From positions 160,001 through 224,000 of the forward strand of contig JBBTCT010000002.1 of assembly GCA_038060895.1 (NCBI GenBank): a stretch of DNA of 64,000 nucleotides, written 5' to 3'. A model generated the notes under the pieces. That model ran no database searches. It was given only the letters and a program-made list of their open reading frames with translations, and was not told the origin of the DNA. Within the stretch, counting starts at the first letter, position 1; every line of letters starts with the position of its first letter. This stretch comes from Planctomycetota bacterium. Its GTDB lineage: Bacteria > Planctomycetota > MHYJ01 > WSZJ01. The translations under genes and the position numbers were made by a program. Below, piece by piece: positions 1 through 64,000 of the stretch.

Positions 1-165
1 CTCGAACGCCCACAGCCCCGCGAACGCGGGGCCCTCCAGCGGGGAAACGAGCGTGTAGCGCAGCCAGAACGCCGCGCGCGTCTTTGGATCGTGGATGATG
101 AAGTACCACGACTCGAGCCAGCCGCGGCGCTGTCCGTCCCAGAGCATTCGGTTGTCGGGATTCAC
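1..165 (-). CDS. Partial CDS (5' end), tocopherol-cyclase/AttH-like hypothetical protein
   Basis: Manual translation from GTG at 165: MNPDNRMLWDGQRRGWLESWYFIIHDPKTRAAFWLRYTL..., with the ExWYF and FWxRY motifs typical of this fold; runs off the window edge. Confidence 0.6.
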   Translation of the reverse strand, partial: MNPDNRMLWDGQRRGWLESWYFIIHDPKTRAAFWLRYTLVSPLEGPAFAGLWAFE

Positions 166-278
166 GGGTGCGGGAGTTTATGAGCCTGGCGTGATCTTGG
201 GAAGCGAGGGAGCGCGCTCCTCCGCTTCCCAAGACATCCCGCCGTCGCTACCCTTGTGAGCCCTTTACCGGAGTGACC

Positions 279-1382
279 ATGCCCGATCTTCGCGGCGCCG
301 TGATGGCCGCACTTCAGACCGTGAACGACCCCGAACTCAACCGTGATCTCGTTTCGCTGAACATGGTGAAGGGGGTTGCCGTGGACGGCGGGGCGGTGGC
401 GATCGACATCGAGCTCACGACGCCTGCGTGCCCGCTCAAGGCGCAGATCGAGAGGGAAGTGACCACGGCGGTAGGCGCGGTTTCCGGCGTGAGCTCCGTG
501 AAGGTGAAATTCGGGGCGCAGGTGCGCGTGGCCGCGACGGCGCAGGGCGGAATCCCCGGCGTGAAGCACATCATCGCCGTCGCTTCGGGGAAGGGCGGCG
601 TGGGAAAGTCCACGGTCGCCGCGAACATCGCGATTGCGCTCGCCATGGAAGGCGCGAAGGTCGGCCTGCTCGACCTTGACCTCATGGGTCCCTCGATCCC
701 GCTCATCATGGGGCTGCACGGGCAGTGGCCCGAGGCCGATCCGCAGGGGCGCGCGATACCGATCGAGCGGCTCGGCGTGGGCGTGATCTCATTCGGGTTT
801 TTCCAGCCGGCGCAGGATGCGCTGGTCGTGCGCGGCCCGATCCTCTCGGGATACGTGAAGAAATTCCTGCAGGACGTCGTCTGGGGGGAGCGCGACTACC
901 TGATCGTGGACCTCCCGCCCGGCACCGGTGACATCCAGCTTTCGCTCTGCCAGTCGATCCCGATGAGCGGCGCGGTCGTCGTCACTACGCCGCAGGACGT
1001 CGCTCTTCTCGTCGCGACCAAGGCCATTTCCATGTTCAACCAGCTCAAGGTTTCCATCCTTGGCATGGTCGAGAACATGTCGTCGTTCGAGTGCCCGCAC
1101 TGCCACAAGACCACCGACATTTTCGGCCACGGCGGCGCGCGCGAGGCGGCGACGCGCATGAAAATTCCCTTCCTCGGCGAGATTCCCCTCGACGCCGCGA
1201 TCCGCCACGCGGAAAACGACGGCGTCCCCGTCGTGAAGGCGATTCCCGACGGCGCGCAGGCGAAAGCCTTCCGCGAGACGGCCCGGAACCTCGCGGGCCG
1301 CGTCTCCATGCGCGTCCTCGGCGGAGACGACCTCGACCGCGTCATGACGAAAGCCCGCACGCTCTTCCGCGCCCCCGCTTAG
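279..1382 (+). CDS. mrp: Mrp/NBP35 (ApbC) Fe-S carrier ATPase with N-terminal DUF59 domain
   Basis: DPELNRDLVSL...LTTPACP (DUF59), deviant Walker A SGKGGVGKST, DLPPGTGD, ENMSxFxCPHC; start 273 or 279. Confidence 0.95.
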   Translation: MPDLRGAVMAALQTVNDPELNRDLVSLNMVKGVAVDGGAVAIDIELTTPACPLKAQIEREVTTAVGAVSGVSSVKVKFGAQVRVAATAQGGIPGVKHIIAVASGKGGVGKSTVAANIAIALAMEGAKVGLLDLDLMGPSIPLIMGLHGQWPEADPQGRAIPIERLGVGVISFGFFQPAQDALVVRGPILSGYVKKFLQDVVWGERDYLIVDLPPGTGDIQLSLCQSIPMSGAVVVTTPQDVALLVATKAISMFNQLKVSILGMVENMSSFECPHCHKTTDIFGHGGAREAATRMKIPFLGEIPLDAAIRHAENDGVPVVKAIPDGAQAKAFRETARNLAGRVSMRVLGGDDLDRVMTKARTLFRAPA

Positions 1383-1402
1383 TTCATTCACGGAGACTCA
1401 CC

Positions 1403-2851
1403 TTGGCCACTGACCGCGACGTCCTCCTCGTCGTCGACAAAGCCCAGCGCGGGCCGATTGACGAAGTGCGCCTCGAGTTCGATCCGCTCGCCTACAAGAT
1501 TCCCCCGCACATCACGCTCGTGTACGGCGACGAAGGCTCAAAACTCGGCGCCGCCAGCGTCTCCCGCGCCGCGTCCTCGCTCTTCCGCATGGTCCTCCGC
1601 TTCGATCGCATCCAGGTCGTCGGCGAGCGCAATGTCTGGCTCATGGCGGATGAAGAATCGGCAGCGTACGTCGAGGGAATCCGCAAGCAGCTGCTGGAAG
1701 GGAAGTGCAACCCGCGGATCGTGCTGGGCCGCGGCAAGGACCGCAACGAGGCGGAGAAGATCCGCGAGCACGCGATGAAGAAGCTGCGGCTTCCGTGCGT
1801 GATCGAGTTCAGCGAGGTGCTGCACGAGGAGGTCCTGGTCGACGGGTCGAGCCGTGCGATCGGGAAATTTCCGCTGCGGCAGGATCTCCTCGTTTTCCAG
1901 GCGACGCGCGCGGCAAGGTGGCTGTGGAACGTCTGGCCCTTCGAAGCGGGGAGCCCGCTGGACGTGAGCAAGACGGCGTATCGCCTCCTGACGCACCTCG
2001 TGCCGCTCGAGGAAGAGACGATCAAGGATACGACGTGGGCGGGGGTGCGGACGCCCGATGAGCCGCTGGAACGGTTTGACATGAAGGAAGTGGTTTCGGC
2101 GGGGAGCCGTGCGCTGGCGGTCCTGAGATGGGATTCAAAGGAGAAGAAGCGGTACGTGGAAATCCACGCACACTCGCTTCCCGCCTCGGCGAAAGTGCGG
2201 GATGCCGAGGGAATGGTCGAAGCGACGCGCAGGGAATTCGAGGGGACGCAGTACTCGGCGATCAAACTGTTCCTCTGGGGAGACCGCCGCGCGGACAAGA
2301 CGCCGGGCGACCTGTGGCACTTCGATTCCGTCGAGACGCTCGGGAAGATTCCCGAAGAGGTCGGGTACGACGTGCCGCCTGGGCTGGAGATGAAGCGGGA
2401 ATCGAACGTGGAATTCATGGAGGATTACCGGCAGCTCTACGAGGATCACCGGAAGGCGCACCCGAACGTCGCGGAGTTTGCGGACGCGGAGATGATGCGC
2501 ATGAACCTCTCTTCGGGCGGCGTGCTGACGCTTCGCGACGCGGGCACGGTCCTGGGCGTGGTGGGCTGGCAGCTGGCGCCGCAGCCGCAGTGGGACGTGA
2601 CGTGCCACATGGTGGACGACGTGATCGTGGCGGGGAACCGCCGCTGGCGGGGTTTCGGGAAAGTGCTGCGCGCGGTGGCGGCGAAGGCGATGGACAGGCG
2701 GATCAGCGAGTACCAGGCGGGGAGGATCCGGGCCTACAACATCGCGGCGCTGTCGGGCGCGCTGGAGAATGGAAGGAGCATTGTCGCGACGGAGATCTGG
2801 GTGGATGCGAGCGCGAAGCAGGGGTGGAGGCGGTACTCGCTCGACGCGTAA
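1403..2851 (+). CDS. Fusion of a 2H-phosphoesterase (2'-5' RNA ligase-like) domain and a C-terminal GNAT-like domain
   Basis: GGAG at 1392-1395 then TTG 1403; DPLAYKIPPHITLV (first HxT motif); C-terminal VIVAGNRRWRGFGKVL and NIAAL resemble GNAT motifs A and B. Confidence 0.65.
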   Translation: MATDRDVLLVVDKAQRGPIDEVRLEFDPLAYKIPPHITLVYGDEGSKLGAASVSRAASSLFRMVLRFDRIQVVGERNVWLMADEESAAYVEGIRKQLLEGKCNPRIVLGRGKDRNEAEKIREHAMKKLRLPCVIEFSEVLHEEVLVDGSSRAIGKFPLRQDLLVFQATRAARWLWNVWPFEAGSPLDVSKTAYRLLTHLVPLEEETIKDTTWAGVRTPDEPLERFDMKEVVSAGSRALAVLRWDSKEKKRYVEIHAHSLPASAKVRDAEGMVEATRREFEGTQYSAIKLFLWGDRRADKTPGDLWHFDSVETLGKIPEEVGYDVPPGLEMKRESNVEFMEDYRQLYEDHRKAHPNVAEFADAEMMRMNLSSGGVLTLRDAGTVLGVVGWQLAPQPQWDVTCHMVDDVIVAGNRRWRGFGKVLRAVAAKAMDRRISEYQAGRIRAYNIAALSGALENGRSIVATEIWVDASAKQGWRRYSLDA

Positions 2852-2869
2852 AGACGCACATCAAGTACT

Positions 2870-2889
2870 TAATTTATAATTATAAATTA
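2870..2889. promoter_or_regulatory. Perfect 20-bp pure-AT palindrome between convergent genes
   Basis: TAATTTATAATTATAAATTA is its own reverse complement. Confidence 0.6.
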
Positions 2890-2939
2890 TAAATTTCCTG
2901 TCTGTGGGCTCGTCGCGGTTCGCGCCGGCGACGAAACGG

Positions 2940-5264
2940 TCATTCCGCGTCGAGCGCCTCCAGCAACGCGCGCCGCAGTCCTTCGAAATTCTCGGCGTCC
3001 AGTTTCCCGAAGTCGATGCGGCCCGCGTCGTCTTCCGACGATTTCCGGAATTCGCCCGCGAGGCCGAGGTAAGCAGCGATGCCGGACCGGAGTTCGGCGC
3101 GCGACGCATTTGACTTCGCGATCCACAGCCGCAGCAGTTCCGCGTCCTGCGCGCCGCGACGCAGCATTTTCAGGCGCAGCGTTGCGTAAGGGCCGCGCGG
3201 GAGCCCCGGCTTTGCGGGGAGAAGAAGCGCCGTGTCCACGGGCTTCGACCAGGCGTCCTGCGTGCCGATCGCGAGCCACGGCACGACGCCGTCGCACCCG
3301 TCGAGGAACGCCTGGACGCACCACGCGCGCGCGGACTGGCCGTTCGCGCCGGGAGCAGGAACGCCGCCGTAGGTCCACACGGCCTCGCCGCGGTCGAAGA
3401 CGAGCTGCGGGTGCTCGCGGTAGACGGCCGAGATCACGTCGAGGCCGACGAGCCCGTCGAGGTGCCCGCGCCGCCACTGCGGGCGCGACAGGTCAACGCG
3501 GAATTTCAGCGGCGAGCCGGGGACTTGCGCGAGGGCTTCCCGGGTCAGCCGCCCGAAATACGCGATCGCCAGGAAGTCGTCCCGGTACGCCGGTTCGTCC
3601 AGCAGCCACCACGAGGAATTGCGGTCCGCCTTCCAGTAGCTGCTCTTGTCGTTCAGGTAGAGCTGGAACATCGTCTTCGGCCACGGCAGGCAATGACGCG
3701 CTGCGTCAACGACCGCCGCCCGGAATGCATCCCCGTACTCCTTCGGAAACCCCTCCTCCACCGGCGGCGCTTCACGCCAGTGGTCCTCCAGCTTTCCCTT
3801 CCACTTGTAGCTCCCCAGGATCGGGAGAGGCCAGTTCTCCGAGAACGGCATGTAGAAATGGTCGATCGGCGCGCCTTCGCGGGGAAGCCCCTGGAAGGCG
3901 GTGCCCTCGAAGTACGGCGCCCAGCGGGCGTCCCAGGCCTCCCACGAAGCGACTTTCCCGTCCTTCAATTCCGGCGCAAATCCTTCTTCCATGTTGCCGT
4001 GGTGCGAATACGGCACGACGGCAATCGTCGCGCGGTGCTCGTGCGCCATCCGGTGGAACGCGCGCTCGAGGTCGAGGAAGGGCCGCGAAGCGGGCTTGTC
4101 CCCGAGCGTGGACCCCGGCGAGGAATAGCAGTTGAGCGACACGTGGAATGCGAGCTGGCCGGGGATCACGGCCTTGTGCACGGTGAGCAGAACGGGCACG
4201 TCCTCGCCCGCGATCGAAAGCGTGAGCCCCGTCTCTCCCGGCTTCGCCGACCATGGAACATACCGTTCGACATGGAAAAGGCCCGGCCCGGAGTTGCCGG
4301 GGACCAGGGGGTCCGCTGCATCGCCGACTTCGAAGACTTTCGAAACGGCGAAACCCTCGCCGGCGATCTGGCCCTCGACATCGAGAGCGACCTCGAAGCC
4401 GACGTGCTCGCCGCGTGCCGCGTGCAGCACGATCCGGCGGCCATCCCAGAGCCGCCGGGCGACCGGCGCTGCCGCGGACCATTCGCCCTCATGGAGGATC
4501 CGGAAGCGACCCTCCGGTTGCGCGGGCGCCCTCACGGCGAGGATGCGATTCAGCAGTTCCGGCGACCGATCGGTCACCGGCTGGCCGGGCGCGAACTTGA
4601 ACGGGCGCGCTCCGGAAGCCGGCGGCTCCGCGTCGCTCCACTTCTCGACGAGCACGTACGGCGCGCTCGCGTTCTGCTCCCGGCTGAACACGTCGTTGTT
4701 CGCGCGCGTCTGGCCCTTCTCATCCGATACCGCGAACCCGAACGAGTTTCCTTCCGCCATCGCGTGGAGCACGCGCGTCGGAAGCGGCACCGAGAGCCAG
4801 CCGTCCTTTTCCTCGCGGATCTCCACGGCGTCCCACACCGACCCGCCTGCGCCGAAGGCCGCCCCGAGGAAATCGCTCCCCGGCCCCGCCCAGTCGCGGT
4901 CGTGGCGCGCGGCCTGGAGAAAGCACGACTCACCTTTCGCGGCCGGCGCGTCGGCGCCCGCACCTTCGCTCCAGGCAGTCGCGACCGTCGAAACTCCCAG
5001 GGTCTTCAGCCGCACTTCACTCGAAGCGCGGACCCAGAGCCGCGCCGATTCGACCGTCTTCCCACGGATCGCAGACACATCGACGTCGAAGAGCAGGATG
5101 TGCTCGATCCCTTTCACACGCAGCCTCGACTTCGCGCCGGCGTTGTTCGCGCGCTCGCTTTCCGCGATGCAGATCGACGTGTCGGCAGTGACGGGGAGGC
5201 GAAGCGGGTCTGCGGTTGCCGAGAGAACGCCCAGCGCGGCCAGCGCCACGGCGCGTACGATCAC
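2940..5264 (-). CDS. Secreted protein with N-terminal DNRLRE/CBM96-like domain and GH123/DUF4091-like C-terminal region
   Basis: GTG 5264 overlaps the upstream stop; signal peptide VIVRAVALAALGVLSATA; ADTSI...LLFDV...SARLWV...FSRE N-domain; WLLDEP and TLRLKMLRRGAQDAELL C-terminal motifs. Confidence 0.55.
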   Translation of the reverse strand: MIVRAVALAALGVLSATADPLRLPVTADTSICIAESERANNAGAKSRLRVKGIEHILLFDVDVSAIRGKTVESARLWVRASSEVRLKTLGVSTVATAWSEGAGADAPAAKGESCFLQAARHDRDWAGPGSDFLGAAFGAGGSVWDAVEIREEKDGWLSVPLPTRVLHAMAEGNSFGFAVSDEKGQTRANNDVFSREQNASAPYVLVEKWSDAEPPASGARPFKFAPGQPVTDRSPELLNRILAVRAPAQPEGRFRILHEGEWSAAAPVARRLWDGRRIVLHAARGEHVGFEVALDVEGQIAGEGFAVSKVFEVGDAADPLVPGNSGPGLFHVERYVPWSAKPGETGLTLSIAGEDVPVLLTVHKAVIPGQLAFHVSLNCYSSPGSTLGDKPASRPFLDLERAFHRMAHEHRATIAVVPYSHHGNMEEGFAPELKDGKVASWEAWDARWAPYFEGTAFQGLPREGAPIDHFYMPFSENWPLPILGSYKWKGKLEDHWREAPPVEEGFPKEYGDAFRAAVVDAARHCLPWPKTMFQLYLNDKSSYWKADRNSSWWLLDEPAYRDDFLAIAYFGRLTREALAQVPGSPLKFRVDLSRPQWRRGHLDGLVGLDVISAVYREHPQLVFDRGEAVWTYGGVPAPGANGQSARAWCVQAFLDGCDGVVPWLAIGTQDAWSKPVDTALLLPAKPGLPRGPYATLRLKMLRRGAQDAELLRLWIAKSNASRAELRSGIAAYLGLAGEFRKSSEDDAGRIDFGKLDAENFEGLRRALLEALDAE

Positions 5265-7504
5265 TTTTCGAACACCAGCAGTTTCGTCCCCGCGGCCACG
5301 GCAATCCGCTTCCCGTCCGCGCTGACGGAGACGCCGGCGGCGCTTTCCGTGGTGACGGTGCCGCGCCATTTTCCGTCCCAGATTCTCACGCCCGCGCGGT
5401 CGGCGACGGCGAGCGCGCCGGCCGGGGTGAAGTCTGCGGCGTCGGGGGACATGGACTCGACGTGGTCGGCGCCTTCGTAGACCTCGAAGGCGGCGCCGTT
5501 GCGCAGGGACCAGCGCTCGCCGCGCGGAGCAAATTCGGGAGCGCCGGCGGCGCCGCGGAGAATGGAGGCCTTGAGACCCTGCTCGAGGTCGTAGAAGCGC
5601 ACGCCGTCGGACCAGGCAAGAGCCATGCGGGTGCCGTCAGGGGAGAAGGCGAAGGGCGCGCCGCTTTCGCCGGGGAGGGCAGCCTCGGTGGTTTTGAGGG
5701 CGGAAATGCCGTCCTCATTGAAGAGCCGGAATTCTCCGTTCCCGGTGAGTGCGGCGACCATCGCGCCGCCCGGGTGAAACTGCAGGGCGGCGAGAGGCCC
5801 GCGGAGATCCGTGGACAGCGTCTTCCTCTGGCTGGTCACGTCCCAGAGCGCGAGGGCGCCGTTGTCGAACGCGACGGTGCGGCCGTCCGGCGAGAGCGCG
5901 ATGTCGGTGGCACGCGCGGCGCTCATCCGGAAGGGTTCGCGGTCGCGGGCGAGGTTGAAGACGACCGCCTCGCCATCATCAAGCACAGCGATCGAGTCGT
6001 TGGCGAGGTCGAAGGCGTCGCAGGCGGGGAAGTCGATCACCTGGCGGCCGGCGTTTGCGTCGATGACGTTGAGTCCGTGCCCCGCGCGCACGACCAGCCA
6101 GCGGCCGCGGGCTTTCACGGGGCGGCCGGCGCCCTTCATCAGTTCCTTTCCGCCGGCGTCGCGCAGCGTCCAGCTGGCCGCGCCCCATGCGGCCACGGAT
6201 TCGCCTGCGCACAGCACGCCGAGCACCGGCGCGGCCTTCGGTTCGCCGCAGGAGACGTCGGATGCGCTCGCAATCGTATGCGCGACCGGGCGCCCTTCGC
6301 TGACGAACAGCACGGTGTCGTCCTCGAACGACGCGCAGATGCCGGGGAGGCCGGTGGAAGGATCGGGAGCGTCGCCGTCGGCGCCGGACATCGCGCCGTC
6401 CTCGGCGCGGATCGCGGTCCCGCGGCCGGAGGCGTCGCGAACGACGATGATGCCTTTACCGGTGATCGCGTCGGCCGCGCCGCCGATGTCCTCGGGCTGG
6501 CCGTCGCCGCTCGCTAGCTTCCACAACGATCCGCCGCGCGGGCCGCCGCCGACTGCCACGCGGTTGTCGTCGCTCGCGACGAGCCAGGTGGTCCCTTCCA
6601 CGCCCGGCCAGCGCTTCTCGACCCGCCCCGACTGCGCGCTCGCCAGCGCGAGCTCGCGCCCGCGCGCGACGAGCAGCTTGCCGTCGCGCCGCCAGGCGAC
6701 CGCATCGGCGCCGCCGGAGACGCGGCAGACCTCGCGCTCGTCGTCGAGTGCCCAGACGAGCACTTCGTCGCCGTCCATGAGCGCCACCCGCCGCGCGCGC
6801 GCGTCGGCCCGCGCCCCCGCATACGGGTCCGCCGCCGGGTCGGCGTCGCGCCGCTCCCAGCGCTTCTTCCTCGTCCGCACCTCCCCCGCGATCTCGTACT
6901 CGTTGAGCTGGAGCCCGCTGGCGATCTCGCCGTCGCGCTCTTCCCGGTCGCGCCGCACGAGTACGAGGCGGTCGCCCTCAGGCGAAAACAAAACATCGGA
7001 AGCGCCGGTCGCGGGGAGGGGGTCGTCAAGGATGCGGGAGCCGTTTTCGACCCGCCAGACGGTCAGGACACGGTCCTCCGTCACGACGGCGAGGAACGCG
7101 CCGGTGGGCGACCACCCGATCGACCGGACGGGGCTGGGGCGCGCTTCGATCTTGATCCGCTCCTTGCGCGTCGAAGGATCCCAGATGCGCACCGCGCCGG
7201 AAGAGTCCCCCGTCGCGACGAGCCGCGCGCCCGGGCATCCGGCGCCCGCGGTCACTTCCGATCCGTGCTCCGCGAATTCGCCCTTCGCGTCCCCGCTCTT
7301 GAGATCGAAAAGGGACACCGCGCGCCCCGTTCCCCACGAAAACCCGATCCCGCCCCTGGCGATCCCGACGCCGAGCGGAGCACCCATAAAGGGTTCCTGG
7401 CTGGAAACCTCCCGGAATCCGGGATCCTGGGCGGAGGTGTCGAGTGCGGCGAAGAGCAGGCAGGCGGCGAAGACAATGTGTCTCACGGTGACCTTCCGGC
7501 GCAT
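5261..7504 (-). CDS. Secreted WD40-repeat (beta-propeller) protein
   Basis: Signal peptide; repeated FSPDG/WSPTG, VRIWD and LALWD WD40 signatures; start approximate. Confidence 0.85.
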   Translation of the reverse strand: MRRKVTVRHIVFAACLLFAALDTSAQDPGFREVSSQEPFMGAPLGVGIARGGIGFSWGTGRAVSLFDLKSGDAKGEFAEHGSEVTAGAGCPGARLVATGDSSGAVRIWDPSTRKERIKIEARPSPVRSIGWSPTGAFLAVVTEDRVLTVWRVENGSRILDDPLPATGASDVLFSPEGDRLVLVRRDREERDGEIASGLQLNEYEIAGEVRTRKKRWERRDADPAADPYAGARADARARRVALMDGDEVLVWALDDEREVCRVSGGADAVAWRRDGKLLVARGRELALASAQSGRVEKRWPGVEGTTWLVASDDNRVAVGGGPRGGSLWKLASGDGQPEDIGGAADAITGKGIIVVRDASGRGTAIRAEDGAMSGADGDAPDPSTGLPGICASFEDDTVLFVSEGRPVAHTIASASDVSCGEPKAAPVLGVLCAGESVAAWGAASWTLRDAGGKELMKGAGRPVKARGRWLVVRAGHGLNVIDANAGRQVIDFPACDAFDLANDSIAVLDDGEAVVFNLARDREPFRMSAARATDIALSPDGRTVAFDNGALALWDVTSQRKTLSTDLRGPLAALQFHPGGAMVAALTGNGEFRLFNEDGISALKTTEAALPGESGAPFAFSPDGTRMALAWSDGVRFYDLEQGLKASILRGAAGAPEFAPRGERWSLRNGAAFEVYEGADHVESMSPDAADFTPAGALAVADRAGVRIWDGKWRGTVTTESAAGVSVSADGKRIAVAAGTKLLVFEK

Positions 7505-7536
7505 GAAGCGCCGCACGCCCCCTGTGGCAACCCGAA

Positions 7537-7902
7537 CTACTTCGTCTCGACCCACAACTCGTCGAATTCTACACCAATCCCGAAGTCGTCCGCCTTGCCG
7601 AAACGCACGGGGCGGCAGACCGCGTTGATGCCCGAGTAAGTCTTGCCGGACATCTTGACTTCGATCAGGAAGGGCTTCGCCGGGAACGAGTTTTTCCCGA
7701 GCTTGAACTCGCCGAGGAAGGCGCCCTTGAGGGAGACGTTTTTCACCTGCGCGGTGCCCTCGTCGATCATCTTCTTCTTGTCGACGCCGAGGATGCGGAC
7801 CTTGGCCTCGATGGAGACCTCGTTCCGCTTGTAGCGGCGGACGTCCTGCAGCTCTTTTTCGAAGAGCGTCTTGAATGTTTCGACGTTCACTTCCTTCGTC
7901 AT
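7537..7902 (-). CDS. Stand-alone PilZ-domain protein (putative c-di-GMP receptor)
   Basis: RRYKR (RxxxR) and NVSLKG ((D/N)xSxxG) motifs, GVEF end; GAGGGAG RBS before ATG 7902. Confidence 0.8.
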   Translation of the reverse strand: MTKEVNVETFKTLFEKELQDVRRYKRNEVSIEAKVRILGVDKKKMIDEGTAQVKNVSLKGAFLGEFKLGKNSFPAKPFLIEVKMSGKTYSGINAVCRPVRFGKADDFGIGVEFDELWVETK

Positions 7903-8090
7903 TTTCTCGGCTCCCTCGTAGGACGGCGGAGTGCGTTGTACGGAAAGTCCGCAGTTCGATCCAGCATATCTTGGAAGAGGCTGGCGGGTTGCGGAGGCTG
8001 GTGGGATGGTACGCACTCGAAGTTCCCGAAGTAGTCGCACTTCAATCCCCGGACGCCCCCCAGAAAATGGTCGTTAGCCTTCGCCAGCCT

Positions 8091-8120
8091 GCCCTGAGCG
8101 AGCGAAGCGAATCGAAGGGC
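8091..8120. repeat. REP-like palindromic element
   Basis: GCCCTGAGCGAGCGAAGCGAATCGAAGGGC with complementary GCCCT/AGGGC ends, directly after a stop codon. Confidence 0.55.
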
Positions 8121-8124
8121 CTCC

Positions 8125-9432
8125 TCACGCATGCGCCAACGCCCGCTCAAGATCCGACAGGATGTCGTTCACGCTCTCCAGCCCCAAAGACAGTCGCAGC
8201 CCTTCTCCTTCCAGCCCACACGTCCCCTGGTCCGCTTCCGACAAAGTCGCATGCGTCATCTGCGTCGGGCTCTCGATGAGCGTGCGCGTCTGGCCGAGTG
8301 AGACGGCGAGCGTGACGGCGTAGGCGTTGCGCGCGATGTAGTTGAGGATGTGGTTCGCGTCGCCCTTGACGGTGAAGTAGAGCATCGAGCCCGGCGCGAA
8401 CGCGCCTGAGTAGTCGGTCATCTGCTGGCGCGCGAGCTCGTACTGAGGGAAAGATGGCAGGCCGGGGTAGGCGACGCGACTCACGCGCGGGTGGCGCTCG
8501 AGGAAGTCGGCGACGCGGCGCGCGGATTCCTGCTGCTGGCGCATGCGCATGTGCAACGTCGGCAGGCCGTAGACGAAGATCGGCCACGCGGATTTGGGCG
8601 AGAGGACGCCGCCGAAATCTTTGCGGTAGAGGAGGATGTGGGAAGAGAACTCCTGGCGGGTGATGACAGCGCCGCCCATGTCGGTCCCGAAGCCGCCGAG
8701 GTTTTTCGTGAGTGAGTGCACCACCATGTCCGCGCCCAGCGTCAGCGGCCGCTGGCAGTACGGTGTCGCGAACGTGTTGTCGATCACGATCTGCGGGCGC
8801 GGATGGCCCTTTCGCGCCGACTTTTCGCACGCCGAGCGCACGGCGCCGATGTCGATGAGCTCCATCGTCGGGTTCGCGGGCGATTCGAAGTAGACCACGC
8901 GCGTCTTCGGCGAGAGCGCCTTCGCCAGCGCACCGGGCTTCGTCAGGTCAGCCGCCGTGACCTTGATGCCGAGGCGGGGGTACCAATTCTTGAAGAGCGA
9001 GTACGAGCAGCCGTAGAGCGTGCGATGACAGACGATCTCGTCGCCCACCTGCAGAAGCACTCCCAGCCCGCCCGATACCGCCGCCATCCCCGTCGCGAAC
9101 GTCGCGCAGAAGTCGCCGCGTTCTGCTTCCGCAAGCGACTCCTCCAGCATGCCGCGCACGGGTTCGTCGAGCCGGTCGTAGATGTAGATCGGTGACTGCT
9201 TCGACGGTTCCAGCCCCTCATGCGCGAAGCTGTGGAATCCCAGCGCCCCGCGCTCCGCGCTTCCCAGCCGGTACGCCGCGCTGCTCGAGATCGGCGGTAC
9301 CAGGTGGTGCGTGTAGTCCCACTTCTTCGTGTGCGCCCGCCCGTGGACGAGGAACGTCTCCATCCCGTACGCCGGGCGGTGCGGCGGCGCGGGGTTCGCC
9401 GGCTTCTTCGACTTCTTCCCCTTTCCCGTCAC
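8125..9432 (-). CDS. Cys/Met metabolism PLP-dependent lyase (methionine gamma-lyase/cystathionine gamma-synthase family)
   Basis: YxRxxxP, FATGMAA, ESPANP, DNTFATP, HSLTK (PLP lysine), AVSLG, LRLSLGLE; GTG start overlaps the upstream stop. Confidence 0.92.
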   Translation of the reverse strand: MTGKGKKSKKPANPAPPHRPAYGMETFLVHGRAHTKKWDYTHHLVPPISSSAAYRLGSAERGALGFHSFAHEGLEPSKQSPIYIYDRLDEPVRGMLEESLAEAERGDFCATFATGMAAVSGGLGVLLQVGDEIVCHRTLYGCSYSLFKNWYPRLGIKVTAADLTKPGALAKALSPKTRVVYFESPANPTMELIDIGAVRSACEKSARKGHPRPQIVIDNTFATPYCQRPLTLGADMVVHSLTKNLGGFGTDMGGAVITRQEFSSHILLYRKDFGGVLSPKSAWPIFVYGLPTLHMRMRQQQESARRVADFLERHPRVSRVAYPGLPSFPQYELARQQMTDYSGAFAPGSMLYFTVKGDANHILNYIARNAYAVTLAVSLGQTRTLIESPTQMTHATLSEADQGTCGLEGEGLRLSLGLESVNDILSDLERALAHA

Positions 9433-9761
9433 TTGGCCGCCGGCTCGATCTTCACCAGCGTCCCGCACTCCGGCATCCCGCCCTCGCAATACTCGATGCA
9501 GAGCTTTTCTTCCTCAGCGGGCTGCGTCCATTCCTTCTTCGTGCACTCGCACTTGTACGTCGCGATCTGGCCCGCCTTCGAAGGGTCCACGACCTTCCGC
9601 GTCACCTTGGGCTTCTCCTTCTCCGGCTTCCGCTCGCCGTCCTTCTGCGGTTTCGGCATCGAACCGCTTCCCTCGCCCGCCTTTGACGGCGTGCCTTCCG
9701 GCTTCTTCTCCTCACACCCCGCGAACAACGCCACCGCCAGCACCAGCGCGAGCTTTTTCAT
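9429..9761 (-). CDS. Small lipoprotein with Cys-rich C-terminus
   Basis: Lipobox LFAGC; C-terminal YKCEC...LCIEYC...ECG; AGGAG RBS. Confidence 0.75.
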   Translation of the reverse strand: MKKLALVLAVALFAGCEEKKPEGTPSKAGEGSGSMPKPQKDGERKPEKEKPKVTRKVVDPSKAGQIATYKCECTKKEWTQPAEEEKLCIEYCEGGMPECGTLVKIEPAAK

Positions 9762-9869
9762 GGGTTCTCCTCGAATGGAGAAGCGAGTTTATCACCCGCA
9801 GCTATCGCGCGACAGGGCCGGAAGCGCATCTATGATCCACAGTCCGAACCAGAAACGGAGGTCGTCTCC

Positions 9870-10217
9870 ATGCCGGAACGCAAGAGCTTCAGCTCCCGCC
9901 TTCACGGGCGCCTTACCCGGTGGGAATCGGTGCTGGCGATGGTATTTCTCGTGGACCTGTTCGAGGACCGCATTCTCTTCCGGTACCAGCACATCCCCGA
10001 CTGGGGCAAGGTGCTCGTCAAGATGGCCATCATCGTCGGCCTGCTCGGCATCCTGTTGCACCTCCTCAACAAGCAGATCGACACCGGCCTGTCCTTCACC
10101 CGCGGCGCCGGCGAGCGCATCATCATTCCCCGCATCGCCATGCACGCCCTTCTGCTCGCCGCCGTCTTCACCGGCTTCTACTGGCTCAAGATCGGACACT
10201 GGCCCTGGGCGTCATAG
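9870..10217 (+). CDS. Small membrane protein (about 3 TM helices)
   Basis: GGAGG RBS; three hydrophobic segments; typical GC3 codon usage. Confidence 0.7.
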   Translation: MPERKSFSSRLHGRLTRWESVLAMVFLVDLFEDRILFRYQHIPDWGKVLVKMAIIVGLLGILLHLLNKQIDTGLSFTRGAGERIIIPRIAMHALLLAAVFTGFYWLKIGHWPWAS

Positions 10218-10231
10218 CTGCGCATCGGGCG

Positions 10232-11269
10232 CTACTTTTTCGCCGGCCGGTCCTTCACGATCACCTTCGTCTCGGGCACCGGTCCCAGCTTCGCCTTGCG
10301 CGTCAGGGGCAGAAGCGCCATGTCCTTCTTGTGAAATTCGCGGATCGCGCCCCAGCAGGATCTCCCGGGGGGGCCCTTGTGGTCGCCGTCGTCGCAGAGT
10401 CTTGAAGCGGTCGGGTCGCTGCTCATGATGCAGTGCTTGCAGTTGTCGCAGTGTTCGGGCCTGTGGTACTTGAAGTGAATCAGCTCGTGGAAGAACGTGT
10501 ACGCGAGGATTTTGCCGGGGGCCTCGATGGTGTCCGCCAGCGTGATCGCGTAGTACTCGCCCGGCTTTGCCTTCGTCAGGTCCTTGTTCACGATCGTGAA
10601 ATCCGCCGGTCCGCCATTGTCGGTGATCGTGATCTGCGACACGTACATCTGGCCCTCGGTCAGTTCCCACATGAACTGCGAGGCTTCCTTCGTCCGCTCG
10701 CCCCAGGACGCCAGGAACGCCGCGTCCGCGTCGCCGCGGTAAGTCGCCGTCAGGACCCAGGCCTGCGCCGGGTGGCGCGCCCGGCGGACCGCCGCGATCG
10801 CATCCGGCGAGGACCATTTCCCCTCGAAGAACTCCAGCCCCTTCGCCTTCTGCTGGTCCTCAAACGTCGTCCAGCCGTCTTTTCCCTTCTTGTCCCCGAG
10901 CGCCTTCCGCGCGGCCTCGTTCTCCGCGTCCAGGTCCACCGTTTTCCGCCACTCGATCCGCGCCTGCCAGGTCAGCCCCTTGTCGCGGCACCAGTTCCCC
11001 AGTTTCAGATGCCCGTCCGCCGTGTCTTCGAACTCGCCCTTCTTCGCCTCGTAATCCTCGTACAGCGTCTTGCCCGCCTTGCGCGCCTTCACGTCCGACA
11101 GACGCACTTCAACCGGACCGTCCTTGTACGTCAGGACCGTCAGCCTCTCCTCGTCCTCGCCCGCGATCGTTCCCACGAGCTTGCGCCCGTCGGCCGTGAG
11201 GACCTCGTCCGCCCGGGCGACGGAGGAAACCAGCGACAGGGCGATCACGGCTGCGACAACACGGCGCAT
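10232..11269 (-). CDS. Secreted Zn-metallopeptidase, CLCA/M87-like
   Basis: Signal peptide; ASQFMWELTEGQMYVSQITI, HELIH (HExxH) and downstream CIM; AAGGAG RBS. Confidence 0.6.
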   Translation of the reverse strand: MRRVVAAVIALSLVSSVARADEVLTADGRKLVGTIAGEDEERLTVLTYKDGPVEVRLSDVKARKAGKTLYEDYEAKKGEFEDTADGHLKLGNWCRDKGLTWQARIEWRKTVDLDAENEAARKALGDKKGKDGWTTFEDQQKAKGLEFFEGKWSSPDAIAAVRRARHPAQAWVLTATYRGDADAAFLASWGERTKEASQFMWELTEGQMYVSQITITDNGGPADFTIVNKDLTKAKPGEYYAITLADTIEAPGKILAYTFFHELIHFKYHRPEHCDNCKHCIMSSDPTASRLCDDGDHKGPPGRSCWGAIREFHKKDMALLPLTRKAKLGPVPETKVIVKDRPAKK

Positions 11270-11350
11270 CGGGAACTCTCCTTTTTGCCTGCCCGGAGTC
11301 TACGGGCAAACCCGGGGCTTTCTTCCGGAAGTCACTGGTAGAATCCCCGC

Positions 11351-12601
11351 ATGCCGCGACGCTTCCTGATCGTCCTGCTCACGTTCCTCGCCATCCCGGG
11401 CGCCGGACTGTTCGCGCAGGCCCCCGGCGCTTCGAGGGAATCCGAGTATCGCAAGGCGATTGGAACGGCCTGGGAAGGGCTGGCGACGTGGTGCGTGAAG
11501 TGGAAACTCAGGGACGAAGCGCGCGCGGCGGCGGAGCAGGCGCTGGACGCGGACCCGAACAACGCGAAGGCGAAGACGGTGAAAGAGACGGTGGGCGCGA
11601 GCGAGGCGAAGGACGAGGTCCGGAAGGAGTACCAGAAGAAACTCGAAGCGACAAAGAAGACGGCGGCGGGTCACTGGAAGTCGATCGCCGCTGAGTGGCA
11701 CGCCATCCCGGACATCGAGGCCTACGACGTTTTCTGGGGCCGCGCGCTCGAACTGGACCCGAAGTCGATCCTGCCGGCGCACGAGGCGGAGTTCAAGGCG
11801 GCGCAGGCGAAGCAGGACTGGAAGCGCGCCGCGCGGTTGCTGGCGCAGCAGGAGAAGGCGCTGCCCGCGGACCCGGCGCGGACGAAACTGTGCCGCGAGC
11901 TCGAGGCGAGGGCTTCGGCGATCGAGCCGCTTTTGCGCAAGGCCTCGACGCACGAGATGCGGTACTTCCTGTCTCTCCCCCCGGGCTGGACTCCCGACAA
12001 AACGTGGCCCGTCCTCGTCGCGTGCGAGGGTACCGGGTGCAACTTCAAGGACCAGTGCGCGCGCTTCGCCAGTTTCCGCAAGGACGTGCCCGTCATCATC
12101 GTGACGCCGTGCACGTTTGCGAACACCAGCGGCCCGAAGAAGGAAAAGCATCCCTGGTACACGGAAGAGCTGATGAACCAGTGGACGAAGAACTTCATGG
12201 ACTTCGACGATCCCGGGATCATGGCGGCGCTCGCGGACGTGAAGCGCGAATGGGGCGGCGAGGAGAAGTTTTTTATTTCGGGCTACTCCGGCGGCGGGGT
12301 CATCTGCTTCTGGGAGATCTTCCTGCGCCCGACGCAGCTACGCGGTGCCTTTCCCGGCGGCGCCAACTACGTCGGACACCCCACTCCCCCCGGCGCGGGC
12401 GGCCGTGACCTGCCGATCCGCGCGTTCCAGAGCCAGAAAGACGAGTACTTCGCGAGCCTGACCGCCGCCTGGGCGGACGTGGAGAAAGCCCTGAAGAAAT
12501 TCAAGTTCACGAACTTCACGAGGACCGTGCTGCCCGATGCGGAGCACGCGGGGTGCCACGAAGCGATCTTCGGGGAGATTGACGCGATCCTGAAGAAGTA
12601 G
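11351..12601 (+). CDS. Secreted alpha/beta-hydrolase (esterase/PHB-depolymerase-like) with N-terminal helical module
   Basis: Signal peptide; YFLSLPPGW...WPVLV; nucleophile elbow GYSGGG; D and H (KDE, AEH) in expected order. Confidence 0.8.
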   Translation: MPRRFLIVLLTFLAIPGAGLFAQAPGASRESEYRKAIGTAWEGLATWCVKWKLRDEARAAAEQALDADPNNAKAKTVKETVGASEAKDEVRKEYQKKLEATKKTAAGHWKSIAAEWHAIPDIEAYDVFWGRALELDPKSILPAHEAEFKAAQAKQDWKRAARLLAQQEKALPADPARTKLCRELEARASAIEPLLRKASTHEMRYFLSLPPGWTPDKTWPVLVACEGTGCNFKDQCARFASFRKDVPVIIVTPCTFANTSGPKKEKHPWYTEELMNQWTKNFMDFDDPGIMAALADVKREWGGEEKFFISGYSGGGVICFWEIFLRPTQLRGAFPGGANYVGHPTPPGAGGRDLPIRAFQSQKDEYFASLTAAWADVEKALKKFKFTNFTRTVLPDAEHAGCHEAIFGEIDAILKK

Positions 12602-12622
12602 AGGACCGCTGACCCTGTCGCT

Positions 12623-14020
12623 TCACTGACTGGCGGACTCACCGAACGGCGGGACTCCTGCCTTCGCGCATTCCTCCCGCATCGCCTGCCGCTTCCGCCG
12701 CGCTTCCTCGTCGTAGTGATGAAGCTCCAGGAAGGAAATTCCCTCCAGCCAGAGGCGCCGCGCCTCGTCTGCGCGTCCTTCGCGCAGGCGCATGATGGCG
12801 AGCTCGCACCGGAACGTTCCTGTCGGGTTTCCGCCCTCGACGCGGCTGCTGGCGGCGAAGCACTCCTCGAAACAGCGAAGGGCGTCGGCCGTGCGGTTCG
12901 TGTCGCGATAGAGGCAGGCGAGGTTGCCGAGGGTGAGTGATTCCCAGTGCAGGTCGCCGACTTCGCGGTGGATGGCGAGCGCCTCGAGGTAGCAGGTTTC
13001 AGCCTCTTTCGGGCGGTCGGCGGTCTGGAGGTGGTGGGACAGCGTCGCGCGCGCGACCCCCTCGTACCGCCGGTTGCCGATCTTCCGCAGGAGAACCAGC
13101 GCTTCCTCGAGGGCGTTCAACCCGAGCGCGGGGCGGCCCGTGCCGCGGTAAAGGTTCGCGAGGTTTACGAGGACGACCGGCTCAACGCCCCGGTTTTCCT
13201 CGGACCGGAAGATCTCCAGCGCTTCCTTATAGTGCCTCTCTGCCTCGTCCAGCCGCCCGCTCTCGTAATGCACCATCGCGAGAGACAAAAGAGGCGGTGC
13301 TTCTCCCGCCCGGTCGCCGGAAGCGCGTGCGGCGGCCAGCACTTCGCGGTGGACCCGCTCCGCCTCCTCGAAGCGTCCCTCGTTGATGTCCGCCTGCGCG
13401 AGCCGGGCGCGCGTGTGCAGCTCGGCGCGTCGATCCCCGATTTCGCGGGCGATGGAGAGGGACTGCTGAAGCGCCTCCCGGGACTGCCGCGCGCGGCCGC
13501 TGTTCCCGTAGAGGAGACCGAGGGCATCGAGGGCCGACTGCTCGAGATCCCTGCGTCCCGCGTCCCGGAAAAGCTCACGGGCCTGGAGGAAGAGCTCCTC
13601 AGCCTCGCTGGTGCGGCCGCGAAGGCGGGCTGAGTGGCCTGCGCGACGGAGGGCGGCGCCGCGGGCAGCGCCCGGAACCAGGGCGGCGAGTCGCATCGCA
13701 GCCTCCTGCGCGGTTTCGTGCTGGAACTGGCGCGAAGCGACGTCAATCGCGCGCTGCAGGTAGCGGGATTCGCCGGGGACGTGCGCCGCGCGCACGTGCC
13801 CGGCGAGCTCGAGGGCGAAGGGATCGGTCGGGTGCGGCTGGAAAGGAGGCGGATCGGCGAGGTCGAGCCGCGGAGGATCGGGCGGCGGCCCTCCGCAGAG
13901 TGATTCGAGGACGGCGAACGCGAGGGCGTGGAGTCGCGCGCGGTCGCCGGGGAGCTGCAACTGGTAGGCGGCGTCTCGCAGCAACGCATGCCTGAAAATG
14001 TAGGCGAGGTCGGAATGCAC
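12623..14020 (-). CDS. Stand-alone STAND-derived WHD/arm plus TPR protein (family copy 1)
   Basis: Begins AYIFRHALLRDAAYQLQLPGDRARLH; about six 40-aa MalT-type TPRs; ends ECAKAGVPPF; TAGGAT -10 box 6 nt before GTG. Confidence 0.85.
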   Translation of the reverse strand: MHSDLAYIFRHALLRDAAYQLQLPGDRARLHALAFAVLESLCGGPPPDPPRLDLADPPPFQPHPTDPFALELAGHVRAAHVPGESRYLQRAIDVASRQFQHETAQEAAMRLAALVPGAARGAALRRAGHSARLRGRTSEAEELFLQARELFRDAGRRDLEQSALDALGLLYGNSGRARQSREALQQSLSIAREIGDRRAELHTRARLAQADINEGRFEEAERVHREVLAAARASGDRAGEAPPLLSLAMVHYESGRLDEAERHYKEALEIFRSEENRGVEPVVLVNLANLYRGTGRPALGLNALEEALVLLRKIGNRRYEGVARATLSHHLQTADRPKEAETCYLEALAIHREVGDLHWESLTLGNLACLYRDTNRTADALRCFEECFAASSRVEGGNPTGTFRCELAIMRLREGRADEARRLWLEGISFLELHHYDEEARRKRQAMREECAKAGVPPFGESASQ

Positions 14021-14130
14021 TCCGGAATCCTATGGCGCAGGGCAGGAAAAGCGCTTCCAGTTTCGGGCTACGTTTCCGGGATCGGCCCTGTGCCCGGCTC
14101 TTCGCACACTCTCGTTACTCACCTCCCGCC

Positions 14131-15351
14131 TCAGCGGGGGTTGACTTCCGTCACCGTGAAAGGCAGCGGGTGATCGTGGACGTTCAGGAAAGTTTTCCAG
14201 TTTTCATCCGTGGAGCCCGTGCGGAGATACGTCCGCTTTGCCCCGCCCTTTTCAAATGCGAAGCAGGTTTCGTTTCCGCTCCACGGGACTCCATCGGAAA
14301 CGAACCAGACGGTGCTCACGGTTGCGGTGGCCCCGACAAGGGAATTGTCTTCGTTCATCGTCTTCGCGACCGGCGTGACGATCTGGTACCAGACCTCGTT
14401 CTCCTCCCTGACCTCCTTCTTCCCGAGGTCCTTCCGCGTCAGGACATATTTGTCGGCGAGCACGACGACCTTGTCTTCGCCCGTTCGAAACCACTTCATT
14501 CCCGCCGGCGCCCTGGCTTTGCCGTTTTCCAGATCTGCCAGGCTCGGAGCCGGAAACTGCTCCGTCTGCCCGGGCGTCATCACGGACTCGAAGCGGATAT
14601 CGAAATGGCGGCCGAGTTTTCCTCCGTACCAGGTGAGGCGCCAGCGCATGTCTTTCGACATTTCGTTCTTTGAGGTGACCTGGATGACGCTGAAGTCGCC
14701 ACGGCGCACCACCTTGGCCGTCACGCCTTCGAAGCCGTGCGTTGTCGCGCGTGCGGCCATGGCTTTCGCGGCCTTCTCGAGGTCCGCGGGCTTTGCGTCC
14801 GCCGGCCCTGCGAGGTAGAGCTCATTCGGGTTCGCGGGCGCCTCAGGCTGCACTTTCCCGCCGTCCGCAGGCGGCTCCGGTTTCGGGTCCGGCCTGTCCG
14901 GCCCCGGCGGCGGCTTACCGGACACCTGCGCGTCCCGGCACAGCTTCCGAAGCTCGTGAATCGAGGTCTGCACATCGGCGAACTGCGTCCTGAAATCGGG
15001 ATAGATCTGGATCGCATCCTCCACCTCTACTTCCGGATCGAAGAGAAGCTCCAGCGCCGCCTTCATTTCCGCGTTCGGGTTCGCCGAATTCTTGCCCGCC
15101 TCGTACCTCGCCTTGGCCTTCTCGATATCCCGCCGAAGCTTCTCGATCATGGCTTCCGGCTTCGGGTACACGGTCTTCACGTCGGATTTCTTCACGACGA
15201 GGCCTTCCGGATGCGCCTCGTTCTTGATGCGGAGCGAGTTCCCGAGATCCGTCACTTCCCCGATGTACCGCTCGCCGTTGTTCATCAGGACCGCGTCCGC
15301 GGACACGGAGGCTCCCAGCAAGCCGAGAAAGAGCACGGTGATGATTCTCAT
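14131..15351 (-). CDS. Secreted hypothetical protein (C-terminal region weakly SecD P1-like)
   Basis: Signal peptide followed by ADAVLMNNGERYIGEV, Pro-rich linker, typical codon usage. Confidence 0.65.
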   Translation of the reverse strand: MRIITVLFLGLLGASVSADAVLMNNGERYIGEVTDLGNSLRIKNEAHPEGLVVKKSDVKTVYPKPEAMIEKLRRDIEKAKARYEAGKNSANPNAEMKAALELLFDPEVEVEDAIQIYPDFRTQFADVQTSIHELRKLCRDAQVSGKPPPGPDRPDPKPEPPADGGKVQPEAPANPNELYLAGPADAKPADLEKAAKAMAARATTHGFEGVTAKVVRRGDFSVIQVTSKNEMSKDMRWRLTWYGGKLGRHFDIRFESVMTPGQTEQFPAPSLADLENGKARAPAGMKWFRTGEDKVVVLADKYVLTRKDLGKKEVREENEVWYQIVTPVAKTMNEDNSLVGATATVSTVWFVSDGVPWSGNETCFAFEKGGAKRTYLRTGSTDENWKTFLNVHDHPLPFTVTEVNPR

Positions 15352-15523
15352 CGTGAAGGCCTCGAGAGAAAAGTTCGCGTAGGAAAGATGATAAGCGAAC
15401 GGGGGAGCGAAGCGGACGCGTTCCGGGTGAGATGGAGATTCGTTCCAACCTGCGAATCGAGGTTACCCCTCCTCACCCTTGATCGTTTAGTCTCCAGGCA
15501 GCTGCCGAGGGAGGAAGCGGTTC

Positions 15524-16654
15524 ATGATGGCTCTTCGACTGGTCACCGCAATCGTCGCGTTCGCGGGCGCGTTCTGCGCCACATTTGCCACGCGAGCGAC
15601 GCCGCAGGGCCGCGAAGTCGCCGCGCCCGGAACCAGGAGCCATCCGGCGGCGAGGGCACAAGTCCCGCCGGACGCCTCTCTCGATCCCGCCGCGAGCGAT
15701 CCGCTCGAGCCTCTCCGCCTGCAGGCCAGGTCTCTGCGCAAGCTCACCGGAGCGCTGACGGTGGAGGAGCGCCGCGCGAGGATCGAGGAGTTGCGCCTCC
15801 GCATGCCGGCGCTCATCGAGGCGCGTGACGGAGCCGGGCTCGTTCAGCTGATGAGGGAACTCGCCGCGCTCGGGCCCGACGCGTACGCCGCGGCGCTTCA
15901 GATCGCCCACCTGTTCATCGAACCGGGCGCGGGCGTGACGCGCGTCTTCGGCGTGAGGCTGGAGTGGTTCCGCGAGCACGCGTTTTCGGGCCTCGCGGCC
16001 CCGATGGTGACCTGGGCGATCGAGATGCCGGACCTGGCGCCGCCATGGTTCCGCGGCTTCGCGACCGACCGGCTGGTGCGGCACCGCGGGTGGTGGCCGG
16101 AGCGGAAGAACTGGATGCTCGGCAGGATGCGCGTCGAGGACGACGACGCGGTGGCGCGGATGTTCGGCGAGCGCATCGGGGACTTCGCCGCGATCCGCGA
16201 CATCGAGACACTCGGCGATGTCGCGCGGCGCGCCGACGGACCGGGCGGACGCGCCGGGGCGACGGAAGCGCTCGGTCGCGTGGAGCCGCCGTGGGGCCGG
16301 GGAGAGCTGGAAACGCTGGCTGCAAGCGGGGATCTGGAAGTGAGCGCCGAGGCGAAGCGCTGGCTGGGAGCGGGAGCGCCGGCAGGGACGCGGATCCTCG
16401 ATGTCGCGTTGAATTCGCGCGCGGAGAAGCTCGGCCTGCGGCCGGGCGACGTCGTCCTGAAGATCCAGGGAGAGTCGTCGAGGGGAAAGTGGTCCTCGGA
16501 CTTCCACAAATTTGATTCGAGCAAACACCCCGACGAAGTGGAAGTGATTCGCGGCGGGTCGCGGCTCAAGATCCGGATTCCGAAGGAACTCTGGCGCGAC
16601 GAAGCTCCATGGGGCATCTCGGGGCGGCCGTTCTTCGAGGAGGCCCCGAAATGA
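15524..16654 (+). CDS. Exported helical/HEAT-like protein with C-terminal PDZ-like domain
   Basis: GGAGGA RBS; SRAEKLGLRPGDVVLKIQG...VIRGG PDZ signature. Confidence 0.7.
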   Translation: MMALRLVTAIVAFAGAFCATFATRATPQGREVAAPGTRSHPAARAQVPPDASLDPAASDPLEPLRLQARSLRKLTGALTVEERRARIEELRLRMPALIEARDGAGLVQLMRELAALGPDAYAAALQIAHLFIEPGAGVTRVFGVRLEWFREHAFSGLAAPMVTWAIEMPDLAPPWFRGFATDRLVRHRGWWPERKNWMLGRMRVEDDDAVARMFGERIGDFAAIRDIETLGDVARRADGPGGRAGATEALGRVEPPWGRGELETLAASGDLEVSAEAKRWLGAGAPAGTRILDVALNSRAEKLGLRPGDVVLKIQGESSRGKWSSDFHKFDSSKHPDEVEVIRGGSRLKIRIPKELWRDEAPWGISGRPFFEEAPK

Positions 16655-17793
16655 AGACGACACTTCTCATCGCGGCGCTTTCCGCCTCGCTCGGCGTTGT
16701 GGCCGGCCGGCTGGTTCCGGTGCGAGAGCCCGTGGCGGCTCCGTCGGAGGCGGCCGGCCCGCCGATCCCGGCAGAGCCGGCGGCGACGGAGCCGGTGGAC
16801 AGCGCGAAGACGGAACAACCGGCTGCGGCCGACCCGGCCCTGGAAAAGAAGGCACTGGAGGCGGAAATCGCGACGCTTCAAGCAGACCCCCGCACCTGGA
16901 ACGCGGAGCAGATCCAGCGCCGCAAGGAGGAGTTGCTGGAGCGGCTCGATAAGGCGCGCCGCGGGCACGACCCAATGGCGGTCGTGGACATCGCCCAGGA
17001 GTTGGCGCGGCTCGGGCCGGCGGCCCGGCCCGATGCTCTCAAAGTCCTGACCGATGCAATGGATTCGTTCAAGTACGGAACCGGTGAGAAGTTCGACGAG
17101 TTTCTCGACGCCTGCGACGGCGCCGTGCTGGACGTGATGCAATGGGCGCTGACGGAACCGAAGCTGATGGATTCGGACGACGCGCGCATGCTGGCCGCGC
17201 TTGCCCTGACGCGACACTTCGACCAGGACGACCGAATCGCGCCGCTTCTGCTCAGGACGCTCTCGACCGAAGCCTCGTCCGACATAGCCGCGATCCTCGC
17301 CGGCGCGATCCCCCGGATGTTTCCGGCCGCGGTCATCCCGGACTTTGCCGCGTCCCTTCCCGTGAACAAACGCGGATCTCCCGACGCGCTGCTGGCCTAC
17401 TTCCGCGGCCTGCGCCTCTCGGGCTGGACGGACGGCGAGAAGTCGCACGTTCTCGACCACCTCGCCGGCAGCTCCTCCGCCGTCATCCGGGAAGTCGCAA
17501 AATCGGCGCAGGAACTTCGCGCCGCGTCGGGGACCGGATTCGCGCTGGAGTGGATGGCCCCGAACGCTTCCTCCACGCTCGGCGACCTCAGGGCCGGCGA
17601 CGTCGTGCGCTCCGTGGAGGGCGAGGTTCCGGGAAGCGGCGACCACCTGCTGGAAATCCTGTCGCGCGTGAAAGTCGGCGAATCCGTTATCCTGACGGTC
17701 TGGCGCGAAGGACAGGAATTTGCTCTCGGGTGGTCGGGACGCGCGCGGATGGACGCCGACATCCGCGGCTTCGCGCTCCAGCCGGGGGAGTAA
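16651..17793 (+). CDS. Exported helical protein with C-terminal PDZ-like domain (paralog of upstream gene)
   Basis: ATGA overlap, GGAGG RBS; LRAGDVVRSVEG...LTVWREG; shares ELAxLGPxA with the upstream gene. Confidence 0.7.
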   Translation: MKTTLLIAALSASLGVVAGRLVPVREPVAAPSEAAGPPIPAEPAATEPVDSAKTEQPAAADPALEKKALEAEIATLQADPRTWNAEQIQRRKEELLERLDKARRGHDPMAVVDIAQELARLGPAARPDALKVLTDAMDSFKYGTGEKFDEFLDACDGAVLDVMQWALTEPKLMDSDDARMLAALALTRHFDQDDRIAPLLLRTLSTEASSDIAAILAGAIPRMFPAAVIPDFAASLPVNKRGSPDALLAYFRGLRLSGWTDGEKSHVLDHLAGSSSAVIREVAKSAQELRAASGTGFALEWMAPNASSTLGDLRAGDVVRSVEGEVPGSGDHLLEILSRVKVGESVILTVWREGQEFALGWSGRARMDADIRGFALQPGE

Positions 17794-17856
17794 CGGCACG
17801 GCATCTCCCGCCGGGGCGGAGGCTCCCGCGGGTTCTCATTTTTCAGGAGCGATCCG

Positions 17857-20496
17857 ATGCGCCCCGCTCTGTCTCTCGCCGTCGTTCTCCTTCTCGCAGC
17901 CTCCTGCAAGGCCGATCCTGCGGAAGCGGCGCGGCTGTGTCAGGAGGGAGCCGAAAAGTACATGAGTGGCGACCTGGCGGGTGCGGACGCCAAGTTCACC
18001 GAAGCGCTGGCGGCGGGGCCAGGGGAGGAGGATCGTGCGACCGTTCTGGGGAATCGCGGAGGCTGCCGCGGAAGGATGGGAAAGCACATCCTGGGGCTCG
18101 AGGACCTGGGACTGGCGCTCGAGATCGTCGACCGGCTGAAGCTCGACAAGCGGGGCTATTGGGACTGGATGCAGTTCCGCTGTTTCCTGCTGTCGCAGCT
18201 TGCGCGCTGGCAGGAAGTGGTCAACGGGTGCGATGAGCTGCTGAAGGTCGTCCCCGGAGATGCCGTCACGATGGGACTGAGATCCTGGAGCCTCGGGTAC
18301 CTCGGCCATGTCGACGAGTCGATCAAGCAGCTGAAAGTCGCGCAGGCGAACGACCCCAGCATCGCCGCGTGGGTCGCCGACATCCAGTACCTGCAGGGAG
18401 ACTTCGACGGCGTCATGGCCACCTCGAAAACGCAGGGCTGCCGTCCCGATGTGGTGAACACGCTGCTGCGCGCCCGTGCCCAGGTCGAGTGCGATCTCGG
18501 CCACCTCGACGATGCGCTCAAGACGGTGCGAGAGGTCCAGGTCCGCACCTGGACGGCCGACGTCTCCTTCGCCCAGGCCTACATCCGCGCGACACCCGGC
18601 TACTTCAAGTACGACTTCAACGACGCGATGGTCGCTTACGCGGATTTCGGCGCCAAGATGGACCATGTCTTTGCGATCAGCCACAAGGCCCGGGCGCTCT
18701 TCCTCGCCGAACGCTACGTCGAGTGCCGGGACTTCCTCTCGACGCGCGCCCCGCGGACCGACTTCTTCTGCATGTTCTGGCTCGGCGCTTCCCAGTGGAA
18801 ACTCGAGCAGTTCGCCGAGGCCCGCGCCACGCTGGCGGACGCCCGCCGCCTGAACCCGTATCTCACGGCGTGGGCGAAGCGCATCGAAGGGCTGGAAGCG
18901 TTTGTTGCGCCGATCGACGAAGAGATCACGGCGGAGAAGGGCGGGGACACGGGCCGGCGGCTGCGGTACGAGCTCGCGACGCACCTGCTGTCGGTCGCGG
19001 AGATCGAGACGCTGGTGCGGCGGTACGAGTTTGCGCGGGCGGCGGGAGAGTACGGAAAGCTACTGCCGAGCCTCGTGTCGCCGGTGCGCAAGAAGGAAGT
19101 CGAGACGCGCCTTGCCGAGATCAAGGGCATGGCGGCCGCGCTCGACAAGCTCATCCTCGCCATCAACAACAAGAAGGTGAAGCTCAACGTCAAGGTGTCC
19201 ACGCAGGACCTGGCGATCGCGAAGGCCGACAATAGGGCGTTCGAGTTCACGTTTCCCAAAGGGTCAGGCAAGTTTCCCTGGGCGTATCTCGACCCCCTGG
19301 ACTTTTTCAGGTTCGCGAACCAGCAGGCCACGACCCCCGAGGAACATTACGCCCTGGGAGTTCTCCTCTGGGACGTGGGGGAGTCCAAGGCGGCCCAGCA
19401 GAACATCGAAAGCGCCGCCAAGGGCGCGGCCAAATTGAAAGGCACGATCGACAACCTGGTCGCGCGTAAACGCGGCGTCGCGACGCCGAAGGGAGGATTC
19501 GTCCTCTACAAGGGAACGTACGTGACGCCCGAGGAGAAGACGAGTCTTGAGAAGGGGCTCGTGCGGTACCAGGGGAAGTGGGTCACGCCCGCGGACAAGG
19601 TGCAGCTGGCGAAGGGGCTCATCCAGGTCGGCGGGAAGTGGGTCAGCGGTGAAGAATCGAAGCTGCTGGCGGCCGGTTACCGGAAGTACAAGGACCAGTG
19701 GATGGGCGCCGAGGAATATGAGGCGTTGCGTTCGAACTGGGAAACGGCGTACGAGGCGGAGACGGAGCACTTCAAGATCCGCACCAACGCCGGCGAAGGC
19801 TTCTCGAAGGACCTCGCCGCCCTCGCGGAGGTCGCGTACGGGGAACTCAAGACCTTCTACGACGGACGCGAGCCGAAACTGGGCAAGGAGAAGATGACGC
19901 TCTTCGCATTTCGCTCCTACGAGGACTACCGGAAATACTGCGTCGAGAAGAAGGCCGAGGAGAACCTCAACGCGGCCGGGTTCGCGTCATCCGATTCCAA
20001 CGTGGTCGTAGGCTGGAACAAAACCGGGAGCCACTGGCAACTCCTTCAGACCATGACGCACGAGGCCGCTCACCTCTACTATTTCCGGATCTGCTCGCCC
20101 GCGTCGCTTCCCTCCTGGCACGCCGAAGGCATGGCGACCTACTTCGAAGGGTTCAAGGGCGCGGGCGCCTCCTGGAAATTCAATTACATCAGCGAGTCGC
20201 GGCTCGCGTTCGCGCGGGAGGCGATGCTGGAGAAGAAGCACATTCCCCTCGCGGAGCTGCTGGCGGGAGATGCGCTCAAGCTCATCAACAGCGACGCCAC
20301 CCGTGCGAACCTTTTCTACAGCGAGTGCTGGGCTTTGAACTACTTCCTGTCGCAGACCGATAACGCGAAGTACCGGGACGGGTACAAGGCCTTCAGGAAA
20401 GCGGTCGAGACAGGCAAGCCCGAGCCGTTGTCGAAGTTCATTCCGGAGCAGGACAAGCTGGAGAAGGACTGGACGACGTTCATCACCAGCCAGTAA
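17857..20496 (+). CDS. TPR lipoprotein with C-terminal DUF1570/gluzincin-like peptidase domain
   Basis: Lipobox LAASC; TPR helices; GLVxYxGxWV repeats; ETEHFKIRT, HEAAH, WxxEGMATYFE and FYxxxWALxYFL motifs. Confidence 0.8.
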   Translation: MRPALSLAVVLLLAASCKADPAEAARLCQEGAEKYMSGDLAGADAKFTEALAAGPGEEDRATVLGNRGGCRGRMGKHILGLEDLGLALEIVDRLKLDKRGYWDWMQFRCFLLSQLARWQEVVNGCDELLKVVPGDAVTMGLRSWSLGYLGHVDESIKQLKVAQANDPSIAAWVADIQYLQGDFDGVMATSKTQGCRPDVVNTLLRARAQVECDLGHLDDALKTVREVQVRTWTADVSFAQAYIRATPGYFKYDFNDAMVAYADFGAKMDHVFAISHKARALFLAERYVECRDFLSTRAPRTDFFCMFWLGASQWKLEQFAEARATLADARRLNPYLTAWAKRIEGLEAFVAPIDEEITAEKGGDTGRRLRYELATHLLSVAEIETLVRRYEFARAAGEYGKLLPSLVSPVRKKEVETRLAEIKGMAAALDKLILAINNKKVKLNVKVSTQDLAIAKADNRAFEFTFPKGSGKFPWAYLDPLDFFRFANQQATTPEEHYALGVLLWDVGESKAAQQNIESAAKGAAKLKGTIDNLVARKRGVATPKGGFVLYKGTYVTPEEKTSLEKGLVRYQGKWVTPADKVQLAKGLIQVGGKWVSGEESKLLAAGYRKYKDQWMGAEEYEALRSNWETAYEAETEHFKIRTNAGEGFSKDLAALAEVAYGELKTFYDGREPKLGKEKMTLFAFRSYEDYRKYCVEKKAEENLNAAGFASSDSNVVVGWNKTGSHWQLLQTMTHEAAHLYYFRICSPASLPSWHAEGMATYFEGFKGAGASWKFNYISESRLAFAREAMLEKKHIPLAELLAGDALKLINSDATRANLFYSECWALNYFLSQTDNAKYRDGYKAFRKAVETGKPEPLSKFIPEQDKLEKDWTTFITSQ

Positions 20497-20601
20497 CGGC
20501 TTCGGCCCGGCAGTATTCAAACTTCCGCTCGGCGCGCTCGCCCCGACGCCCGCAAGAGGGGTCGGTGTCTTTCGGGAAGAGACGCGGTAACATTTCGTTT
20601 C

Positions 20602-21207
20602 ATGGGAAACTACTCGTACCTGCGCGCCACCGATCACTCCGGCCCCTCTGCGGACATGGATGGCGTGGACGTCGCGAGTTCAAAATACAGCCTTCCGATC
20701 GGCTGGATGATCGCCTTCGATGCGTCGGAGCTCATTGAGGTTCCGGAGGCAGAGGAAGACTATCCCGGCGCGATTTACCGCGCTTCACGGCTCCACGCGA
20801 TCGAGAGACTTTCGAATGCGATCTCCGTTCTCCGGGCAGACGAGTACCTCTGGTGGATCTTCCGTCACCTGGAGGGACTGCACGCCGAAGTGTCGGCTGC
20901 GAAGGCAGAATTTCTGGAAGCAGACCCTCGCGAGGTCTTTCTGATGGGGGAGGAGGGCGGCGACTTTGACGTTCAGTCCCGAAAGGCGCCCGGGACGCTT
21001 TCGGAGTTCCTAAATCGGATGCGCTCAGGGCAGCGGCCGCTCGCTCTGGACGCCGTGAACTCGTTGTGCGAGCTGAGCGGAATGAAACTGACCGGTTCCC
21101 GGGCTTCGGACGAAGTGGCGTGGACGGGCGACATGCAGGTGATGGGGATTCCGGATTCGGAGGCCCTCTGCCGGTTCTGGGTTCGCGGAGTGCTGGCTTC
21201 CGAATAG
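20602..21207 (+). CDS. Hypothetical protein
   Basis: 201-aa ORF filling the gap; TAACAT -10-like box 8 nt upstream of ATG. Confidence 0.65.
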   Translation: MGNYSYLRATDHSGPSADMDGVDVASSKYSLPIGWMIAFDASELIEVPEAEEDYPGAIYRASRLHAIERLSNAISVLRADEYLWWIFRHLEGLHAEVSAAKAEFLEADPREVFLMGEEGGDFDVQSRKAPGTLSEFLNRMRSGQRPLALDAVNSLCELSGMKLTGSRASDEVAWTGDMQVMGIPDSEALCRFWVRGVLASE

Positions 21208-21255
21208 GGGTGCGTCGGCATTGCCGGCAGGCGCGCCGTGCATTTGGCGCCACGC

Positions 21256-21284
21256 AAAAAAACCGGGCCCCCAGGGGGCCCGGT
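21256..21284 (-). terminator. Rho-independent terminator of the 21306-22250 gene
   Basis: Minus strand ACCGGGCCCCCTGGGGGCCCGGTTTTTTT: GC-rich stem plus 7 U. Confidence 0.85.
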
Positions 21285-21305
21285 GACAAGTGTTCTCGAT
21301 CGCGA

Positions 21306-22250
21306 CTAGCGTGCCGGCGTCCAGCTCGACCTGGACGCGGGGACGACCACGAGGTTGACCTCCTTGAATTCCTTCCAGAGACCCTTCATGGCCACTTCGT
21401 GCTGCTTGAGTTCCGGATTCTCGGCGCCGAACAGGCCTTTCTCACGCCCGTGGTCGAGCGCCAGCGCCTGGTGCGCCATGTTGTCGACGATGCGGTTGGC
21501 GAGGTCGAAGAAGCGGCCCGCGTCGGCGTTCAGCTTCGTCATCGACGAATGCAGGTAGCGGACGTAGCCGGCGTTCAGGCGCTCGGGATGACGGGCGAGT
21601 TCCCGGGCCTGGTTGCGCACCATGTCGCGCGCGCCGTTGAGGCGGTTCATCGTGTCGAGCAGGTCCATCCAGAGGAAGCCGCCCCAGCTGCCGGCGGTTC
21701 CGGCCTTGGCGCCCAGCTTGTCGAAGGCGGCCTGAAGCGTCGCACCGGCATGGTAGTAACCGTAGGTCTGCTCCGCGCGACTGGCGTATTCCTCGAGCAC
21801 CTGCGCGTCGGCGTTCAGGAGCCGGATGGCTTCTTTAGCCGTCATGCCCGCGCCGTCCACGGGCGGAAGCGGCATGTCGCTCATCCAGCGGTTCGCTTCC
21901 CGCATCGAGGCTTCTTCGCGCATGAGGTACTGCGTGAGGAGGATGGCGTTCTGGATGCCGTACTGTCCGCGCCGGAACTCCTCGGCGATGGCCCAGCGGG
22001 TCTTGATGAGCGCATCCTGCGCCTCGTCGGCGATCCGGCGCGCTTCGGCGATCCGCTCAGGATTTTTCGCGGCGTCCGCGGGCGTCAGCGCACGCAGGTC
22101 GCGGGCGGCGTCGCGATACTCGGCGACGCGAAGGCGCGCGATGTTCAGATCGTCGGAAGCGTCGGCGGAGGCGAACAGAGGGGAGAGGAGGGAAAAGGCC
22201 GAGAGCGCGAGAGCGAGGGCAGCGGACGTGATGATCCTGGAAAGGGTCAT
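21306..22250 (-). CDS. Secreted all-alpha hypothetical protein
   Basis: AAGGAG RBS, signal peptide MTLSRIITSAALALAL...ASA, own terminator. Confidence 0.75.
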   Translation of the reverse strand: MTLSRIITSAALALALSAFSLLSPLFASADASDDLNIARLRVAEYRDAARDLRALTPADAAKNPERIAEARRIADEAQDALIKTRWAIAEEFRRGQYGIQNAILLTQYLMREEASMREANRWMSDMPLPPVDGAGMTAKEAIRLLNADAQVLEEYASRAEQTYGYYHAGATLQAAFDKLGAKAGTAGSWGGFLWMDLLDTMNRLNGARDMVRNQARELARHPERLNAGYVRYLHSSMTKLNADAGRFFDLANRIVDNMAHQALALDHGREKGLFGAENPELKQHEVAMKGLWKEFKEVNLVVVPASRSSWTPAR

Positions 22251-22580
22251 GGGAGAATCTCCTTGAGTTGGATGTCTTGAATAGAGACATAGCAACTTGG
22301 TGGCCAGGAACGATGAAATCGCATAACTTACTTCTAAATAACACTTTATGATCTCATTGGCGCTCGGACTGGCAAGTTGTTTGCGAGCGAAAAGAAGTCG
22401 TGATCGTATTTTCTTCGTACTTGCGACCGGAGTCCCGCTGCAGCGAGTCGGGATCGAGGCGGCCGTCCTGCTTGCGCCAGCCGCGAGTGCCGTTGGAGCA
22501 CATGTTTCGTTTGTGCGGCCCTACGCGCTAACTGCCTCCTGCCCCCGTTTTTCATGGAAGCCCGTGGTCTGGCCGCACGG

Positions 22581-22873
22581 TCACTCAAGACCTCTCATCG
22601 TCCAGATGAAATGGACCAGGAAAAATGCGAGGACTACGAGCGGCAAATAGCCGAAGCGAATCAGCGCGATGTCAGTCCGGGTTGGAGTCCATGGCCATCG
22701 CCAAATCAAGACGAGCGCGCCGCCCCAAATCCGACCAATGCGATTCCACAAATGCGCGTCGTATCGCCGCCATCCAGGATGAGCCCACTCAGGAGACCGA
22801 CAAGAACCTGCAACGCGACCGCCTCGAAGATCGGCTTTCGGTAGCTCGGAGAGATAGGCAGTGAGGGTGTCAT
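22581..22873 (-). pseudogene. Frameshifted small membrane protein
   Basis: MTPSLPISPSYRKPIFEAVALQVLVGLLSGLILDGGDTTRICGIALVGF continues as WGGALVLIWRW...IRFGYLPL in another frame; one T missing at 22727-22729 (span 293 nt, one short of 98 codons). Confidence 0.7.
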
Positions 22874-23292
22874 GGGTGTGGCGCCTCTGGCTTCCGGTTC
22901 CCGCGGCGATCAAATCGGTCGAGCGCTTCGGCTTCGCTCGACACGTACTCCACGCCGAGCAATCCGCAAATACACTGAAGTTTCGAATTCGTCCCCACGA
23001 CCATGACGCAGTCTCCTCCGCGGGCCTCGAGTTGCTTTCGCGCCCATTCATCGAATCCGAACGCAAGATCGTTCAGGTAACCCATTGCGCTGACGTCGGC
23101 CACTATGAAGTCCGCGCGCTTGGATAGCGACCGCAAGTACTCGAACGCGTTGCCGTCAGCCCCCGTCTCGGTTCCGCTCGCCGAACCTCGCATGTGGATT
23201 CGAAGGAACCGCATGCCGCTCGGCGAGAGGCCCCAGGACTCGAGAATCTTGAGGGGCCCAAAATCCCGGGAGCAGGGAGCAAGGTCTGCCAC
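22870..23292 (-). CDS. STAS-domain (anti-sigma antagonist-like) protein, degenerate
   Basis: IVADVSAMGYLNDLAFG...LEARGG...SEAEALDRF follows the STAS pattern; the phospho-Ser motif is absent; start uncertain. Confidence 0.55.
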   Translation of the reverse strand: MADLAPCSRDFGPLKILESWGLSPSGMRFLRIHMRGSASGTETGADGNAFEYLRSLSKRADFIVADVSAMGYLNDLAFGFDEWARKQLEARGGDCVMVVGTNSKLQCICGLLGVEYVSSEAEALDRFDRRGNRKPEAPHP

Positions 23293-23326
23293 ATGTCTGA
23301 TTCTAGCGGATTGCGACTCGCCCTCT

Positions 23327-25561
23327 TCATCGCGGTTTTCGGTGCCTTTCGTCCGAGACGATCGGCGCCATCCACGCGGGCGCCGGGGGCGCTTCTTTGG
23401 AATCGAGCAGTTCCTTCCACTCCGCGTCCGTCAGGCGCTTGCTGTCGGAAAACTCCCTGTAGGGCATCACGGCGCCGCGACAGAGGACTTCCCCGTCCTT
23501 CCAGGGGAGAAGGACGTAGAGCGCGCGCGGCCGGGCGATGCCGACCTGGAAGTACGCGGTCGCGGCGGGGTCGCGGTGATCCGCCAGGATCGACGTCGCG
23601 CGCGGCGCGTCGTCGCGGGGCGACAGGTACGAGTTGCCCTCGTAGAACATCGCGGCGGCGAGGACGTGGCCGAACTCGAGCAGGACTTCGCGCTCTTCTT
23701 CGTCCCAGGCCGCGCCCCGCAGCTGCTTGTGCGCCATCGCTTCGAGCCGGCGGCAGAGGCGCTCCAGGTTGCGCCAGGTCCGGGTGAAAGGCGGCGTGTT
23801 GGCTTCCATGCACAGAGCCAGCTTCTCCGGGAGCGGATCCGAACTTCGCAGGACGCGCACCGTCTCGTCCAAGGTCTCGAGCGAGTTCATGACCGCGCCC
23901 GGCGTCAGGGTCTCCTCGAAACCCGACCGCAACCGCCGCCCACGTAGCACACCCACGAACCACTCCGCGCGATCGACCATCCCGAGTTTCGTCATGTCGG
24001 ATTCCAGCGCGCGCCGCGTCTTGTCCCCGCCGCCTTCGCGCAGGAAAGACGCGTAGTCCTGGAAGAGCCACAGGAGTTCGTGGCGGGAAAGCGCTTCATC
24101 GAACGCGCCCTGCGCCTCCATGAGATCGCAGCTCGACTCGACGAGATCGGCGAGCCGGGAGAAGAACGTCGGGTCCGGCTCCACGAATCCCGCCACGACG
24201 CTGTCGAAGCCGCCATACGCCTTGTTCTCCCGCGCCTGAAGCACCCAGGTGTGCCTCAGCTGCGCCCAGCCCGCGAGGGCGGCGTTCGTGCTCTTGCTCT
24301 GCCAGGCTTCGGAGGCGAAGAGCGGCGGCGCGGCGGGCTCGGGAGCATCGAGAAGCGCGCTGATGCACCGGAGGTAGCGCGAGTACAGTCCGCCGCCCTG
24401 CGTCATCGCGGCCGAGTTGTCGATCAGGCCCGCGAGAGCCTTGTCATCTCCCGGGGCGCAGCCGCGGAGAGCCTGCTGCCGCGCGAAGGCTCCGCCCAGC
24501 GCTGCGGCGACGAGAAGGCCCGACGGCCGGCGCGTGCCCGGCGACTTCGGCTCGCACCAGCGGTCGAAGATCAGCGCGTCCGGCAGGATCGTCGCGGGCA
24601 GGACGCGCAGGCCCGGCTCGATGCCGTGAAGCGCGTCGGCCGTGACCGAGGGACCTTCCTTCGGCGAGTTGCACGCTTCCCAGCTCGCCGCGCAGTACCG
24701 CTTCCAGGTCCCGATGTTGGCCCTCGTCCACCGTCCGCTTTCCGTCACACGCATCTCGAGCGGGATGTCCCCGAGGAAGCCGAGCAGTCCCCGCCATGCG
24801 GCGGTGAAGCTCCTGTAGTGCTGCCTTGCGTCGCCGTGGTCGAGGGCTTCGGACAGCAGGGCGGCCGTGAAGAGTTCCCGTTCCTGCGAGAGGCGCATCG
24901 GGATTTCCTGCAGCCAGCTCACGGCCCGGAAGTAAGCCATCAGGCGCTCGTCGCGGACGTAGAAGCCGCGTGGCGCGAATCGCGTGTAGTCCACGAACGG
25001 AAATCCTTCGTCCGCCGGGCCCGACCACTCCGGCCGCAGCCGCTCCTTCGCCGCCACGACTCGCGACATCTCCGCGTCGATCAGCTTAGAGACCTTGTCC
25101 GAAACCCCCGGCGTCTCCCCGCCCAGCAGCCTCAGCGCCACTCCCAGAGTGATCTGCGCCCGGCGCACGACGTCATCGAAGAGGTCCTCCGGAAGGTCGA
25201 ACTTCTTTTTCGCGTCGGGAAGTCCGTTCCACATCGGAGTGAGCACGCCGGAAAGTTTGCCGGCGCGCGCGCGCTCGAGCCGCACGACGCTCTCTTCCAG
25301 GAGCACGTGATACGCCGTGAGAACGGAGTCCGCGGTGACGAACGTCGGGACCTTTGAGCTGTCGTAAGGCTCGAAGATCTGCCGGTAGTCCGGTCCCGCA
25401 ACCAGGAGCTTCTGCTTTTCGAGGAGATCGACTTCTGCGTCCGACAGCCCTTCACTCCGTGCGTGCGTCCGCCAGTCTGCCGCCTTCGCTTCACCGTCCT
25501 CCGCCCAAGCCGAACACGCCATCAAGGCACTGGCGACCAGAAGCGGGAGGTTCGATCTCAT
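23327..25561 (-). CDS. DUF3160-domain secreted protein
   Basis: FVTADSVLxAYH, DYTRFxPRGFY, YFRAVSWL, WQxKxxNAALAGWAQLRHTWVL, GFVEPDP, GAVMPYREF. Confidence 0.85.
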   Translation of the reverse strand: MRSNLPLLVASALMACSAWAEDGEAKAADWRTHARSEGLSDAEVDLLEKQKLLVAGPDYRQIFEPYDSSKVPTFVTADSVLTAYHVLLEESVVRLERARAGKLSGVLTPMWNGLPDAKKKFDLPEDLFDDVVRRAQITLGVALRLLGGETPGVSDKVSKLIDAEMSRVVAAKERLRPEWSGPADEGFPFVDYTRFAPRGFYVRDERLMAYFRAVSWLQEIPMRLSQERELFTAALLSEALDHGDARQHYRSFTAAWRGLLGFLGDIPLEMRVTESGRWTRANIGTWKRYCAASWEACNSPKEGPSVTADALHGIEPGLRVLPATILPDALIFDRWCEPKSPGTRRPSGLLVAAALGGAFARQQALRGCAPGDDKALAGLIDNSAAMTQGGGLYSRYLRCISALLDAPEPAAPPLFASEAWQSKSTNAALAGWAQLRHTWVLQARENKAYGGFDSVVAGFVEPDPTFFSRLADLVESSCDLMEAQGAFDEALSRHELLWLFQDYASFLREGGGDKTRRALESDMTKLGMVDRAEWFVGVLRGRRLRSGFEETLTPGAVMNSLETLDETVRVLRSSDPLPEKLALCMEANTPPFTRTWRNLERLCRRLEAMAHKQLRGAAWDEEEREVLLEFGHVLAAAMFYEGNSYLSPRDDAPRATSILADHRDPAATAYFQVGIARPRALYVLLPWKDGEVLCRGAVMPYREFSDSKRLTDAEWKELLDSKEAPPAPAWMAPIVSDERHRKPR

Positions 25562-25761
25562 AGTCATCTCCAAGAGTGCGGGGTGTCCGCGAGACCCGGT
25601 CAGGGATGCAAATCGCCTGCCGCGTCCGATGCCCGTGGACGCCCACCCTTGCGCGACAGCACGGGGCATCCTGCCCGGAATCATGCCCCTCGCGGTCGCA
25701 CCGGGATTTTCGCTCGGCCTGTCTGCTAGACTTTCCTCGAAGCCGCATCGAGGGAACCCCT

Positions 25762-26820
25762 CTGCTCAAGTCCGCGATCGGGTTGCTTGCAGGCGCAGCG
25801 TTCGCCATTGCGACCTGGGTCCTTCTCGGAGAGCGGCTCGCGGGACGTCCGCCGTCCGAAACTGCCGCACCGCCCGCGCCTGCGGAGGCCGCAACGTCCG
25901 GAAAAGACGGCGCTGCAGCGACGGACCCAGCCATGCCGGCGCTTCAGGCTGAAATCGCGAAGCTCGAGTCCGAACTGGCCGCTCTCAAGGCACGGCCGGC
26001 CGGCACCGTGGACCGGAAGCGGCTCTCGTTTGCCGACCTCGCGAAGAGACTGGTGCCCGCATTCGCGGAGGACACCTGGATCTGGGAAACCGACGACGAA
26101 CGGACCCAGGCGCTGATCGGGCCATTCCTGGAAGTGCTTCGGGAGCAGGCGCTCGAAAAGGGAATCACGCTGTACGAAGCCGCGCAGGGTCCCGACGGCG
26201 TCGCTGCCCTGGCGATCGCGATGATGGCTGCGATGGACCCGCCGCCGGACGCGGAAAGGATGAAGAAGCTCGAAGAGGCGCGGGCAGAGCTGGGCAAGGA
26301 GTTCGACAGCTATCTTGCGAAGCGAGGCTCGCTGAGCCGGCTCGAGCAGTACCGGGAACTGCTGGGGCTGGGCAGCGCACTTTCGAATGCCGTGGACCAG
26401 GACCTGCCGGAAGCGGCAAGCGACATGTACTGGAACGCGGACAATTTCTGGGATAGCGCAAAGCCTGCGGAATATCTGTCTTTTCCCGGCACCTCCGCTG
26501 CCCCCGGCCAGACCTTCGACAAAGTCTGCAGCACTTGGACGGATTCCTGGAGCGCGACCATCGGCCTCGACCCGGCCCAGAAGCTGGCCCTCAGGCCGAT
26601 CGTCGACGAATACGCGCGCGCCATCGCCGAACTGAACGTCGAGGCCGACAAGAAATCGACGCCCAGTTACCGTTATCCCCTGAACCGAAAGGACCAGATC
26701 GCGCTCATGATCAAAGCGACCCATCGCATCGCCGCCGAAACATCCCTGACCGAGGCGCAGCTCAAGGCGCTTCGCGACATGTCAGTGGTTCCGGGCCACG
26801 ATCTGAAATCCGCGAGATGA
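25762..26820 (+). CDS. Membrane-anchored hypothetical protein (tandem paralog A), probable CTG start
   Basis: Extended -10 TGcTAGACT (25727-25732), GAGGGA RBS, then CTG; N-terminus aligns with paralog B. Confidence 0.65.
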   Translation: MLKSAIGLLAGAAFAIATWVLLGERLAGRPPSETAAPPAPAEAATSGKDGAAATDPAMPALQAEIAKLESELAALKARPAGTVDRKRLSFADLAKRLVPAFAEDTWIWETDDERTQALIGPFLEVLREQALEKGITLYEAAQGPDGVAALAIAMMAAMDPPPDAERMKKLEEARAELGKEFDSYLAKRGSLSRLEQYRELLGLGSALSNAVDQDLPEAASDMYWNADNFWDSAKPAEYLSFPGTSAAPGQTFDKVCSTWTDSWSATIGLDPAQKLALRPIVDEYARAIAELNVEADKKSTPSYRYPLNRKDQIALMIKATHRIAAETSLTEAQLKALRDMSVVPGHDLKSAR

Positions 26821-27845
26821 AACACATCCTGGGCGGCTTCATAGCGGGCGCCCTGCTCGCCGGCATCCTGCTGCGATTGCTGGCCGGGGGCCGCCCGGGA
26901 GGCGTCGAGGAAACGCCAGCCGCCGCACTGCCTGCCGGCCGGAGTGATTCCGCCGATCCGGCGGCGGACGCGGAGGCCGCTTCCTTCCGCGACGCAACCG
27001 CGCGGCTCGAGCGCCTGCGCGCGGAAGTTGCTTCGGTGAAGGCCTCTCAATCCGGAAGCGCGGCCGCCGGAAACCGGATCCCCGCTAGCCGCTCCGAATT
27101 TGCCCGGTTGCTCTCCGGAAACCTCGACGACTTCCTCAGGAACGGAGACCGCAGGCTCCCGGCCAACGAGGACATGATCCTGCGCCTGCAGGCGCTCATG
27201 CGCCTTCTGGCACAGGAACTGGGCCTCGGGCTCGACGAGGTCGGCGCGTCGCCCGAGGGATTTGCCGCGCTTGCGCGTGAAGTGCTGGACGCGCTGGAGC
27301 CGAAGCTGGACGCGGGGGCGCGCGCGAAGGCGGAGGAGGCGATCGAGACGGCCCGGCGGGAGTGGGAGGACTTTGCGGCGAGGCGCAAAGAAATGACGCG
27401 GCTGGAGCGCGCAGGAAATGTGGAGCCGATGTTTGAACGGCTCGTGGAGGGGTTGAAGGAGTCACTCGAGGGCCGCGCGTACGACGCGATCGACTCGCTG
27501 GAGAGCCTGTGGTACGACGCCCAGCCGACCTGGGCCGGCGGCTACTGCACGTACATGGTGGCGTCGGCGGAGGACGCCGCTTCGCAGTGGACCGAATCCT
27601 GGAGTCACACGCTGCAGCTGACTCCGGTTCAGAAGATCGCGCTGAAACCGATTCTCGACGACTACGTGCGAGCGCTGACCGATCTGCACCTGGACACGAC
27701 CGTCTATCGCAGCAAGGGGGCGTTCGAACTGATGGTCCGCACCCAGCACCGGATGATGGACACCCTCGACCTTTCTCCCGCGCAGCTCCAGAATCTCGAC
27801 GCCCAGGTCACCATCTACGACTTCGCGATTCCGCCGAAGAAGTGA
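26817..27845 (+). CDS. Membrane-anchored hypothetical protein (tandem paralog B)
   Basis: ATGA overlap; shares WTxSWS..LxPxQKxAL(R/K)PIxDxYxRA with paralog A. Confidence 0.75.
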   Translation: MKHILGGFIAGALLAGILLRLLAGGRPGGVEETPAAALPAGRSDSADPAADAEAASFRDATARLERLRAEVASVKASQSGSAAAGNRIPASRSEFARLLSGNLDDFLRNGDRRLPANEDMILRLQALMRLLAQELGLGLDEVGASPEGFAALAREVLDALEPKLDAGARAKAEEAIETARREWEDFAARRKEMTRLERAGNVEPMFERLVEGLKESLEGRAYDAIDSLESLWYDAQPTWAGGYCTYMVASAEDAASQWTESWSHTLQLTPVQKIALKPILDDYVRALTDLHLDTTVYRSKGAFELMVRTQHRMMDTLDLSPAQLQNLDAQVTIYDFAIPPKK

Positions 27846-27966
27846 GAGCGCGCGAAAAAATCGAGCGCCGTCGCACGCCCAGGCCTCGCATCCCGCCGTC
27901 GGAAAGGCTCGACGGCGGGGCGCGAGGCCCGAGCGCGCGCCGTCGCTCGCTTTTTTCACGCGCTCT
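27845..27966. repeat. 122-bp imperfect inverted repeat (57-bp arms, 8-nt loop)
   Basis: Left arm versus reverse complement of right arm: 48/57 identical by manual alignment. Confidence 0.85.
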
Positions 27967-28140
27967 GGGAAAACGGCCTGCTGAAACAGGGCCACTGAAG
28001 CCAGATGTCCTGCGCCGATTCATGCCGGAACTGCTTCGTCGCGACTTTCGCAGCGCGGCGCAGGTAAAGAGTGAGGACGTCAGAAGTCGCGCCCGGATTC
28101 CCGGCCTCGGGTTCCGAAAGACTCCCGGCGGACTCAGACC
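27956..28140 (-). pseudogene. Remnant of the STAND-derived TPR family
   Basis: Translates to ...LYLRRAAKVATKQFRHESAQDIW, matching LYLRRAAEAGDRNYRHEAARAAW and RYLQRAIDVASRQFQHETAQ of the full copies. Confidence 0.6.
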
Positions 28141-28300
28141 CGATCAGCAGCCTGCCGGCGCGCCGCAGACGAGGCAGAAGGGCGGCTCGACCCGAGGTCC
28201 AGCTGGTCTCCGTTGAGCAGGATCGCGCCGCGCGGCGGCGCTCCGAGGCGGATCGCGCTCGGGTGGCTCATCGTGCGATCGGGTGTCTGCGCAGGGTTGT

Positions 28301-29062
28301 CTACTTCTTCAGCGTCTGCTTCGCATCCGTGCCGCAGCCTTGAAGCTCCGTCGTCGACTTCGAGCGTGTCTTGTCCATTTTGGATTCCAGTACGGATTTG
28401 ACCAGCCAGCCCTTCCATGTCGGTTTGCCGTCCCAGGCCAGCCGTTCCATGCCCGCTTTCGCGACAGCGGAGAGGTCCTTTCCCTTGAAGGGCACCTTCT
28501 CGCCGTTCCACGAAGTCATCTTCGACTTCGATTCCATGCCGTTGAACGTGGACGTCAGCTCGATTTCGATCTTCTCGCACTCGTACTCCAGGCCACCCGC
28601 TTTGACCGTCTCCCTGGTTGCTCTTCCGGTACCCGTGGTGTCCGTCGAGGGTTTTCCCTCCGGCATTTTCGCGACTTTGATCTCCTTGCCCGTCTCGCCC
28701 GGTTTTCCCCACCACGCCTGTGTCACGAGCCCGGACTTTTTTGCGACCGCAGCGAGAACGACCGTGCCCTTCCAGGCCGGATTCCCGAGCGTGTACTGGG
28801 ACGACTCGAACCAGATCGTCTCTGGCTCCGCGAGGACACAGGCGACCCGGTAGGACATGTCCGACATGGGCTTCCACTCACCGCTTCCCATCGCCATTTC
28901 TGAAGTCGTCCGGTACTCCACCCACTCGCCGCCCTTGAGCGATCCGAGGTCGTACTGGTCAAACGCGCGTTCCCCGATCGAAGGTTCCGTAGCTTGCCCG
29001 AGGGCCGTCGGGGGCAATGTCGCAAGCGCGACCAGTACGGCCAGTCCGGCACGCGTTCTCAT
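28301..29062 (-). CDS. Secreted beta-rich hypothetical protein
   Basis: GGAGG RBS, signal peptide; GEWVEY and ETVKAGGLEYECEKIE (DUF3108-like TVPAGxFxC pattern). Confidence 0.7.
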   Translation of the reverse strand: MRTRAGLAVLVALATLPPTALGQATEPSIGERAFDQYDLGSLKGGEWVEYRTTSEMAMGSGEWKPMSDMSYRVACVLAEPETIWFESSQYTLGNPAWKGTVVLAAVAKKSGLVTQAWWGKPGETGKEIKVAKMPEGKPSTDTTGTGRATRETVKAGGLEYECEKIEIELTSTFNGMESKSKMTSWNGEKVPFKGKDLSAVAKAGMERLAWDGKPTWKGWLVKSVLESKMDKTRSKSTTELQGCGTDAKQTLKK

Positions 29063-29168
29063 GGAAGGCCCTCCAGAAGCGGATCTACCGCTTTCCGTTA
29101 ACTCTAGGCGTCCGGAGGGCCGCAACTCAAGCGCGAACCCGCAGGGGGTTCGGCCTGCCTTTCGACTC

Positions 29169-30557
29169 TTAATCCGGCTCACGGAAGGGTTCCACCCCCG
29201 CCTTGGCGCACTCTCTTTGCATCGTCGTCATCGCCCTCTTGATCGTCTCGGCATCTCCCAGCGCGCGCAGGATCGCCACCCCCGTCGTCCACGCGCGCCG
29301 GGCGTCGTCGAGGTTTCCGCGCACGAAGTGCAGCCGCGACGAGTCGCAGAGGTGCGCGCCCTCGAACCGCCGGTTGCCGACCTCGTGGTGGATCGCCAGC
29401 GCGCGCTCGAATGCCCCGGCCGCTTCGCCGACCCGGCCGGTGTCGAGGTAGACGCTGGCGAGCGTGCCCTCGACGATGCCTTCGACGCGGCGGTTGCCGA
29501 CCTCGCGGTGGATGGCGAGGGCCTCGAGCGCGATGCGTTCGGCGTCGGCGAAGCGACGCCGGTCGTGCAGGAGGCTGGCGAGGTTGCCGAGGCACATGCC
29601 CTCGGACCGGCGGTTTCCGAGATCGCGAAGGAGGGCCAGCGAGCGGGCATAGGTGGTCTCGGACTCGTCGAAGCGTCCCGCGTGCTGGAGCCGGATGGCC
29701 GCGCTGCTGAGCGCGACGCCCTCGGCGAAGCGGTCGCCGGTTTCGCGATAGATGGCGAGCGCTTCTTCGCCGAGGCGCTCCGCCTCTTCCGCGCGGCCGG
29801 TATCGCCGGCGACGAGCGACAGGTTTCCGATGGCCCTGCCCTCGAGCGGGCGGTCGCCGAGTTCGCGGTAAAGGGCGATGGCGTCGCGGATGAGGCGTTC
29901 GGCTTCGGCCACGCGGCCGAGGTCGTGGCAGAGGCTGGCGAAATTGCCGAGGACGATGCTCTCGAGCGGCCGGTCGGCGGCCTCCCGGGCGAGCGCGAGG
30001 GCCTGCTGGTAGAGGCTCTCCGCCCGGTCGTTGCGTCCGGTCTCGCGGCAAAGGGTCGCGAGGGAAGCGGCGGCCTGGCCTTCGAGGCGGCGGTCGGAGG
30101 CCGCGCGCGCGAGGCGCAGCGCTTCCTCAAACAGGTCCTCCGCGACCCGCGGGCCTCCGCCTGCTTTCACGGACTGGCCCGCCCGTCTCAGCGCTTCGCC
30201 CCGGTCCACCCCTCCAAGTTCCATTGCGAGAGACTGCCAGGCGGCGCGCGCCGCTTCGTGCCGGTAGTTCCTGTCGCCCGCCTCCGCGGCGCGGCGGAGG
30301 TAGAGGCGCCGGGCGCCCTCGAGGCGGGCCGCGCGGGCGTGTTCCGCGAGCTCCGTCGCGAACGGGTCCGTCGCGTGGGTGGCGAACCGGAACGGTTTCC
30401 CGAGTGGAGGCGGCTCGGCCGGACGCCCGCCGCACAGCGCTTCGATCAGCTCGAACGCGAACCCGTGCAGCCGCTCGCGGTCGGTGGGGAGCTGCAACTG
30501 GTACGCGGCGTCCCGCAGGAGCGCGTGTCGGAACAGGTATGCGGACTCAGCTTTCAC
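29169..30557 (-). CDS. Stand-alone STAND-derived WHD/arm plus TPR protein (family copy 2)
   Basis: AYLFRHALLRDAAYQLQLPTDRERLH; 40-aa TPRs G(D/N)RRxEG; ends ECAKAGVEPF; TAGGAT 6 nt before GTG 30557. Confidence 0.85.
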   Translation of the reverse strand: MKAESAYLFRHALLRDAAYQLQLPTDRERLHGFAFELIEALCGGRPAEPPPLGKPFRFATHATDPFATELAEHARAARLEGARRLYLRRAAEAGDRNYRHEAARAAWQSLAMELGGVDRGEALRRAGQSVKAGGGPRVAEDLFEEALRLARAASDRRLEGQAAASLATLCRETGRNDRAESLYQQALALAREAADRPLESIVLGNFASLCHDLGRVAEAERLIRDAIALYRELGDRPLEGRAIGNLSLVAGDTGRAEEAERLGEEALAIYRETGDRFAEGVALSSAAIRLQHAGRFDESETTYARSLALLRDLGNRRSEGMCLGNLASLLHDRRRFADAERIALEALAIHREVGNRRVEGIVEGTLASVYLDTGRVGEAAGAFERALAIHHEVGNRRFEGAHLCDSSRLHFVRGNLDDARRAWTTGVAILRALGDAETIKRAMTTMQRECAKAGVEPFREPD

Positions 30558-30754
30558 GCGCACATCCTACGGGTGATTCCCCCGATCCGAATTCAGTAGA
30601 ATCCTCCCGCATGAGAGCCGCCATTTCCAGAAGCGCCTTCCGGGTGCGAACCGGCCTGCCGCTGCTGGCCTTTCTTGTGCGATTCGGCGTTACGTAAGCG
30701 CGCCCCCACGAATTCCCGGAACTGAAGTCCCTTGCGTGGTCACTTCCCCGGCGT

Positions 30755-31159
30755 TCAGGCTGGCCCCGCTTCGAGTGACGGCTCTCCCGCCTTCTGGCAG
30801 GCGGCCTGCATGTCGCCGCGCAGGGACTCGGCCGCCTGATCGTCATGCAGTTCCGTGAGGACTTTCATGCCCTGGCGCCAGTTCTCGGCGGCTTCGCGCC
30901 TTCGACCCATCGCCAGCAGGCAGAGGGCGTAGCTGCAGTTGTGGATTCCTTCGAAGCGTCTGTTCCCCAGCTGACGGTGGATCGACAGAGCGTGTTGAAA
31001 GGTGCGTTCCGCCTGCTCGAGGCGGCCTGTCTCGGCAAATAGACTGGCCAGGTTTCCCAGCGCGACCCCCTCGCTCTGGCGGTCGCCGGGCAGCTGCAGC
31101 TGGTAGGCAGCCTCGCGCAGGAGCGCGTGTCGGAAGACGTAGGTGTTTTCGGCGTTCAC
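30755..31159 (-). CDS. Internally deleted mini-copy of the TPR family (copy 3)
   Basis: YVFRHALLREAAYQLQLPGDR joined in frame directly to the last TPRs and the ACQKAG tail. Confidence 0.7.
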   Translation of the reverse strand: MNAENTYVFRHALLREAAYQLQLPGDRQSEGVALGNLASLFAETGRLEQAERTFQHALSIHRQLGNRRFEGIHNCSYALCLLAMGRRREAAENWRQGMKVLTELHDDQAAESLRGDMQAACQKAGEPSLEAGPA

Positions 31160-31178
31160 GCGGAGTGGTATTGCCGAA

Positions 31179-31330
31179 TCAACGCTTCTGCCTCCGAACG
31201 GCGTCCCCCGCAGCGCGACGGAGGGCGAGGGAGAGGTTCGGCTGCACCAGCCGCGCGGCCGCCTCCCGGGCTTCGGGAGTGTCGATGGCCTCCAGGAGGG
31301 CCAGCAACCGGACCGCGCGCCGATGCGGCC
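31179..31330 (-). pseudogene. C-terminal HEAT-like fragment
   Basis: RAVRLLALLEAIDTPEAREAAARL resembles the RAxxxLExIxTPEAR tail of planctomycete WD40 proteins; no credible start. Confidence 0.4.
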
Positions 31331-31354
31331 GCGAACTTGCGCCTGAACGCAGAC

Positions 31355-31600
31355 TCACTCGTCTTTCCCCAGGGCTTTCAACTCCGCAGCCGCGCTTGTG
31401 TGCTGCAGGTAGTCCTTCTGGTTCGTCGCGACGACTTTCTGGAAGTAATCCCTGGCCACGGTCTTGTCGCCGGCAAGCAGGTGTTTTGAACCGGCGTAAA
31501 AATAGGCCAGGCACACTTGTCCGGATTCTGTCTTGGGGTTCGCATGCCGGGCGGCCGCCAGCAATTCGGGTTCGGCCAGGTCGCCGGCTTCGAGGGCGTC
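31355..31600 (-). pseudogene. C-terminal fragment of an NlpI-like TPR protein
   Basis: CLAYFYAG...LLAGDKxxARDYFQKVV...AAAELKAL, NlpI-like C-terminal pattern; N-terminus missing. Confidence 0.5.
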
Positions 31601-31714
31601 GTTGCGCCCTCGCAGGTCGGCATACTCGACAGCTACCGCGCGGACTTCGACCCGCAGGCGCTTCCCGCGGCGCATGTCGAGGTCAAGCTCCCTTAAGCGG
31701 CCGGGGCCGGGGAG

Positions 31715-32620
31715 TTACTTCAGCACCCGCCGCCCGGCCCGCCGCGCGCCCTCCTGGCTCCGCTCGACGAAGAGCTCGAATAACTCGTGAAGCGGCCGCG
31801 CCGCTTCCGCGCCCTCGAGGCGCTCGACCGCGTGCGCGATCGACTCGAGCGTCGCCATGCCGAAGGAGGGCCCCGTGCGGAGGCGCGCCGTCGGTGGATG
31901 CGGCGGCAGCGAGAGCCGTGGAAGGTGCTGCAGCGCGGGCACGCGCAGGAACATCCGCTTCGACTCGCGCCACGTTCCGTCGATCACCACGACCGTCGCG
32001 GGCCCCGGGGCACCCTCCGGGAGCGGATCGGCCCCGGGGTACAGGACCCACGCCCCCGGCGGCGGCTCGAATTCCATCCGGCTGTCCCGCTCGGCCCTGT
32101 CAGCCAGCTCGCAGTTCGTCATCGCCAGCGCCGCAATCCGCGCCGAATTCGTGCGGCGCCGCGACTCGTGCTCGTGGCGCAGAATGACGAAGCGCGTCCG
32201 GGTCTCGATGCGCCTGACGTCGCCGCAGAGGCACAGCGGCAGATCCAGGCGGCACCGCTCGCAGATCGGAGGCGTCGCCGCTACGCCGGCGCGCCGCCAC
32301 TTCTCTGCCAGGCGCTCCAGCGCCGCGGTCTCGCCGGCCTGAAGGAGAAGCGACGCGCCCCGCGCGTGGCACTTCCGCGCCTCGTTGATCTTCCCCAGCT
32401 CCAGCAGTGCCGCGCCGAATTCTCCCAGGCGGAGGCCTTTGAGTCGCAGCGCCGCACCGCGCGTCGCGGGCGGTTCCGTTGAAGCGGGTGTCCGCCGTCC
32501 CAGGAGGTCGTCCAGCAGCGACTGCGCGTGCGCGAGAAGTCGCGCGCGCTCCGGCGAAATGCGGTCGTCCGCGGCGTCGAGCAGGGGAGGGTGTCGAAGC
32601 GGATCGGGGGCCCGGTTCAC
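31715..32620 (-). CDS. DTW-domain tRNA-uridine aminocarboxypropyltransferase (TapT-like) with an N-terminal TPR-family-derived extension
   Basis: CxRC...CLC, HxxExxxxTNS, IDGTW, ATLE motifs; GTG 32620 overlaps the GNAT stop. Confidence 0.85.
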   Translation of the reverse strand: MNRAPDPLRHPPLLDAADDRISPERARLLAHAQSLLDDLLGRRTPASTEPPATRGAALRLKGLRLGEFGAALLELGKINEARKCHARGASLLLQAGETAALERLAEKWRRAGVAATPPICERCRLDLPLCLCGDVRRIETRTRFVILRHEHESRRRTNSARIAALAMTNCELADRAERDSRMEFEPPPGAWVLYPGADPLPEGAPGPATVVVIDGTWRESKRMFLRVPALQHLPRLSLPPHPPTARLRTGPSFGMATLESIAHAVERLEGAEAARPLHELFELFVERSQEGARRAGRRVLK

Positions 32621-33150
32621 GGGCGCGTTGTCCCCAGCGATATCCAGTACCGCCGCTTCCGCACGGCCTGGCCGGGCACTTCCACCGTGTTTTCCAGCAC
32701 GCCGCCGCAGGACTCGATAACTTTCCACGAGCCCACGTTGTCGTCGTCGCACGTCAGGAGAAGCCTGTCGATCCCGCAGGCGCGGACGAGCGGAAGAGTC
32801 TGCCTCAACATCTCGCGGGCGTAGCCTCGCCGGCGGAACGAAGGGACGACGCCGTATCCGACGTGGCCGCCGATGCGAAGGAGGAAGTCGTTCAGGCGGT
32901 GGCGAAATGAAACCCGCCCCACCCCGGCGCCGTCCACGACCCCGACGAGAAACGTGCTCGGGACGTAATTCTCGGGCAGCTCTTCGCCGCGCGTCCAGGC
33001 GGCCAGCCTCCGGACGTACGCCGGGAAATCGGTCACCCCGTCGAAGAAAAACGCGAAAGCCCACTCGGGATCGGAGACCCTGAACTCCTCGACGGCCTTT
33101 CGAAAGGAGGGCTCGTCGGAATCGGTCAGTTCGCGAAGCACCAGGGGCAA
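32617..33150 (-). CDS. GNAT N-acetyltransferase
   Basis: RHRLNDFL..GGHVGYGVVPSFRRRGYA, LLTCDDDNVGSWKVIESCGG; AGGAG RBS then TTG. Confidence 0.9.
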   Translation of the reverse strand: MPLVLRELTDSDEPSFRKAVEEFRVSDPEWAFAFFFDGVTDFPAYVRRLAAWTRGEELPENYVPSTFLVGVVDGAGVGRVSFRHRLNDFLLRIGGHVGYGVVPSFRRRGYAREMLRQTLPLVRACGIDRLLLTCDDDNVGSWKVIESCGGVLENTVEVPGQAVRKRRYWISLGTTRP

Positions 33151-33287
33151 GAAGGGGATTCTCCTGAGAAACGAGCGCGGGCACGGAACAGTCTCGCTTG
33201 AGGCGCTCCGGAATTGAAACGAATAGACGGAAGGCCGGAGTCCGCGGCCTCTGCGGCAACAGCCCGGGCGAAAGACGCTTCCGTCGC

Positions 33288-34700
33288 TCAGCCGGTATTC
33301 CCATCGAACGCCGTCACGGAAGCCTTCGCGCACGCCGAGCGCATGTCACCGCGGAGGCGCTCAACTTCACCGGCGTCGCCCAGGCCCACGAGGATCGCGA
33401 AGTTCTCGCGCCAGAGCGCGGAGGCTTCAGCGACCAGTCCCCGCGCCAGGAGGCACAGAGCGAGCGCGCAGCCGTGGCTTCCCTCGGAATTCCTGTTCCT
33501 CACCACCCGGTGCAGGACGAGGGCGCTTTCCAGGAAGCGCTCCGCGAGGTCCGGCCGGCCGGAAGCGAGATGCAGCATGCCCATGTGTCCCAGGGCGATT
33601 CCCTCGAAGCGGCGGTCGCCGACGTCGCGGTAGATCGGAAGCGCCTCTTCGTACGTCCGCAGGCTCTGCGCGATGTCGCCCCGGGCGTTGTGCAGGAACG
33701 CGCGCAGGCCCAGGCAGTATCCCTCGGATCGCCGATGGCCGGTCCGGCGGTGAATATCGAGCGCCTGCGCGCAGGTCCGCTCGGCCAGTTCCATCCGGCC
33801 GAGTTGCGCGTACAGGCTGGCCAGGCTGCCCACGATGACGCCCTCCGAACGGAGGTCCCCTGTCTCGCGGAAATACGCCACCGTCTCGAGGTAGGTCTGT
33901 TCCGACAACTCGAGCCGGCCCGTCTGCCGGTACAGGCTCGCCGCGTTGACGAGCGTCGAAGCCGTGTACTGGCGGTCACCGACTTCGCGCAGGATCGCGA
34001 GCGCCTGGTCAAAACTCCTCTCGGCCTCCGCCAGCCGCCCGGTTTCTTCGTACAGGACCGCGAGCGCGCCGAGGTCGATCCCCTCGGAGCGCCGGTTGCC
34101 GACGCTCCGGTGAATCTCAATCGCCCGCCGCAGCATTTCCTCCGCTTCCGGCATCCGTCCCGCAGCCTTCTGCCGCCCCGCGAGGTCGCCGAGCGTCACA
34201 CCCTCCCGGCGCACGTCCCCGCTCCGACGAAACTGCTCCAGCGCTTCCTTCAGCAGATCCACAGATTCCTGCGTTCTGCCGAGGGCGTAGGCGCTCAGCC
34301 CGGCGCGGCGAAGCGACTCGGCGCGGTCCGCCTCGACGGCGATCGCGGCCAGTTCTTTCCAGAACGTGCAGCCTGCGTCGAGCCGCAACGAAGCATCCGC
34401 GGTCTCAGCGGCGCGGCGCAGGTAGGCGACGAGCGCGCCGCCGTGCCCGTCGACGGATGCGCCGGACCGGCGCAGGTGCGCGACCAGCTCTTCCGCGAAC
34501 GGATCCGTCGCGTGTTTCGGGAAGAAGGGAGGCGCCGCACAGTTCAGCGGAGGTGGCTCGGGCGGGCGGCCTCCCGCGAGCGCTTCGATCGCCTCAAAGG
34601 CATGGGCATGAAGCCGCGCTCGGTCGCCGGGGAGCTGGAGCTGGTACGCGGCGTCGCGGAGAAGGGCGTGTCTGAAAATGTAGGCGTTTTCGGCGTGCAG
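33288..34700 (-). CDS. Stand-alone STAND-derived WHD/arm plus TPR protein (family copy 4), CTG start
   Basis: Frame extends upstream of the track's TTG to CTG-HAENAYIFRHALLRDAAYQLQLPGDRARLH; TAAACT 7 nt upstream; no ATG/GTG/TTG before the upstream stop. Confidence 0.8.
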   Translation of the reverse strand: MHAENAYIFRHALLRDAAYQLQLPGDRARLHAHAFEAIEALAGGRPPEPPPLNCAAPPFFPKHATDPFAEELVAHLRRSGASVDGHGGALVAYLRRAAETADASLRLDAGCTFWKELAAIAVEADRAESLRRAGLSAYALGRTQESVDLLKEALEQFRRSGDVRREGVTLGDLAGRQKAAGRMPEAEEMLRRAIEIHRSVGNRRSEGIDLGALAVLYEETGRLAEAERSFDQALAILREVGDRQYTASTLVNAASLYRQTGRLELSEQTYLETVAYFRETGDLRSEGVIVGSLASLYAQLGRMELAERTCAQALDIHRRTGHRRSEGYCLGLRAFLHNARGDIAQSLRTYEEALPIYRDVGDRRFEGIALGHMGMLHLASGRPDLAERFLESALVLHRVVRNRNSEGSHGCALALCLLARGLVAEASALWRENFAILVGLGDAGEVERLRGDMRSACAKASVTAFDGNTG

Positions 34701-34857
34701 AGGAGTCAGTTTACGGGGGTGGCGGCCTTCTTTTGGTTGATGAACCGAATCTCAAACCAGTTCTTGCACCGCACGGTCAGCCTTCTCAAACTGAGCCAGT
34801 CAGAACTGGATTCGGAGTAACATCGACCTCGATTCGAATTGAGGCGCGGAGAAGCGA

Positions 34858-37158
34858 ATGCGGCTTAGCAGGCTCTGGACGGCGCTCGTGGTAGTCGCAT
34901 CTGTGTCATGTGGCAAGAAGTCCGAGCCGACGCCCGCAGTGCCACCAACGTCCCCCTTGGTGCCGTCCAAACCAGTTTCTACGGCAGCGAATTTCGCCAA
35001 TGAAAGTGCGGCGCTGCTGAAAGTGGGGATTGAGAAACGGTTGGCTGGCGATCGGAAGGGATTGATTTCCGCGGCGGAGTCACTTCGATCCTTGTCGGCG
35101 CAGGCCGCCGAGGCGCGTCCCGCCGATCCGCTGCCGGACCTGGCCCTGGCGCGGATGGCGAGGGTGACCGGCGACGCAGAGGCGGAGCGGGCCGCGCTGG
35201 CCGCAGCCGAGCGCAAGTCACCCGGGAGCCCGGCCGTTGCCGATGAACTCTTCCTTTCGACGTTGGTCGACGCATGCGCCGCCGCGGCGCAGCAAGCGCT
35301 GCAGGCGGAGGTCGAAGAGTGGGCTTCGTTCGTTCTGGAGCAAGAGCCCGGTCATGTGCGGCCGCGCCCCGAAAGACCGCCGGCAGCACCTGCGGCGCTC
35401 CGTGAGGCAGTGACCGGAGTGCCCGCACTTGCGGCCGCGCTGAAGGCCTTCGCGGCGGGCGACCTCAAGGAGGCGGCGAGCCGGTCCGCCGCCGCCGAGC
35501 GCGAGATGCTGCCCCCCGACCCGGCGACGGCGCTGCGATTGCTGGCGGGCGACGCGATCGTGGGGAACCTTGCGAACGATCGGCTCGCGGCCATTCGCAC
35601 CTTCGTCGAGGCGCGCGCGTCATTCCAGGGAGGAGTCCTCCTGGCGCCAGAGGACGTGCTGAAACAGCGCGAAAAACTCACTTCCTTGCCGGCGGAAATT
35701 CGGGCTCTCTTGTCCGCGGCTGCGGCCGCACGGGTGCTTTCACTGGACGCGCCGGGAGACACCGAAGCGCTTTGGAGAGTCGGGAACGTCGCACTGAGGG
35801 CATTAGCAATCAGCAGTCTTGCCGCGTCGCCCTGCACGCCTCCCGACAAGGGAGTTCCTTTGGCTGAGAAGGCGCTGGGGGACCTTCGATCCAGCAAGGA
35901 GTTGCTCGCAAAGGACCCGCGCTGCCTCATGGCGGAAGGTGTCCTGCTCCTGCGGCTTGCTGAAATCGAACCGGCAGGTCCAAAGCGGCGCGAGCGTGCC
36001 AAGGCCTGCCTCTCCTGGGCGGAGGCCGCGTCCTCCAGCCTGAAGACGCTTCACAAATTTGTCGAGTTGCGCGCCATGTCACGGCTCCTGGTCCGCGAAT
36101 TCATGTGGACAGACGCGCCAAAGTCGGTGATCGACGAAATGCGCGCAGCTCGTGTCGCCGCAGCGAAGGAGACGAGTGAAGAATTGCTGAAGTCTCCCGG
36201 CTGCACGGCCTGTCTGACGATCAGGTCGTCCTCGCGCAGGTGGACTGATCCGGATCGCGTGTTCGACGATGTTCTTGAAGCGCGTAAGGGAGGCGCCGTG
36301 GCGCTCGATCATCTGCTGGAGAGCGCCAGGGGTCCCGGCGTCTACAGGGGCAGGACGCCGTCGACGGAAGACGAAGCGCGAAGCCGGAGAAGTGCCGCGG
36401 AAACCCTCCTCCGAATCCGTCCCGAGACATGGACCTCGCACTACACCCGCATGCAAGCGCTCGTGTTCGGAACCCTCTTCTGCAGAGCCTTCCCAATTGA
36501 AGAGGCCACGAAATTGGCATTGGAGAACCTGTCGGCGGGAACCGCTGCTGCTGGAGAGGAGAGTGTCGAGGTTTTCCTCTTGCTGGTGCGCCTGATACCG
36601 CTGCCTCCCCCGGAATCTCCTCGCGATCGCGCGGAGGCGCACCAGGTCCCCCTGGCGCGCATCGACGAGATGCTGGCGAGTCACCCTGAGAATTACGGTC
36701 TGATCCTGATGCGCGGGCGGTTCCAGCGGGAGGGCGCGGCTCTTCTAAAGGAAGTTGCAGACGACGCGCCGCACCTCTCGGCCGCCATTCGGGACCTGAC
36801 TCGCGCTGCGGAGCTTTCGCCGCGCGCGCTCAGGCCCTGGGAGGAGTTGGGCGCTCTTCGTCACATGCAGGCGCAGGCAATTTCTGGAGGCGCGCTGCGT
36901 GTACCAAAGCTTGAGCAAGCCGCCGCTGCTTACGACGAGGCCGTCAAGCGAGCCCCCTCTCTGGCGCCCCTCCGGGACACTCTCGGAGACGTCAGGAACG
37001 AGCTTTACACGATCAAGCACCGCTTGGGCAAAGAGGATTCGAAGCTCATGCAAGCGGCCATCGATGACTGGAACGCAGCGGCGTCCCTTGATCCGCTCCT
37101 CAGGTCAATCGTTGAAGCCAAAATCAAAGGCATCCAGGCGGAATCCCGAAAGAAATGA
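34858..37158 (+). CDS. Large helical/TPR lipoprotein
   Basis: Lipobox VSCG, Pro-rich linker, TPR-like C-terminal helices (AAELSP, AVKRAP, AASLDP). Confidence 0.7.
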   Translation: MRLSRLWTALVVVASVSCGKKSEPTPAVPPTSPLVPSKPVSTAANFANESAALLKVGIEKRLAGDRKGLISAAESLRSLSAQAAEARPADPLPDLALARMARVTGDAEAERAALAAAERKSPGSPAVADELFLSTLVDACAAAAQQALQAEVEEWASFVLEQEPGHVRPRPERPPAAPAALREAVTGVPALAAALKAFAAGDLKEAASRSAAAEREMLPPDPATALRLLAGDAIVGNLANDRLAAIRTFVEARASFQGGVLLAPEDVLKQREKLTSLPAEIRALLSAAAAARVLSLDAPGDTEALWRVGNVALRALAISSLAASPCTPPDKGVPLAEKALGDLRSSKELLAKDPRCLMAEGVLLLRLAEIEPAGPKRRERAKACLSWAEAASSSLKTLHKFVELRAMSRLLVREFMWTDAPKSVIDEMRAARVAAAKETSEELLKSPGCTACLTIRSSSRRWTDPDRVFDDVLEARKGGAVALDHLLESARGPGVYRGRTPSTEDEARSRRSAAETLLRIRPETWTSHYTRMQALVFGTLFCRAFPIEEATKLALENLSAGTAAAGEESVEVFLLLVRLIPLPPPESPRDRAEAHQVPLARIDEMLASHPENYGLILMRGRFQREGAALLKEVADDAPHLSAAIRDLTRAAELSPRALRPWEELGALRHMQAQAISGGALRVPKLEQAAAAYDEAVKRAPSLAPLRDTLGDVRNELYTIKHRLGKEDSKLMQAAIDDWNAAASLDPLLRSIVEAKIKGIQAESRKK

Positions 37159-37262
37159 GCCGGCCCGGGCGCGTTACGATGCACTTGCCGGACCTTCGGC
37201 GAATGTGCAGGTATTTCGCGCGGACGAAGAAACTCACGGATACGTTCAAGAGGAAGATCTCC

Positions 37263-38228
37263 ATGCGCACGGCCACATTGCTGTTCGCCCTCGCTGCCTT
37301 CGCCCGCGCCGAATCCGCGCCCGAAGAACAAACGCTTCGGGATTCGACCGATTCCATCGTGAAGAGCGTCACGAGCATGGATCTCGAAAAGGTCGCAGGC
37401 GCATTCTCGAAGGACGCCGTCGCCTGGCTGGAATCTCCAGAGGGAGCTGCCGCGTACAAGCCGTACCTCGACGACTCCGACAATTGCGCGCACCTGCTGC
37501 GGATGAAAAGGGCTGAGGTCAAGAAGCTGGCCCCCGCGGCGTTCGCGAAGCGACTCGCCGCCGGATTCGTGGCCATGGATCCCGAGACGACGTCCAAAAT
37601 GGCGTACCTCAAGTTCCGCGCCGACGGCGCCGAACGCGTCGTCCAGGTCGAGTCCACCGACCCGCTACGCGGCACCGGCCGCGGACACTACCGCTTTGTG
37701 CTCGACGGCGGCGCGTGGAAACTCACGAAGTCCTGGGTGTCGCGCCTTCATGAAATGTACGTCTGTCGCAGCCGGATCATGCAGGTCGGGATCTACCTGG
37801 CCCTGTATGAATCCAAGGAGAAGGACTACCCGGGTGACATCGAGGGGCTGAAGCGTCCCGACCTGATTGAGAAGGGAAAGGACGACGTGCTCGCCTGCCC
37901 CCAATCCCGCGAACCCTACGTCTACCTGTTTCCCCTCGAGGGTGATGTGACCCCGGGGGGGCGCTTCATGCTCTACGACAAGAAGCCGCACGCGGACGGG
38001 ACGCGAATCGTTGTTCCGTTCATGGGCGCCGGCGCCTGGCTGGACGAGGCCCAGTTTCAGGAGGTGCTGCGCAAGGATCTCGACGCGATCCAGGCAAAGC
38101 TTCCCGAGATTGAGAAGAAGGTGCAGGCCGGGCTCAGCGACGCGGATGCGAAGAATAAGGCGGCTGCAGAGAGGTGGCAAAAGGGGTTGTCCGGCCTGCG
38201 GAGCGTCATCAAGGGCGCCGGGAAGTAG
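37263..38228 (+). CDS. Secreted protein: NTF2-like N-domain plus DUF1559/pseudopilin-like C-domain
   Basis: GAGGA RBS, signal peptide; FVLDGGAWKL; CxSxIxQxG..L..Y...YP...L...CP...Y.Y...H.DG pattern. Confidence 0.55.
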   Translation: MRTATLLFALAAFARAESAPEEQTLRDSTDSIVKSVTSMDLEKVAGAFSKDAVAWLESPEGAAAYKPYLDDSDNCAHLLRMKRAEVKKLAPAAFAKRLAAGFVAMDPETTSKMAYLKFRADGAERVVQVESTDPLRGTGRGHYRFVLDGGAWKLTKSWVSRLHEMYVCRSRIMQVGIYLALYESKEKDYPGDIEGLKRPDLIEKGKDDVLACPQSREPYVYLFPLEGDVTPGGRFMLYDKKPHADGTRIVVPFMGAGAWLDEAQFQEVLRKDLDAIQAKLPEIEKKVQAGLSDADAKNKAAAERWQKGLSGLRSVIKGAGK

Positions 38229-38296
38229 TGTCCGACGTCCCTATCTCCCGCCGCTTCGCATCGGCGGGCCGTCGTCTTGGATACAATGTGCTGAGC

Positions 38297-38548
38297 ATGC
38301 TCTCGCACAATCTCGACATCCCTGAAGATGCCCTCAAAGCGGTCCAACTCGATCCGCAAGCTGCTGCCGCGGACGTGCGTATCGCCGCGGCCATGAAGCT
38401 CTTTAATATGGGCCGGCTTTCTTCGGGTACAGCGGCGCGCCTCGCCGGCGTTTGTCGAGTTGAGTTCCTCGACCGCCTCGCCGAGTTCGGTGTGAACGCT
38501 TTCGACATGACCGAGGATGAACTCGCCTCCGACTGCGGTAATGTCTGA
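38297..38548 (+). CDS. UPF0175-family putative antitoxin (orphan)
   Basis: RIAAAMKLF..GRLSSGxAARLAGVxRxEFL..L..FGV; TACAAT -10 at 38282-38287. Confidence 0.85.
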   Translation: MLSHNLDIPEDALKAVQLDPQAAAADVRIAAAMKLFNMGRLSSGTAARLAGVCRVEFLDRLAEFGVNAFDMTEDELASDCGNV

Positions 38549-38762
38549 AGTCTTCTGAAATAGCTCACTGGTCATCGGCGCACCTGTCAGGGCGCAGAAA
38601 TCGGTGTAGATGTCGACTCTCGACGTTGTGCGGTGACGGTTCCTCGTGGCATCGGACTTGTTGGTGGCGAGAGGGTGGTTCTCGATAGAACCGGATTTCA
38701 CGTCGGTAGTGGTACCTCAGGAATGACCATCCGTGATCTCAAAGTTCGGATTCAAGTAGCAC

Positions 38763-40586
38763 ATGCCGACACCTCAATCCTCCCGCAAACGCGTCTCCTG
38801 GACGGCAGCACTCGTCGTCAACGAGATTCGCAAGTTGCGAGAGCGCAGGATTTCTCCTTCTCAATCCTACGTTGTCGGGAATCACCCGGCGTTGTATGGG
38901 GCAGCCCAACGCCTGCTCGGCGGCTGGCGCAATGCACTGATTGCTGCCGGAGAGGAACCCGCGAAAGTAGCTCGGGAGTCCCGAGACGTCTCTAACGCGA
39001 CGCGCACCAAGTGGACGCACGACTTCATCATCAAGACCCTTCAGGAGCGAGCGAGGCTTGGGAAACCACTCAACTTCCTGAAAATGAGAGATTCTGGATT
39101 CGGGGGATTTCTTCGGGCCGCGGCCCGCGTTTTCGGGAGCTACGAAGCTGCAATCCGTGCAGCCGGTCTCTCATACGCCTCGATCAAGAGAGGAACCGAC
39201 TGGGTCTCAAATCCAGAGAAGGCAATTATCGGGGGCATTCGCGAACTCGCCTCTGCTAAGGTCGAGCTCAACATCAGTTCGGCGCAACATCACAGGTCTG
39301 GCCTGGTCACGGCAGCGATTACGCACTTCGGGTCGTGGGACTCCGCGCTTGTCGCAGCGGGCTTCGACCCCATAAACACACGGCTCGACCTCGACACTGA
39401 GGCGGGGAAGGGGCGTATTTTCCAGAATCTCTGCTACGACCTCTTCCAGGTGCTCCGTCCAAAATGGCGAGACGACCACCGCTGCAAGACCACGACAGGA
39501 GTGCTCCTCCCGGACGCTTACGACCCCGATACGCGCGAGTGGATTGATTTCAAGATTGCAGCATGGGGCATGTCCGTCCAGAAGAGCATCCGGAAGTACA
39601 GCGGATACGCTGACCACCTGCGATTGATCTGTCTGGCCGGACGGCGCAATTCAACCGAGCGCGTAACGTTTGAATCGATATTCGACTACGAAGGGGAGGC
39701 AATGACACCGACCCTACGCACGCTCTTTGAGAGAATGCGGTGCTTGGCAGCACACGACGTGCCGACGACCAGCTTCGAGGAGTGGGCGACACGCTGGACT
39801 CGCAGGGAAGTGATTCAAACCATCCAGAATCTTCCTCCGGACGAGCGCCACTCTCGGCACGCCCAACTTCACAACAAAGGAGCGTACAGCGCTGCAGTGC
39901 GGATGTTCGGTGGATGGTACGCGGCTGTTGAGGCGTCCGGCTTCGACGTAGAAGATGTGAGACGCCGCCGACCGGCATACACCAAGGGGGATGTTGACGC
40001 GTTCATCTCTGGTCGCTCCAGCTCCGGTCTTGGGCTGAGCGCGCGTGTCGCCACTGCAACCGCATCGGGCAGTGGTCTCTATCAGGCTGCGAGCCGGTTC
40101 TATGACAACTGGGCAGCCGCCCTCGCCGCAAATGGCCTGAAATACGACGACGTAAAACTGAAACCTGGACGCGAGCGATTCACAAAACAAGTCCTTGATC
40201 GCTTCATTCGCACGCGACACAACGCCCGCGAGAGATTGAACGCGACGACGGTTCGCGATCAGTTCAAGGGCGAGTATGGAGCGGCGTTTCGCATTTATGG
40301 CGGTTGGCGCCAAGCGGTCGAAGCAAACGGCATTTCATACCGTTCGGTCTCCGAGATCGTTCCTCCAAGACGAGTGACCCAGACCGAAGTTGATGCGTAT
40401 ATCCGGTCTCGGTCTCAGACAGGACTTCCACTGAACAGCCGCGCGGTGTGTCGGGACGACCGCCCGATTCACACAGCAGCATGCCGACGCTTTTACGGCA
40501 GCTGGAGCAACGCTTTGAAGGTCAATGGCATTGACTACGACACTGTCACGCTTCGCAGGAGGAGAAACCCACGGAGCCCTGGGTGA
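38763..40586 (+). CDS. Multi-repeat putative DNA-binding protein with a central PD-(D/E)XK-like nuclease domain
   Basis: Seven ~50-aa repeats ending (F/L/Y)GxW..A(L/V).A(A/N/S)G (homing-endonuclease-associated-repeat-like); central LLPDAYDPDTREWIDFK...SIRKY; atypical A/T-rich codon usage. Confidence 0.7.
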   Translation: MPTPQSSRKRVSWTAALVVNEIRKLRERRISPSQSYVVGNHPALYGAAQRLLGGWRNALIAAGEEPAKVARESRDVSNATRTKWTHDFIIKTLQERARLGKPLNFLKMRDSGFGGFLRAAARVFGSYEAAIRAAGLSYASIKRGTDWVSNPEKAIIGGIRELASAKVELNISSAQHHRSGLVTAAITHFGSWDSALVAAGFDPINTRLDLDTEAGKGRIFQNLCYDLFQVLRPKWRDDHRCKTTTGVLLPDAYDPDTREWIDFKIAAWGMSVQKSIRKYSGYADHLRLICLAGRRNSTERVTFESIFDYEGEAMTPTLRTLFERMRCLAAHDVPTTSFEEWATRWTRREVIQTIQNLPPDERHSRHAQLHNKGAYSAAVRMFGGWYAAVEASGFDVEDVRRRRPAYTKGDVDAFISGRSSSGLGLSARVATATASGSGLYQAASRFYDNWAAALAANGLKYDDVKLKPGRERFTKQVLDRFIRTRHNARERLNATTVRDQFKGEYGAAFRIYGGWRQAVEANGISYRSVSEIVPPRRVTQTEVDAYIRSRSQTGLPLNSRAVCRDDRPIHTAACRRFYGSWSNALKVNGIDYDTVTLRRRRNPRSPG

Positions 40587-40639
40587 TCGATGCCCATGGC
40601 CTCTTGATCCACCGACGCCCGCTCGATATCCTCATACAC

Positions 40640-40867
40640 ATGAAACGTACAAATCTTGTGCTGAGCGAAGACCTGCTCAATGAGGCAACCCGCCTCTCGG
40701 GAGCGAAGACGTATTCGGGCACGGTCAATATGGCGCTTCGCGATTTCGTTCAGCGCATCAAAGCGCGACGCATCCTGTCGCTGACCGGATCCGGGCTCTG
40801 GGAGGGTGATCTGGCGGCCATGAGAGGGGACCGGCCGCGCCGGCGCGCGCGGGGAGCGGGCCGGTGA
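40640..40867 (+). CDS. vapB: VapB-family antitoxin
   Basis: MKRTNLVLSEDLLNEAxRLSGxKT..xVNxAL...WEGDL; overlaps vapC; TATCCT 7 nt before ATG. Confidence 0.88.
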   Translation: MKRTNLVLSEDLLNEATRLSGAKTYSGTVNMALRDFVQRIKARRILSLTGSGLWEGDLAAMRGDRPRRRARGAGR

Positions 40868-41253
40868 TTCTCGTCGATGCCTCCGTCTGGATCGAGACCT
40901 TCCGGGCGCGCAAGCCGCTCTCGATCGAATCGGTTCTGGAGTTTGACGAGATCGTCACCTGCCTCCCCGTCGTCCAGGAAGTCCTCCAGGGCTTTCGCGA
41001 CGAGCGCGCATTTCGCATCGCGAGAGAATCGCTCCTGGCGCTGCCCATCGTCGAGTCGCCCATCACGGCCGGACTGGCCGAGGAGGCCGTGGGTCTCTAC
41101 CGGGCCGCGCGACGGCAGGGAGTGACCGTGCGCTCCTCCGTCGATTGCCTCATCGCCGCGTGCGCGTTGCGGCATCAGCTTACCGTCCTGCATCGCGATC
41201 GGGACTTCTCTCAGCTTGCGCGAGTGTCGCCTCTGCAGCAGCGGAGCCTGTAG
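40864..41253 (+). CDS. vapC: VapC PIN-domain ribonuclease toxin
   Basis: ILVDASVWI, QEVLQG, DCLIAA, LHRDRDF acidic PIN tetrad. Confidence 0.92.
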   Translation: MILVDASVWIETFRARKPLSIESVLEFDEIVTCLPVVQEVLQGFRDERAFRIARESLLALPIVESPITAGLAEEAVGLYRAARRQGVTVRSSVDCLIAACALRHQLTVLHRDRDFSQLARVSPLQQRSL

Positions 41254-41375
41254 CGCGGGGAACTCCGCTCCCCATGCTGGCATCGCAGTACTGGCGCCGA
41301 AGGAAATTCCAGGGAAGGGGCAACTTCGAGCGAAGCGCCTGCGGTCAATATGGTTCTGGAAGGAGAAGTGGCTAA

Positions 41376-41861
41376 TCAGACTTCTCCGGCAAGGCGAATC
41401 GCTTCATCGAGCAAGGCGTCGTCAATGAAGAACCCGTTGGTCTTCAGTTCGAGAAGGCGGTCTTTGACCGAGGGGACGAGCCCGCGCTTCTTGGCAAGCA
41501 ACAACACGCCGACAGTACCCCGGACCGGAAGCCCGAAACTCCTGGCGCAGCGCCGCGCGGGGGCATCGTCGAGAATGACCTCGGCCACCGGCGTTACCAG
41601 CGCCAGGGCGATGACGGACGACTCTCCGGCACCCAGGCCCCACGCGTGTATCGCGGGCGCAATCTCGGGTTCCGACGCGCGGTCGCCCCACTTGGCCTCG
41701 ATGAGCCGGCGCGCCGGATCCGAGGCGTTCCCGGCCAGAATCTCGCGGACAACCGCCTCCGGGACGATCACCCTGCCGCTCAACTTCGCCAGGAGGTCCT
41801 GCAATCCGATCGCGGCAAGCGCAATCAACGGCGATGCGTTGACGATCCGCACGTCAGCCAC
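41376..41861 (-). CDS. DUF3368 PIN-like putative toxin
   Basis: NASPLI, PEAVVREI, LGAGE, ILDD...AR, GTVGVLLxAKxxG. Confidence 0.9.
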   Translation of the reverse strand: MADVRIVNASPLIALAAIGLQDLLAKLSGRVIVPEAVVREILAGNASDPARRLIEAKWGDRASEPEIAPAIHAWGLGAGESSVIALALVTPVAEVILDDAPARRCARSFGLPVRGTVGVLLLAKKRGLVPSVKDRLLELKTNGFFIDDALLDEAIRLAGEV

Positions 41862-42105
41862 GTGACGCTTCTTCCCTCAACTCCGCGGGATCAGTCTGGA
41901 ACGGCGACACGCCGAAGCGACCCAGCGCCTTCATGAAATCGGCGCGGCTCAGTCCCGCGACTTCCGCGGCGCGCTCCTGCGACATCTGGCGCATTTCGTA
42001 CCACTTGACGGCCGCGGCCAGCCGCAGTTCGCGACCAAAGCCGCCCGGATCCTGCCGCACGGAAGGCAGGAGGCTCTCGTCGAAATCGAGGGTCACGCGC
42101 GTCAT
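41854..42105 (-). CDS. UPF0175-family putative antitoxin
   Basis: ELRLAAAVKWYE..MSQERAAEVAGLSRADF; TGcTAGAAT extended -10 6 nt before ATG; 8-nt overlap with toxin. Confidence 0.9.
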   Translation of the reverse strand: MTRVTLDFDESLLPSVRQDPGGFGRELRLAAAVKWYEMRQMSQERAAEVAGLSRADFMKALGRFGVSPFQTDPAELREEASRG

Positions 42106-42286
42106 GAGTGCATTCTAGCATTCTCCACCTTCACTTCCGTCCACCAGCGGATCGCAGTCCAATCGGCCTCGGAGTCTCGCTTTCTGCAGGTGCGCGGAAG
42201 AGTTGAACGGCCCTGCCGAAGCGAACCCCGGGAGCGGGTTTCGTGCGTGGTGCCAGCCGGCCCTTCGCGGCAAGTTGCGCGCGCCA

Positions 42287-42655
42287 TTACCAAAGGTAAA
42301 CTGATCGTACTGAGGGATGGGCGCGCAGGCTCTCCAAGATTGGAATGCAAGCAGTGTCATAGCCGCCAACGAGTCGCATGGAATGGTCAAAGTCAAACCA
42401 ACCACTCCACCAGGTCGTCTGCCACTCGATATTGGATTCCTTCACGGGCATGGCCTCCAGGATGAGGTCACGGATCTGTCCAACCGTCATTTCCAATTCA
42501 AGATTGGCGGGATTCTCACAGAATTCCTGTCTCAAGATGATCTCAGATTCATGAAGTGCATGAACTAGCAGGTACCACTCACTGGATTCCTGCTTCCACC
42601 CAGCCGATACGGCTTTGATGATGTCCCGGGCGACGCGGTCAGGACTCACGCTCAT
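42287..42655 (-). CDS. Hypothetical protein, lower GC
   Basis: GAGGT RBS; 122-aa ORF with atypical codon usage. Confidence 0.55.
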   Translation of the reverse strand: MSVSPDRVARDIIKAVSAGWKQESSEWYLLVHALHESEIILRQEFCENPANLELEMTVGQIRDLILEAMPVKESNIEWQTTWWSGWFDFDHSMRLVGGYDTACIPILESLRAHPSVRSVYLW

Positions 42656-42685
42656 GGCGGCACCTCGACATTGTCACGCAAGTTC

Positions 42686-43528
42686 TCACCGGTCTAGACG
42701 CGGTGGTTCCTTCACAATTCGAACATTCTTCGGGTGCGAGTAGATGTTGAATTGCTGGGCGGAAGCGAAGCCGACCAGGGTGATCCCGGCGCGTTCGGCG
42801 AGGTCCACCGCGAGCGACGACGGCGCACCGACGGCGACAAGGGCGGGAAAGCGTGCGGCGGCTGCTTTCTGGACGATTTCGAAGGAAGCGCGGCCGCTGA
42901 CGGCGAGAAGAACCGGGGCATTCAGCGAGCGCGAATCGAGCAGGAGCCCGACGACCTTGTCGACGGCGTTGTGGCGCCCGACATCCTCCGCGGCGGCGAG
43001 GAGTTTCCCGGAAGCGTCGAGGGCGGCGGCGGCGTGGAGGCCGCCGGTTTTACCGAAGGAGGGCTGGGCGGCGCGGAGAAGGGAGGGGGCGCGTGCGATG
43101 AGCGCGGCGGGGATCGGCGCGGCGTCGCGGGCGCGGCCGACGCGGTCGATGAGGTCCTGGACGGAGAAGCGGCCGCAGACGCCGCAGGCGGAAGTGGTGA
43201 GAGTGCCGCGGCGGGTGGCGGCGGGGTGGGCGTGGCCGGCGCGGAGGCGGATGCGCGCGACGTTGCCGCGAGGTTCGATGACAACCGTCGCATCTGCTGC
43301 GGAGCCGATCAGCCCCTCCGCGAACAGGAACCCCATCACCATCTCGCGCTCGAGCCCCGGCGTGCGCATCGTGACGGCGAGCGGGCGGCCGCCGACGCGG
43401 ATCTCGAGCGGCTCCTCGACGGCGACGGCGTCGAGCTCGGGTTTCGGCGCAGCGCGGCCGACGCGGACGCGCCGGACCGCGCGGGCCGTGACGGGCTCGC
43501 GGTCCGGCGGGAGGGCTTTTTTAGCCAA
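42686..43528 (-). CDS. fdhD: Formate dehydrogenase accessory sulfurtransferase FdhD
   Basis: EEPLEI, TMRTPG, GFLFAEG, SACGVCG, TGGLHAAA, EDVGRHNAVDK, SGRASFE, APSSLA; TTG start overlaps the upstream stop. Confidence 0.95.
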   Translation of the reverse strand: MAKKALPPDREPVTARAVRRVRVGRAAPKPELDAVAVEEPLEIRVGGRPLAVTMRTPGLEREMVMGFLFAEGLIGSAADATVVIEPRGNVARIRLRAGHAHPAATRRGTLTTSACGVCGRFSVQDLIDRVGRARDAAPIPAALIARAPSLLRAAQPSFGKTGGLHAAAALDASGKLLAAAEDVGRHNAVDKVVGLLLDSRSLNAPVLLAVSGRASFEIVQKAAAARFPALVAVGAPSSLAVDLAERAGITLVGFASAQQFNIYSHPKNVRIVKEPPRLDR

Positions 43529-44597
43529 GACAGCTGGCTCCCTGCATGACGCGCTGCGCCAGGACGCCGAGCGTAGCCTTGTCGTCGCCGCGGATTTCCT
43601 TGAGGGCGCCGGTGAGGAACGCGCGGGCGGTCTTGCGGCGCCAGGCGGCGGCGAAGTCGGTGTTGTCGAGCGGGCGGGCGTGGGCGGAGGCTTTTTCGGC
43701 GAACTCCTCGATGGCATCATCGGAGAGTTTTTTCCCGAGAAGCAAGGCGGTCTCCTGCACCTCGAGCGGCCGCGACGTCACCGCGCCGAGCACGACGCGC
43801 GCGTCCTCCACTTCTCCCGATTTCGCAAATCTCACCGAGGCCGCGACCGACAGCACCGGGAAGTCGAACGATCCGCGGCGGCGGAGTTTCCAGTACGTCG
43901 ACTTCGCGCCCTTCGGAGCCGGCACGCGAATGCCGGTGACGATCTCGTCCGGCGCGCGCTTGAGGTAGTCCATGCCGTCGTCGTGGTAGAGCGCGGTGAT
44001 CGGGATCTCGCGCTTGCCGCGTTTCTTCGAGACCAGCGTGACCGTCGCGCCCAGCGCCATGAGCATCGGGCCGCTGTCCGTGGACGACACGGCCCAGCAG
44101 CGGTCGCTTCCCGGCGCGACCCAGCAGGTCCCGTGCTTGCCTTCAGTGATCGCCGTGCCGTTCGGGCCGGGCGCCTTCATGCAGAAGCTGATCGACTGCC
44201 GCCACTCGTGGTTCTGGTTGTAGTAGTTGCAGCGCGTGTCGACGCAGAGGTTGCCGCCGAGCGTCGCGGTGGCGCGGATGAGCGGGGAAGCGATGCTGCC
44301 GATCGCGCGCGCGAGACCCGGCCAGTTCGCGATGGCTGGGTCGAGAGCGAGGTCTGCGAGCGTGGAGCACGGCCCGATCGTCGCCGCGCCGTCGCTGCCG
44401 ATCGACACGCCTCGGAGGTCGTTCGCCTTGCGGAGCGACACCAGCACGTCCGGCATGAACTGCCGGCGCTTCAGGTTCGGCACCACGTCCGTCCCGCCCG
44501 CGAGCACCATGGCCTTCGGCCCGACGTCGGCGAGCACCGAGGCCGCATCCGCAGCCGACGTCGCAGCGTGGTACCTGAACGACGGGCATCGCATCAT
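43521..44597 (-). CDS. XDH-family FAD subunit with [4Fe-4S] insertion (4-hydroxybenzoyl-CoA reductase beta-like)
   Basis: AGGTD, ATLGGNLC; HcrB-type Cys insert RCNYYNQ...FCMK...CWV...RCWA; KLRRRGSFDFP. Confidence 0.88.
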   Translation of the reverse strand: MMRCPSFRYHAATSAADAASVLADVGPKAMVLAGGTDVVPNLKRRQFMPDVLVSLRKANDLRGVSIGSDGAATIGPCSTLADLALDPAIANWPGLARAIGSIASPLIRATATLGGNLCVDTRCNYYNQNHEWRQSISFCMKAPGPNGTAITEGKHGTCWVAPGSDRCWAVSSTDSGPMLMALGATVTLVSKKRGKREIPITALYHDDGMDYLKRAPDEIVTGIRVPAPKGAKSTYWKLRRRGSFDFPVLSVAASVRFAKSGEVEDARVVLGAVTSRPLEVQETALLLGKKLSDDAIEEFAEKASAHARPLDNTDFAAAWRRKTARAFLTGALKEIRGDDKATLGVLAQRVMQGASCLG

Positions 44598-47092
44598 GAC
44601 TTCACCCCTTCGACCTTCGCGCCGGGGGAGTCGGGGGCAAGGCGGAAACCGGACGCCAGCAGCTTGGACTTGCGCGGCTTCTCATTGGAAGCGGTGCCGT
44701 CGCCGCCCTCGGCCGGGGTCTTGACTTTCGACGCCTCAGGCCACTCGATCACCGGGAACGACTTCGGGCCGAAGCGCGCTTCGCGTCCGTGGTCCTTTTC
44801 CCAGACGGCCTTTGCGATTTTCTCGGGCGTGACCGGCGACTCGTCAACGCGGACGCCGATGGCGTCGTAGACGGCGTTGGCGACGCACGGCGGCATCGGG
44901 AGAAGCGGCCCCTGGCCGACTTCCTTTGCGCCGAAGGGACCGTTGGGATCGGGGTCCTCGATGAAGACGGTGTCGACCTCGGGCATCTCGAGCGTCGTCG
45001 GGGACTTGTATTCGAGCATCGACGGGTACTTGTGCACGAGCGCGCCGGAGAGGTTTGCGGGGAGGCGGCGGAAAGTCGACTCCTCCATGAGCGCTTCGCC
45101 GAGCCCCATGTAGACGCTGCCCTCGACCTGGCCGCGCGCGAGGATGGGGTTCATGACCTGGCCGATGTCGTGCGCGATCCACACTTTCTTCACGTCGAGG
45201 AAGCATGTGGCCTCGTCGACTTCGACCTCGACGACCGCGGCCGTGAACGAGTACGCGGGGCTTGGCCCGACGCCGCCGCCTTTGAACTTCGCGGGGGACG
45301 GGGGCGGCTTGTACGAGCCGGACGTGCCGAGAGTGCCGTGCATGGCTTCGCCGAGGATCACCGCGTCCTGGAACGAGACGCCCTTCGCGGGATCGGACGC
45401 ATCGAAGACACGCGCGCCGGCGAAGACGATCCGGTCCAGCGGGATCTCGAGTTTCTTTGAGACGGCCGTGCCGATGAGCGCCTTCGCGCGCTCCGCCGCC
45501 TGGATCGCCGCGTGGCCCATCATCAAGGTCACGCGCGAGGAGTACGACCCGAGGTCCACCGGCGTGATCCCCGTGTCGCCCGTCACGAGCCGCACGTCGC
45601 GCGTCGTCAGCCCGAGCACTTCCGCCACTGTCGCCGCGAGCACGTCGTCGGATCCCTGCCCGCAGTCCGTCGCGCCGCAGAACGCGACCACCGCGCCCGA
45701 ACGGTCGAATTGCAGTTGCACGCCCGTCTGAGGCAGATCGTTCCAGTAGATCGGCAGACCCGCCCCCGTGAGATACGTCGAGCACGCGAGCCCCACACCG
45801 CGCCCCTTCGGCAGCTTGCCCCACTTCTCATGGAACCCGGACCGCTTCACGACTTCCTCGATGCACCGCCGCAGCCCGCTCGTGCTGATCTTCATCCAGT
45901 TCGCCGTGATCGAGTTCGCCGGCGCCAGCTGCTTCAGACGCAGCTCCGCCGGGTCCATCCCCAGCGCCACCGCGATCTTGTCCATCTGGACTTCCTGGCC
46001 GAAGCGCGGTTGCACCGTCCCGTGGCCGCGCTTCGGTCCCGACGGCGGCTTGTTCGAGAACGTGCGGCAGCCGCGGAAGCGATAGGTCGGGAGCGCGTAG
46101 GTGACGGGCTGAAGCGCGCCGGTATAGAAGGTAGAAGCGACGCCGTACGAGCCGTACGCGCCGCCGTCGAGCAGCGTCTGCAGGTCCATGCCCGTGATCA
46201 TTCCGTCCTTGTTCACGCCCGTTCGGAACTTCATCTGCACCGGGTGGCGCCCACGGTGGCAGTAGAAGACCTCCTCGCGCGTAAGGCAGATCTTCACGGG
46301 CCGCCCCGTCAGCATCGCGGCCTTCGCGACGACGATTTCGTGGTTGAAGGGGTCCGTCTTGCCGCCGAAGCCGCCGCCGTTGGGCGTCGCGACGACGCGG
46401 ATGAGATGCGGCGCGATGGCGAGCGCCTTGGCCAGTGCGCGGTGGACGTAATGCGGTGTCTGCGTGGACGACCAGAGGCAGAGCTTTCCTTCCGTGTCCA
46501 TGAGCGCGACGGCCGCGTGCTGCTCGAGTGGGAGGTGAGTGTTCCCCTGGAAGAAGAAATGGTCCTCGAAGATCCGGTCGGCGCCGTCAATTGCCGCGTC
46601 GACGTTCCCGAACTCCAGCGCGACCGCCTTGTGGACGTTCCCGTGGTCGCCGTAGTCGTGGATGCGCGGCTCGGGGTTTTTCAGCGCGTCGAGCGAATCC
46701 GAGATCGTCTTGAGCGGCTCGTAGTCGACCCTGACCAGGAGCGCCGCTTCGATCGCAATTTCTTCGGAGGTCGCCACGACTGCTGCGACCGGGTCGCCCA
46801 CCATCCGCACCTTTTCGCGGCAGAGCGGGAACTCGTCCTGCGACACAGGGAGAATCCCGTACGAAACCGGGAAATCCGCGCCGGTCAGGACGGCCTTCAC
46901 GCCTTCCATCGCGAGCGCCTTCGAAGCGTCGATCCCCTTGATCACCGCGTGCGGCTGCGTCGAGCGCAGCAGCCTGCAGTGCAGCATCCGCGTGAAGACG
47001 AGATCGTCCGCGAATTTCGTCTGCCCGAGGACCTTCGCCTGCCCGTCAACGCGGCGCCGCGCCTGGCCGATGACCTTTAGGGGCGTTTTCAT
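44594..47092 (-). CDS. XDH-family molybdopterin-binding subunit (4-hydroxybenzoyl-CoA reductase alpha-like)
   Basis: STQTPH, GGGFGGK, RGHG, GSYSSR, GQVEG, GAKEVGQG. Confidence 0.9.
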   Translation of the reverse strand: MKTPLKVIGQARRRVDGQAKVLGQTKFADDLVFTRMLHCRLLRSTQPHAVIKGIDASKALAMEGVKAVLTGADFPVSYGILPVSQDEFPLCREKVRMVGDPVAAVVATSEEIAIEAALLVRVDYEPLKTISDSLDALKNPEPRIHDYGDHGNVHKAVALEFGNVDAAIDGADRIFEDHFFFQGNTHLPLEQHAAVALMDTEGKLCLWSSTQTPHYVHRALAKALAIAPHLIRVVATPNGGGFGGKTDPFNHEIVVAKAAMLTGRPVKICLTREEVFYCHRGRHPVQMKFRTGVNKDGMITGMDLQTLLDGGAYGSYGVASTFYTGALQPVTYALPTYRFRGCRTFSNKPPSGPKRGHGTVQPRFGQEVQMDKIAVALGMDPAELRLKQLAPANSITANWMKISTSGLRRCIEEVVKRSGFHEKWGKLPKGRGVGLACSTYLTGAGLPIYWNDLPQTGVQLQFDRSGAVVAFCGATDCGQGSDDVLAATVAEVLGLTTRDVRLVTGDTGITPVDLGSYSSRVTLMMGHAAIQAAERAKALIGTAVSKKLEIPLDRIVFAGARVFDASDPAKGVSFQDAVILGEAMHGTLGTSGSYKPPPSPAKFKGGGVGPSPAYSFTAAVVEVEVDEATCFLDVKKVWIAHDIGQVMNPILARGQVEGSVYMGLGEALMEESTFRRLPANLSGALVHKYPSMLEYKSPTTLEMPEVDTVFIEDPDPNGPFGAKEVGQGPLLPMPPCVANAVYDAIGVRVDESPVTPEKIAKAVWEKDHGREARFGPKSFPVIEWPEASKVKTPAEGGDGTASNEKPRKSKLLASGFRLAPDSPGAKVEGVKS

Positions 47093-47580
47093 TTCTTCGC
47101 TCCCGCTTCCATCTTTGCCGCGGCCTGCTCCACCGCTTCGAAGATCTGAATGTACCCCGTGCAGCGGCAGATGTTCCCGGCAAGCCCTTCGGCGATTTCC
47201 CGCCGCGTGGCGTGGGGTTTCTTGTCGAGAAGCGCCTTGGCCGTGCAGAGAAATCCCGGCGTGCAGTACCCGCACTGCGCTGCCCCGCAGTCGGCGAAGG
47301 CCTCCTGGAGAGGGTGAAGGCGCGCGTCGTTCGCGAGGCCCTCGACGGTGGTGACCTTCGTCCCATCCGCCTCGACCGCGAGCATCAGGCAGGAGAGGAC
47401 AGGCTTGCCGTCCACGAGGACGGCGCACGCCCCGCACTCGCCGAGCTCGCAGCCGTGTTTGGTGCCGGTGAGGTTCAGTTCTTCGCGGAGGACCTCGAGA
47501 AGCGTCTTGAAGCCGGGGAAAGTGACCGAGGTCTTGTCGCCGTTCAGCGTGATGTCGATGCGCTGCTCGCCATTCTTCAT
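47089..47580 (-). CDS. XDH-family 2x[2Fe-2S] subunit (HcrC/CoxS-like)
   Basis: GTKHGCELGECGAC...SC, QCGYCTPG, NICRCTGY. Confidence 0.95.
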   Translation of the reverse strand: MKNGEQRIDITLNGDKTSVTFPGFKTLLEVLREELNLTGTKHGCELGECGACAVLVDGKPVLSCLMLAVEADGTKVTTVEGLANDARLHPLQEAFADCGAAQCGYCTPGFLCTAKALLDKKPHATRREIAEGLAGNICRCTGYIQIFEAVEQAAAKMEAGAKK

Positions 47581-47750
47581 GACGGACACGATCCGCGATT
47601 CGCGGGGAGCATTCAAGCGAAATTTGAACGGGTGTTCAAAACAGGAACACTCGTCAGGTCGTCCCCTCTTCGAATGCGCTCACGGGGAGTGTCTATCCGC
47701 GGGCCGGCTGTCCTTGATCGTGGCCTGTGAGGGAGTCTAGAGTGCGACGC

Positions 47751-48200
47751 GTGAAGATCGTCCGCAGCGTCGTGCTCGCTTGCCTCCTGGGCGCGGTCGC
47801 CGTAGGTTGCAGATCTTCCTCGGAGGAATCGGCTCCCCAGGAGACTCACGAGCCGGACCCGAAGCCTGTAGCCCGGGACGAAGCCGCGGGTCTTGCCGAA
47901 GCACAGCGCTGGCTCGCGGGTGAAATCGATTTGAAGGAGCTGGAGGTCGTCTTCGACCAGCCGGCCCTGGATGAGCCGGGGCGCTACCTTGAAGGCCCAC
48001 CGCAAACTCTGCCGAAGCAGGATTCGGCTGTGCCGCGAAAGCAGGGGAACTCCGATGAAATTCACCGATCTGAAGCGAAAGATCCTGGTCGGACTGGCGC
48101 AACTGCGCTGCGGAGAGGGTGTGGACGGAGAAGCGTTCTTTCGACGCCTTCTGGCGCGGCGACGAGCGATGCCCTCGCGACGCTGTTCAGGGAAGCTTGA
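47751..48200 (+). CDS. Possible small lipoprotein, likely degraded or chimeric
   Basis: TAGAGT 7 nt before GTG; lipobox AVGC; C-terminal half low quality. Confidence 0.4.
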   Translation: MKIVRSVVLACLLGAVAVGCRSSSEESAPQETHEPDPKPVARDEAAGLAEAQRWLAGEIDLKELEVVFDQPALDEPGRYLEGPPQTLPKQDSAVPRKQGNSDEIHRSEAKDPGRTGATALRRGCGRRSVLSTPSGAATSDALATLFREA

Positions 48201-48277
48201 TAAGCGAGAGCGTTATTAATCGTTCAGGCCTCTTCATTTAATAAGGACTCGCGCACCCAACCCCCCGCGGCGCGTCC

Positions 48278-48283
48278 TATAAT
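48278..48283 (+). promoter_or_regulatory. Consensus -10 box of the FDH operon
   Basis: TATAAT 12 nt upstream of ATG 48296; no Shine-Dalgarno. Confidence 0.65.
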
Positions 48284-48295
48284 CGACACACACCC

Positions 48296-50272
48296 ATGCG
48301 CCCCAAATCCTACCCCCGCCTGACCACCCCGCTTGTCCGCGACGGCGGGCGCAAGGGCAAGCTGCGGCCGGCGACCTGGGACGAGGCGTTTGACCGGGCG
48401 GCGAAGGGGCTGCGCGCCGTGACGGACGCGCACGGGGCGAAGGCGCTGGGGATGTTCAGCTGCTCGAAGTCGACGAACGAGATGAACTTCGCGGCGCAGA
48501 AGTTTTCGCGCGTGATTTTCGGCTCGAACAACATCGACAGCTGCAACCGGACCTGACATGCCCCCAGCGTCGCGGGTCTCGCGGCGGTCTTCGGGGCGGG
48601 CGGGGGGACGAACTCCTACGAGGAGATCGAGAAGACGGACATCATCCTCCTCTGGGGCTCCAACGCGCGCGAGACGCACCCGATCTTTTTTCACCACCTG
48701 CTGAAGGGCATCCGGAGCGGCGCGCGGCTGGTGGCGGTGGATCCGCGGCGGACGTCGTCAGTGAAGTGGGCCGACATCTGGGCGGGGCTCGACGTCGGGT
48801 CGGACATCGCGCTCGCGAACGCGATCGGGCGCGAGATTCTCGCGGCCGGGCTGGAACACAGGGAGTTCATCGAGAACGCGACGACCGGGATTGAGGAGTA
48901 CCGCAAGGGCGTCGAGAAGTACACGCTCGCATTCGCGGAGAAGGAAACCGGCGTTCCGGCGAAGGTCATCCGCGAGATCGCGCACGCCTGGGCGAAGGCG
49001 AAGACGGGGACGATCTGCTGGACGCTCGGGATCACGGAACACCACAACGCGGTCGACAACGTCCTTTCGCTGATCGACCTCGCGCTGCTCACGGGAAAGG
49101 TCGGCCGATACGCGACGGGCATCAACCCGCTGCGCGGCCAGAACAACGTCCAGGGCGGCGGCGACATGGGGGCTCTTCCCGACCGGCTCCCCGGCTTCCA
49201 GCACGTCGAGAACGACGCGTTCCGCGCGAAGTTCGACGCGAAGTGGGGCGTCAAGGTGCCGCCGAAGAAGGGCTGGCACCTGTCGGACATGTTCGCGGCG
49301 ATGGGGCGCAAGGAGCTGCGCGCGCTGTACGTCATCGGCGAGAACCCGCTTCAGAGCGAAGCCGACCAGAACCACGCGCGGCACCTGCTCGAGGGGTTGG
49401 ACTTCATGATCGCGCAGGACATTTTCCTGACGAAGACGGCAGAGCTCGCGGACGTCGTGTTCCCGGCGGCCGCGGGGTGGTGCGAAACGGAAGGCACGGT
49501 GACCAACAGCGAGCGGCGCGTGCAGCGCGTGCGCAAAGCGGTGGAGCCGCCGACGGGCGCAAAGGACGACCTCGCGATCCTCTATGCGCTGGCGAAGAAG
49601 CTCGGGCACGACTGGGGACCGCCGGATGCGGAAGCGGTTTGGAACGAGCTGCGCACGCTGTCGCCGGTGCACGCAGGGATGAGCTACGCGCGCCTTGAAA
49701 AAATGCACGGGATCCAGTGGCCGTGCTATGACGAGACCCATCCGGGGGAGATGTTCCTGCACAGCCGGTTGTGGGAGCGGCCCGTGAAGGGTCCGCGGGT
49801 GGCGTTCTTCCCGGTGGAGCACGATCCGCCGGTGGAGAAACTGTCGAAGGAGTACCCGTTCCGGCTCACGACGGGACGGCGGCTCATGGAGTACAACACG
49901 GGCGTGCAGACGGCGGGTTACCACTCGACCCTTCGCCGCGGCGAGACGCTCGACCTGTCGCCGGAGGACGCTGTGAAAGTCGGCGTAAAGGACGGCGACG
50001 CGGTCCGAGTGTCGTCGGTGCGAGGCACCGTGGACGCGCCGGCGCACATCGACGACGGACTGCGGCCGGGGCTGGTGTTCATGACGCTGCATTTCGCCGA
50101 CGACGTCGCGACCAACCTCCTCACCATCGACGCGGTCGACCCGAAGTCAGGCACCGCGGAGTTCAAGGCGGCGGCGGTGAAGGTGGAGCGGATCGGAAGC
50201 GGCGACGCGCTGCCCGTTGCGAAGGCGAAGGGCGCGCACAAGCCGCAGGCGGAAACGGCGGGACATCACTGA
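48296..50272 (+). CDS. Selenocysteine-containing formate dehydrogenase catalytic subunit (FdhF/FdsA-like, lacks the N-terminal Fe-S domain)
   Basis: ORFs 48296-48556 and 48731-50272 are in frame across TGA 48554-48556, giving NNIDSCNRT-U-HAPSVAGL; LRGQNNVQG active-site Arg; GTVTNSERR; AEFK. Confidence 0.93.
48557..48597 (+). promoter_or_regulatory. Bacterial SECIS element
   Basis: 11 nt after TGA: stem CGTCGCG/CGCGGCG with GGTCT loop, same geometry as the E. coli fdhF SECIS; lower stem GCCCC/GGGGC. Confidence 0.85.
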
Positions 50273-50287
50273 CCTTCGACCGTGCCT

Positions 50288-50394
50288 TATCCGCGGCCCT
50301 TTCCGCGAGATTCGCCTTTATCCGCGTATGCTTTTTTCAGAAAAGAAACGGCATACGCGGACAAAAGCGAATGACGCGGAAACGTCCGCGGATA
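50288..50394. repeat. Long inverted repeat of ATCCGCG-type REP-like units
   Basis: 44-bp arms, 38/44 complementary by manual alignment; repeated TCCGCG/CGCGGA units. Confidence 0.8.
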
Positions 50395-50413
50395 CAGCCA
50401 GGAGAACAACGAC

Positions 50414-52279
50414 TTGGACCTTCGCCTAACCGGCCCTGAGCCCACCGATACCGAGCGCGCGTCCGTCGACAGCGTTCTCGGCTCGCCGGTCTCCGGCTGG
50501 GCGGGCGGAGAGCGCGATCTCGCCACGGAAAGCCACACGGCACTCACGGGCGGACACGAAGCGCGCTCGCGGCGCGACCTCCTGCTCCCCGCGCTTCACG
50601 CCATCCAGAACCGCTTCGGGTGGATCCCCCCGGGTGCGCTTCGCTACGTCTGCGAGCGCCTCACCGTCCCGCCTGCCGAAGCGTACGGCGTGGCGACCTT
50701 CTACCACATGTTCTCGACGACGCCGCGGCCCGCGGCGGTCGCGCACGTGTGCGATGACATCGCGTGCCGGATCAAGGGAAGCGAGAAAGTCTGCGCCGAG
50801 CTGGAGAAAAAGCTCGGCCCCGCCGGCCACGGCCATGCGGGAACGCCCGCGACCTGGCAGCGCAGCCCGTGCCTCGGCCAGTGCGAGCGCGGACCGGCCG
50901 CGATGATCGTGCGTGCGGGCGAGAAGCCGGAGACGTTCAACGTGCCGGGGACGGCGGAAGCGGTGCTTGCCGGTCTCAAGGGAGGCGCTTCCGGCGAAGA
51001 CCTCGACTCGATGCGGCGGAGCGTGCCGCAGGCGGGCGACGCGGGTCTCAAACTGATCCAGAGGATCGGGCGCGTTGACCCCGCCAGCCTCGAGGCGTAT
51101 CGCGCGAGCGGGGGCTACGCGGGGCTGAAGAAAGCGGTCGCGCTCGGGCCCGCCGCGACGATCTCGGAGGTCACCGCCAGCAAACTGGTCGGCCGCGGCG
51201 GCGCGGCGTTCCCGACGGGGCGCAAGTGGGACGCGGTCGCGAAGGAGCCCGCGAAGCCGCACTGGCTCATCTGTAACGCGGACGAGTCAGAGCCTGGGAC
51301 GTTCAAGGACCGGCTGCTGATGGAGGGCGATCCGTTCGCGGTCGTCGAGGGCATGACGATCGGCGGGTTCGCGACGGGGTGCGAGCACGGTTTCATCTAC
51401 ATCCGCGGCGAGTACCCGCTGGCGGCGAAGCGCATGCAGGCCGCGATCGACGCGGCGCGCGCCGCCGGGATGCTCGGCAAGAACGTGATGGGGGCGGGCT
51501 TCGCCTTCGACATCGAAATCCGCCGCGGCGCGGGGGCGTACATCTGCGGCGAAGAAACCGCGCTGATCAATTCGATCGAGGGCAAACGCGGCGAGCCGCG
51601 CAACAAGCCGCCCTTCCCCGTGCAGGTCGGACTCTTCAACAAGCCCACGCTCGTGAACAACGTCGAAACGCTCGCGAATGTCCCGCCGATCCTCGCGGGC
51701 GGAAGCGCCGCGTGGGCGGGGATCGGGACGACAGGCTCGGCGGGGCCGAAACTGTTCTGCCTGTGCGGGCACGTCGTGAAACCGGGGCTCTACGAAGTCC
51801 CGTTCGGGAAAACGCTGCGCGAAGTTCTCACGCTCGCGGGCGGCGCTTCCGGGAACATCCAGGCGATCCTCCTCGGCGGCGCGGCGGGGACGTTCGTGGG
51901 GCCCGACAAGCTCGACGTGCCGCTGACGTTCGAAGGCACGCGCGCGATCAACGCTTCGCTCGGCTCCGGCGTCATCCTCGTCTTCGACGACACCGTGCGC
52001 ATGACCGACATCCTGTCCCGCGTCGCGCGCTTCTTCCGCGACGAGTCCTGCGGCCAGTGCGTGCCGTGCCGCGTCGGCACGGCCCGGCAGGAAGAGCTGC
52101 TGACGAGGCTGCGCGACGGGAAGGCGCTGGGATCGCGCGAAGAGGAACTCGCGCTTTTCGCAGAGATCGCGCAGGCGATGCGCGACGCGTCGATCTGCGG
52201 CCTCGGCCAGACGGCCGCTTCGGCAATCGAGTCAGCGGTCGTGGCGCTGGGGCCGGCCGTGCTGGGAGGAACAAAGTGA
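50414..52279 (+). CDS. Fused NuoE-NuoF-like (FdsG+FdsB) NADH/FMN diaphorase subunit
   Basis: NuoE CxxxxC...CLGxC; NuoF GRGGAAFPTGxKW, NADESEPG, YICGEETAL, ESCGQCVPCRVG...ICGLG; AGGAG RBS then TTG. Confidence 0.93.
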   Translation: MDLRLTGPEPTDTERASVDSVLGSPVSGWAGGERDLATESHTALTGGHEARSRRDLLLPALHAIQNRFGWIPPGALRYVCERLTVPPAEAYGVATFYHMFSTTPRPAAVAHVCDDIACRIKGSEKVCAELEKKLGPAGHGHAGTPATWQRSPCLGQCERGPAAMIVRAGEKPETFNVPGTAEAVLAGLKGGASGEDLDSMRRSVPQAGDAGLKLIQRIGRVDPASLEAYRASGGYAGLKKAVALGPAATISEVTASKLVGRGGAAFPTGRKWDAVAKEPAKPHWLICNADESEPGTFKDRLLMEGDPFAVVEGMTIGGFATGCEHGFIYIRGEYPLAAKRMQAAIDAARAAGMLGKNVMGAGFAFDIEIRRGAGAYICGEETALINSIEGKRGEPRNKPPFPVQVGLFNKPTLVNNVETLANVPPILAGGSAAWAGIGTTGSAGPKLFCLCGHVVKPGLYEVPFGKTLREVLTLAGGASGNIQAILLGGAAGTFVGPDKLDVPLTFEGTRAINASLGSGVILVFDDTVRMTDILSRVARFFRDESCGQCVPCRVGTARQEELLTRLRDGKALGSREEELALFAEIAQAMRDASICGLGQTAASAIESAVVALGPAVLGGTK

Positions 52280-53250
52280 GCGACTCCCCGATCTGGTTCC
52301 AGCCGCCGCCGAGGCCGACGAACCCGCCTGCCCGCCCGCCTGCCAGCCCGCCCGCACTCCTGGACTGCACGATCGACGGGAAGGCGGTGAAGGTGCCGCA
52401 GGGGCAGACGATTCTCGAGGCGTGCCGCGCGCTCGGTATCGAGACGCCGACGCTCTGCTACCTCGAGAACCTGACGCCCGTAAACGTCTGCCGCGTCTGC
52501 GTCGTGGAGATCGCGGGGGCGCGGGTGCTGGCGCCGGCGTGTTCGCGCAAGGTCGAGAAGGGGATGGACATCAGGACGGACAGCCCGCGCGTTCGGCTGT
52601 CGCGCAAGATGGTGCTCGAGTTCCTCGCTTCGTCCGTGGACCTCTCCACCGCGCCGACGGTGAACGAATGGATGACGAAGTATGGCGCGAAGCCCGGACG
52701 CTACGGCGCCGCCTATCCCGCCGCGAAGGCGAATGGGCGCGACCACCGCGAACCGGGACACCATCACGACGGCGACGGCCGCGCCGAAACCGTCCACCAG
52801 CCCGTCAAGGTGGACAACGACCTCTACGTCCGCGACTACTCCAAGTGCATCCTCTGCTACAAGTGCGTCGAAGCCTGCGGCACTGACGCCCAGAACACCT
52901 TCGCCATCGCCGTCGCCGGCCGCGGCTTCGACGCCCGTATTTCCACCGAACACAACGTCTCCCTCCCCGACTCCGCCTGCGTCTATTGCGGCAACTGCAT
53001 CGGCGTCTGCCCCACCGGCGCGCTGATGTTCAAGAGCGAGCACGACATGCGCGCCGCGAAGACGTGGGACGAGAAGAAGCAGACGAAAACCGACACGATC
53101 TGCCCGTATTGCGGCGTCGGATGCACGCTGACGCTTCATGCGCAGGACAACAAGATCGTGAAAGTGACCTCGCCGATGGATGTCGAAATCACCCACGGGC
53201 ACTTGTGTATCAAGGGCCGGTTTGGGTATGGGTTTGTGCAGGGAAGCTGA
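52276..53250 (+). CDS. NuoG/FdsA N-terminal-like Fe-S subunit ending in a Molybdop_Fe4S4 domain
   Basis: PTLCY...CRVC...AC; CILCYKCVEAC; CVYCGNCIGVCP; terminal CPYCGVGC...LCIKGRFG; GTGA overlap. Confidence 0.92.
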   Translation: MSDSPIWFQPPPRPTNPPARPPASPPALLDCTIDGKAVKVPQGQTILEACRALGIETPTLCYLENLTPVNVCRVCVVEIAGARVLAPACSRKVEKGMDIRTDSPRVRLSRKMVLEFLASSVDLSTAPTVNEWMTKYGAKPGRYGAAYPAAKANGRDHREPGHHHDGDGRAETVHQPVKVDNDLYVRDYSKCILCYKCVEACGTDAQNTFAIAVAGRGFDARISTEHNVSLPDSACVYCGNCIGVCPTGALMFKSEHDMRAAKTWDEKKQTKTDTICPYCGVGCTLTLHAQDNKIVKVTSPMDVEITHGHLCIKGRFGYGFVQGS

Positions 53251-53288
53251 GAGCTGCCAGCGGCCCGTCGCCAGTGAAAGTCAACGAA

Positions 53289-54446
53289 TCAGCTTCTGCG
53301 CGGACGCCGCTGGGCAAAACGGGGCTTCGCATCCGGCGGTGCAGTCGGCTGCACCGGCGCGGGAGCAGCGGCCGGCGCCGGATGCCAGAGCTCCCAGACG
53401 CAGCGCTCGAGGACCATGGCGAAATCGGCCGGGGTGGCGAACCGATGCGCCCGGTCTTTCTGCAGCGCGCACGCGACGGCGTTCGCCGTCGCGAACGACA
53501 CCGCGGGATTCACCTGGTTGACCAGCGGCGGCACCTGATGGAGGTGCTGCTTGAGCACATCGTTGACCGTGTCGCCCGCGAAGGGCGGGCCGCCGGTCAG
53601 GAGGTGGAAGAGCGTCGCGCCGAGCGAGTAGACGTCGCTTCGGATGTCGATGTCTCCCGTGCCGCGCACCTGTTCGGGGGACATGTAGGCCGGCGTGCCG
53701 GTGAGCGCGCCGTCGGCGCCGCCGCCCTGGGTCACGGCGATCCCAAGGTCCGCGAGCTTCGCGGCGCCGTTGCGCGCGATCAGGATGTTGCCGGGCTTCA
53801 CGTCGCGGTGGACGAGCCCGTTCTCGTGGGCGTGCTGAAGCGCTTTCGCGATCTGGATCGCAACTCCGAGCGCGTAGCGTTCGTCGAGCGGGCGGCCGGG
53901 TTGCAGGAGCCCGCGAAGCGTCGCCCCTTCGACGAATTCCATGACGAAGTAGTGCACGCCGTTGGCGCACCCCACGTCGATTCCCTGCACGACGTTCGGA
54001 TGCGACAGTCGCGCCACGACCCGCGCTTCACGAACGAACTTCGACACGATGTCCGCCTTTTCGGCGAGTCGCGGATGCAGGATCTTGAGCGCGACCACCC
54101 GGTCCATCGAGATCTGCACGGCGCGCAGCACGCGGCCGGATTGCCCGCGCCCGATCTCCTCGTGGAGGCGGTAGCCAGGAATCTCGAGCACATCCTCGGC
54201 GGCCGACTGGACTTTTTTCACGACCGCGGCCTGCGCCGGGGAGATCCATCCCCTCACGATGAGCAGTTCGCCAAGCCGTACCGCCAGCGTCCCGCCCGCC
54301 TGCAGGTTCTGCTGGATGGCCAGCGCTTCATTCAGGCGTTCCTTCGTGATGAAACCCAGCCGGACCGCCACAGCGCCGAATTGTTGATCCGGACGCGGCG
54401 GCGTAGCCGGTTGCTTTGAATCCGACGGCCCGGGCGCGGGTTTCAT
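53289..54446 (-). CDS. Hanks-type Ser/Thr kinase with N-terminal MshEN-like motifs
   Basis: GRGQSG, VALK, HRDVKPGN, DLG, GTPAYMSPE, SDVYSLG; N-terminal FGxxAVRLGFIT...ALAIQ and RLGELLIVRGWIS. Confidence 0.92.
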   Translation of the reverse strand: MKPAPGPSDSKQPATPPRPDQQFGAVAVRLGFITKERLNEALAIQQNLQAGGTLAVRLGELLIVRGWISPAQAAVVKKVQSAAEDVLEIPGYRLHEEIGRGQSGRVLRAVQISMDRVVALKILHPRLAEKADIVSKFVREARVVARLSHPNVVQGIDVGCANGVHYFVMEFVEGATLRGLLQPGRPLDERYALGVAIQIAKALQHAHENGLVHRDVKPGNILIARNGAAKLADLGIAVTQGGGADGALTGTPAYMSPEQVRGTGDIDIRSDVYSLGATLFHLLTGGPPFAGDTVNDVLKQHLHQVPPLVNQVNPAVSFATANAVACALQKDRAHRFATPADFAMVLERCVWELWHPAPAAAPAPVQPTAPPDAKPRFAQRRPRRS

Positions 54447-54471
54447 TCCTCGCGAGTGTAGCTGTTTGCGC

Positions 54472-55614
54472 TTACTTCAAATGCTTCGCCGCCTTGTTCA
54501 GGCACATGAGGCTGTACAGAGTCGGAAGCGGCTCCATGTCCTCCATCCATTTCGGATCGCCGAGCCAGGTGCCGTCTTCCTTCTGGAGACTCTTCAGCTT
54601 CGCGACGAGCTCCTCCGCCCACTTGTGCGACTCGCCGTCGCCGTCCTTGATCTCGTCGAGGCCGGAGGCATGAAGCGCGGTCGAAAACGTGTGGTAGTAG
54701 TAGTACATCCCGCGAGTTCCCATGCCGGGGTTTTCGTCGAGCGTGTAGTTCTTCCCGATCCAGGCGAGCGCTGATTTCACTCGCGCGTCGTCTTTCGTGA
54801 GACCGGCGTAGAGCATCGACTTGTAGCCGGCATACGTCATCGACCCGTAGGAACGGATGCACTCCTTGCCGTTGGGGAGCTTCATCCTCTCGGCCTTGCC
54901 GTCGCCGGGACGGTAGAAGAACCCGCCGTCGTCGCCGACCACGACTCCGGCCTTGTCGAATCCGGGGCCGTCGTTCGATTCGCTGCGATTCTGGCAGCGC
55001 TCGAGGAACTTCACTGCCCGCTTCCAGGCCTCGCTGTCCCTCGGCAGGTCCGCGGCGTTCAGCGCTTCCATCATGTAGGAAGTGTTGGACATGTCGCCGC
55101 GCGGCTTCCCTCCGCGCTCGTCGTACCCGGCGCCGCCGTAGTTCGGGTCAGCGGGGTCCGCCTTCTGCGACCCGGCTTCCTGGCACTGGAAGGCGACCAG
55201 CCAGGCGCTTCCTTTCTGGATAGCCTCCTTGTACTTCTCCTTGTCCGCGGTCGCGAGCGCGACGACGGCGATCGCGGTCTTGTAGTTCGTCATCAGCGGA
55301 ACCTTGCCGGCGTTGTGGATTTCGCCGTCGCTCCCCTGGTTTCTCACCAGGTAGGCGCACCCCTTTGAGATCGCATCGGCGTATTTCTTGCTCCCGGTTT
55401 CCGATCCAGCAAGCGCCGACACGGCAAGTCCCGTCATCGAGACGTCGGAGTCCTTGCCGGCCATCGGCATGCCCCAGCCGCCGTCTTCGGCCTGTTTGCC
55501 TGCAATGACGGCCGCGCCTTTGTCCCAGGTCGCCTGGAGGTCTTCGTTCGGTCCCGCCGAGGCGAGTGCGCCGGCAAGCGAGAGGACAACGGTCGCAAGC
55601 GAAAATTGGTTCAT
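54472..55614 (-). CDS. Secreted prenyltransferase/squalene-oxidase-repeat (alpha-alpha toroid) protein
   Basis: QxxDGGW/QxxDGTW QW-type repeats, DMSNT, SYGSMTYAG, YYYYH; AAGGAG RBS. Confidence 0.85.
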   Translation of the reverse strand: MNQFSLATVVLSLAGALASAGPNEDLQATWDKGAAVIAGKQAEDGGWGMPMAGKDSDVSMTGLAVSALAGSETGSKKYADAISKGCAYLVRNQGSDGEIHNAGKVPLMTNYKTAIAVVALATADKEKYKEAIQKGSAWLVAFQCQEAGSQKADPADPNYGGAGYDERGGKPRGDMSNTSYMMEALNAADLPRDSEAWKRAVKFLERCQNRSESNDGPGFDKAGVVVGDDGGFFYRPGDGKAERMKLPNGKECIRSYGSMTYAGYKSMLYAGLTKDDARVKSALAWIGKNYTLDENPGMGTRGMYYYYHTFSTALHASGLDEIKDGDGESHKWAEELVAKLKSLQKEDGTWLGDPKWMEDMEPLPTLYSLMCLNKAAKHLK

Positions 55615-55880
55615 CCGGGTTTCTCTCCTTGTGAGCGTCAGGAACGGACGCGAGTCCGGCATTCTATCCCACGGCCTGCAGTGCAATAGCCGGACCACGG
55701 CGGGGGTGGTCGGAGCATCGAACCCGGCCGCGTGACGTCCGAGGGATGTTCGATTCTTGCCCGGACCCGGCCAAGAGTTCGCCACCTGGCGACTCCCCAC
55801 GCGCACGACTCCCGGGCGCTTGGACTGGCACATCCGTTGCGTCAGGCGCATCACTTCTCGATCCAGGGGGAAGACAGCTG

Positions 55881-58085
55881 ATGCGCCTCGCGCTCGCCGT
55901 GTCGTTCGTGCTGGCCGGTTGCCTGCTGGCGCAGGAGCCGGCGACGGGGAAGGACGACTCAAAGCCCGCGGGTGAAGATCCCGAGAAGAAGCCCGAGGAA
56001 AAGACGCCCGCCGACGGCGAAGCGAAGAAACCCGAAGGCGGGAGAATACTTGAACCTGACGCCGCGGAGAAAAAAGGCCTCATCATCTCCGCGACCCGCC
56101 TTGAGCGCCCCGATGCCGAGGTCCCCCGCGCGACCAACCTCATCGAACCCGAGGACCTGTGGCGCGACAACCCGCGCTCCGTCCCCGCATCGCTCCAGCG
56201 CCAGCCCGGCATCATGGTGCAGTCCACCGAATATGGCGGCGGCTCTCCCGCGGTCCGCGGACTCATTGGCCAGCAGGTGCTGCTCATGATCGACGGCGTG
56301 CGCATCAACAACTCCATCTTCCGCTTCGGCCCCAACCAGTATCTCTCCACCGTTGACCCGTTCATCATCGACCGCATCGAGGTCGTGCGCGGGCCGGGGT
56401 CGGTTCTCTATGGAAGCGACGCGCTGGGCGGGACGATTTCGCTCTGGACGCGGCACCGCGAGGAGTTCGGCACGCCGCTCGACGCACACATCCGCTCGAA
56501 AGCGCGCGGCGCTTCGGCGGACCGCTCGTTCCAGATCCGCGCCGAGACCGAGGGCAACCTCGGGCCGGTCGGATGGCTGGTCGGAGGATCGGGGAAGTGG
56601 CGCCAGGACCTGGACGGCGGCGACCACACCGGCCGGCAGCCCTTCACCGGATACGACGATTTCAACGGTGACATCCACCTCGACTACCACATCAACGACC
56701 ACTGGACGCTCCGCGGCGCCGCCATCGCCGCGTGGCAGGACAACGTGCCGCGTTCGGACCAGCTTTTCATCGGCTACCGCAACACCGGCACCGCCGCGTT
56801 CCAGGAATTCCACCGCAAGTGGCAGAGGCACGAGCTGTACTACGGGAAGCTGGAAGGACGCGACCTGGGGGATGCGATCCACGCGGTTGACGTCACGGTG
56901 AGCGCGGACCATCAGAGCGAACTGCGCAACATCCGCCGAACCGGCTCGACGGTCCTGCAGCGCGACGAAGACGCGGTGCTGTCGGCCGGGCTGAGCGCCA
57001 TGATCGCGAGCAAGGTCATTCCCTATAACACGCTCACGGGCGGCTTCGAGCTCTACAACGACTGGGTCAACTCCGACACCGAGTCCACGGACCTGCTGAC
57101 CGGACTGGAAACGAAAGCGCCGCAGCGCGGTTCCTTCGCCGACGACTCCACCTACCGCACCCTCGGCATCTACCTCCAGGATGAACTCAAGCCGTGCGAC
57201 TGGCTCTCCTTCGTCGGCGGTGTGCGCTTCACGCACATCCGCGTCGAAATGGACGAACTCGACCCCGTCCCGGGCGACGGCGTGGATCTCGGAGACCTCA
57301 CGAGGACGTTCACCGACATTTCGTGGGACCTCCACGGCAACGTCCGCATTCCCATTCCTGAGATCAACCTCTGGGGCGTCGCCGGCATCAGCCGCGGTTT
57401 CCGCGCGCCCAACATCGACGACTTCAGCGTGTTCGCAGAAGGGGGCTCGTCGTTCGACGTCCCCAATCCCGACGTCAAGCCCGAGTCGATGATCCAGATC
57501 GAAGCGGGGCTCAAAGGCGGGAACAAGAAATGGAAGGGCTCGCTCTTCGCCTTCAAGTCGCACATCGACGACCTCATCACACGGCAGGACACGACGTTTG
57601 GGGGCTCTTCGATTTCTCCCTCGGGCAAACCGTTCAAGACCCGCGACAACAGCCGCCACGCCGCGATCTACGGAGTCGAGCTGGACCTCGAAATCGAAGT
57701 CATTCCGCACGTGCGCCCGTTCGTGGTCTTCACGTACATCGTCGGCCGCGACCGCGATCGGGACGAAGTGATCCGCCGGATGCCGCCGGCGATGGCGACC
57801 TACGGCGTCCGGTACCAGGAGGACAAGTGGTTCATCGAGGGGTACCTCGAGAGCGCGAGGGGGCAGGACCGGCTGAGCGCGGACGACAAGACGGACGTGC
57901 GGATTCCGAAGGGCGGCACTCCGGGGTGGACGACGTTCAACGTGCGTGGCGGGTACGAGTTCACGAAACGGATCAAGGCGACGCTTTCGGTGGGGAATTT
58001 GTTCGACAAGGACTATCGGTATCACGGGAGCGGAGTGAACGAGCCGGGGCTGAATGCGACGATGAGTCTGGAGGTCGGGTTCTAG
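55881..58085 (+). CDS. TonB-dependent outer-membrane receptor
   Basis: Signal peptide; ISATR TonB-box region; RIEVVRGPGSVLYGSDALGG plug; GFRAPN; NLFDKDY; C-terminal F. Confidence 0.95.
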   Translation: MRLALAVSFVLAGCLLAQEPATGKDDSKPAGEDPEKKPEEKTPADGEAKKPEGGRILEPDAAEKKGLIISATRLERPDAEVPRATNLIEPEDLWRDNPRSVPASLQRQPGIMVQSTEYGGGSPAVRGLIGQQVLLMIDGVRINNSIFRFGPNQYLSTVDPFIIDRIEVVRGPGSVLYGSDALGGTISLWTRHREEFGTPLDAHIRSKARGASADRSFQIRAETEGNLGPVGWLVGGSGKWRQDLDGGDHTGRQPFTGYDDFNGDIHLDYHINDHWTLRGAAIAAWQDNVPRSDQLFIGYRNTGTAAFQEFHRKWQRHELYYGKLEGRDLGDAIHAVDVTVSADHQSELRNIRRTGSTVLQRDEDAVLSAGLSAMIASKVIPYNTLTGGFELYNDWVNSDTESTDLLTGLETKAPQRGSFADDSTYRTLGIYLQDELKPCDWLSFVGGVRFTHIRVEMDELDPVPGDGVDLGDLTRTFTDISWDLHGNVRIPIPEINLWGVAGISRGFRAPNIDDFSVFAEGGSSFDVPNPDVKPESMIQIEAGLKGGNKKWKGSLFAFKSHIDDLITRQDTTFGGSSISPSGKPFKTRDNSRHAAIYGVELDLEIEVIPHVRPFVVFTYIVGRDRDRDEVIRRMPPAMATYGVRYQEDKWFIEGYLESARGQDRLSADDKTDVRIPKGGTPGWTTFNVRGGYEFTKRIKATLSVGNLFDKDYRYHGSGVNEPGLNATMSLEVGF

Positions 58086-58090
58086 GAGTT

Positions 58091-58130
58091 GCGGAGGCTG
58101 GCAGAGGCTGGCGGAGGCTGGCGGAGGCTG
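58091..58130. repeat. 10-bp tandem repeat (GC(G/A)GAGGCTG)x4
   Basis: gcggaggctg gcagaggctg gcggaggctg gcggaggctg. Confidence 0.9.
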
Positions 58131-58194
58131 AGCCGGGTTGCTGGTCGGCGCTTTCGCTTCTTTCCTCACCTTTCCCCCTTTATCGTTAGCGGCG

Positions 58195-59541
58195 ATGAAC
58201 ATTGCCGCCGTGATTCTTGCCGCTGGACAGGGCGTCCGGATGAAGTCCGACCGGGCGAAGGTCCTGCATGAGGTGTGCGGGAAGACCCTCCTGGCGCACG
58301 TCCTCGACGCGGTGCGGACGCTCAAGCCCGACCCGCTCATCGTCGTCGTCGGGCAGGGCGCCGAGGAAGTGAAGGCGGAGTTCAAGGGCGAGAAGGTGAC
58401 CTGGGTCGAGCAGAAGGAACGGCGCGGGACGGGACACGCGTTGGCTCAGGCCGAAGCGGCGCTCAACGGATTCACGGGGCGGCTTTTCGTCCTCTGCGGC
58501 GACGCGCCGCTCGTGCGGGCGGAGACGCTGGAAGCGCTGGGCCGTGCCGCGAACGGCCGCGTCGCGACGGTGCTGACCTGCGAGGTCGAGGACGCTTCCG
58601 GCTACGGCCGGATCATCCGCGGCTCCAAGGGGGACGTCACGCGGATTGTGGAGCACCGGGACGCCACGGAGGAGGAGCGCGAGATCCGGGAGATCAACAG
58701 CGGCGGGTACGCGTTCGACGCGCCGGCGGTCTTTGACGCAGTGCGTCAATTGAAGCCGGCCAACGCACAGGGGGAGTACTACCTGACGGACGTGCTGCCG
58801 GTCATGATGAAGAAGGGACGCCTCGGCGCCTGCGTCGCGGAGGATCCCGCGGAAGTGCTTGGCGTCAACTCCCGCCGCGACCTCGCGCTCGCCACTTCAA
58901 AAATGCGCGACCGCATCCTCCGCCAGCACATGGACGCGGGCGTCACCATCGTCGCGCCCGACCTCACGTTCATCGAGTGCGGCGTCGAGATCGGCGCCGA
59001 CACGGTCATTGAGCCCTTCACCGTCATCCGCAGCGGCGTGAAGATCGGCTCGCACTGCGAAGTCGGCCCCTTCTGCCAGCTCCGCGCCGGGGCGGTGCTC
59101 GAGGACCACGCCGAGGTCGGCAATTTCGTCGAGATGAAAAAGTCCCGCCTCGGCTCGCACTCAAAGGCGAAACACCTCTCCTACCTCGGCGACGCCACCA
59201 TCGGCGCACGCGTCAACATCGGCGCCGGCACCATCACCGCCAACTACGACGGCGTGAACAAGCACCCGACGGTCATCGAGGACGGCGCTTCCACCGGCAG
59301 CCACACGGTCTTGGTCGCGCCCTCAACCATGAAGAAGGGCTCGAAGACCGGCGCCGGAGCCGTCGTGACACGGAAGACGATGGCGGAGGGTGAGACATGG
59401 GTCGGCGTCCCGGCTCGCCCGCTCGCCCGCGCGCCCGCGCGCCCGCCTTCCCCAAGTCCCGACAAACCGTTGACCACGCCTCCTGCCCGCAAGACACTCA
59501 TCGCCCCAGTTTCCAAGAAACGGAGCGGCCCGCGTGCGTAA
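58195..59541 (+). CDS. glmU: Bifunctional UDP-GlcNAc pyrophosphorylase/glucosamine-1-phosphate acetyltransferase
   Basis: ILAAGQGVRMKS, GTGHA, GYGRIIR, EINSG, GEYYLTD, GNFVE, HLSYLGDA, NYDG. Confidence 0.95.
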   Translation: MNIAAVILAAGQGVRMKSDRAKVLHEVCGKTLLAHVLDAVRTLKPDPLIVVVGQGAEEVKAEFKGEKVTWVEQKERRGTGHALAQAEAALNGFTGRLFVLCGDAPLVRAETLEALGRAANGRVATVLTCEVEDASGYGRIIRGSKGDVTRIVEHRDATEEEREIREINSGGYAFDAPAVFDAVRQLKPANAQGEYYLTDVLPVMMKKGRLGACVAEDPAEVLGVNSRRDLALATSKMRDRILRQHMDAGVTIVAPDLTFIECGVEIGADTVIEPFTVIRSGVKIGSHCEVGPFCQLRAGAVLEDHAEVGNFVEMKKSRLGSHSKAKHLSYLGDATIGARVNIGAGTITANYDGVNKHPTVIEDGASTGSHTVLVAPSTMKKGSKTGAGAVVTRKTMAEGETWVGVPARPLARAPARPPSPSPDKPLTTPPARKTLIAPVSKKRSGPRA

Positions 59542-60475
59542 GAAGGAATTCCAGATCTTCGCAGGCACTTCGAACCCCTCGCTCGCCAAGGCCGTTTCGA
59601 AGGCGCTCAACCTCGACCTCTCCAACGTCGACCTGAGCCGCTTCCCCGACGGCGAGATTGACGTGAAGATCCAGGACGACGTGCGAGGCTCGGACGTTTT
59701 CATCGTGCAGTCCACGTGCCCGCCGGTGAACGAGAATCTGATGGAGCTGCTGATCATGATCGACGCGCTCCGGCGCGCGTCCGCGATGCGCATCACCGCG
59801 GTCATCCCGTACTTCGGGTACGCGAGGCAGGACCGCAAAGCCGAAGGCCGCGTCCCGATCAGCGCCAAGCTCGTCGCCAACCTCATCACCCGCGCCGGCG
59901 CCGACCGCGTCCTCACCATGGACCTCCACGCCGCGCAGATCCAGGGGTTCTTCGACATCCCGGTGGACCACCTCTACAGCTCGCCCGTGATCATCGACTA
60001 CCTGAAAAAGAAGGACCTGGGAAAACTCTGCGTCCTGTGCTGCGACGTCGGCGGCGCGAAGATGGCGAGGGCGTACGCGAAGAGGCTTGGGGGTGCCGCG
60101 CTGGCGATCATCGACAAGCGGCGCACCGGCCCGAGCGAGACCGAGGTCGCGGAAGTCATCGGAAGCGTCGAGGGCATGGACGTCGTGGTCGTGGACGACA
60201 TGATCTCGACGGGGACGTCGATCGCGGAAGCAGCGCGGGTCGCGCGGGAGCGCGGGGGCAGAAGCGTGAGGATGACCGCCACCCACGCGGTGCTTTGTGG
60301 CAAGGCGCTCGAGAAGATCGAGAAGAGCGGGTGCGAGGAACTCGTCGTCACCGACTCGATCCCGATCACCGGGAAAGAGCGCCCGTGGCTCAAGCAGCTT
60401 TCGGTCGCGCCGCTGCTCGCGGAAGCGATTCACCGTATCCATAAGAGCGAATCGGTGAGCAGTCTGTTCGTGTGA
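59534..60475 (+). CDS. prs: Ribose-phosphate pyrophosphokinase
   Basis: FPDGE, PYFGYARQDRK, DLHAAQIQGFFDIP, VDDMISTG, ATHAV, SVSSLF. Confidence 0.97.
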   Translation: MRKKEFQIFAGTSNPSLAKAVSKALNLDLSNVDLSRFPDGEIDVKIQDDVRGSDVFIVQSTCPPVNENLMELLIMIDALRRASAMRITAVIPYFGYARQDRKAEGRVPISAKLVANLITRAGADRVLTMDLHAAQIQGFFDIPVDHLYSSPVIIDYLKKKDLGKLCVLCCDVGGAKMARAYAKRLGGAALAIIDKRRTGPSETEVAEVIGSVEGMDVVVVDDMISTGTSIAEAARVARERGGRSVRMTATHAVLCGKALEKIEKSGCEELVVTDSIPITGKERPWLKQLSVAPLLAEAIHRIHKSESVSSLFV

Positions 60476-60513
60476 ACGCGAACGGCGGGTCTCACCCAGT
60501 ACGGTGCCCCCGC

Positions 60514-61056
60514 ATGACGTCCGCCGAGACGGCCTACCAGTTCCGTCACGCGCTCCTGCGCGATGCCGCTCCGCTTCTGCGCCTCGGGGCCGACGTGCTG
60601 CGGCGCTCGGGGCGACCGAGGGAATCGGAAGGGCTGCTCACGCAGTCGCTGGCGCGGGCGCGGAGAGCCGGGGACCGCCTCCTGGAGGGCAGGGCGGTAC
60701 AGGAGCTGGCGACGATCTGGAGGGAAACCGGCCGCACGGCGGAGGCGGAGGAAGGATTCGGGCGGGCCCTGGCGATCCATCGCGAGGTCGGCGACCGGAC
60801 GGGAGAAGCCATGGGACTGGCGAACCTGGCGATCGTGTACCGGACGATGGGCCGGATGGCGCCGGCCGAGGAGCTGCTCCGGGGTGCCGTGAAGCTCTTC
60901 CGGCAGATGAAATCCCGGCGGCAGGAGGGTGTCGTGCTGTCGAACCTGGCGATCGTTCTGAAGATCACGGGACGCCTTCCGAAATCCTTCACGAACTCTG
61001 CCAGCGCCGACTCGCTTGCCCTGCTTCGGCGCGCGCGCGCATACTCGCCTGCGTGA
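60514..61056 (+). pseudogene. Truncated, internally deleted TPR-family copy (copy 5)
   Basis: MTSAETAYQFRHALLRDAA joined to about three TPRs, lacking the CAKAG tail; TACGGT 8 nt before ATG. Confidence 0.7.
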
Positions 61057-61514
61057 GCGACCCCGACCGGCGCTGGGCCGAGTGGCGCGCCCGCATGGCC
61101 GACGACGGCCGCGCGTGGACGCTGTGGTACAGCGACACCTTCGACCGGGAGAGCGCGCCGAGCGAAGAAGTGCGGGGAACGGGGACCCTGCGGGCACGGG
61201 TGGAATTGTGGCGCCGGACGCTCGGCGAGGCCGTGCAGGAGAACGGGAATCCGTCGTTCTCGCGATTCTGGGTCTGGCTCGAAGCACCCCGGGAGCCGCT
61301 GTCCATGCACTTCGAAGACGGCCGTCCCCTGGGCGCGGCCGTGCTTCGTAGCTGGTGCTCGGATCCGGAAAGACTCGACCTGCTCGCGCTCGCCGACGTG
61401 GCTATGCAGGACTCGGACGGCGGCCTTTGCGGGCTGGCGGAAGCGGCGCAGGGGGACACGGATCTGGAGCGGCGCCTGCGGGAGATCGCCATGCGTCGCG
61501 AGCCGGCGCGATGA
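61053..61514 (+). CDS. Hypothetical protein
   Basis: GTGA and ATGA overlaps with both neighbours; Trp-rich WTLWYSDTFDRE segment. Confidence 0.55.
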   Translation: MSDPDRRWAEWRARMADDGRAWTLWYSDTFDRESAPSEEVRGTGTLRARVELWRRTLGEAVQENGNPSFSRFWVWLEAPREPLSMHFEDGRPLGAAVLRSWCSDPERLDLLALADVAMQDSDGGLCGLAEAAQGDTDLERRLREIAMRREPAR

Positions 61515-62443
61515 GGACGGGAGCGGGCGCGGCGTGCGCCGTGGCGAGCGCGCTCCTCTACGGAGCCGCCGCGGCGAATTGGCATGGGCGCCATGAGACG
61601 CTCCTTCACGCGGCCACGCTCACGCTTTTCGCGGCCTGCTTCCTGTTCATCGCGGCCCCGGCGATGTCGCTGCTGTTCTGGCGGTTCCGCGCTGGGGCGC
61701 GCCGTCCCGGGCCGCCGATCGAAGCGGCGACGGTCTTCCGGACGCCGCTTCGCTATGCACGGATCGAGTCCGGCGCCCTGGCCGGGGTCGAAGAGCTGCG
61801 GCGCGACGCCGTCCCGGCGTTCCCGGCAGCCTGCTGCTGCTGCGGATCGACGGAGGACCTCTCCACCTCCCGCGAGTGGATCACCCCGGAGAAATTCCGC
61901 CTCGACGCCGGGCACTCGCGCGTGCACCTGCACAAGATCCGGACTTACGTCTTCCTGCGCGTCCCCTACTGCGCCCGCTGCATCCTTCATCGACAGGCCC
62001 TCGCACGGGGCCCCTTCCTCGCGGCGCTGGCGTCCGCGCCGCTGGTGGCCGTCGCGGACCTCCTGCTGCGGCCGGGCGCCGTGCGCGCCGCGGAATGGGA
62101 AATCTCCGGCGCGGCGGTCTTCGCCGGCGGCGCGCTGTACGCCGCGTTCTCGTGGCTTTCCCCCGCCGCACCGCGGGCGCTTCACGCCGCCGGAATGGTG
62201 GTCGCCACCGCCGTGCTTGCCCTCGTCCACCCGCCGCTCGCCGTGCCGGTCCCCGTCGCGTTCGCCCTCGCCGCCCTGGCGCCGCGGCTCTTCGGCCTGA
62301 CCGAAGCGGCCGGAGGCTGCTCGCACTGGCCGGACGGGCGGGCGGTCTCGGTCGGTTGCATGGCCGAGCCGGAACGCGCGCTTGAGATCGCCTGCAGCCG
62401 ACCGGAATTTGCGAAGAGCATCGAGCCGCCTCGCGGGAGTTGA
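61511..62443 (+). CDS. Membrane protein with putative Zn-binding Cys pairs
   Basis: Several TM segments; FPAACCCCG and VPYCARC motifs. Confidence 0.6.
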   Translation: MRTGAGAACAVASALLYGAAAANWHGRHETLLHAATLTLFAACFLFIAAPAMSLLFWRFRAGARRPGPPIEAATVFRTPLRYARIESGALAGVEELRRDAVPAFPAACCCCGSTEDLSTSREWITPEKFRLDAGHSRVHLHKIRTYVFLRVPYCARCILHRQALARGPFLAALASAPLVAVADLLLRPGAVRAAEWEISGAAVFAGGALYAAFSWLSPAAPRALHAAGMVVATAVLALVHPPLAVPVPVAFALAALAPRLFGLTEAAGGCSHWPDGRAVSVGCMAEPERALEIACSRPEFAKSIEPPRGS

Positions 62444-62542
62444 CGCTCGCATTCCCGGCTCCTGGAGGGGGCGGACCCGATGGAGTATCGGGCGAGGCGT
62501 CTGGCGACCTGAATCACGTCGGATCCGGGTTGCGCCGTCGCC

Positions 62543-64000
62543 TTACTTCTTCGTCGAGAAATACTCCGACTTGTTCATGACCGTCACCGCGTTGACCGGT
62601 TGCTCCAGCGAATCCTTGAGGACAATCACGCGCTCCCCGTCGGGAAACACGACGACGCCGGCGATGCGATACTTTTTCTCCTTGCGGACATAGTCGTCGC
62701 CCTGGTCGTACTCGGAATACGTCAGCACGAGCAGGTCGCCTTCGAGCGCCCATTTCCCCTTGCCCGTTGCACTCCTGATCTTCGGCGCTCCGACCTGCCC
62801 GCTGGCGCTTCCGAACGTGTCGGCGAAGGAATCGTCGGCCTTGAGGCTCAGGGTTCCGCCGTAGGACACGATGCTGGTCGAGGTCGCGCCGGTGTAGATG
62901 TTCTCGAAGTCCAGCGAAGAGTAAGAGCCGTAGGAGTAGTCGCCGACCAGGGACGCCTTTTCGGCGAGCGGCTTGCCCTTGGCGCCCTCGCACTTGAGAG
63001 TCTTCAGGAAGACCTCGGCCAGGTCGGCCGTTCCCGGGAACGAGAATCCCGCCGACATGGAGCCGCCGACCGGGTTCTTGCTGTCGAGATCCTCCCACGT
63101 CTGGGCTACGACGACCGGTTGCCACGCGGAGCCGCAGTCGATGAGAAACACGGTGAACAGCGTGTCCCAGCTCCTGCCCTTCTCCTCGGCTTTTCCGCAG
63201 ACGAATTGGGCGAAGAGCCCGTCGCCGATGTACCGGCGGAACACCATGCCGCTCGCCTTGCCCTGGAATTCTTCCGGTACGTACGCCTTCCACGCCGTCC
63301 GCAGCGCGTCGGTGAAGGTACCCGTGGCCGGCATGGCGGGCACGATCCGCACCTGCGCCATGGCCAGGTGGCTGCCCACGCGACTTTCCGCCACGTACCA
63401 CCCTGAATTCTGCTTCCAGCCCTCCGGCACGGTGAACCCGAACCCGGGCGCGGCGCCGCCCGGCGCCGACGCCTTGATCGCGACCTCGGCGCCCTTCAGG
63501 CTGATCTGCTCCAGCTTCGCGCCGAGCAGGATCACGAACTGCGCCTCGGCGAGCGTTCGCAGGTTCTTCTTCGCTTCCTCATCCTTCACCGAGCCCGCCA
63601 GGGCGACGACCATCCCCGATGAGCACAGCGACCACTCGTAAAACTCCTGTTTCTCGCGGTCGGTCGCCTTGATCTCCCCGAAGGTCCTGCGGAAGCGGCC
63701 CGCCAGCGCGAGGAAGGCCGCGTCGTCCAGCTCGGACTCCTTCGCAACGCCGTACAGCACCGCGACGCTGAACGCCATCGCGGTCGCGGGATCGTTCGCC
63801 TGCTTGAGTTCCTTCGCGGCGCCTTCGTAGCGGTCGATGATCGAGACGATGGCCTGCTCCAGCGCCGACCTCTCCGCCGCGTCTTCCGAAACCGACTTCA
63901 CGAACTTCTTGAGGAAGACCCGCTTCTCCGCCGGCTTGAACGCCCACCCGGGCACTTCCGCGGCCGACTCCTTGGTCAGCCCTTCGAGCCCGATCTTCTG
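62543..64000 (-). CDS. Partial hypothetical (probably exported) protein with a lipocalin-like C-terminal domain
   Basis: Open frame to the window edge; C-terminal LVGDY...GTLSLKAD...GKWALEGDLLVL pattern. Confidence 0.6.
   Translation of the reverse strand, partial: QKIGLEGLTKESAAEVPGWAFKPAEKRVFLKKFVKSVSEDAAERSALEQAIVSIIDRYEGAAKELKQANDPATAMAFSVAVLYGVAKESELDDAAFLALAGRFRRTFGEIKATDREKQEFYEWSLCSSGMVVALAGSVKDEEAKKNLRTLAEAQFVILLGAKLEQISLKGAEVAIKASAPGGAAPGFGFTVPEGWKQNSGWYVAESRVGSHLAMAQVRIVPAMPATGTFTDALRTAWKAYVPEEFQGKASGMVFRRYIGDGLFAQFVCGKAEEKGRSWDTLFTVFLIDCGSAWQPVVVAQTWEDLDSKNPVGGSMSAGFSFPGTADLAEVFLKTLKCEGAKGKPLAEKASLVGDYSYGSYSSLDFENIYTGATSTSIVSYGGTLSLKADDSFADTFGSASGQVGAPKIRSATGKGKWALEGDLLVLTYSEYDQGDDYVRKEKKYRIAGVVVFPDGERVIVLKDSLEQPVNAVTVMNKSEYFSTKK

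What the first reader, a model, noticed from the sequence alone, without database searches (positions are those of the whole stretch)
12623..61056. Expanded family of ATPase-less STAND/NLR-like sensor modules (candidate new system)
Seen: at least seven relatives in 64 kb: full copies at 12623-14020, 29169-30557 and 33288-34700; deleted copies at 30755-31159 and 60514-61056; a remnant at 27956-28140; and a fusion at 31715-32620. The intact starts begin a few residues before YxFRHALLR(D/E)AAYQLQLPxDR(xRLH), continue with a PPxPP..HxTDPFAxEL linker and 40-aa TPRs, and end in CxKA(G/S). The N-terminal motif is conserved in protein with many synonymous DNA changes, while TPR helix-A residues vary strongly. 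Known: YxFxHAL.RDAAY...RxxLH is the winged-helix/arm segment following the AAA_16 ATPase in adenylate-cyclase/MalT-type STAND proteins. Inference: a dispersed library of independently expressed sensor halves that dock in trans on a separate ATPase (a split NLR), act as decoys, or donate sequence for sensor swapping.
Basis: partly seen in the sequence, partly recalled or inferred. Interest (0 to 1): 0.85.

Follow-up and report, generated by a model that had tools for sequence, protein, structure and literature searches.

The report
Split cyclase-ATPase with many separate sensors
A groundwater bacterium seems to have cut an NLR-like signalling enzyme in two, keeping one copy of the cyclase-ATPase engine and spreading more than fifty different sensor halves around its genome, each apparently able to plug back into that engine.

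Summary
The window's genome (5.4 Mb, Planctomycetota-like) holds 53 intact, 6 truncated and a few remnant genes. All start 8-11 codons before an almost invariant YLFRHALLRDAAYQLQLPGDRARLH, followed by a Pro-rich loop, 40-residue TPRs and a CxKAG cap. No ATPase remains lie upstream. The genes have their own start codons. 23 of 47 carry a -10 box 4-9 nt before the start, which suggests leaderless mRNAs. Seven tandem junctions overlap by 4 nt. dN/dS on the motif is about 0.06.

The predicted partner exists. A single-copy 825-aa protein elsewhere in the genome (two cyclase domains plus a P-loop NOD) stops inside the winged-helix hairpin loop, exactly where the sensor genes begin. It ends at the same point in 6 of 7 sister species. 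Its nearest full-length relatives (1100-1450 aa) are tiled by the two pieces. A complex model docks the sensor N-terminus onto the truncated winged helix (ipSAE 0.71; controls 0.00). A cNMP-binding Ser/Thr kinase gene lies head-to-head with it.

My reading is a naturally split soluble-adenylyl-cyclase-like STAND with a multigene sensor library. Binding and expression remain untested.

The parts
12623..14020 (-). Intact sensor-half gene ('class A'), 465 aa: N-terminal winged-helix strand with His motif, Pro-rich loop, arm helices, 40-aa TPRs, CAKAG cap
   Evidence: TPR_12 and TPR_MalT only; nothing on the first 100 aa; N-terminal profile E 2.8e-49, cap E 7.5e-23; AF2 model with pLDDT 92.9
14027..14032 (-). 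TAGGAT, a -10-like box ending 6 nt before the GTG start of the 12623-14020 gene (leaderless-type promoter)
29169..30557 (-). Intact sensor-half gene, 462 aa from the GTG at 30557 (an alternative GTG lies at 30563)
   Evidence: (N-terminal profile E 4.6e-50, cap E 6.2e-27)
30564..30569 (-). TAGGAT, a -10-like box ending 6 nt before the GTG at 30557
30755..31159 (-). Internally deleted copy, 134 aa: the motif (profile positions 1-35) is joined in frame to the last TPR and the cap; GTG start kept
33288..34700 (-). Full-length copy (470 aa) without a canonical start codon at the family's start position (CTG at 34700); either it is expressed from CTG or it is a recently disabled copy
   Evidence: (N-terminal profile E 2.6e-50)
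32285..32446 (-). Relic of the family's C-terminal cap, in frame upstream of a DTW domain (ORF 31715-33304; DTW at aa 346-515)
   Evidence: (cap profile positions 4-61, E 2.3e-6); weak motif relic at about 32450-32596 (30 bits)
27992..28093 (-). Remnant of the arm region (profile positions 84-117)
   Evidence: E 4.8e-7
60472..61056 (+). Truncated copy (194-aa ORF overlapping the end of the prs gene by 4 nt): degenerate motif at 60520-60594, then two to three TPR units, no cap
   Evidence: TPR_12 66 bits; N-terminal profile positions 2-26, E 9e-6

Best explanation
The window copies belong to a genus-specific multigene family of sensor subunits of a naturally split STAND (NLR-like) adenylyl/guanylyl cyclase.

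Origin. An ancestral soluble-adenylyl-cyclase-like protein (two cyclase domains, a P-loop NOD, a winged helix, an arm and TPRs) was cut in the flexible loop of the winged-helix beta-hairpin.
- The N-terminal piece survives as one gene per genome. In this genome it is G000:C15:117788-120265, 825 aa, here called P0126 or 'the chassis'.
- The C-terminal piece starts with the second hairpin strand, the conserved His and the next helix, followed by the arm and a peptide-binding TPR solenoid. It became an independently expressed gene, often leaderless, and multiplied to about 53 intact diverged paralogues.

Inferred mechanism.
1. Each sensor docks on the chassis by strand complementation. This completes the winged helix and supplies the His latch over the nucleotide pocket.
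2. Ligand binding in the hypervariable TPR groove then controls the ADP/ATP switch and hence cyclase output.
3. The cyclic nucleotide is read by the cNMP-binding Ser/Thr kinase encoded head-to-head with the chassis.

What is shown and what is inferred. Shown: the gene structures, their conservation, the tiling on fused relatives and the co-distribution. Modelled only: docking. Inferred: ligand control, sharing of one chassis by many sensors, and the kinase as the reader of the signal.
For: Family and expression signals
- 84 motif loci in the genome. Of these, 53 are intact ORFs of 414-588 aa whose lengths step by 40 aa, and 6 are truncated.
- 47 of 53 have ATG/GTG/TTG 8-11 codons before the Phe.
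- 23 of those 47 have TAnnnT ending 4-9 nt before the start (16 at exactly 6 nt), against 0.67% of random genomic positions.
- 7 tandem junctions overlap by 4 nt.
- In 87 of the 114 motif-bearing public homologues (120 examined), the Phe is at residue 9-12. None has more than 80 residues upstream.

Selection
- Motif pS 0.553 and pN 0.056.
- Paralogues are 26-59% identical, median 43%.

Partner
- P0126 has Guanylate_cyc (2 stretches) and AAA_16. It ends '...SQREGVLIPADGPQTAAAKS*'.
- Orthologues in 6 of 7 sister genomes are 72-86% identical. All end at the same point, with different stop codons and no motif within 1.5 kb downstream.

Tiling on fused relatives
- Nearest relatives outside the orthologue cluster are at most 41% identical and 1100-1450 aa long.
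- P0126 residues 24-816 align to P0130 residues 1-765. Sensor residue 3 onwards aligns to P0130 residue 772 onwards.
- These fused relatives read 'AExAYLFRHALMxxAAYHLxLPSxRAxLH'.
- On NCBIfam TIGR03903, P0126 stops at profile position 814 and the sensor starts at 829.
- In 57 fused relatives the invariant motif residues F, H, Y and H are the same ones that are invariant in the sensors.
- A quick ML tree separates the genome's own full-length cyclase-STANDs by a 100% branch from the sensors plus the fused family.

Structure
- In the AF2 model of the fused relative, the hairpin is E761-763 and E775-778, with a loop of pLDDT below 50 at 766-772. That loop is the cut site.
- In the sensor modelled alone, residues 1-20 have pLDDT 53-61, while the rest of the protein is above 90.

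Complex model
- ipSAE 0.70, 0.71 and 0.72. The best of 3 controls scored 0.00.
- The tool's pass mark was reached by 58 of 80 solved complexes and 2 of 110 mismatched pairs.
- Runs share at least 87% of contacts, and partner pLDDT is at least 86.
- The interface joins sensor residues 3-22, 27, 30-38 and 41 with P0126 residues 770-792, 803 and 810-817, and with P-loop residues 463-464.

Distribution
- Sensors are found in 7 of 7 genomes of the genus (13-72 matches each) and in 0 of 23 genomes of other genera.
- The chassis is found in 6 of 7 genus genomes. Among the 23 others there is only one hit, at 27% identity.

Output
- The divergent neighbour of P0126 is Pkinase + cNMP_binding.
- It is conserved beside the chassis in G002, G004 and G007 at 75-84% identity.
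- It is one of only 8 cNMP_binding matches in the genome.
Against: - No experiment or direct read-out shows binding. The complex job joins the halves of a split gene, which the tool warns can pass simply because it resembles the intramolecular arrangement of fused relatives. The job also used my own alignments and a riding ADP, which lie outside the tool's calibration.
- One sister genome (G006, 85% complete) has 32 sensor matches but no chassis orthologue in its assembly.
- More than fifty sensors would share one chassis. Only one sensor copy lies near the chassis in G000 and G002. None was found in the fetched flank of G004.
- The kinase was not found in the fetched upstream flanks of G001 and G005.
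- Transcription evidence is thin. RNA-library contigs identical to parts of P0126, the kinase and the neighbouring sensor exist at depth about 1-2. The matching DNA run is just as patchy, and DNA carry-over cannot be excluded.
- The genome also has 15 full-length cyclase-STANDs with a related motif. The sensors could act on those instead.
- The sensor alone folds confidently, apart from its first 20 residues.
- Equating the motif His with the MHD-latch His is by position, not by superposition. Here the His is followed by Ala, not Asp.
Confidence: 0.58

Rival explanations
1. Orphaned TPR adaptors. The sensor halves descend from the split gene but no longer contact the chassis. They work as free peptide-binding TPR scaffolds. 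The N-terminal motif is kept for another partner or as a structural cap. P0126 is simply a sensor-less cyclase, regulated or constitutive, comparable to the truncated isoform of mammalian soluble adenylyl cyclase.
For: - The sensor alone gives a confident solenoid model, with LGN/Pins-type TPRs as its nearest folds.
- The copies are dispersed among housekeeping genes.
- G006 has sensors but no detected chassis.
- Truncated soluble adenylyl cyclase is active without its C-terminal part (passages of PMC12802110).
Against: - The most conserved part of 53 paralogues is exactly the fragment that is meaningless without a NOD: a hairpin strand and the nucleotide-pocket His. It has dN/dS about 0.06, and it is the least confident part of the stand-alone model.
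- The winged-helix remainder of the chassis is almost invariant across the genus.
- The complex model passes its controls, with the interface at the expected place.
Confidence: 0.2
2. Inhibitors or decoys. The sensor halves bind NOD modules, either P0126 or the 15 full-length cyclase-STANDs of the genome. They act as latch donors or dominant-negative competitors that hold the cyclases off or buffer them, rather than as activating receptors.
For: - A chassis without the His latch would be expected to be autoactive. In AfsR and plant NLRs, mutating the latch gives constitutive activity (passages of bioRxiv 10.64898/2026.09.02.748808). A trans-supplied latch would therefore be inhibitory.
- The full-length paralogues carry a related motif.
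- N-terminally truncated plant NLRs that antagonise full-length neighbours are on record (search listing and abstract only, 10.1101/2021.01.27.428547).
Against: - Simple inhibition does not explain hypervariable groove positions next to a conserved Asn ladder, or the species-specific repertoires.
- With many redundant inhibitors, losing one would not release the chassis.
- The sensors group with the chassis's family, not with the full-length paralogues.
Confidence: 0.14
3. Silent cassettes or pseudogenes. The copies are 5'-truncated relics, or unexpressed donors that are recombined or gene-converted onto an expression locus to swap sensors.
For: - A few copies are damaged: 6 truncated, some remnants, and one window copy without a canonical start.
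- The copies sit in arrays.
Against: - 53 intact ORFs despite saturated synonymous divergence.
- A conserved start position, -10 boxes in 23 of 47 genes, and 4-nt overlaps.
- No decayed ATPase upstream.
- No fused chassis-sensor locus in any of the 7 genomes that hold the chassis.
- No DNA site shared between the chassis 3' end and the sensor 5' ends.
- No 120-bp tandem DNA repeats.
- Paralogues are at most 59% identical, which is too diverged for homologous exchange.
Confidence: 0.03

Closest known systems
Soluble-adenylyl-cyclase (ADCY10)-type proteins and their bacterial relatives: two cyclase domains, a STAND P-loop module, then TPRs, in one polypeptide of 1100-1450 aa
   Same: - P0126 has the two cyclase homology domains and the NOD.
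- The fused relative P0130's best solved match by sequence is ADCY10 (E 4.3e-16).
- 2498 library representatives match P0126 at E below 1e-30, and nearly all of the best 150 are 1100-1500 aa.
- Full-length mammalian soluble adenylyl cyclase is described as C1-C2 plus a predicted STAND domain with a P-loop (passages of PMC12802110).
- The sensors continue these relatives from the winged-helix strand onward.
   Different: Here the polypeptide is cut in the winged-helix hairpin loop. The C-terminal half is a separate gene family of about 53 members per genome, carrying an inserted Pro-rich loop and its own CxKAG cap. No protein of 815 aa or more with the sensor-type N-terminus was found (weak evidence by the tool's own warning).
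MalT/AfsR-type bacterial STAND regulators with TPR or SUPR sensors and the MHD-like latch
   Same: - The order NOD, winged helix, arm, TPR is the same. TPR_MalT and AfsR profiles hit the sensors below their cut-offs.
- A conserved His at the end of the winged helix is the autoinhibitory latch in AfsR and plant NLRs (passages of bioRxiv 10.64898/2026.09.02.748808).
   Different: In those proteins the latch and the sensor are covalently joined to the ATPase. Here they sit on a different polypeptide from the P-loop. The motif reads F-R-H-A rather than F/Y-H-D.
Sensor/helper NLR networks (plant NRC network; animal NAIP-NLRC4) and truncated plant NLRs
   Same: The logic is the same: many diversified sensors feed one or a few executors, and the sensor repertoire is fast-evolving and species-specific. 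Truncated NLR genes that modulate full-length ones are on record (listings and abstracts).
   Different: Those sensors are complete NLRs with their own ATPase, or truncations of other kinds. Here the sensors have no ATPase at all and are predicted to complete the fold of a single ATPase. The NRC and NAIP comparison, and the trans-complementation of Rx fragments, are recalled from memory and come from no call.
LGN/Pins-type 40-residue TPR peptide-binding domains
   Same: They are the best structural matches of the sensor model (Foldseek E about 1e-9, 3sf4, 6hc2, 4a1s). The sensors have a conserved Asn in helix A, flanked by variable positions on the same helix face.
   Different: Sequence identity is only about 19%. 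There is no STAND-derived N-terminus in LGN. That LGN's Asn ladder binds the peptide backbone is recalled, not tested here.

Membership tests
STAND / NLR-like NTPase (for the sensor genes themselves) | P-loop NTPase domain (AAA_16, NB-ARC or NACHT) in the polypeptide | tested here: not met
   Pfam finds only TPR families in 4 of 4 sensor copies. NOD queries align to sensor loci only from the motif onward, and upstream extensions contain stops. None of the 114 motif-bearing public homologues has more than 80 residues upstream of the motif.
STAND / NLR-like NTPase (for the sensor genes themselves) | Winged-helix segment with the conserved His, followed by an arm and a repeat sensor | tested here: met
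   The motif aligns to residues 772-800 of the fused relative P0130, which form hairpin strand E775-778 and helix 781-789. The same F, H, Y and H are invariant in 57 fused relatives and in 43 sensors. TPR_12 scores 118-129 bits. Only the last strand of the winged helix is present, not the whole domain.
STAND / NLR-like NTPase (for the chassis P0126) | P-loop NOD with helical and winged-helix domains | tested here: met
   AAA_16 scores 43.7 bits, above the 32.6 cut-off. P0126 aligns to 1100-1450-aa STAND relatives over residues 24-816. The winged helix lacks its second hairpin strand.
STAND / NLR-like NTPase (for the chassis P0126) | C-terminal repeat sensor in the same polypeptide | tested here: not met
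   The stop codon falls in the hairpin loop in 7 of 7 orthologues. The next gene encodes an ECF-sigma/PDZ protein.
ADCY10-like double-cyclase STAND family | Two tandem class III cyclase homology domains N-terminal to the NOD | tested here: met
   Guanylate_cyc matches in 2 stretches and two matches at C15:119045-120124. ADCY10 is the best PDB sequence match of the fused relative. Catalytic competence was not tested.
NCBIfam TIGR03903 (TOMM system kinase/cyclase fusion protein) | Score above the curated cut-off (705.75 bits) | tested here: not met
   P0126 scores 67 bits, the sensor 29.5 bits and P0130 161 bits. The profile was used only as a ruler for where the two pieces lie.
Known anti-phage defence systems (PADLOC, including Avs and Pycsar) | Match to a system-specific model beyond generic domains | tested here: inconclusive
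   Only generic matches were found: PycC cyclase models on the cyclase domains of P0126 (best E 2.5e-17), a generic 'TPR' model on the sensors, and kinase models on the neighbour. There was no Avs model and no defence-island context in the window.
Leaderless genes | -10 hexamer (TAnnnT) about 6-7 nt upstream of the start codon, with no Shine-Dalgarno leader | tested here: met
   23 of 47 genes have the box, 16 at exactly 6 nt, against a 0.67% background. Transcription start sites were not measured. That this spacing marks leaderless genes is recalled knowledge.

The most novel reading that the evidence does not exclude
This is a germline-encoded, combinatorial receptor system in a bacterium. 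More than fifty interchangeable, rapidly diversifying TPR sensor subunits compete for or take turns on one cyclase-ATPase chassis. Each inserts a beta-strand and the nucleotide-latch His into the chassis's incomplete winged helix. Many unrelated ligands, whether the cell's own or foreign peptides, are thereby funnelled into one cyclic-nucleotide and kinase output. It would be a prokaryotic counterpart of sensor/helper NLR networks, achieved by splitting a single NLR-like protein.
Probability: 0.45. Interest if true: 0.9.

Novelty: new variant of a known kind. Interest (0 to 1): 0.82.

Why it matters
STAND/NLR proteins are treated as single-chain switches in which sensor, latch and ATPase are covalently coupled. 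A natural system that puts the latch and sensor on a separate polypeptide, and then expands that polypeptide into a diverged library, would have three consequences.

1. It would show that the NLR switch can be assembled from parts.
2. It would give a simple handle for studying how sensor occupancy is passed to the nucleotide pocket, because sensors could be mixed and matched on one chassis.
3. It would offer a template for engineering modular receptors with a cyclic-nucleotide read-out.

It also bears on the little-understood C-terminal STAND region of soluble adenylyl cyclase (ADCY10). Finally, it explains about 1.5% of the coding capacity of this uncultured genus, currently annotated only as 'tetratricopeptide repeat protein'.

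Tried and rejected
- **Decayed ATPase upstream of the copies.** Rejected. NOD queries from the 15 full-length paralogues align to sensor loci only from query position about 329-336, which is the motif. The few longer alignments are low-identity and cross stop codons. Long open frames upstream of five copies carry no Pfam domain (3 of the 5 were tested). They look like the chance open frames of a 66% GC genome.
- **Operon of sensor, two small ORFs and chassis.** Rejected. The 193- and 210-aa ORFs between them are antisense frames of a + strand kinase gene.
- **Recombination-cassette model.** Rejected.
- **Fused form in public proteins.** None of 514 long candidates scored. The tool itself calls this weak evidence.
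- **Independent splits in other lineages.** Two library proteins (P0160, 794 aa; P0259, 803 aa) end at or just before the same motif. The nearest genomic relative of P0160 (73% identical) is a fused 1263-aa gene. These are therefore probably fragments, and the question is unresolved. P0259 was not followed up.
- **L014** (C20:50418-51968, NOD-only, 516 aa). It keeps its own motif and ends 55 residues after it, so it is not the complementary partner.
- **RNA evidence.** Metatranscriptome-library contigs cover parts of the chassis locus with no differences but at depth about 1-2. The tool warns that DNA may be present in such libraries. I treat this only as a hint. Parts of the locus without cover say nothing.
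- **G006.** No chassis orthologue was found with the whole protein or with its last 400 residues. The assembly is 85% complete, so absence is not shown.
- **Tree.** Only the quick ML tree finished. The careful search did not, and the root is arbitrary.
- **Not done.** Codon-model per-site dN/dS was not run, because synonymous sites are saturated between paralogues.
- **Literature.** Searches for a split STAND/NLR with trans sensors and 'find' look-ups in PMC13581612 and PMC7159879 turned up no description of such a system. The only related passage was a passing mention that 'split proteins' had their adjacent sequences analysed in an Avs7/Dsr1 survey. Only passages were read, and supplements were not consulted, so cases tabulated there could have been missed.

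Full report
**1. The observation**

The window is G000:C2:160001-224000 of a 5.42-Mb, 47-contig, 66% GC assembly.

On the minus strand I confirm:
- two intact genes, 12623-14020 and 29169-30557;
- a third full-length copy, 33288-34700, which lacks any ATG/GTG/TTG at the family's start position and begins with CTG;
- an in-frame internally deleted copy, 30755-31159;
- a remnant at 27992-28093;
- a cap relic at 32285-32446, in frame upstream of a DTW domain.

On the plus strand there is a truncated copy inside ORF 60472-61056.

Pfam sees only TPR families in these proteins and nothing on their first 100 residues.

**2. Size and shape of the family**

tblastn with the first 60 residues finds 84 loci in the genome. 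They fall into two classes.

*Class B: 15 loci.*
- The motif reads 'LPGDxxxxFRHALLRDAAYSLLxKxxRxRLH'.
- It sits inside ORFs with 515-1011 codons upstream.
- Six of six tested are Guanylate_cyc + AAA_16 + TPR proteins.

*Class A: 53 intact copies (414-588 aa), 6 truncated copies and some remnants.*
- The motif reads '(M)xAExAYLFRHALLRDAAYQLQLPGDRARLH'.
- 47 of 53 have a start codon 8-11 codons before the Phe.
- Several have an in-frame stop only 11-12 codons upstream.
- Lengths step by 40 residues, which is one TPR unit.
- The 60 loci lie at 33 places: 21 singletons and 12 clusters of 2-6. Seven tandem junctions overlap by 4 nt.
- No NOD homology lies upstream of any class A locus.

**3. Are they real, independently expressed genes?**

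- Over the 25-codon motif, 1378 pairs of copies give mean pS 0.553 (saturated) and mean pN 0.056. The ratio is about 0.06, and Arg codons use both AGA and CGN.
- Whole proteins are 26-59% identical, median 43%. The family is therefore old, yet 53 frames are intact.
- A TAnnnT box ends 4-9 nt before the start codon in 23 of 47 genes (16 at exactly 6 nt). The same is true of 0.67% of random genomic positions. By recalled knowledge this spacing is the signature of leaderless transcripts that begin at the start codon. Both intact window genes have TAGGAT at this spacing.
- Other copies follow the preceding copy directly. Four share a CT-rich leader.
- Of 120 public homologues examined, 114 carry the motif. 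In 87 of those the Phe is at residue 9-12, and none has more than 80 residues upstream.
- Direct RNA evidence is weak (see Tried and rejected).

**4. The missing half**

I looked among all NOD-like loci for one that stops before the motif. There is exactly one: G000:C15:117788-120265, 825 aa (P0126).
- It has two cyclase homology stretches and an AAA_16 NOD.
- It ends '...KHASILGVRFLANVLGELLKRSGAVKRSLDDLLLESQREGVLIPADGPQTAAAKS*'.
- The next gene encodes an unrelated ECF-sigma/PDZ protein.
- It is the only member of its subfamily in the genome.
- It has single-copy orthologues in 6 of 7 other species of the genus, at 72-86% identity. All end at the same point after 'EGVLxxA' plus a short variable tail. 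They use different stop codons, and no motif lies within 1.5 kb downstream.

**5. Rosetta-stone evidence**

Against 1.84 billion representatives, the nearest protein to P0126 (69% identical, 802 aa) has the same truncated end. All the next relatives (at most 41% identical) are 1100-1450 aa.
- In P0130, residues 1-765 align to P0126 residues 24-816.
- Residues 772 onward align to the window sensor from its residue 3.
- These fused relatives read 'AEAAYLFRHALMRDAAYHLHLPSARACLH' at the junction. This is the class A type of motif, not the class B type.
- On the independent NCBIfam profile TIGR03903, P0126 ends at position 814 and the sensor begins at position 829. All scores are below the cut-off, so the profile serves only as a ruler.
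- The same four motif residues (F, H, Y, H) are invariant in 57 fused relatives and in 43 sensors.
- A quick ML tree of the 150 residues after the motif splits class B off on a 100% branch. It groups 52 of 53 class A copies (support 93) beside the fused family (support 89). The careful search did not finish and the root is arbitrary.
- The fused family resembles soluble adenylyl cyclase. ADCY10 is the best solved match by sequence. Full-length ADCY10 is described as C1-C2 plus a predicted STAND domain (passages of PMC12802110).

**6. Where the cut lies**

- In the AF2 model of fused P0130 (pLDDT 88.3), the winged helix ends in a hairpin: strand 761-763, a loop with pLDDT below 50 at 766-772, and strand 775-778 ('AYLF'). 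Helices 781-789 and 793-810 follow.
- The genus's chassis ends in that loop, and the sensors begin in it.
- In the stand-alone sensor model (pLDDT 92.9), the first 20 residues are the least confident (pLDDT 53-61), even though they are the most conserved part of the family.

**7. Docking model**

I submitted P0126 residues 430-825 (7-row alignment), a riding ADP and a whole sensor (43-row alignment) to the complex predictor.
- ipSAE was 0.70, 0.71 and 0.72. All three controls scored 0.00.
- The tool's pass mark was reached by 58 of 80 solved complexes and 2 of 110 mismatched pairs.
- Runs share at least 87% of contacts, and partner pLDDT is at least 86.
- The confident interface joins sensor residues 3-22, 27, 30-38 and 41 with chassis residues 770-792, 803 and 810-817 (the final strand), and with P-loop residues 463-464.
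- This is what strand complementation over the nucleotide pocket would look like.

Caveats. These are halves of a split gene, so the pass may only reflect the intramolecular arrangement learned from fused relatives. My alignments and the ligand also lie outside the tool's calibration. The model supports binding but does not show it.

**8. Distribution and tempo**

- The sensor N-terminus is found in 7 of 7 genomes of the genus (13-72 matches each) and in 0 of 23 genomes of 19 other genera of the same order or class, at E no greater than 1e-8.
- The chassis type is found in 6 of 7 genus genomes. Among the other 23 there is only one hit, at 27% identity.
- G006 (85% complete) has sensors but no detected chassis.
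- The chassis is 72-86% identical between species. The best match of a window sensor in five sister genomes is only 46-48% identical, no better than its paralogues.
- At the position beside the chassis, the G000 and G002 sensors are 48% identical, while the flanking genes are 84-93% identical. Synteny there is imperfect, because G002 has an extra gene.
- Within the 40-residue unit, the framework positions and Asn12 are conserved. Positions 5, 8, 15, 17-19, 23 and 29 have entropies of about 2.9-3.3 bits.
- The nearest folds are the peptide-binding LGN/Pins TPRs.

**9. Output**

- Head-to-head with P0126 lies a 460-aa Ser/Thr kinase with a C-terminal cNMP-binding domain.
- It is one of 8 cNMP_binding matches in the genome.
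- It is conserved beside the chassis in G002, G004 and G007 at 75-84% identity. It was not found in the fetched flanks of G001 and G005, and G003 has no flank.
- The genome also carries 32 cyclase-domain matches, so cyclic-nucleotide signalling is extensive here.
- PADLOC gives only generic hits, and the window's neighbours are housekeeping genes. I therefore cannot say whether the system serves immunity or ordinary signalling.

**10. Verdict**

Its leading interpretation, a split NLR-like protein with a dispersed sensor library, is supported by the discovery of the complementary, conserved, single-copy cyclase-ATPase. Docking, ligand control and expression remain to be shown. My literature searches found no description of a STAND whose latch and sensor are encoded as an expanded separate gene family. 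I rate it a new variant of a known kind, of high interest.

Noticed in passing
G000:C15:120364-121743 (+), outside the window (L015:7365-8747): A Ser/Thr protein kinase with a C-terminal cyclic-nucleotide-binding domain. It is divergently transcribed from the truncated cyclase-ATPase and is conserved beside it in three sister genomes.
   Followed up: partly
G000:C20:50418-51968 (L014): A 516-aa NOD-only protein (AAA_16 27.9 bits, below the cut-off). It keeps its own 'LLFRHDLLREAA' motif and stops 55 residues after it, so it is a second sensor-less STAND of a different kind.
   Followed up: partly
window 31715-33304 (-): The DTW-domain gene (tRNA-modification family by Pfam) has about 340 upstream in-frame codons that include relics of a sensor gene's cap and motif. 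Its true start was not determined.
   Followed up: partly
G000 genome-wide, e.g. C16:88150-88280 and C6:41040; none in the window: A short dispersed repeat, CCCTTCGACTCGCT(T/C)CGCTCGCTCAGGGC. Its 12-base core has 42 hits. It occurs in tandem directly upstream of, and running into the first codons of, the sensor gene at C16:88279. It also lies upstream of several other copies that lack a canonical start.
   Followed up: partly
G000:C5:111800-111840, C5:117330-117368, C24:139973-140010, C35:63235-63270: Four sensor genes share a G-poor leader, 'CTCAAYACTCC..ACT(Y)CCG', immediately before ATG. They lack the -10 box seen at other copies, so this may be a different expression mode.
   Followed up: no
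public protein P0027 (798 aa): A sensor-type module (motif near the N-terminus, then TPRs) fused to a C-terminal APH-type phosphotransferase domain (Pfam APH 128.6 bits, residues 533-764).
   Followed up: partly
L015:2703-4721 (-), the gene downstream of the chassis: A 672-aa ORF combining ECF sigma regions 2 and 4, a hydrophobic segment and a weak C-terminal PDZ match. A TACCAT box lies just before its ATG, which suggests leaderless starts are common in this organism.
   Followed up: no
window 53289-54446 (-) and genome-wide: tblastn with one kinase finds over 100 Ser/Thr kinase loci in the genome. There are also 32 cyclase-domain matches. This is an unusually large signalling complement for 5.4 Mb.
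   Followed up: no
L015:4717-4837: One RNA-library contig joins opposite strands here, just past the chassis stop codon. It may be a hairpin or terminator snap-back, or an assembly artefact.
   Followed up: no

Follow-up and report, generated by a model that had tools for sequence, protein, structure and literature searches.

P0001, a putative DNA endonuclease of a Planctomycetota bacterium with a predicted restriction-type domain between two strings of homing-endonuclease-associated repeats

A stretch of 64,000 nucleotides from a Planctomycetota bacterium (hereafter the window) contains a gene for a protein, P0001, which is an unstudied, putative enzyme with a restriction-type domain placed between two strings of modules otherwise found on homing endonucleases, a variation on a known theme. 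The central domain is unannotated and rare, its restriction fold is predicted, and sequence comparisons find it repeatedly combined with helical arrays of the PF18780 family. At slightly better than even confidence, we propose that P0001 is a putative stand-alone, metal-dependent PD-(D/E)XK DNA endonuclease targeted by its arrays, which is carried as island cargo and acts in genetic conflict, either as a homing-type selfish nuclease or in defence. The features of the protein and of the surrounding genes are collected in Table 1.

Table 1. Features of the P0001 gene, its predicted product and the adjoining genes (positions are those of the window; residues are those of P0001)
Feature	Position	Strand	Description	Basis
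Orphan UPF0175 antitoxin-type gene	38174..38548	+	215 bp upstream of the P0001 gene	PF03683, E 1.8e-22
P0001, whole gene	38763..40586	+	607-aa predicted repeat-flanked PD-(D/E)XK nuclease, pI 10.15	ORF list and translation
R1	38796..38960	+	residues 12-66, basic, pI 10.2	PF18780; repeat HMM, 52.2 bits
R2	39009..39176	+	residues 83-138, basic, pI 10.6	repeat HMM, 45.4 bits
R3	39198..39371	+	residues 146-203, acidic, pI 5.8, packed against core	repeat HMM, 51.4 bits
Predicted PD-(D/E)XK core	39372..39791	+	residues 204-343, 140 aa	core-only AF2 model, conservation, structural neighbours
E213, Q221		+	on core helix 213-231	
D251	39513-39515	+	start of strand 252-254, after P250	
D262	39546-39548	+	inside strand 259-266	
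K264	39552-39554	+	inside strand 259-266, as D262-F-K264	
K278, Y279		+	on core helix 270-279	
R4	39792..39953	+	residues 344-397	repeat HMM, 42.7 bits
R5	39975..40148	+	residues 405-462, preceded by basic linker RRRRP	repeat HMM, 29.5 bits, weakest unit
R6	40176..40349	+	residues 472-529, most basic, pI 11.2	repeat HMM, 42.5 bits
R7	40371..40544	+	residues 537-594, followed by basic disordered tail RRRRNPRSPG	repeat HMM, 46.6 bits
VapB antitoxin / VapC PIN toxin pair	40583..41253	+	immediately downstream of the P0001 gene	PF09957, E 2.8e-12; PF01850, E 5.3e-18
DUF3368 (PIN-like) / UPF0175 pair	41376..42105	-		PF11848, E 1.2e-13; PF03683, E 2e-21

The open reading frame of P0001 is full length, with 0 stops, and the gene is single copy in its genome, since a whole-protein search matched only the gene itself. 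Pfam family PF18780 (HNH_repeat) matched P0001 in four stretches at 75.1 bits (E 5.5e-21), above the Pfam gathering cut-off of 26, and the units are in tandem, which agrees with a preliminary description, made from the sequence, that had recognised FGSW-type units as homing-endonuclease-associated repeats. That description had also counted seven units, three before and four after a central domain, and this layout was recovered by a repeat HMM, each unit being of about 55 aa and four-helix. The repeat HMM detected exactly seven units (residues 13-65, 84-138, 153-203, 345-395, 406-461, 474-526 and 540-592), scoring 29.5-52.2 bits against a maximum of 2.6 in 200 shuffles of P0001. It was trained on 212 units taken exclusively from distant relatives (P0018-P0067), although the iteration that seeded it had started with units of the window itself, and hence it is not fully independent. 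A six-frame search of the genome with PF18780, which lacks the sensitivity to detect single units, returned no match and did not recover even the P0001 gene.

In the full-length model the units are confidently folded and the whole-chain pTM is 0.36, while pLDDT falls below 50 in the linkers 336-342, 466-472 and 532-534 and in the tail (residues 598-607). The four helices of R1 span residues 15-27, 34-40, 42-52 and 55-61; R3 bears the motif FGSWDSAL and contains the best Pfam stretch (183-202). R1, R2, R6 and R7 have pI values of 9.3-11.2. Compared with the first unit, the others are 18-31% identical, with three invariant columns, and the variability among orthologues is spread across many unit positions. 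These very divergent units and the lack of a small hypervariable set of positions speak against a TALE-like reading of the arrays. The available part of PMC8078820 lists the PF18780 family among repeats without known structure. R3 gave a weak structural match to the TetR HTH domain 2hyt_A (Z 4.9, 54 residues, 3.0 A).

The preliminary description had proposed a PD-(D/E)XK-like fold for the central domain, and modelling of the core supports this topology and puts the residues of the D...D-x-K motif on the strands where they would be expected. The core-only AF2 model is confident (pLDDT 90.0, pTM 0.82) and shows the alpha-beta-beta-beta-alpha-beta order of restriction endonucleases (H213-231, E252-254, E259-266, H270-279, E285-292, E301-305); the full-length model yields the same core elements. 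An exhaustive structure comparison of the core listed 50 chains, of which 27 are titled as restriction enzymes, endonucleases or nucleases. AF1548 ranked first (Z 8.0, 102 residues, rmsd 3.3 A), and the neighbours included Bax1 (Z 6.8), EcoRII-C (6.5), PspGI (6.4), Can2 (6.4), McrBC (6.1), BglII (6.1) and FokI (5.0); the full-length model returned the same set. According to the comparison tool, Z scores such as these (up to 8.0) are within the range common for models without a true relative, so that it is the make-up of the neighbour list together with the motif, and not any single match, that carries the fold call. Foldseek found nothing in the PDB at E <= 0.001, either with the core (best, Bax1 at 7.3e-3) or with the full-length model; the latter result is expected because this is a beads-on-a-string model of low pTM. 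Against BFVD, Foldseek matched two uncharacterised Siphoviridae proteins (E 2.7e-4 and 4.2e-4, TM about 0.14-0.17). The core had no match in Pfam, NCBIfam or PADLOC, and when the PDB was searched with the full P0001 sequence, with a profile of seven repeat units and with the family alignment of 65 rows, the hits remained at chance level (best E 0.03-0.54). The Atlas similarity of the core to Mrr_cat is treated as a lead: hmmscan gave no match of P0001 to PF04471 (Mrr_cat) at E <= 1, and the core alignment of 65 rows, when compared by hhalign with 22 natural Mrr_cat domains, gave a probability of 3.7% (E 0.011).

The core family comprises 53 clusters among 1.84 billion representatives. Two of these, P0036 and the WD40 protein P0061, match over a stretch of only ~40 residues and fail the core HMM, which leaves a credible count of 51. 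The core was not found in the 60 relatives examined, seven of them of the same genus, and was found in one of 400 other genomes of the phylum. The modular architecture described for P0001 holds across its relatives, and the survey of repeat numbers that had been called for revealed units varying in number and placement among 65 core proteins: 12 have the 3+4 layout, about 30 carry one to nine N-terminal units followed by a C-terminal nuclease, and the rest show other split forms. In P0050, P0066 and the copy in genome G063, a Sigma54_DBD domain takes the place of the C-terminal array (E 9.4e-14 and 3.4e-13). A decayed copy of a core-family gene was found in another genome (L001). Structural neighbours of R5-R7 in the Atlas are PF18780 clusters, whose members also bear HNH (58-100%), HNH_5 (97%) or, in viral members, GIY-YIG (51%) domains; these associations are taken as leads. 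Experimental support for DNA binding by PF18780 was not found in the literature searched. From its company with HNH and GIY-YIG domains (leads), the sigma-54 domain swap and the basic character of the arrays, we infer that PF18780 binds DNA.

Toxin-antitoxin modules had been reported on both sides of the P0001 gene, and domain searches identified them as UPF0175, VapB/VapC-PIN and DUF3368/UPF0175 (Table 1). A DUF3368 remnant beside the orphan UPF0175 gene would have suggested insertion into a toxin-antitoxin pair; tblastn found none (best E 0.69). Synteny with same-genus genomes ends at ~42.7 kb, and on the left the 357-aa and 766-aa genes have paralogues only or no match in five same-genus genomes. 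The neighbourhoods of homologs were surveyed as had been proposed, in the window and in four independent loci (L035, L036, L037 and G063), of which L035 and L037 apparently represent a single element. L035 and L037 encode HTH-ImmA/IrrE and DUF4411 proteins, L035 also an IS30-type transposase; L036 contains Fic/AbiEi, an excisionase-type HTH protein and a tyrosine integrase; and G063 contains an integrase, a DUF3987 primase-helicase, transposases and a resolvase fragment. All loci examined, few as they are, thus sit among toxin-antitoxin or mobile-element genes, and no partner gene is conserved across the five contexts, UPF0175 being upstream in the window only. The P0001 gene is best read as cargo of mobile or toxin-antitoxin-rich islands. 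Searches for flanking direct or inverted repeats and for promoter-like and terminator-like sites at the gene gave nothing above chance.

In such a setting P0001 might instead be a non-specific toxin or abortive-infection effector, whose nuclease domain would, when activated, degrade DNA indiscriminately, whose arrays would act as sensors or as protein-interaction or autoinhibition modules and from which the host would be shielded by regulation or by an antitoxin, e.g., UPF0175. Consistent with this, the gene lies among toxin-antitoxin modules with the orphan UPF0175 gene nearby, its relatives adjoin ImmA/IrrE-DUF4411 and Fic/AbiEi modules, and the structural neighbours include the defence effectors Can2, Card1, NucC, SduA and Avs4. 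However, no neighbour is kept across the five contexts, PADLOC gave no match, and the exchange of an array for a sigma-54 DNA-binding domain in relatives argues for DNA-binding flanks. We therefore consider a toxin unlikely; were P0001 an ordinary non-specific toxin, the finding would shrink to one further island cargo gene.

The structural neighbours also raised the idea of an RNA-directed enzyme or RNA-binding protein, comparable to RAP-domain proteins (FASTK, OPR/HPR-RAP) or cap-snatching endonucleases. These neighbours include the FAST-RAP module of FASTKD4 (Z 5.1) and a pair of mitoribosomal helical-repeat proteins (Z 5.9-6.1), as well as viral cap-snatching endonucleases (Foldseek E from 1.2e-2 upwards, Z 5.0-5.2), but such matches score no better than DNA enzymes, and Pfam gave no RAP or FAST match to P0001 at E <= 1. 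Moreover, PF18780 keeps company with DNA endonuclease domains (again as leads), relatives bear the sigma-54 DNA-binding domain, and the context is mobile DNA rather than RNA metabolism, all of which make an RNA substrate very unlikely.

The motifs quoted in the preliminary description are present, with GKGRIFQ at residues 215-221, LLPDAYDPDTREWIDFK at 248-264 and SIRKY at 275-279; from the first to the last they cover window positions ~39405-39599, within the 39400-39700 that it had given for the domain. Conservation in the 65 family rows is high at D251 (64), K264 (64), D262 (61, plus three with Glu), P250 (62), W260 (63) and Y279 (64). The first-helix Glu had been described as replaced by Gln. 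This is correct for position 221, which is Glu in 49 rows and Gln in 10, P0001 having Gln, but it overlooked that the helix begins with another Glu, E213; all 16 close relatives have this residue, and so do 44 of the 65 rows. The Gln at 221 could weaken or abolish catalysis in P0001. The substitution, together with the decayed copy L001, which shows that the family does decay, could also point to a catalytically dead, site-specific DNA binder, such as an island repressor or a partition-like factor. Against this, D251, D262, K264, E213, K216, G217 and R218 are intact in P0001 and invariant in the 16-member close family, in which position 221 varies freely (11 Glu, three Gln, one Gly and one Asp). 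Since position 221 varies while the rest of the site is fixed, residue 221 is not the constrained one in the close clade. The reading frame is moreover complete, and we give a dead nuclease little credence.

That no methyltransferase lies nearby had also been noted, and wider searches bore this out: the ten largest ORFs between 26 and 52 kb include no DNA methyltransferase; the genome's matches to PF01555, PF00145 and PF02384 all fall outside the window, the nearest ~194 kb off on the same contig; and the L035, L036, L037 and G063 contexts had none either. A Type II restriction-modification system is not supported, as these searches found no cognate DNA methyltransferase beside the gene. A modification-dependent (Type IV-like) enzyme that cuts only foreign-modified DNA would explain this absence, and McrBC, SauUSI and Mrr-type domains are among the weak structural or Atlas neighbours (leads), but we hold it to be the least probable alternative, as P0001 has no sequence relation to Mrr_cat, Pfam detects no modified-base reader (SRA, YTH, EVE or winged-helix Mrr-N) and there is no NTPase partner.

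We return to the putative array-targeted DNA endonuclease. P0001 is probably a long-site DNA cutter, free of self-targeting, that is carried by mobile DNA. D251, D262 and K264 would be its catalytic residues, and the metal site may be completed by an acidic residue of helix 1, either E213 or the usually-Glu position 221 (Gln here). Short, basic, flexible linkers would tether this catalytic domain on both sides to independently folding four-helix PF18780 modules, which would be the DNA-holding part and align the protein with an extended segment of duplex; with a single active site between two arrays, the cut would fall there. A long, rare target site would explain why neither a methyltransferase nor an immunity partner is needed. 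Carriage as cargo of mobile or toxin-antitoxin-rich islands suggests a biological role in genetic conflict, which could be that of a free-standing homing-type selfish nuclease or of a defence nuclease against mobile elements. We infer, in sum, that P0001 acts on DNA, that its arrays direct it to a long site, that it cuts between them and that its role lies in genetic conflict. Phage and plasmid records and viral contigs yielded no relatives, and no intron, intein or att-like repeat marks the P0001 gene, which leaves a homing lifestyle unsupported. With regard to the homing-endonuclease class, however, all contexts examined are islands or integrative elements. Modular nucleases that recognise long sites and have no methyltransferase provide starting material for genome-engineering tools and are also players in the conflict between mobile elements and their hosts. 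If the target of one PF18780 unit were known, thousands of proteins labelled 'homing endonuclease associated repeat' could be annotated at once, and the embedded-nuclease layout (3+4) would fix the position of the cut relative to the recognised sequence.

Among known systems, HNH and GIY-YIG homing endonucleases of the I-HmuI and I-TevI type have beads-on-a-string DNA-binding regions built from PF18780 or NUMOD-type modules. P0001 resembles them in combining a small, predicted nuclease domain of low intrinsic specificity with flexible linkers and a string of small helical modules, and it shares the repeat family PF18780, its Atlas array neighbours bearing HNH or GIY-YIG (leads). It differs from them in that its catalytic domain is of the predicted PD-(D/E)XK type and is embedded in the array (3+4) rather than terminal, and in that its gene is not in an intron, intein or phage genome. 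The nuclease domain of I-TevI is described as modular in the available text of PMC3384342. The same text presents I-Ssp6803I as a PD-(D/E)XK homing endonuclease with the restriction-endonuclease fold, a long target and no methyltransferase, and as a small single-domain protein that reaches a 23-bp site as a tetramer in an intron setting (PMC3384342). As far as this account goes, P0001 is like I-Ssp6803I in its (modelled) restriction-endonuclease fold and in lacking a methyltransferase, and unlike it in bearing seven accessory modules in the chain and in having no intron; PDB sequence and profile searches gave no sequence similarity between the two.

As in FokI-type Type IIS enzymes and in ZFN/TALEN, the proposed recognition array of P0001 is joined to a separate PD-(D/E)XK cleavage domain, to which that of FokI is a structural neighbour, and the ~30 relatives with an N-terminal array and a C-terminal nuclease have the FokI/ZFN/TALEN order. 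Unlike TALEN and FokI, P0001 has divergent units without a TALE-like hypervariable pair, no methyltransferase partner and its nuclease between two arrays. It is quite unlikely, though worth stating, that P0001 could typify a hitherto undescribed class of DNA endonucleases, single-chain and bipartite with one module per subsite, in which each unit would read a few bp, an asymmetric site of ~30-40 bp would be clamped and the cut would be made between the arrays. Such a class would amount to a compact natural analogue of the design of ZFN/TALEN and would give homing or defence nucleases a seventh structural solution. On this unlikely reading, given the natural shuffling of unit number (0-9) and position (N-only or split) and the swap of an array for a sigma-54 HTH, modules could be recombined to retarget the cut. 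The RAP proteins of organelles (FASTK, OPR/HPR-RAP) likewise join a helical repeat array to a PD-(D/E)XK-like domain (Z 5.1-6.1), but, as far as the available source text goes, they act on RNA and are eukaryotic; P0001 has no RAP or FAST match in Pfam and is built from a different repeat family.

The codon usage of the gene had been called foreign. Its composition is indeed atypical, with a GC content of 0.588 and a GC3 of 0.655 against a GC of 0.661 in the window and a GC3 of 0.72-0.82 in neighbouring genes, but the deviation in GC and GC3 is moderate rather than dramatic.

The gene under study is an uninterrupted open reading frame coding for a protein of 607 residues, and the strings quoted in the preliminary description were recovered in its translation: GKGRIFQ at residues 215-221, LLPDAYDPDTREWIDFK at 248-264 and SIRKY at 275-279. 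The sole Pfam family in the protein was PF18780, HNH_repeat ("homing endonuclease associated repeat"; 75.1 bits, E 5.5e-21, gathering cut-off 26 bits). Since the Pfam model separated only four stretches, the units were recounted with a repeat HMM, iterated over all family proteins and then rebuilt from 212 units of the distant family proteins P0018-P0067 only. This HMM was seeded with the protein's own units and is not wholly independent of it; the Pfam PF18780 model is. The rebuilt HMM detected exactly seven units (29.5-52.2 bits) and never scored above 2.6 bits in 200 shuffles of the protein. Three units precede and four follow an insert of 140 residues, which bears out the 3+4 layout first read from the sequence. 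Units R2-R7 are 18-31% identical to R1, the common skeleton being only W-T...I...L...AA.R.FG.W..AL.A.G; judging from sequence, the units are old duplicates.

Features of the window and of the 607-residue protein
Feature	Position	Strand	Source
528-aa ORF	31715-33304	-	
766-aa protein gene and 357-aa gene	34858-38228	+	
Orphan UPF0175 gene, upstream of nuclease gene	38174-38548	+	Pfam
Nuclease gene	38763-40586	+	ORF list, translation
VapB/VapC pair, downstream of nuclease gene	40583-41253		Pfam
VapB ORF as listed	40583-40867	+	
DUF3368/UPF0175 pair	41376-42105		Pfam
orf122	42287-42655	-	
FdhD gene	42686-43720		
R1	residues 13-65		repeat HMM
R2	residues 84-138		repeat HMM
R3	residues 153-203		repeat HMM
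R4	residues 345-395		repeat HMM
R5	residues 406-461		repeat HMM
R6	residues 474-526		repeat HMM
R7	residues 540-592		repeat HMM
Core, helix	residues 213-231		core-only model
Core, strands	residues 252-254, 259-266		core-only model
Core, helix	residues 270-279		core-only model
Core, strands	residues 285-292, 301-305		core-only model
Core, two further helices			core-only model

In the model of the full-length protein (pLDDT 80.6, pTM 0.36), every unit is a confident four-helix bundle with a short fifth helix (in R1, helices 15-27, 34-40, 42-52 and 55-61). Since pLDDT falls below 50 at linkers 336-342, 466-472 and 532-534 and at both termini, the chain is predicted to be a string of beads of undefined overall shape. 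Linkers (RRRRP, KLKPGRER, PPRR) and tail (RRRRNPRSPG) are basic; the pI is 10.15 for the whole protein and 9.3-11.2 for R1, R2, R6 and R7, and R3 and the core are acidic. Structural searches with the units gave leads only: weak matches of R3 to a TetR helix-turn-helix domain (Z 4.9, 54 residues, 3.0 A) and of R5 to a segment of SauUSI (Z 4.5), and Atlas neighbours of R5-R7 that are PF18780 clusters, with HNH (58-100%), HNH_5 (97%), HNH_2 (14%), GIY-YIG (51%, viral) and ROS_MUCR (16%) as co-occurring domains. In PHROGs, the match was confined to the N-terminal array (phrog_22655, unknown function, E 2.6e-11). In the literature searched, the repeat was found only as a table row of a repeat-modelling paper (PMC8078820), among families without known structure.

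The insert between the arrays (the core, residues 204-343) matched nothing in Pfam, NCBIfam or PADLOC, and queries of the PDB sequences with the protein, with the repeat profile and with the family profile gave no more than chance-level matches. From 84 candidates, a word-indexed search using residues 200-345 retrieved 16 proteins including the query, all with PF18780 and with core identities of 55-71%; source names exist for six, each "hypothetical protein". Most invariant columns of their alignment fall in the core, E213, K216, G217, R218, P250, D251, D254, E259, W260, I261, D262, F263, K264, R277, K278 and Y279 being among those present in 16/16. When the core was run exhaustively with HMMER against 1.84 billion cluster representatives, 53 proteins passed E <= 0.001, 16 of them at <= 1e-10 and four at <= 1e-30; two of the 53 (P0036 and P0061) match over a short stretch only and fail the core HMM. 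Conservation in a 65-row core alignment was near-complete for D251, K264 and Y279 (64/65 each), W260 and G217 (63/65 each), P250 (62/65) and D262 (61/65, plus three Glu).

Folded alone with this alignment, the core gave a confident model (pLDDT 90.0, pTM 0.82) in which P250-D251 lies at a strand entrance and D262-x-K264 midway along the following strand. Such a placement is the textbook one for the motif of the PD-(D/E)XK superfamily. At E <= 0.001 Foldseek found no PDB match to the model; highest in its list were the endonucleases Bax1 (E 7.3e-3, probability as high as 0.98) and influenza PA. Of the chains returned by an exhaustive structural aligner, 47 had Z >= 5. After re-alignment AF1548 ranked first (1y88_A; Z 8.0, rmsd 3.3 A over 102 residues), although Z values of 7-8 are common with this aligner even where a model has no true relative. 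Next came Bax1 (6.8), EcoRII-C (6.5), PspGI and Can2 (6.4 each), McrBC and BglII (6.1 each), BsaWI (6.0), Bse634I and a NucS-type enzyme (5.8 each) and FokI (5.0). The titles of 27 of the 50 listed chains name a restriction enzyme, an endonuclease or a nuclease; most of the remaining entries (Card1, CdiA-CT, SSO0001, R2, SduA, Avs4, SfsA) have the same fold. Residues 208-326 of the full-length model gave the same neighbour list. Since topology, a near-invariant and well-placed motif and a one-sided neighbour list agree, we assign the predicted PD-(D/E)XK fold, as the preliminary description had proposed. Membership in Mrr_cat was rejected: with 22 natural Mrr_cat domains as targets, hhalign gave the core alignment a probability of 3.7%, though in sensible registers (Mrr F-E on F220-Q221, I-Q-A-K on I-D-F-K). 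We conclude from the models that the core represents an unannotated family within the PD-(D/E)XK superfamily.

The number of units proved variable among the 65 proteins with the core. The 3+4 layout occurs in 12, close relatives of the window protein, most other close relatives being metagenome fragments truncated N-terminally; about 30 have all their units, one to nine, on the N-terminal side and end in the nuclease, and the remainder show other split forms (3+2, 4+3 or 1+4, for example). Pfam saw PF18780 in 41 of 54 members scanned. In P0050 and P0066, two N-terminal units and the core are followed by Sigma54_DBD (E 3.4e-13 and 9.4e-14) instead of a C-terminal array. Since a bona fide promoter-DNA-binding domain replaces the array, the flanks probably bind DNA, and this is our best argument for it. 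A C-terminal Sigma54_DBD also replaces the repeat units in the relative at L055:8903-10552 (genome G063). In a quick tree of the core, 27 of 35 split-array rows fall inside one group of 28 (SH-aLRT 81), 5-6 changes suffice to explain the architecture label, whereas shuffles need about 21 (0/500 as low), and well-supported branches force at least two changes; the layout is therefore inherited, yet it has switched at least twice. Each unit is conserved among orthologues (45-63% identity to the query), and the variability is scattered across many unit positions, with nothing resembling a TALE code.

For substrate, site length, cut position and biological role, we infer an array-guided nuclease, a reading to which we give somewhat better than even chances. 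D251, D262 and K264, with E213 or residue 221, would make up a phosphodiesterase site for one or two metals; the basic modules, seven in number and joined by flexible linkers, would lay the chain along duplex DNA, and the active site between units 3 and 4 would cut inside the bound stretch. The target would be long and rare, and the host genome would for that reason be spared without methylation. A non-specific toxin or abortive-infection effector, with toxin-antitoxin (TA) genes as neighbours, is unlikely, though it deserves some weight. Beside the sigma-54 replacement, an RNA-directed RAP-like protein seems improbable. We likewise give little credence to a dead nuclease retained as a DNA binder. 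The Gln reported in place of the first-helix Glu is indeed found at position 221 (F-E-N/K in the family, F-Q-N here), but an invariant E213 begins the same helix. Position 221 is free in the 16 close relatives (Glu 11, Gln 3, Gly 1, Asp 1) while E213 is invariant in them, a pattern that argues against recent inactivation; in the 65-row alignment E213 is present in 44/65, and position 221 is Glu in 49/65 and Gln in 10/65. In this clade, either E213 would serve the metal site or the helix acid would be dispensable. A modification-dependent enzyme is also improbable. No methyltransferase was seen in the window (ten largest ORFs of 26-52 kb; own-genome matches to PF01555, PF00145 and PF02384 all lie outside it) or in the contexts of relatives at loci L035, L036, L037 and G063, in line with the preliminary description, which had noted none nearby.

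The array-guided nuclease proposed here resembles the modular homing endonucleases I-TevI and I-HmuI, and FokI and the engineered ZFN/TALEN enzymes, in pairing recognition modules with a separate cleavage domain. Membership in the HNH or GIY-YIG families was ruled out by the different predicted fold of the catalytic domain, a Type II restriction-modification enzyme by the absent methyltransferase and a TALE-like array by the divergence of the units. I-Ssp6803I, the one PD-(D/E)XK homing endonuclease known to have been characterised, is described as small, tetrameric and without accessory modules (PMC3384342), in contrast to the seven units here. We regard the core as an unannotated nuclease family with a putative targeting module, and not as a new principle; what the family adds is the embedding of the nuclease in a split array and the exchange of an array for a sigma-54 domain. 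It would matter far more if the units turned out to recognise DNA predictably and recombinably.

The nuclease gene is single-copy in its genome. A search of 60 relatives, seven of them from the same genus, did not find the core, and a five-row core profile was positive in one of 400 other genomes of the phylum. Elsewhere, relatives sit among mobile or TA-type genes: HTH-ImmA/IrrE and DUF4411 genes lie upstream at L035 and L037, which are probably one element (with an alpha/beta hydrolase and an IS30-type transposase downstream at L035); Fic/AbiEi, an excisionase-type HTH and a tyrosine integrase occur at L036; and the G063 relative belongs to an integrative element that also carries a tyrosine integrase, a DUF3987/CHC2 primase-helicase, two DDE transposases and a resolvase fragment. 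No neighbour gene is conserved across these contexts and the window, and searches of viral contigs and of phage and plasmid records yielded no relative. A decayed copy (L001:10001-11221, gammaproteobacterial MAG; tblastn pieces in three frames) lacks residues ~247-288, and with them the PD...DxK motif. PF18780-type repeat proteins without the nuclease core are common in MAGs labelled Planctomycetota, Verrucomicrobiota, Lentisphaerae and Bdellovibrionota (30 loci, L002-L031, all negative by tblastn with the core).

In the window, TA genes flank the nuclease gene as first described, UPF0175 on one side and VapB/VapC and DUF3368/UPF0175 on the other. Unlike the downstream pair, the upstream UPF0175 gene has no DUF3368 partner, and no partner remnant was detected; its true start is probably downstream of 38174, since the Pfam match begins at residue 49. 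The GTG start of the VapB ORF as listed overlaps the nuclease stop codon; since its Pfam match begins at residue 21, beside an internal Met, the real start is probably at ~40640 and the overlap may be unreal. The nuclease gene has GC 0.588 and GC3 0.655, with a window GC of 0.661 and a GC3 of 0.72-0.82 in neighbour genes (VapB, VapC, DUF3368, FdhD and the 357-aa gene); no flanking repeats and no signs of an intron or intein were found at it. Synteny with two same-genus genomes runs rightward from FdhD (76-89% amino-acid identity) and ends at ~42.7 kb. Left of this break, genes had paralogues only or no match in five same-genus genomes. We class the nuclease gene as island cargo. The 766-aa protein, without a Pfam match, was not found in those five genomes, which contain only 29-44%-identical paralogues of the 357-aa gene; the strain-specific region therefore reaches well left of the TA cluster. 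These two genes overlap by 4 bases. At the edge of the break, beside FdhD, orf122 (122 aa) is poorer in GC than anything else in the region (0.523; GC3 0.610), and neither Pfam and NCBIfam nor PADLOC and PHROGs gave a match to it. In the 528-aa ORF further left, ~340 N-terminal residues match no family and the C-terminal 170 are a DTW domain (E 3e-32).
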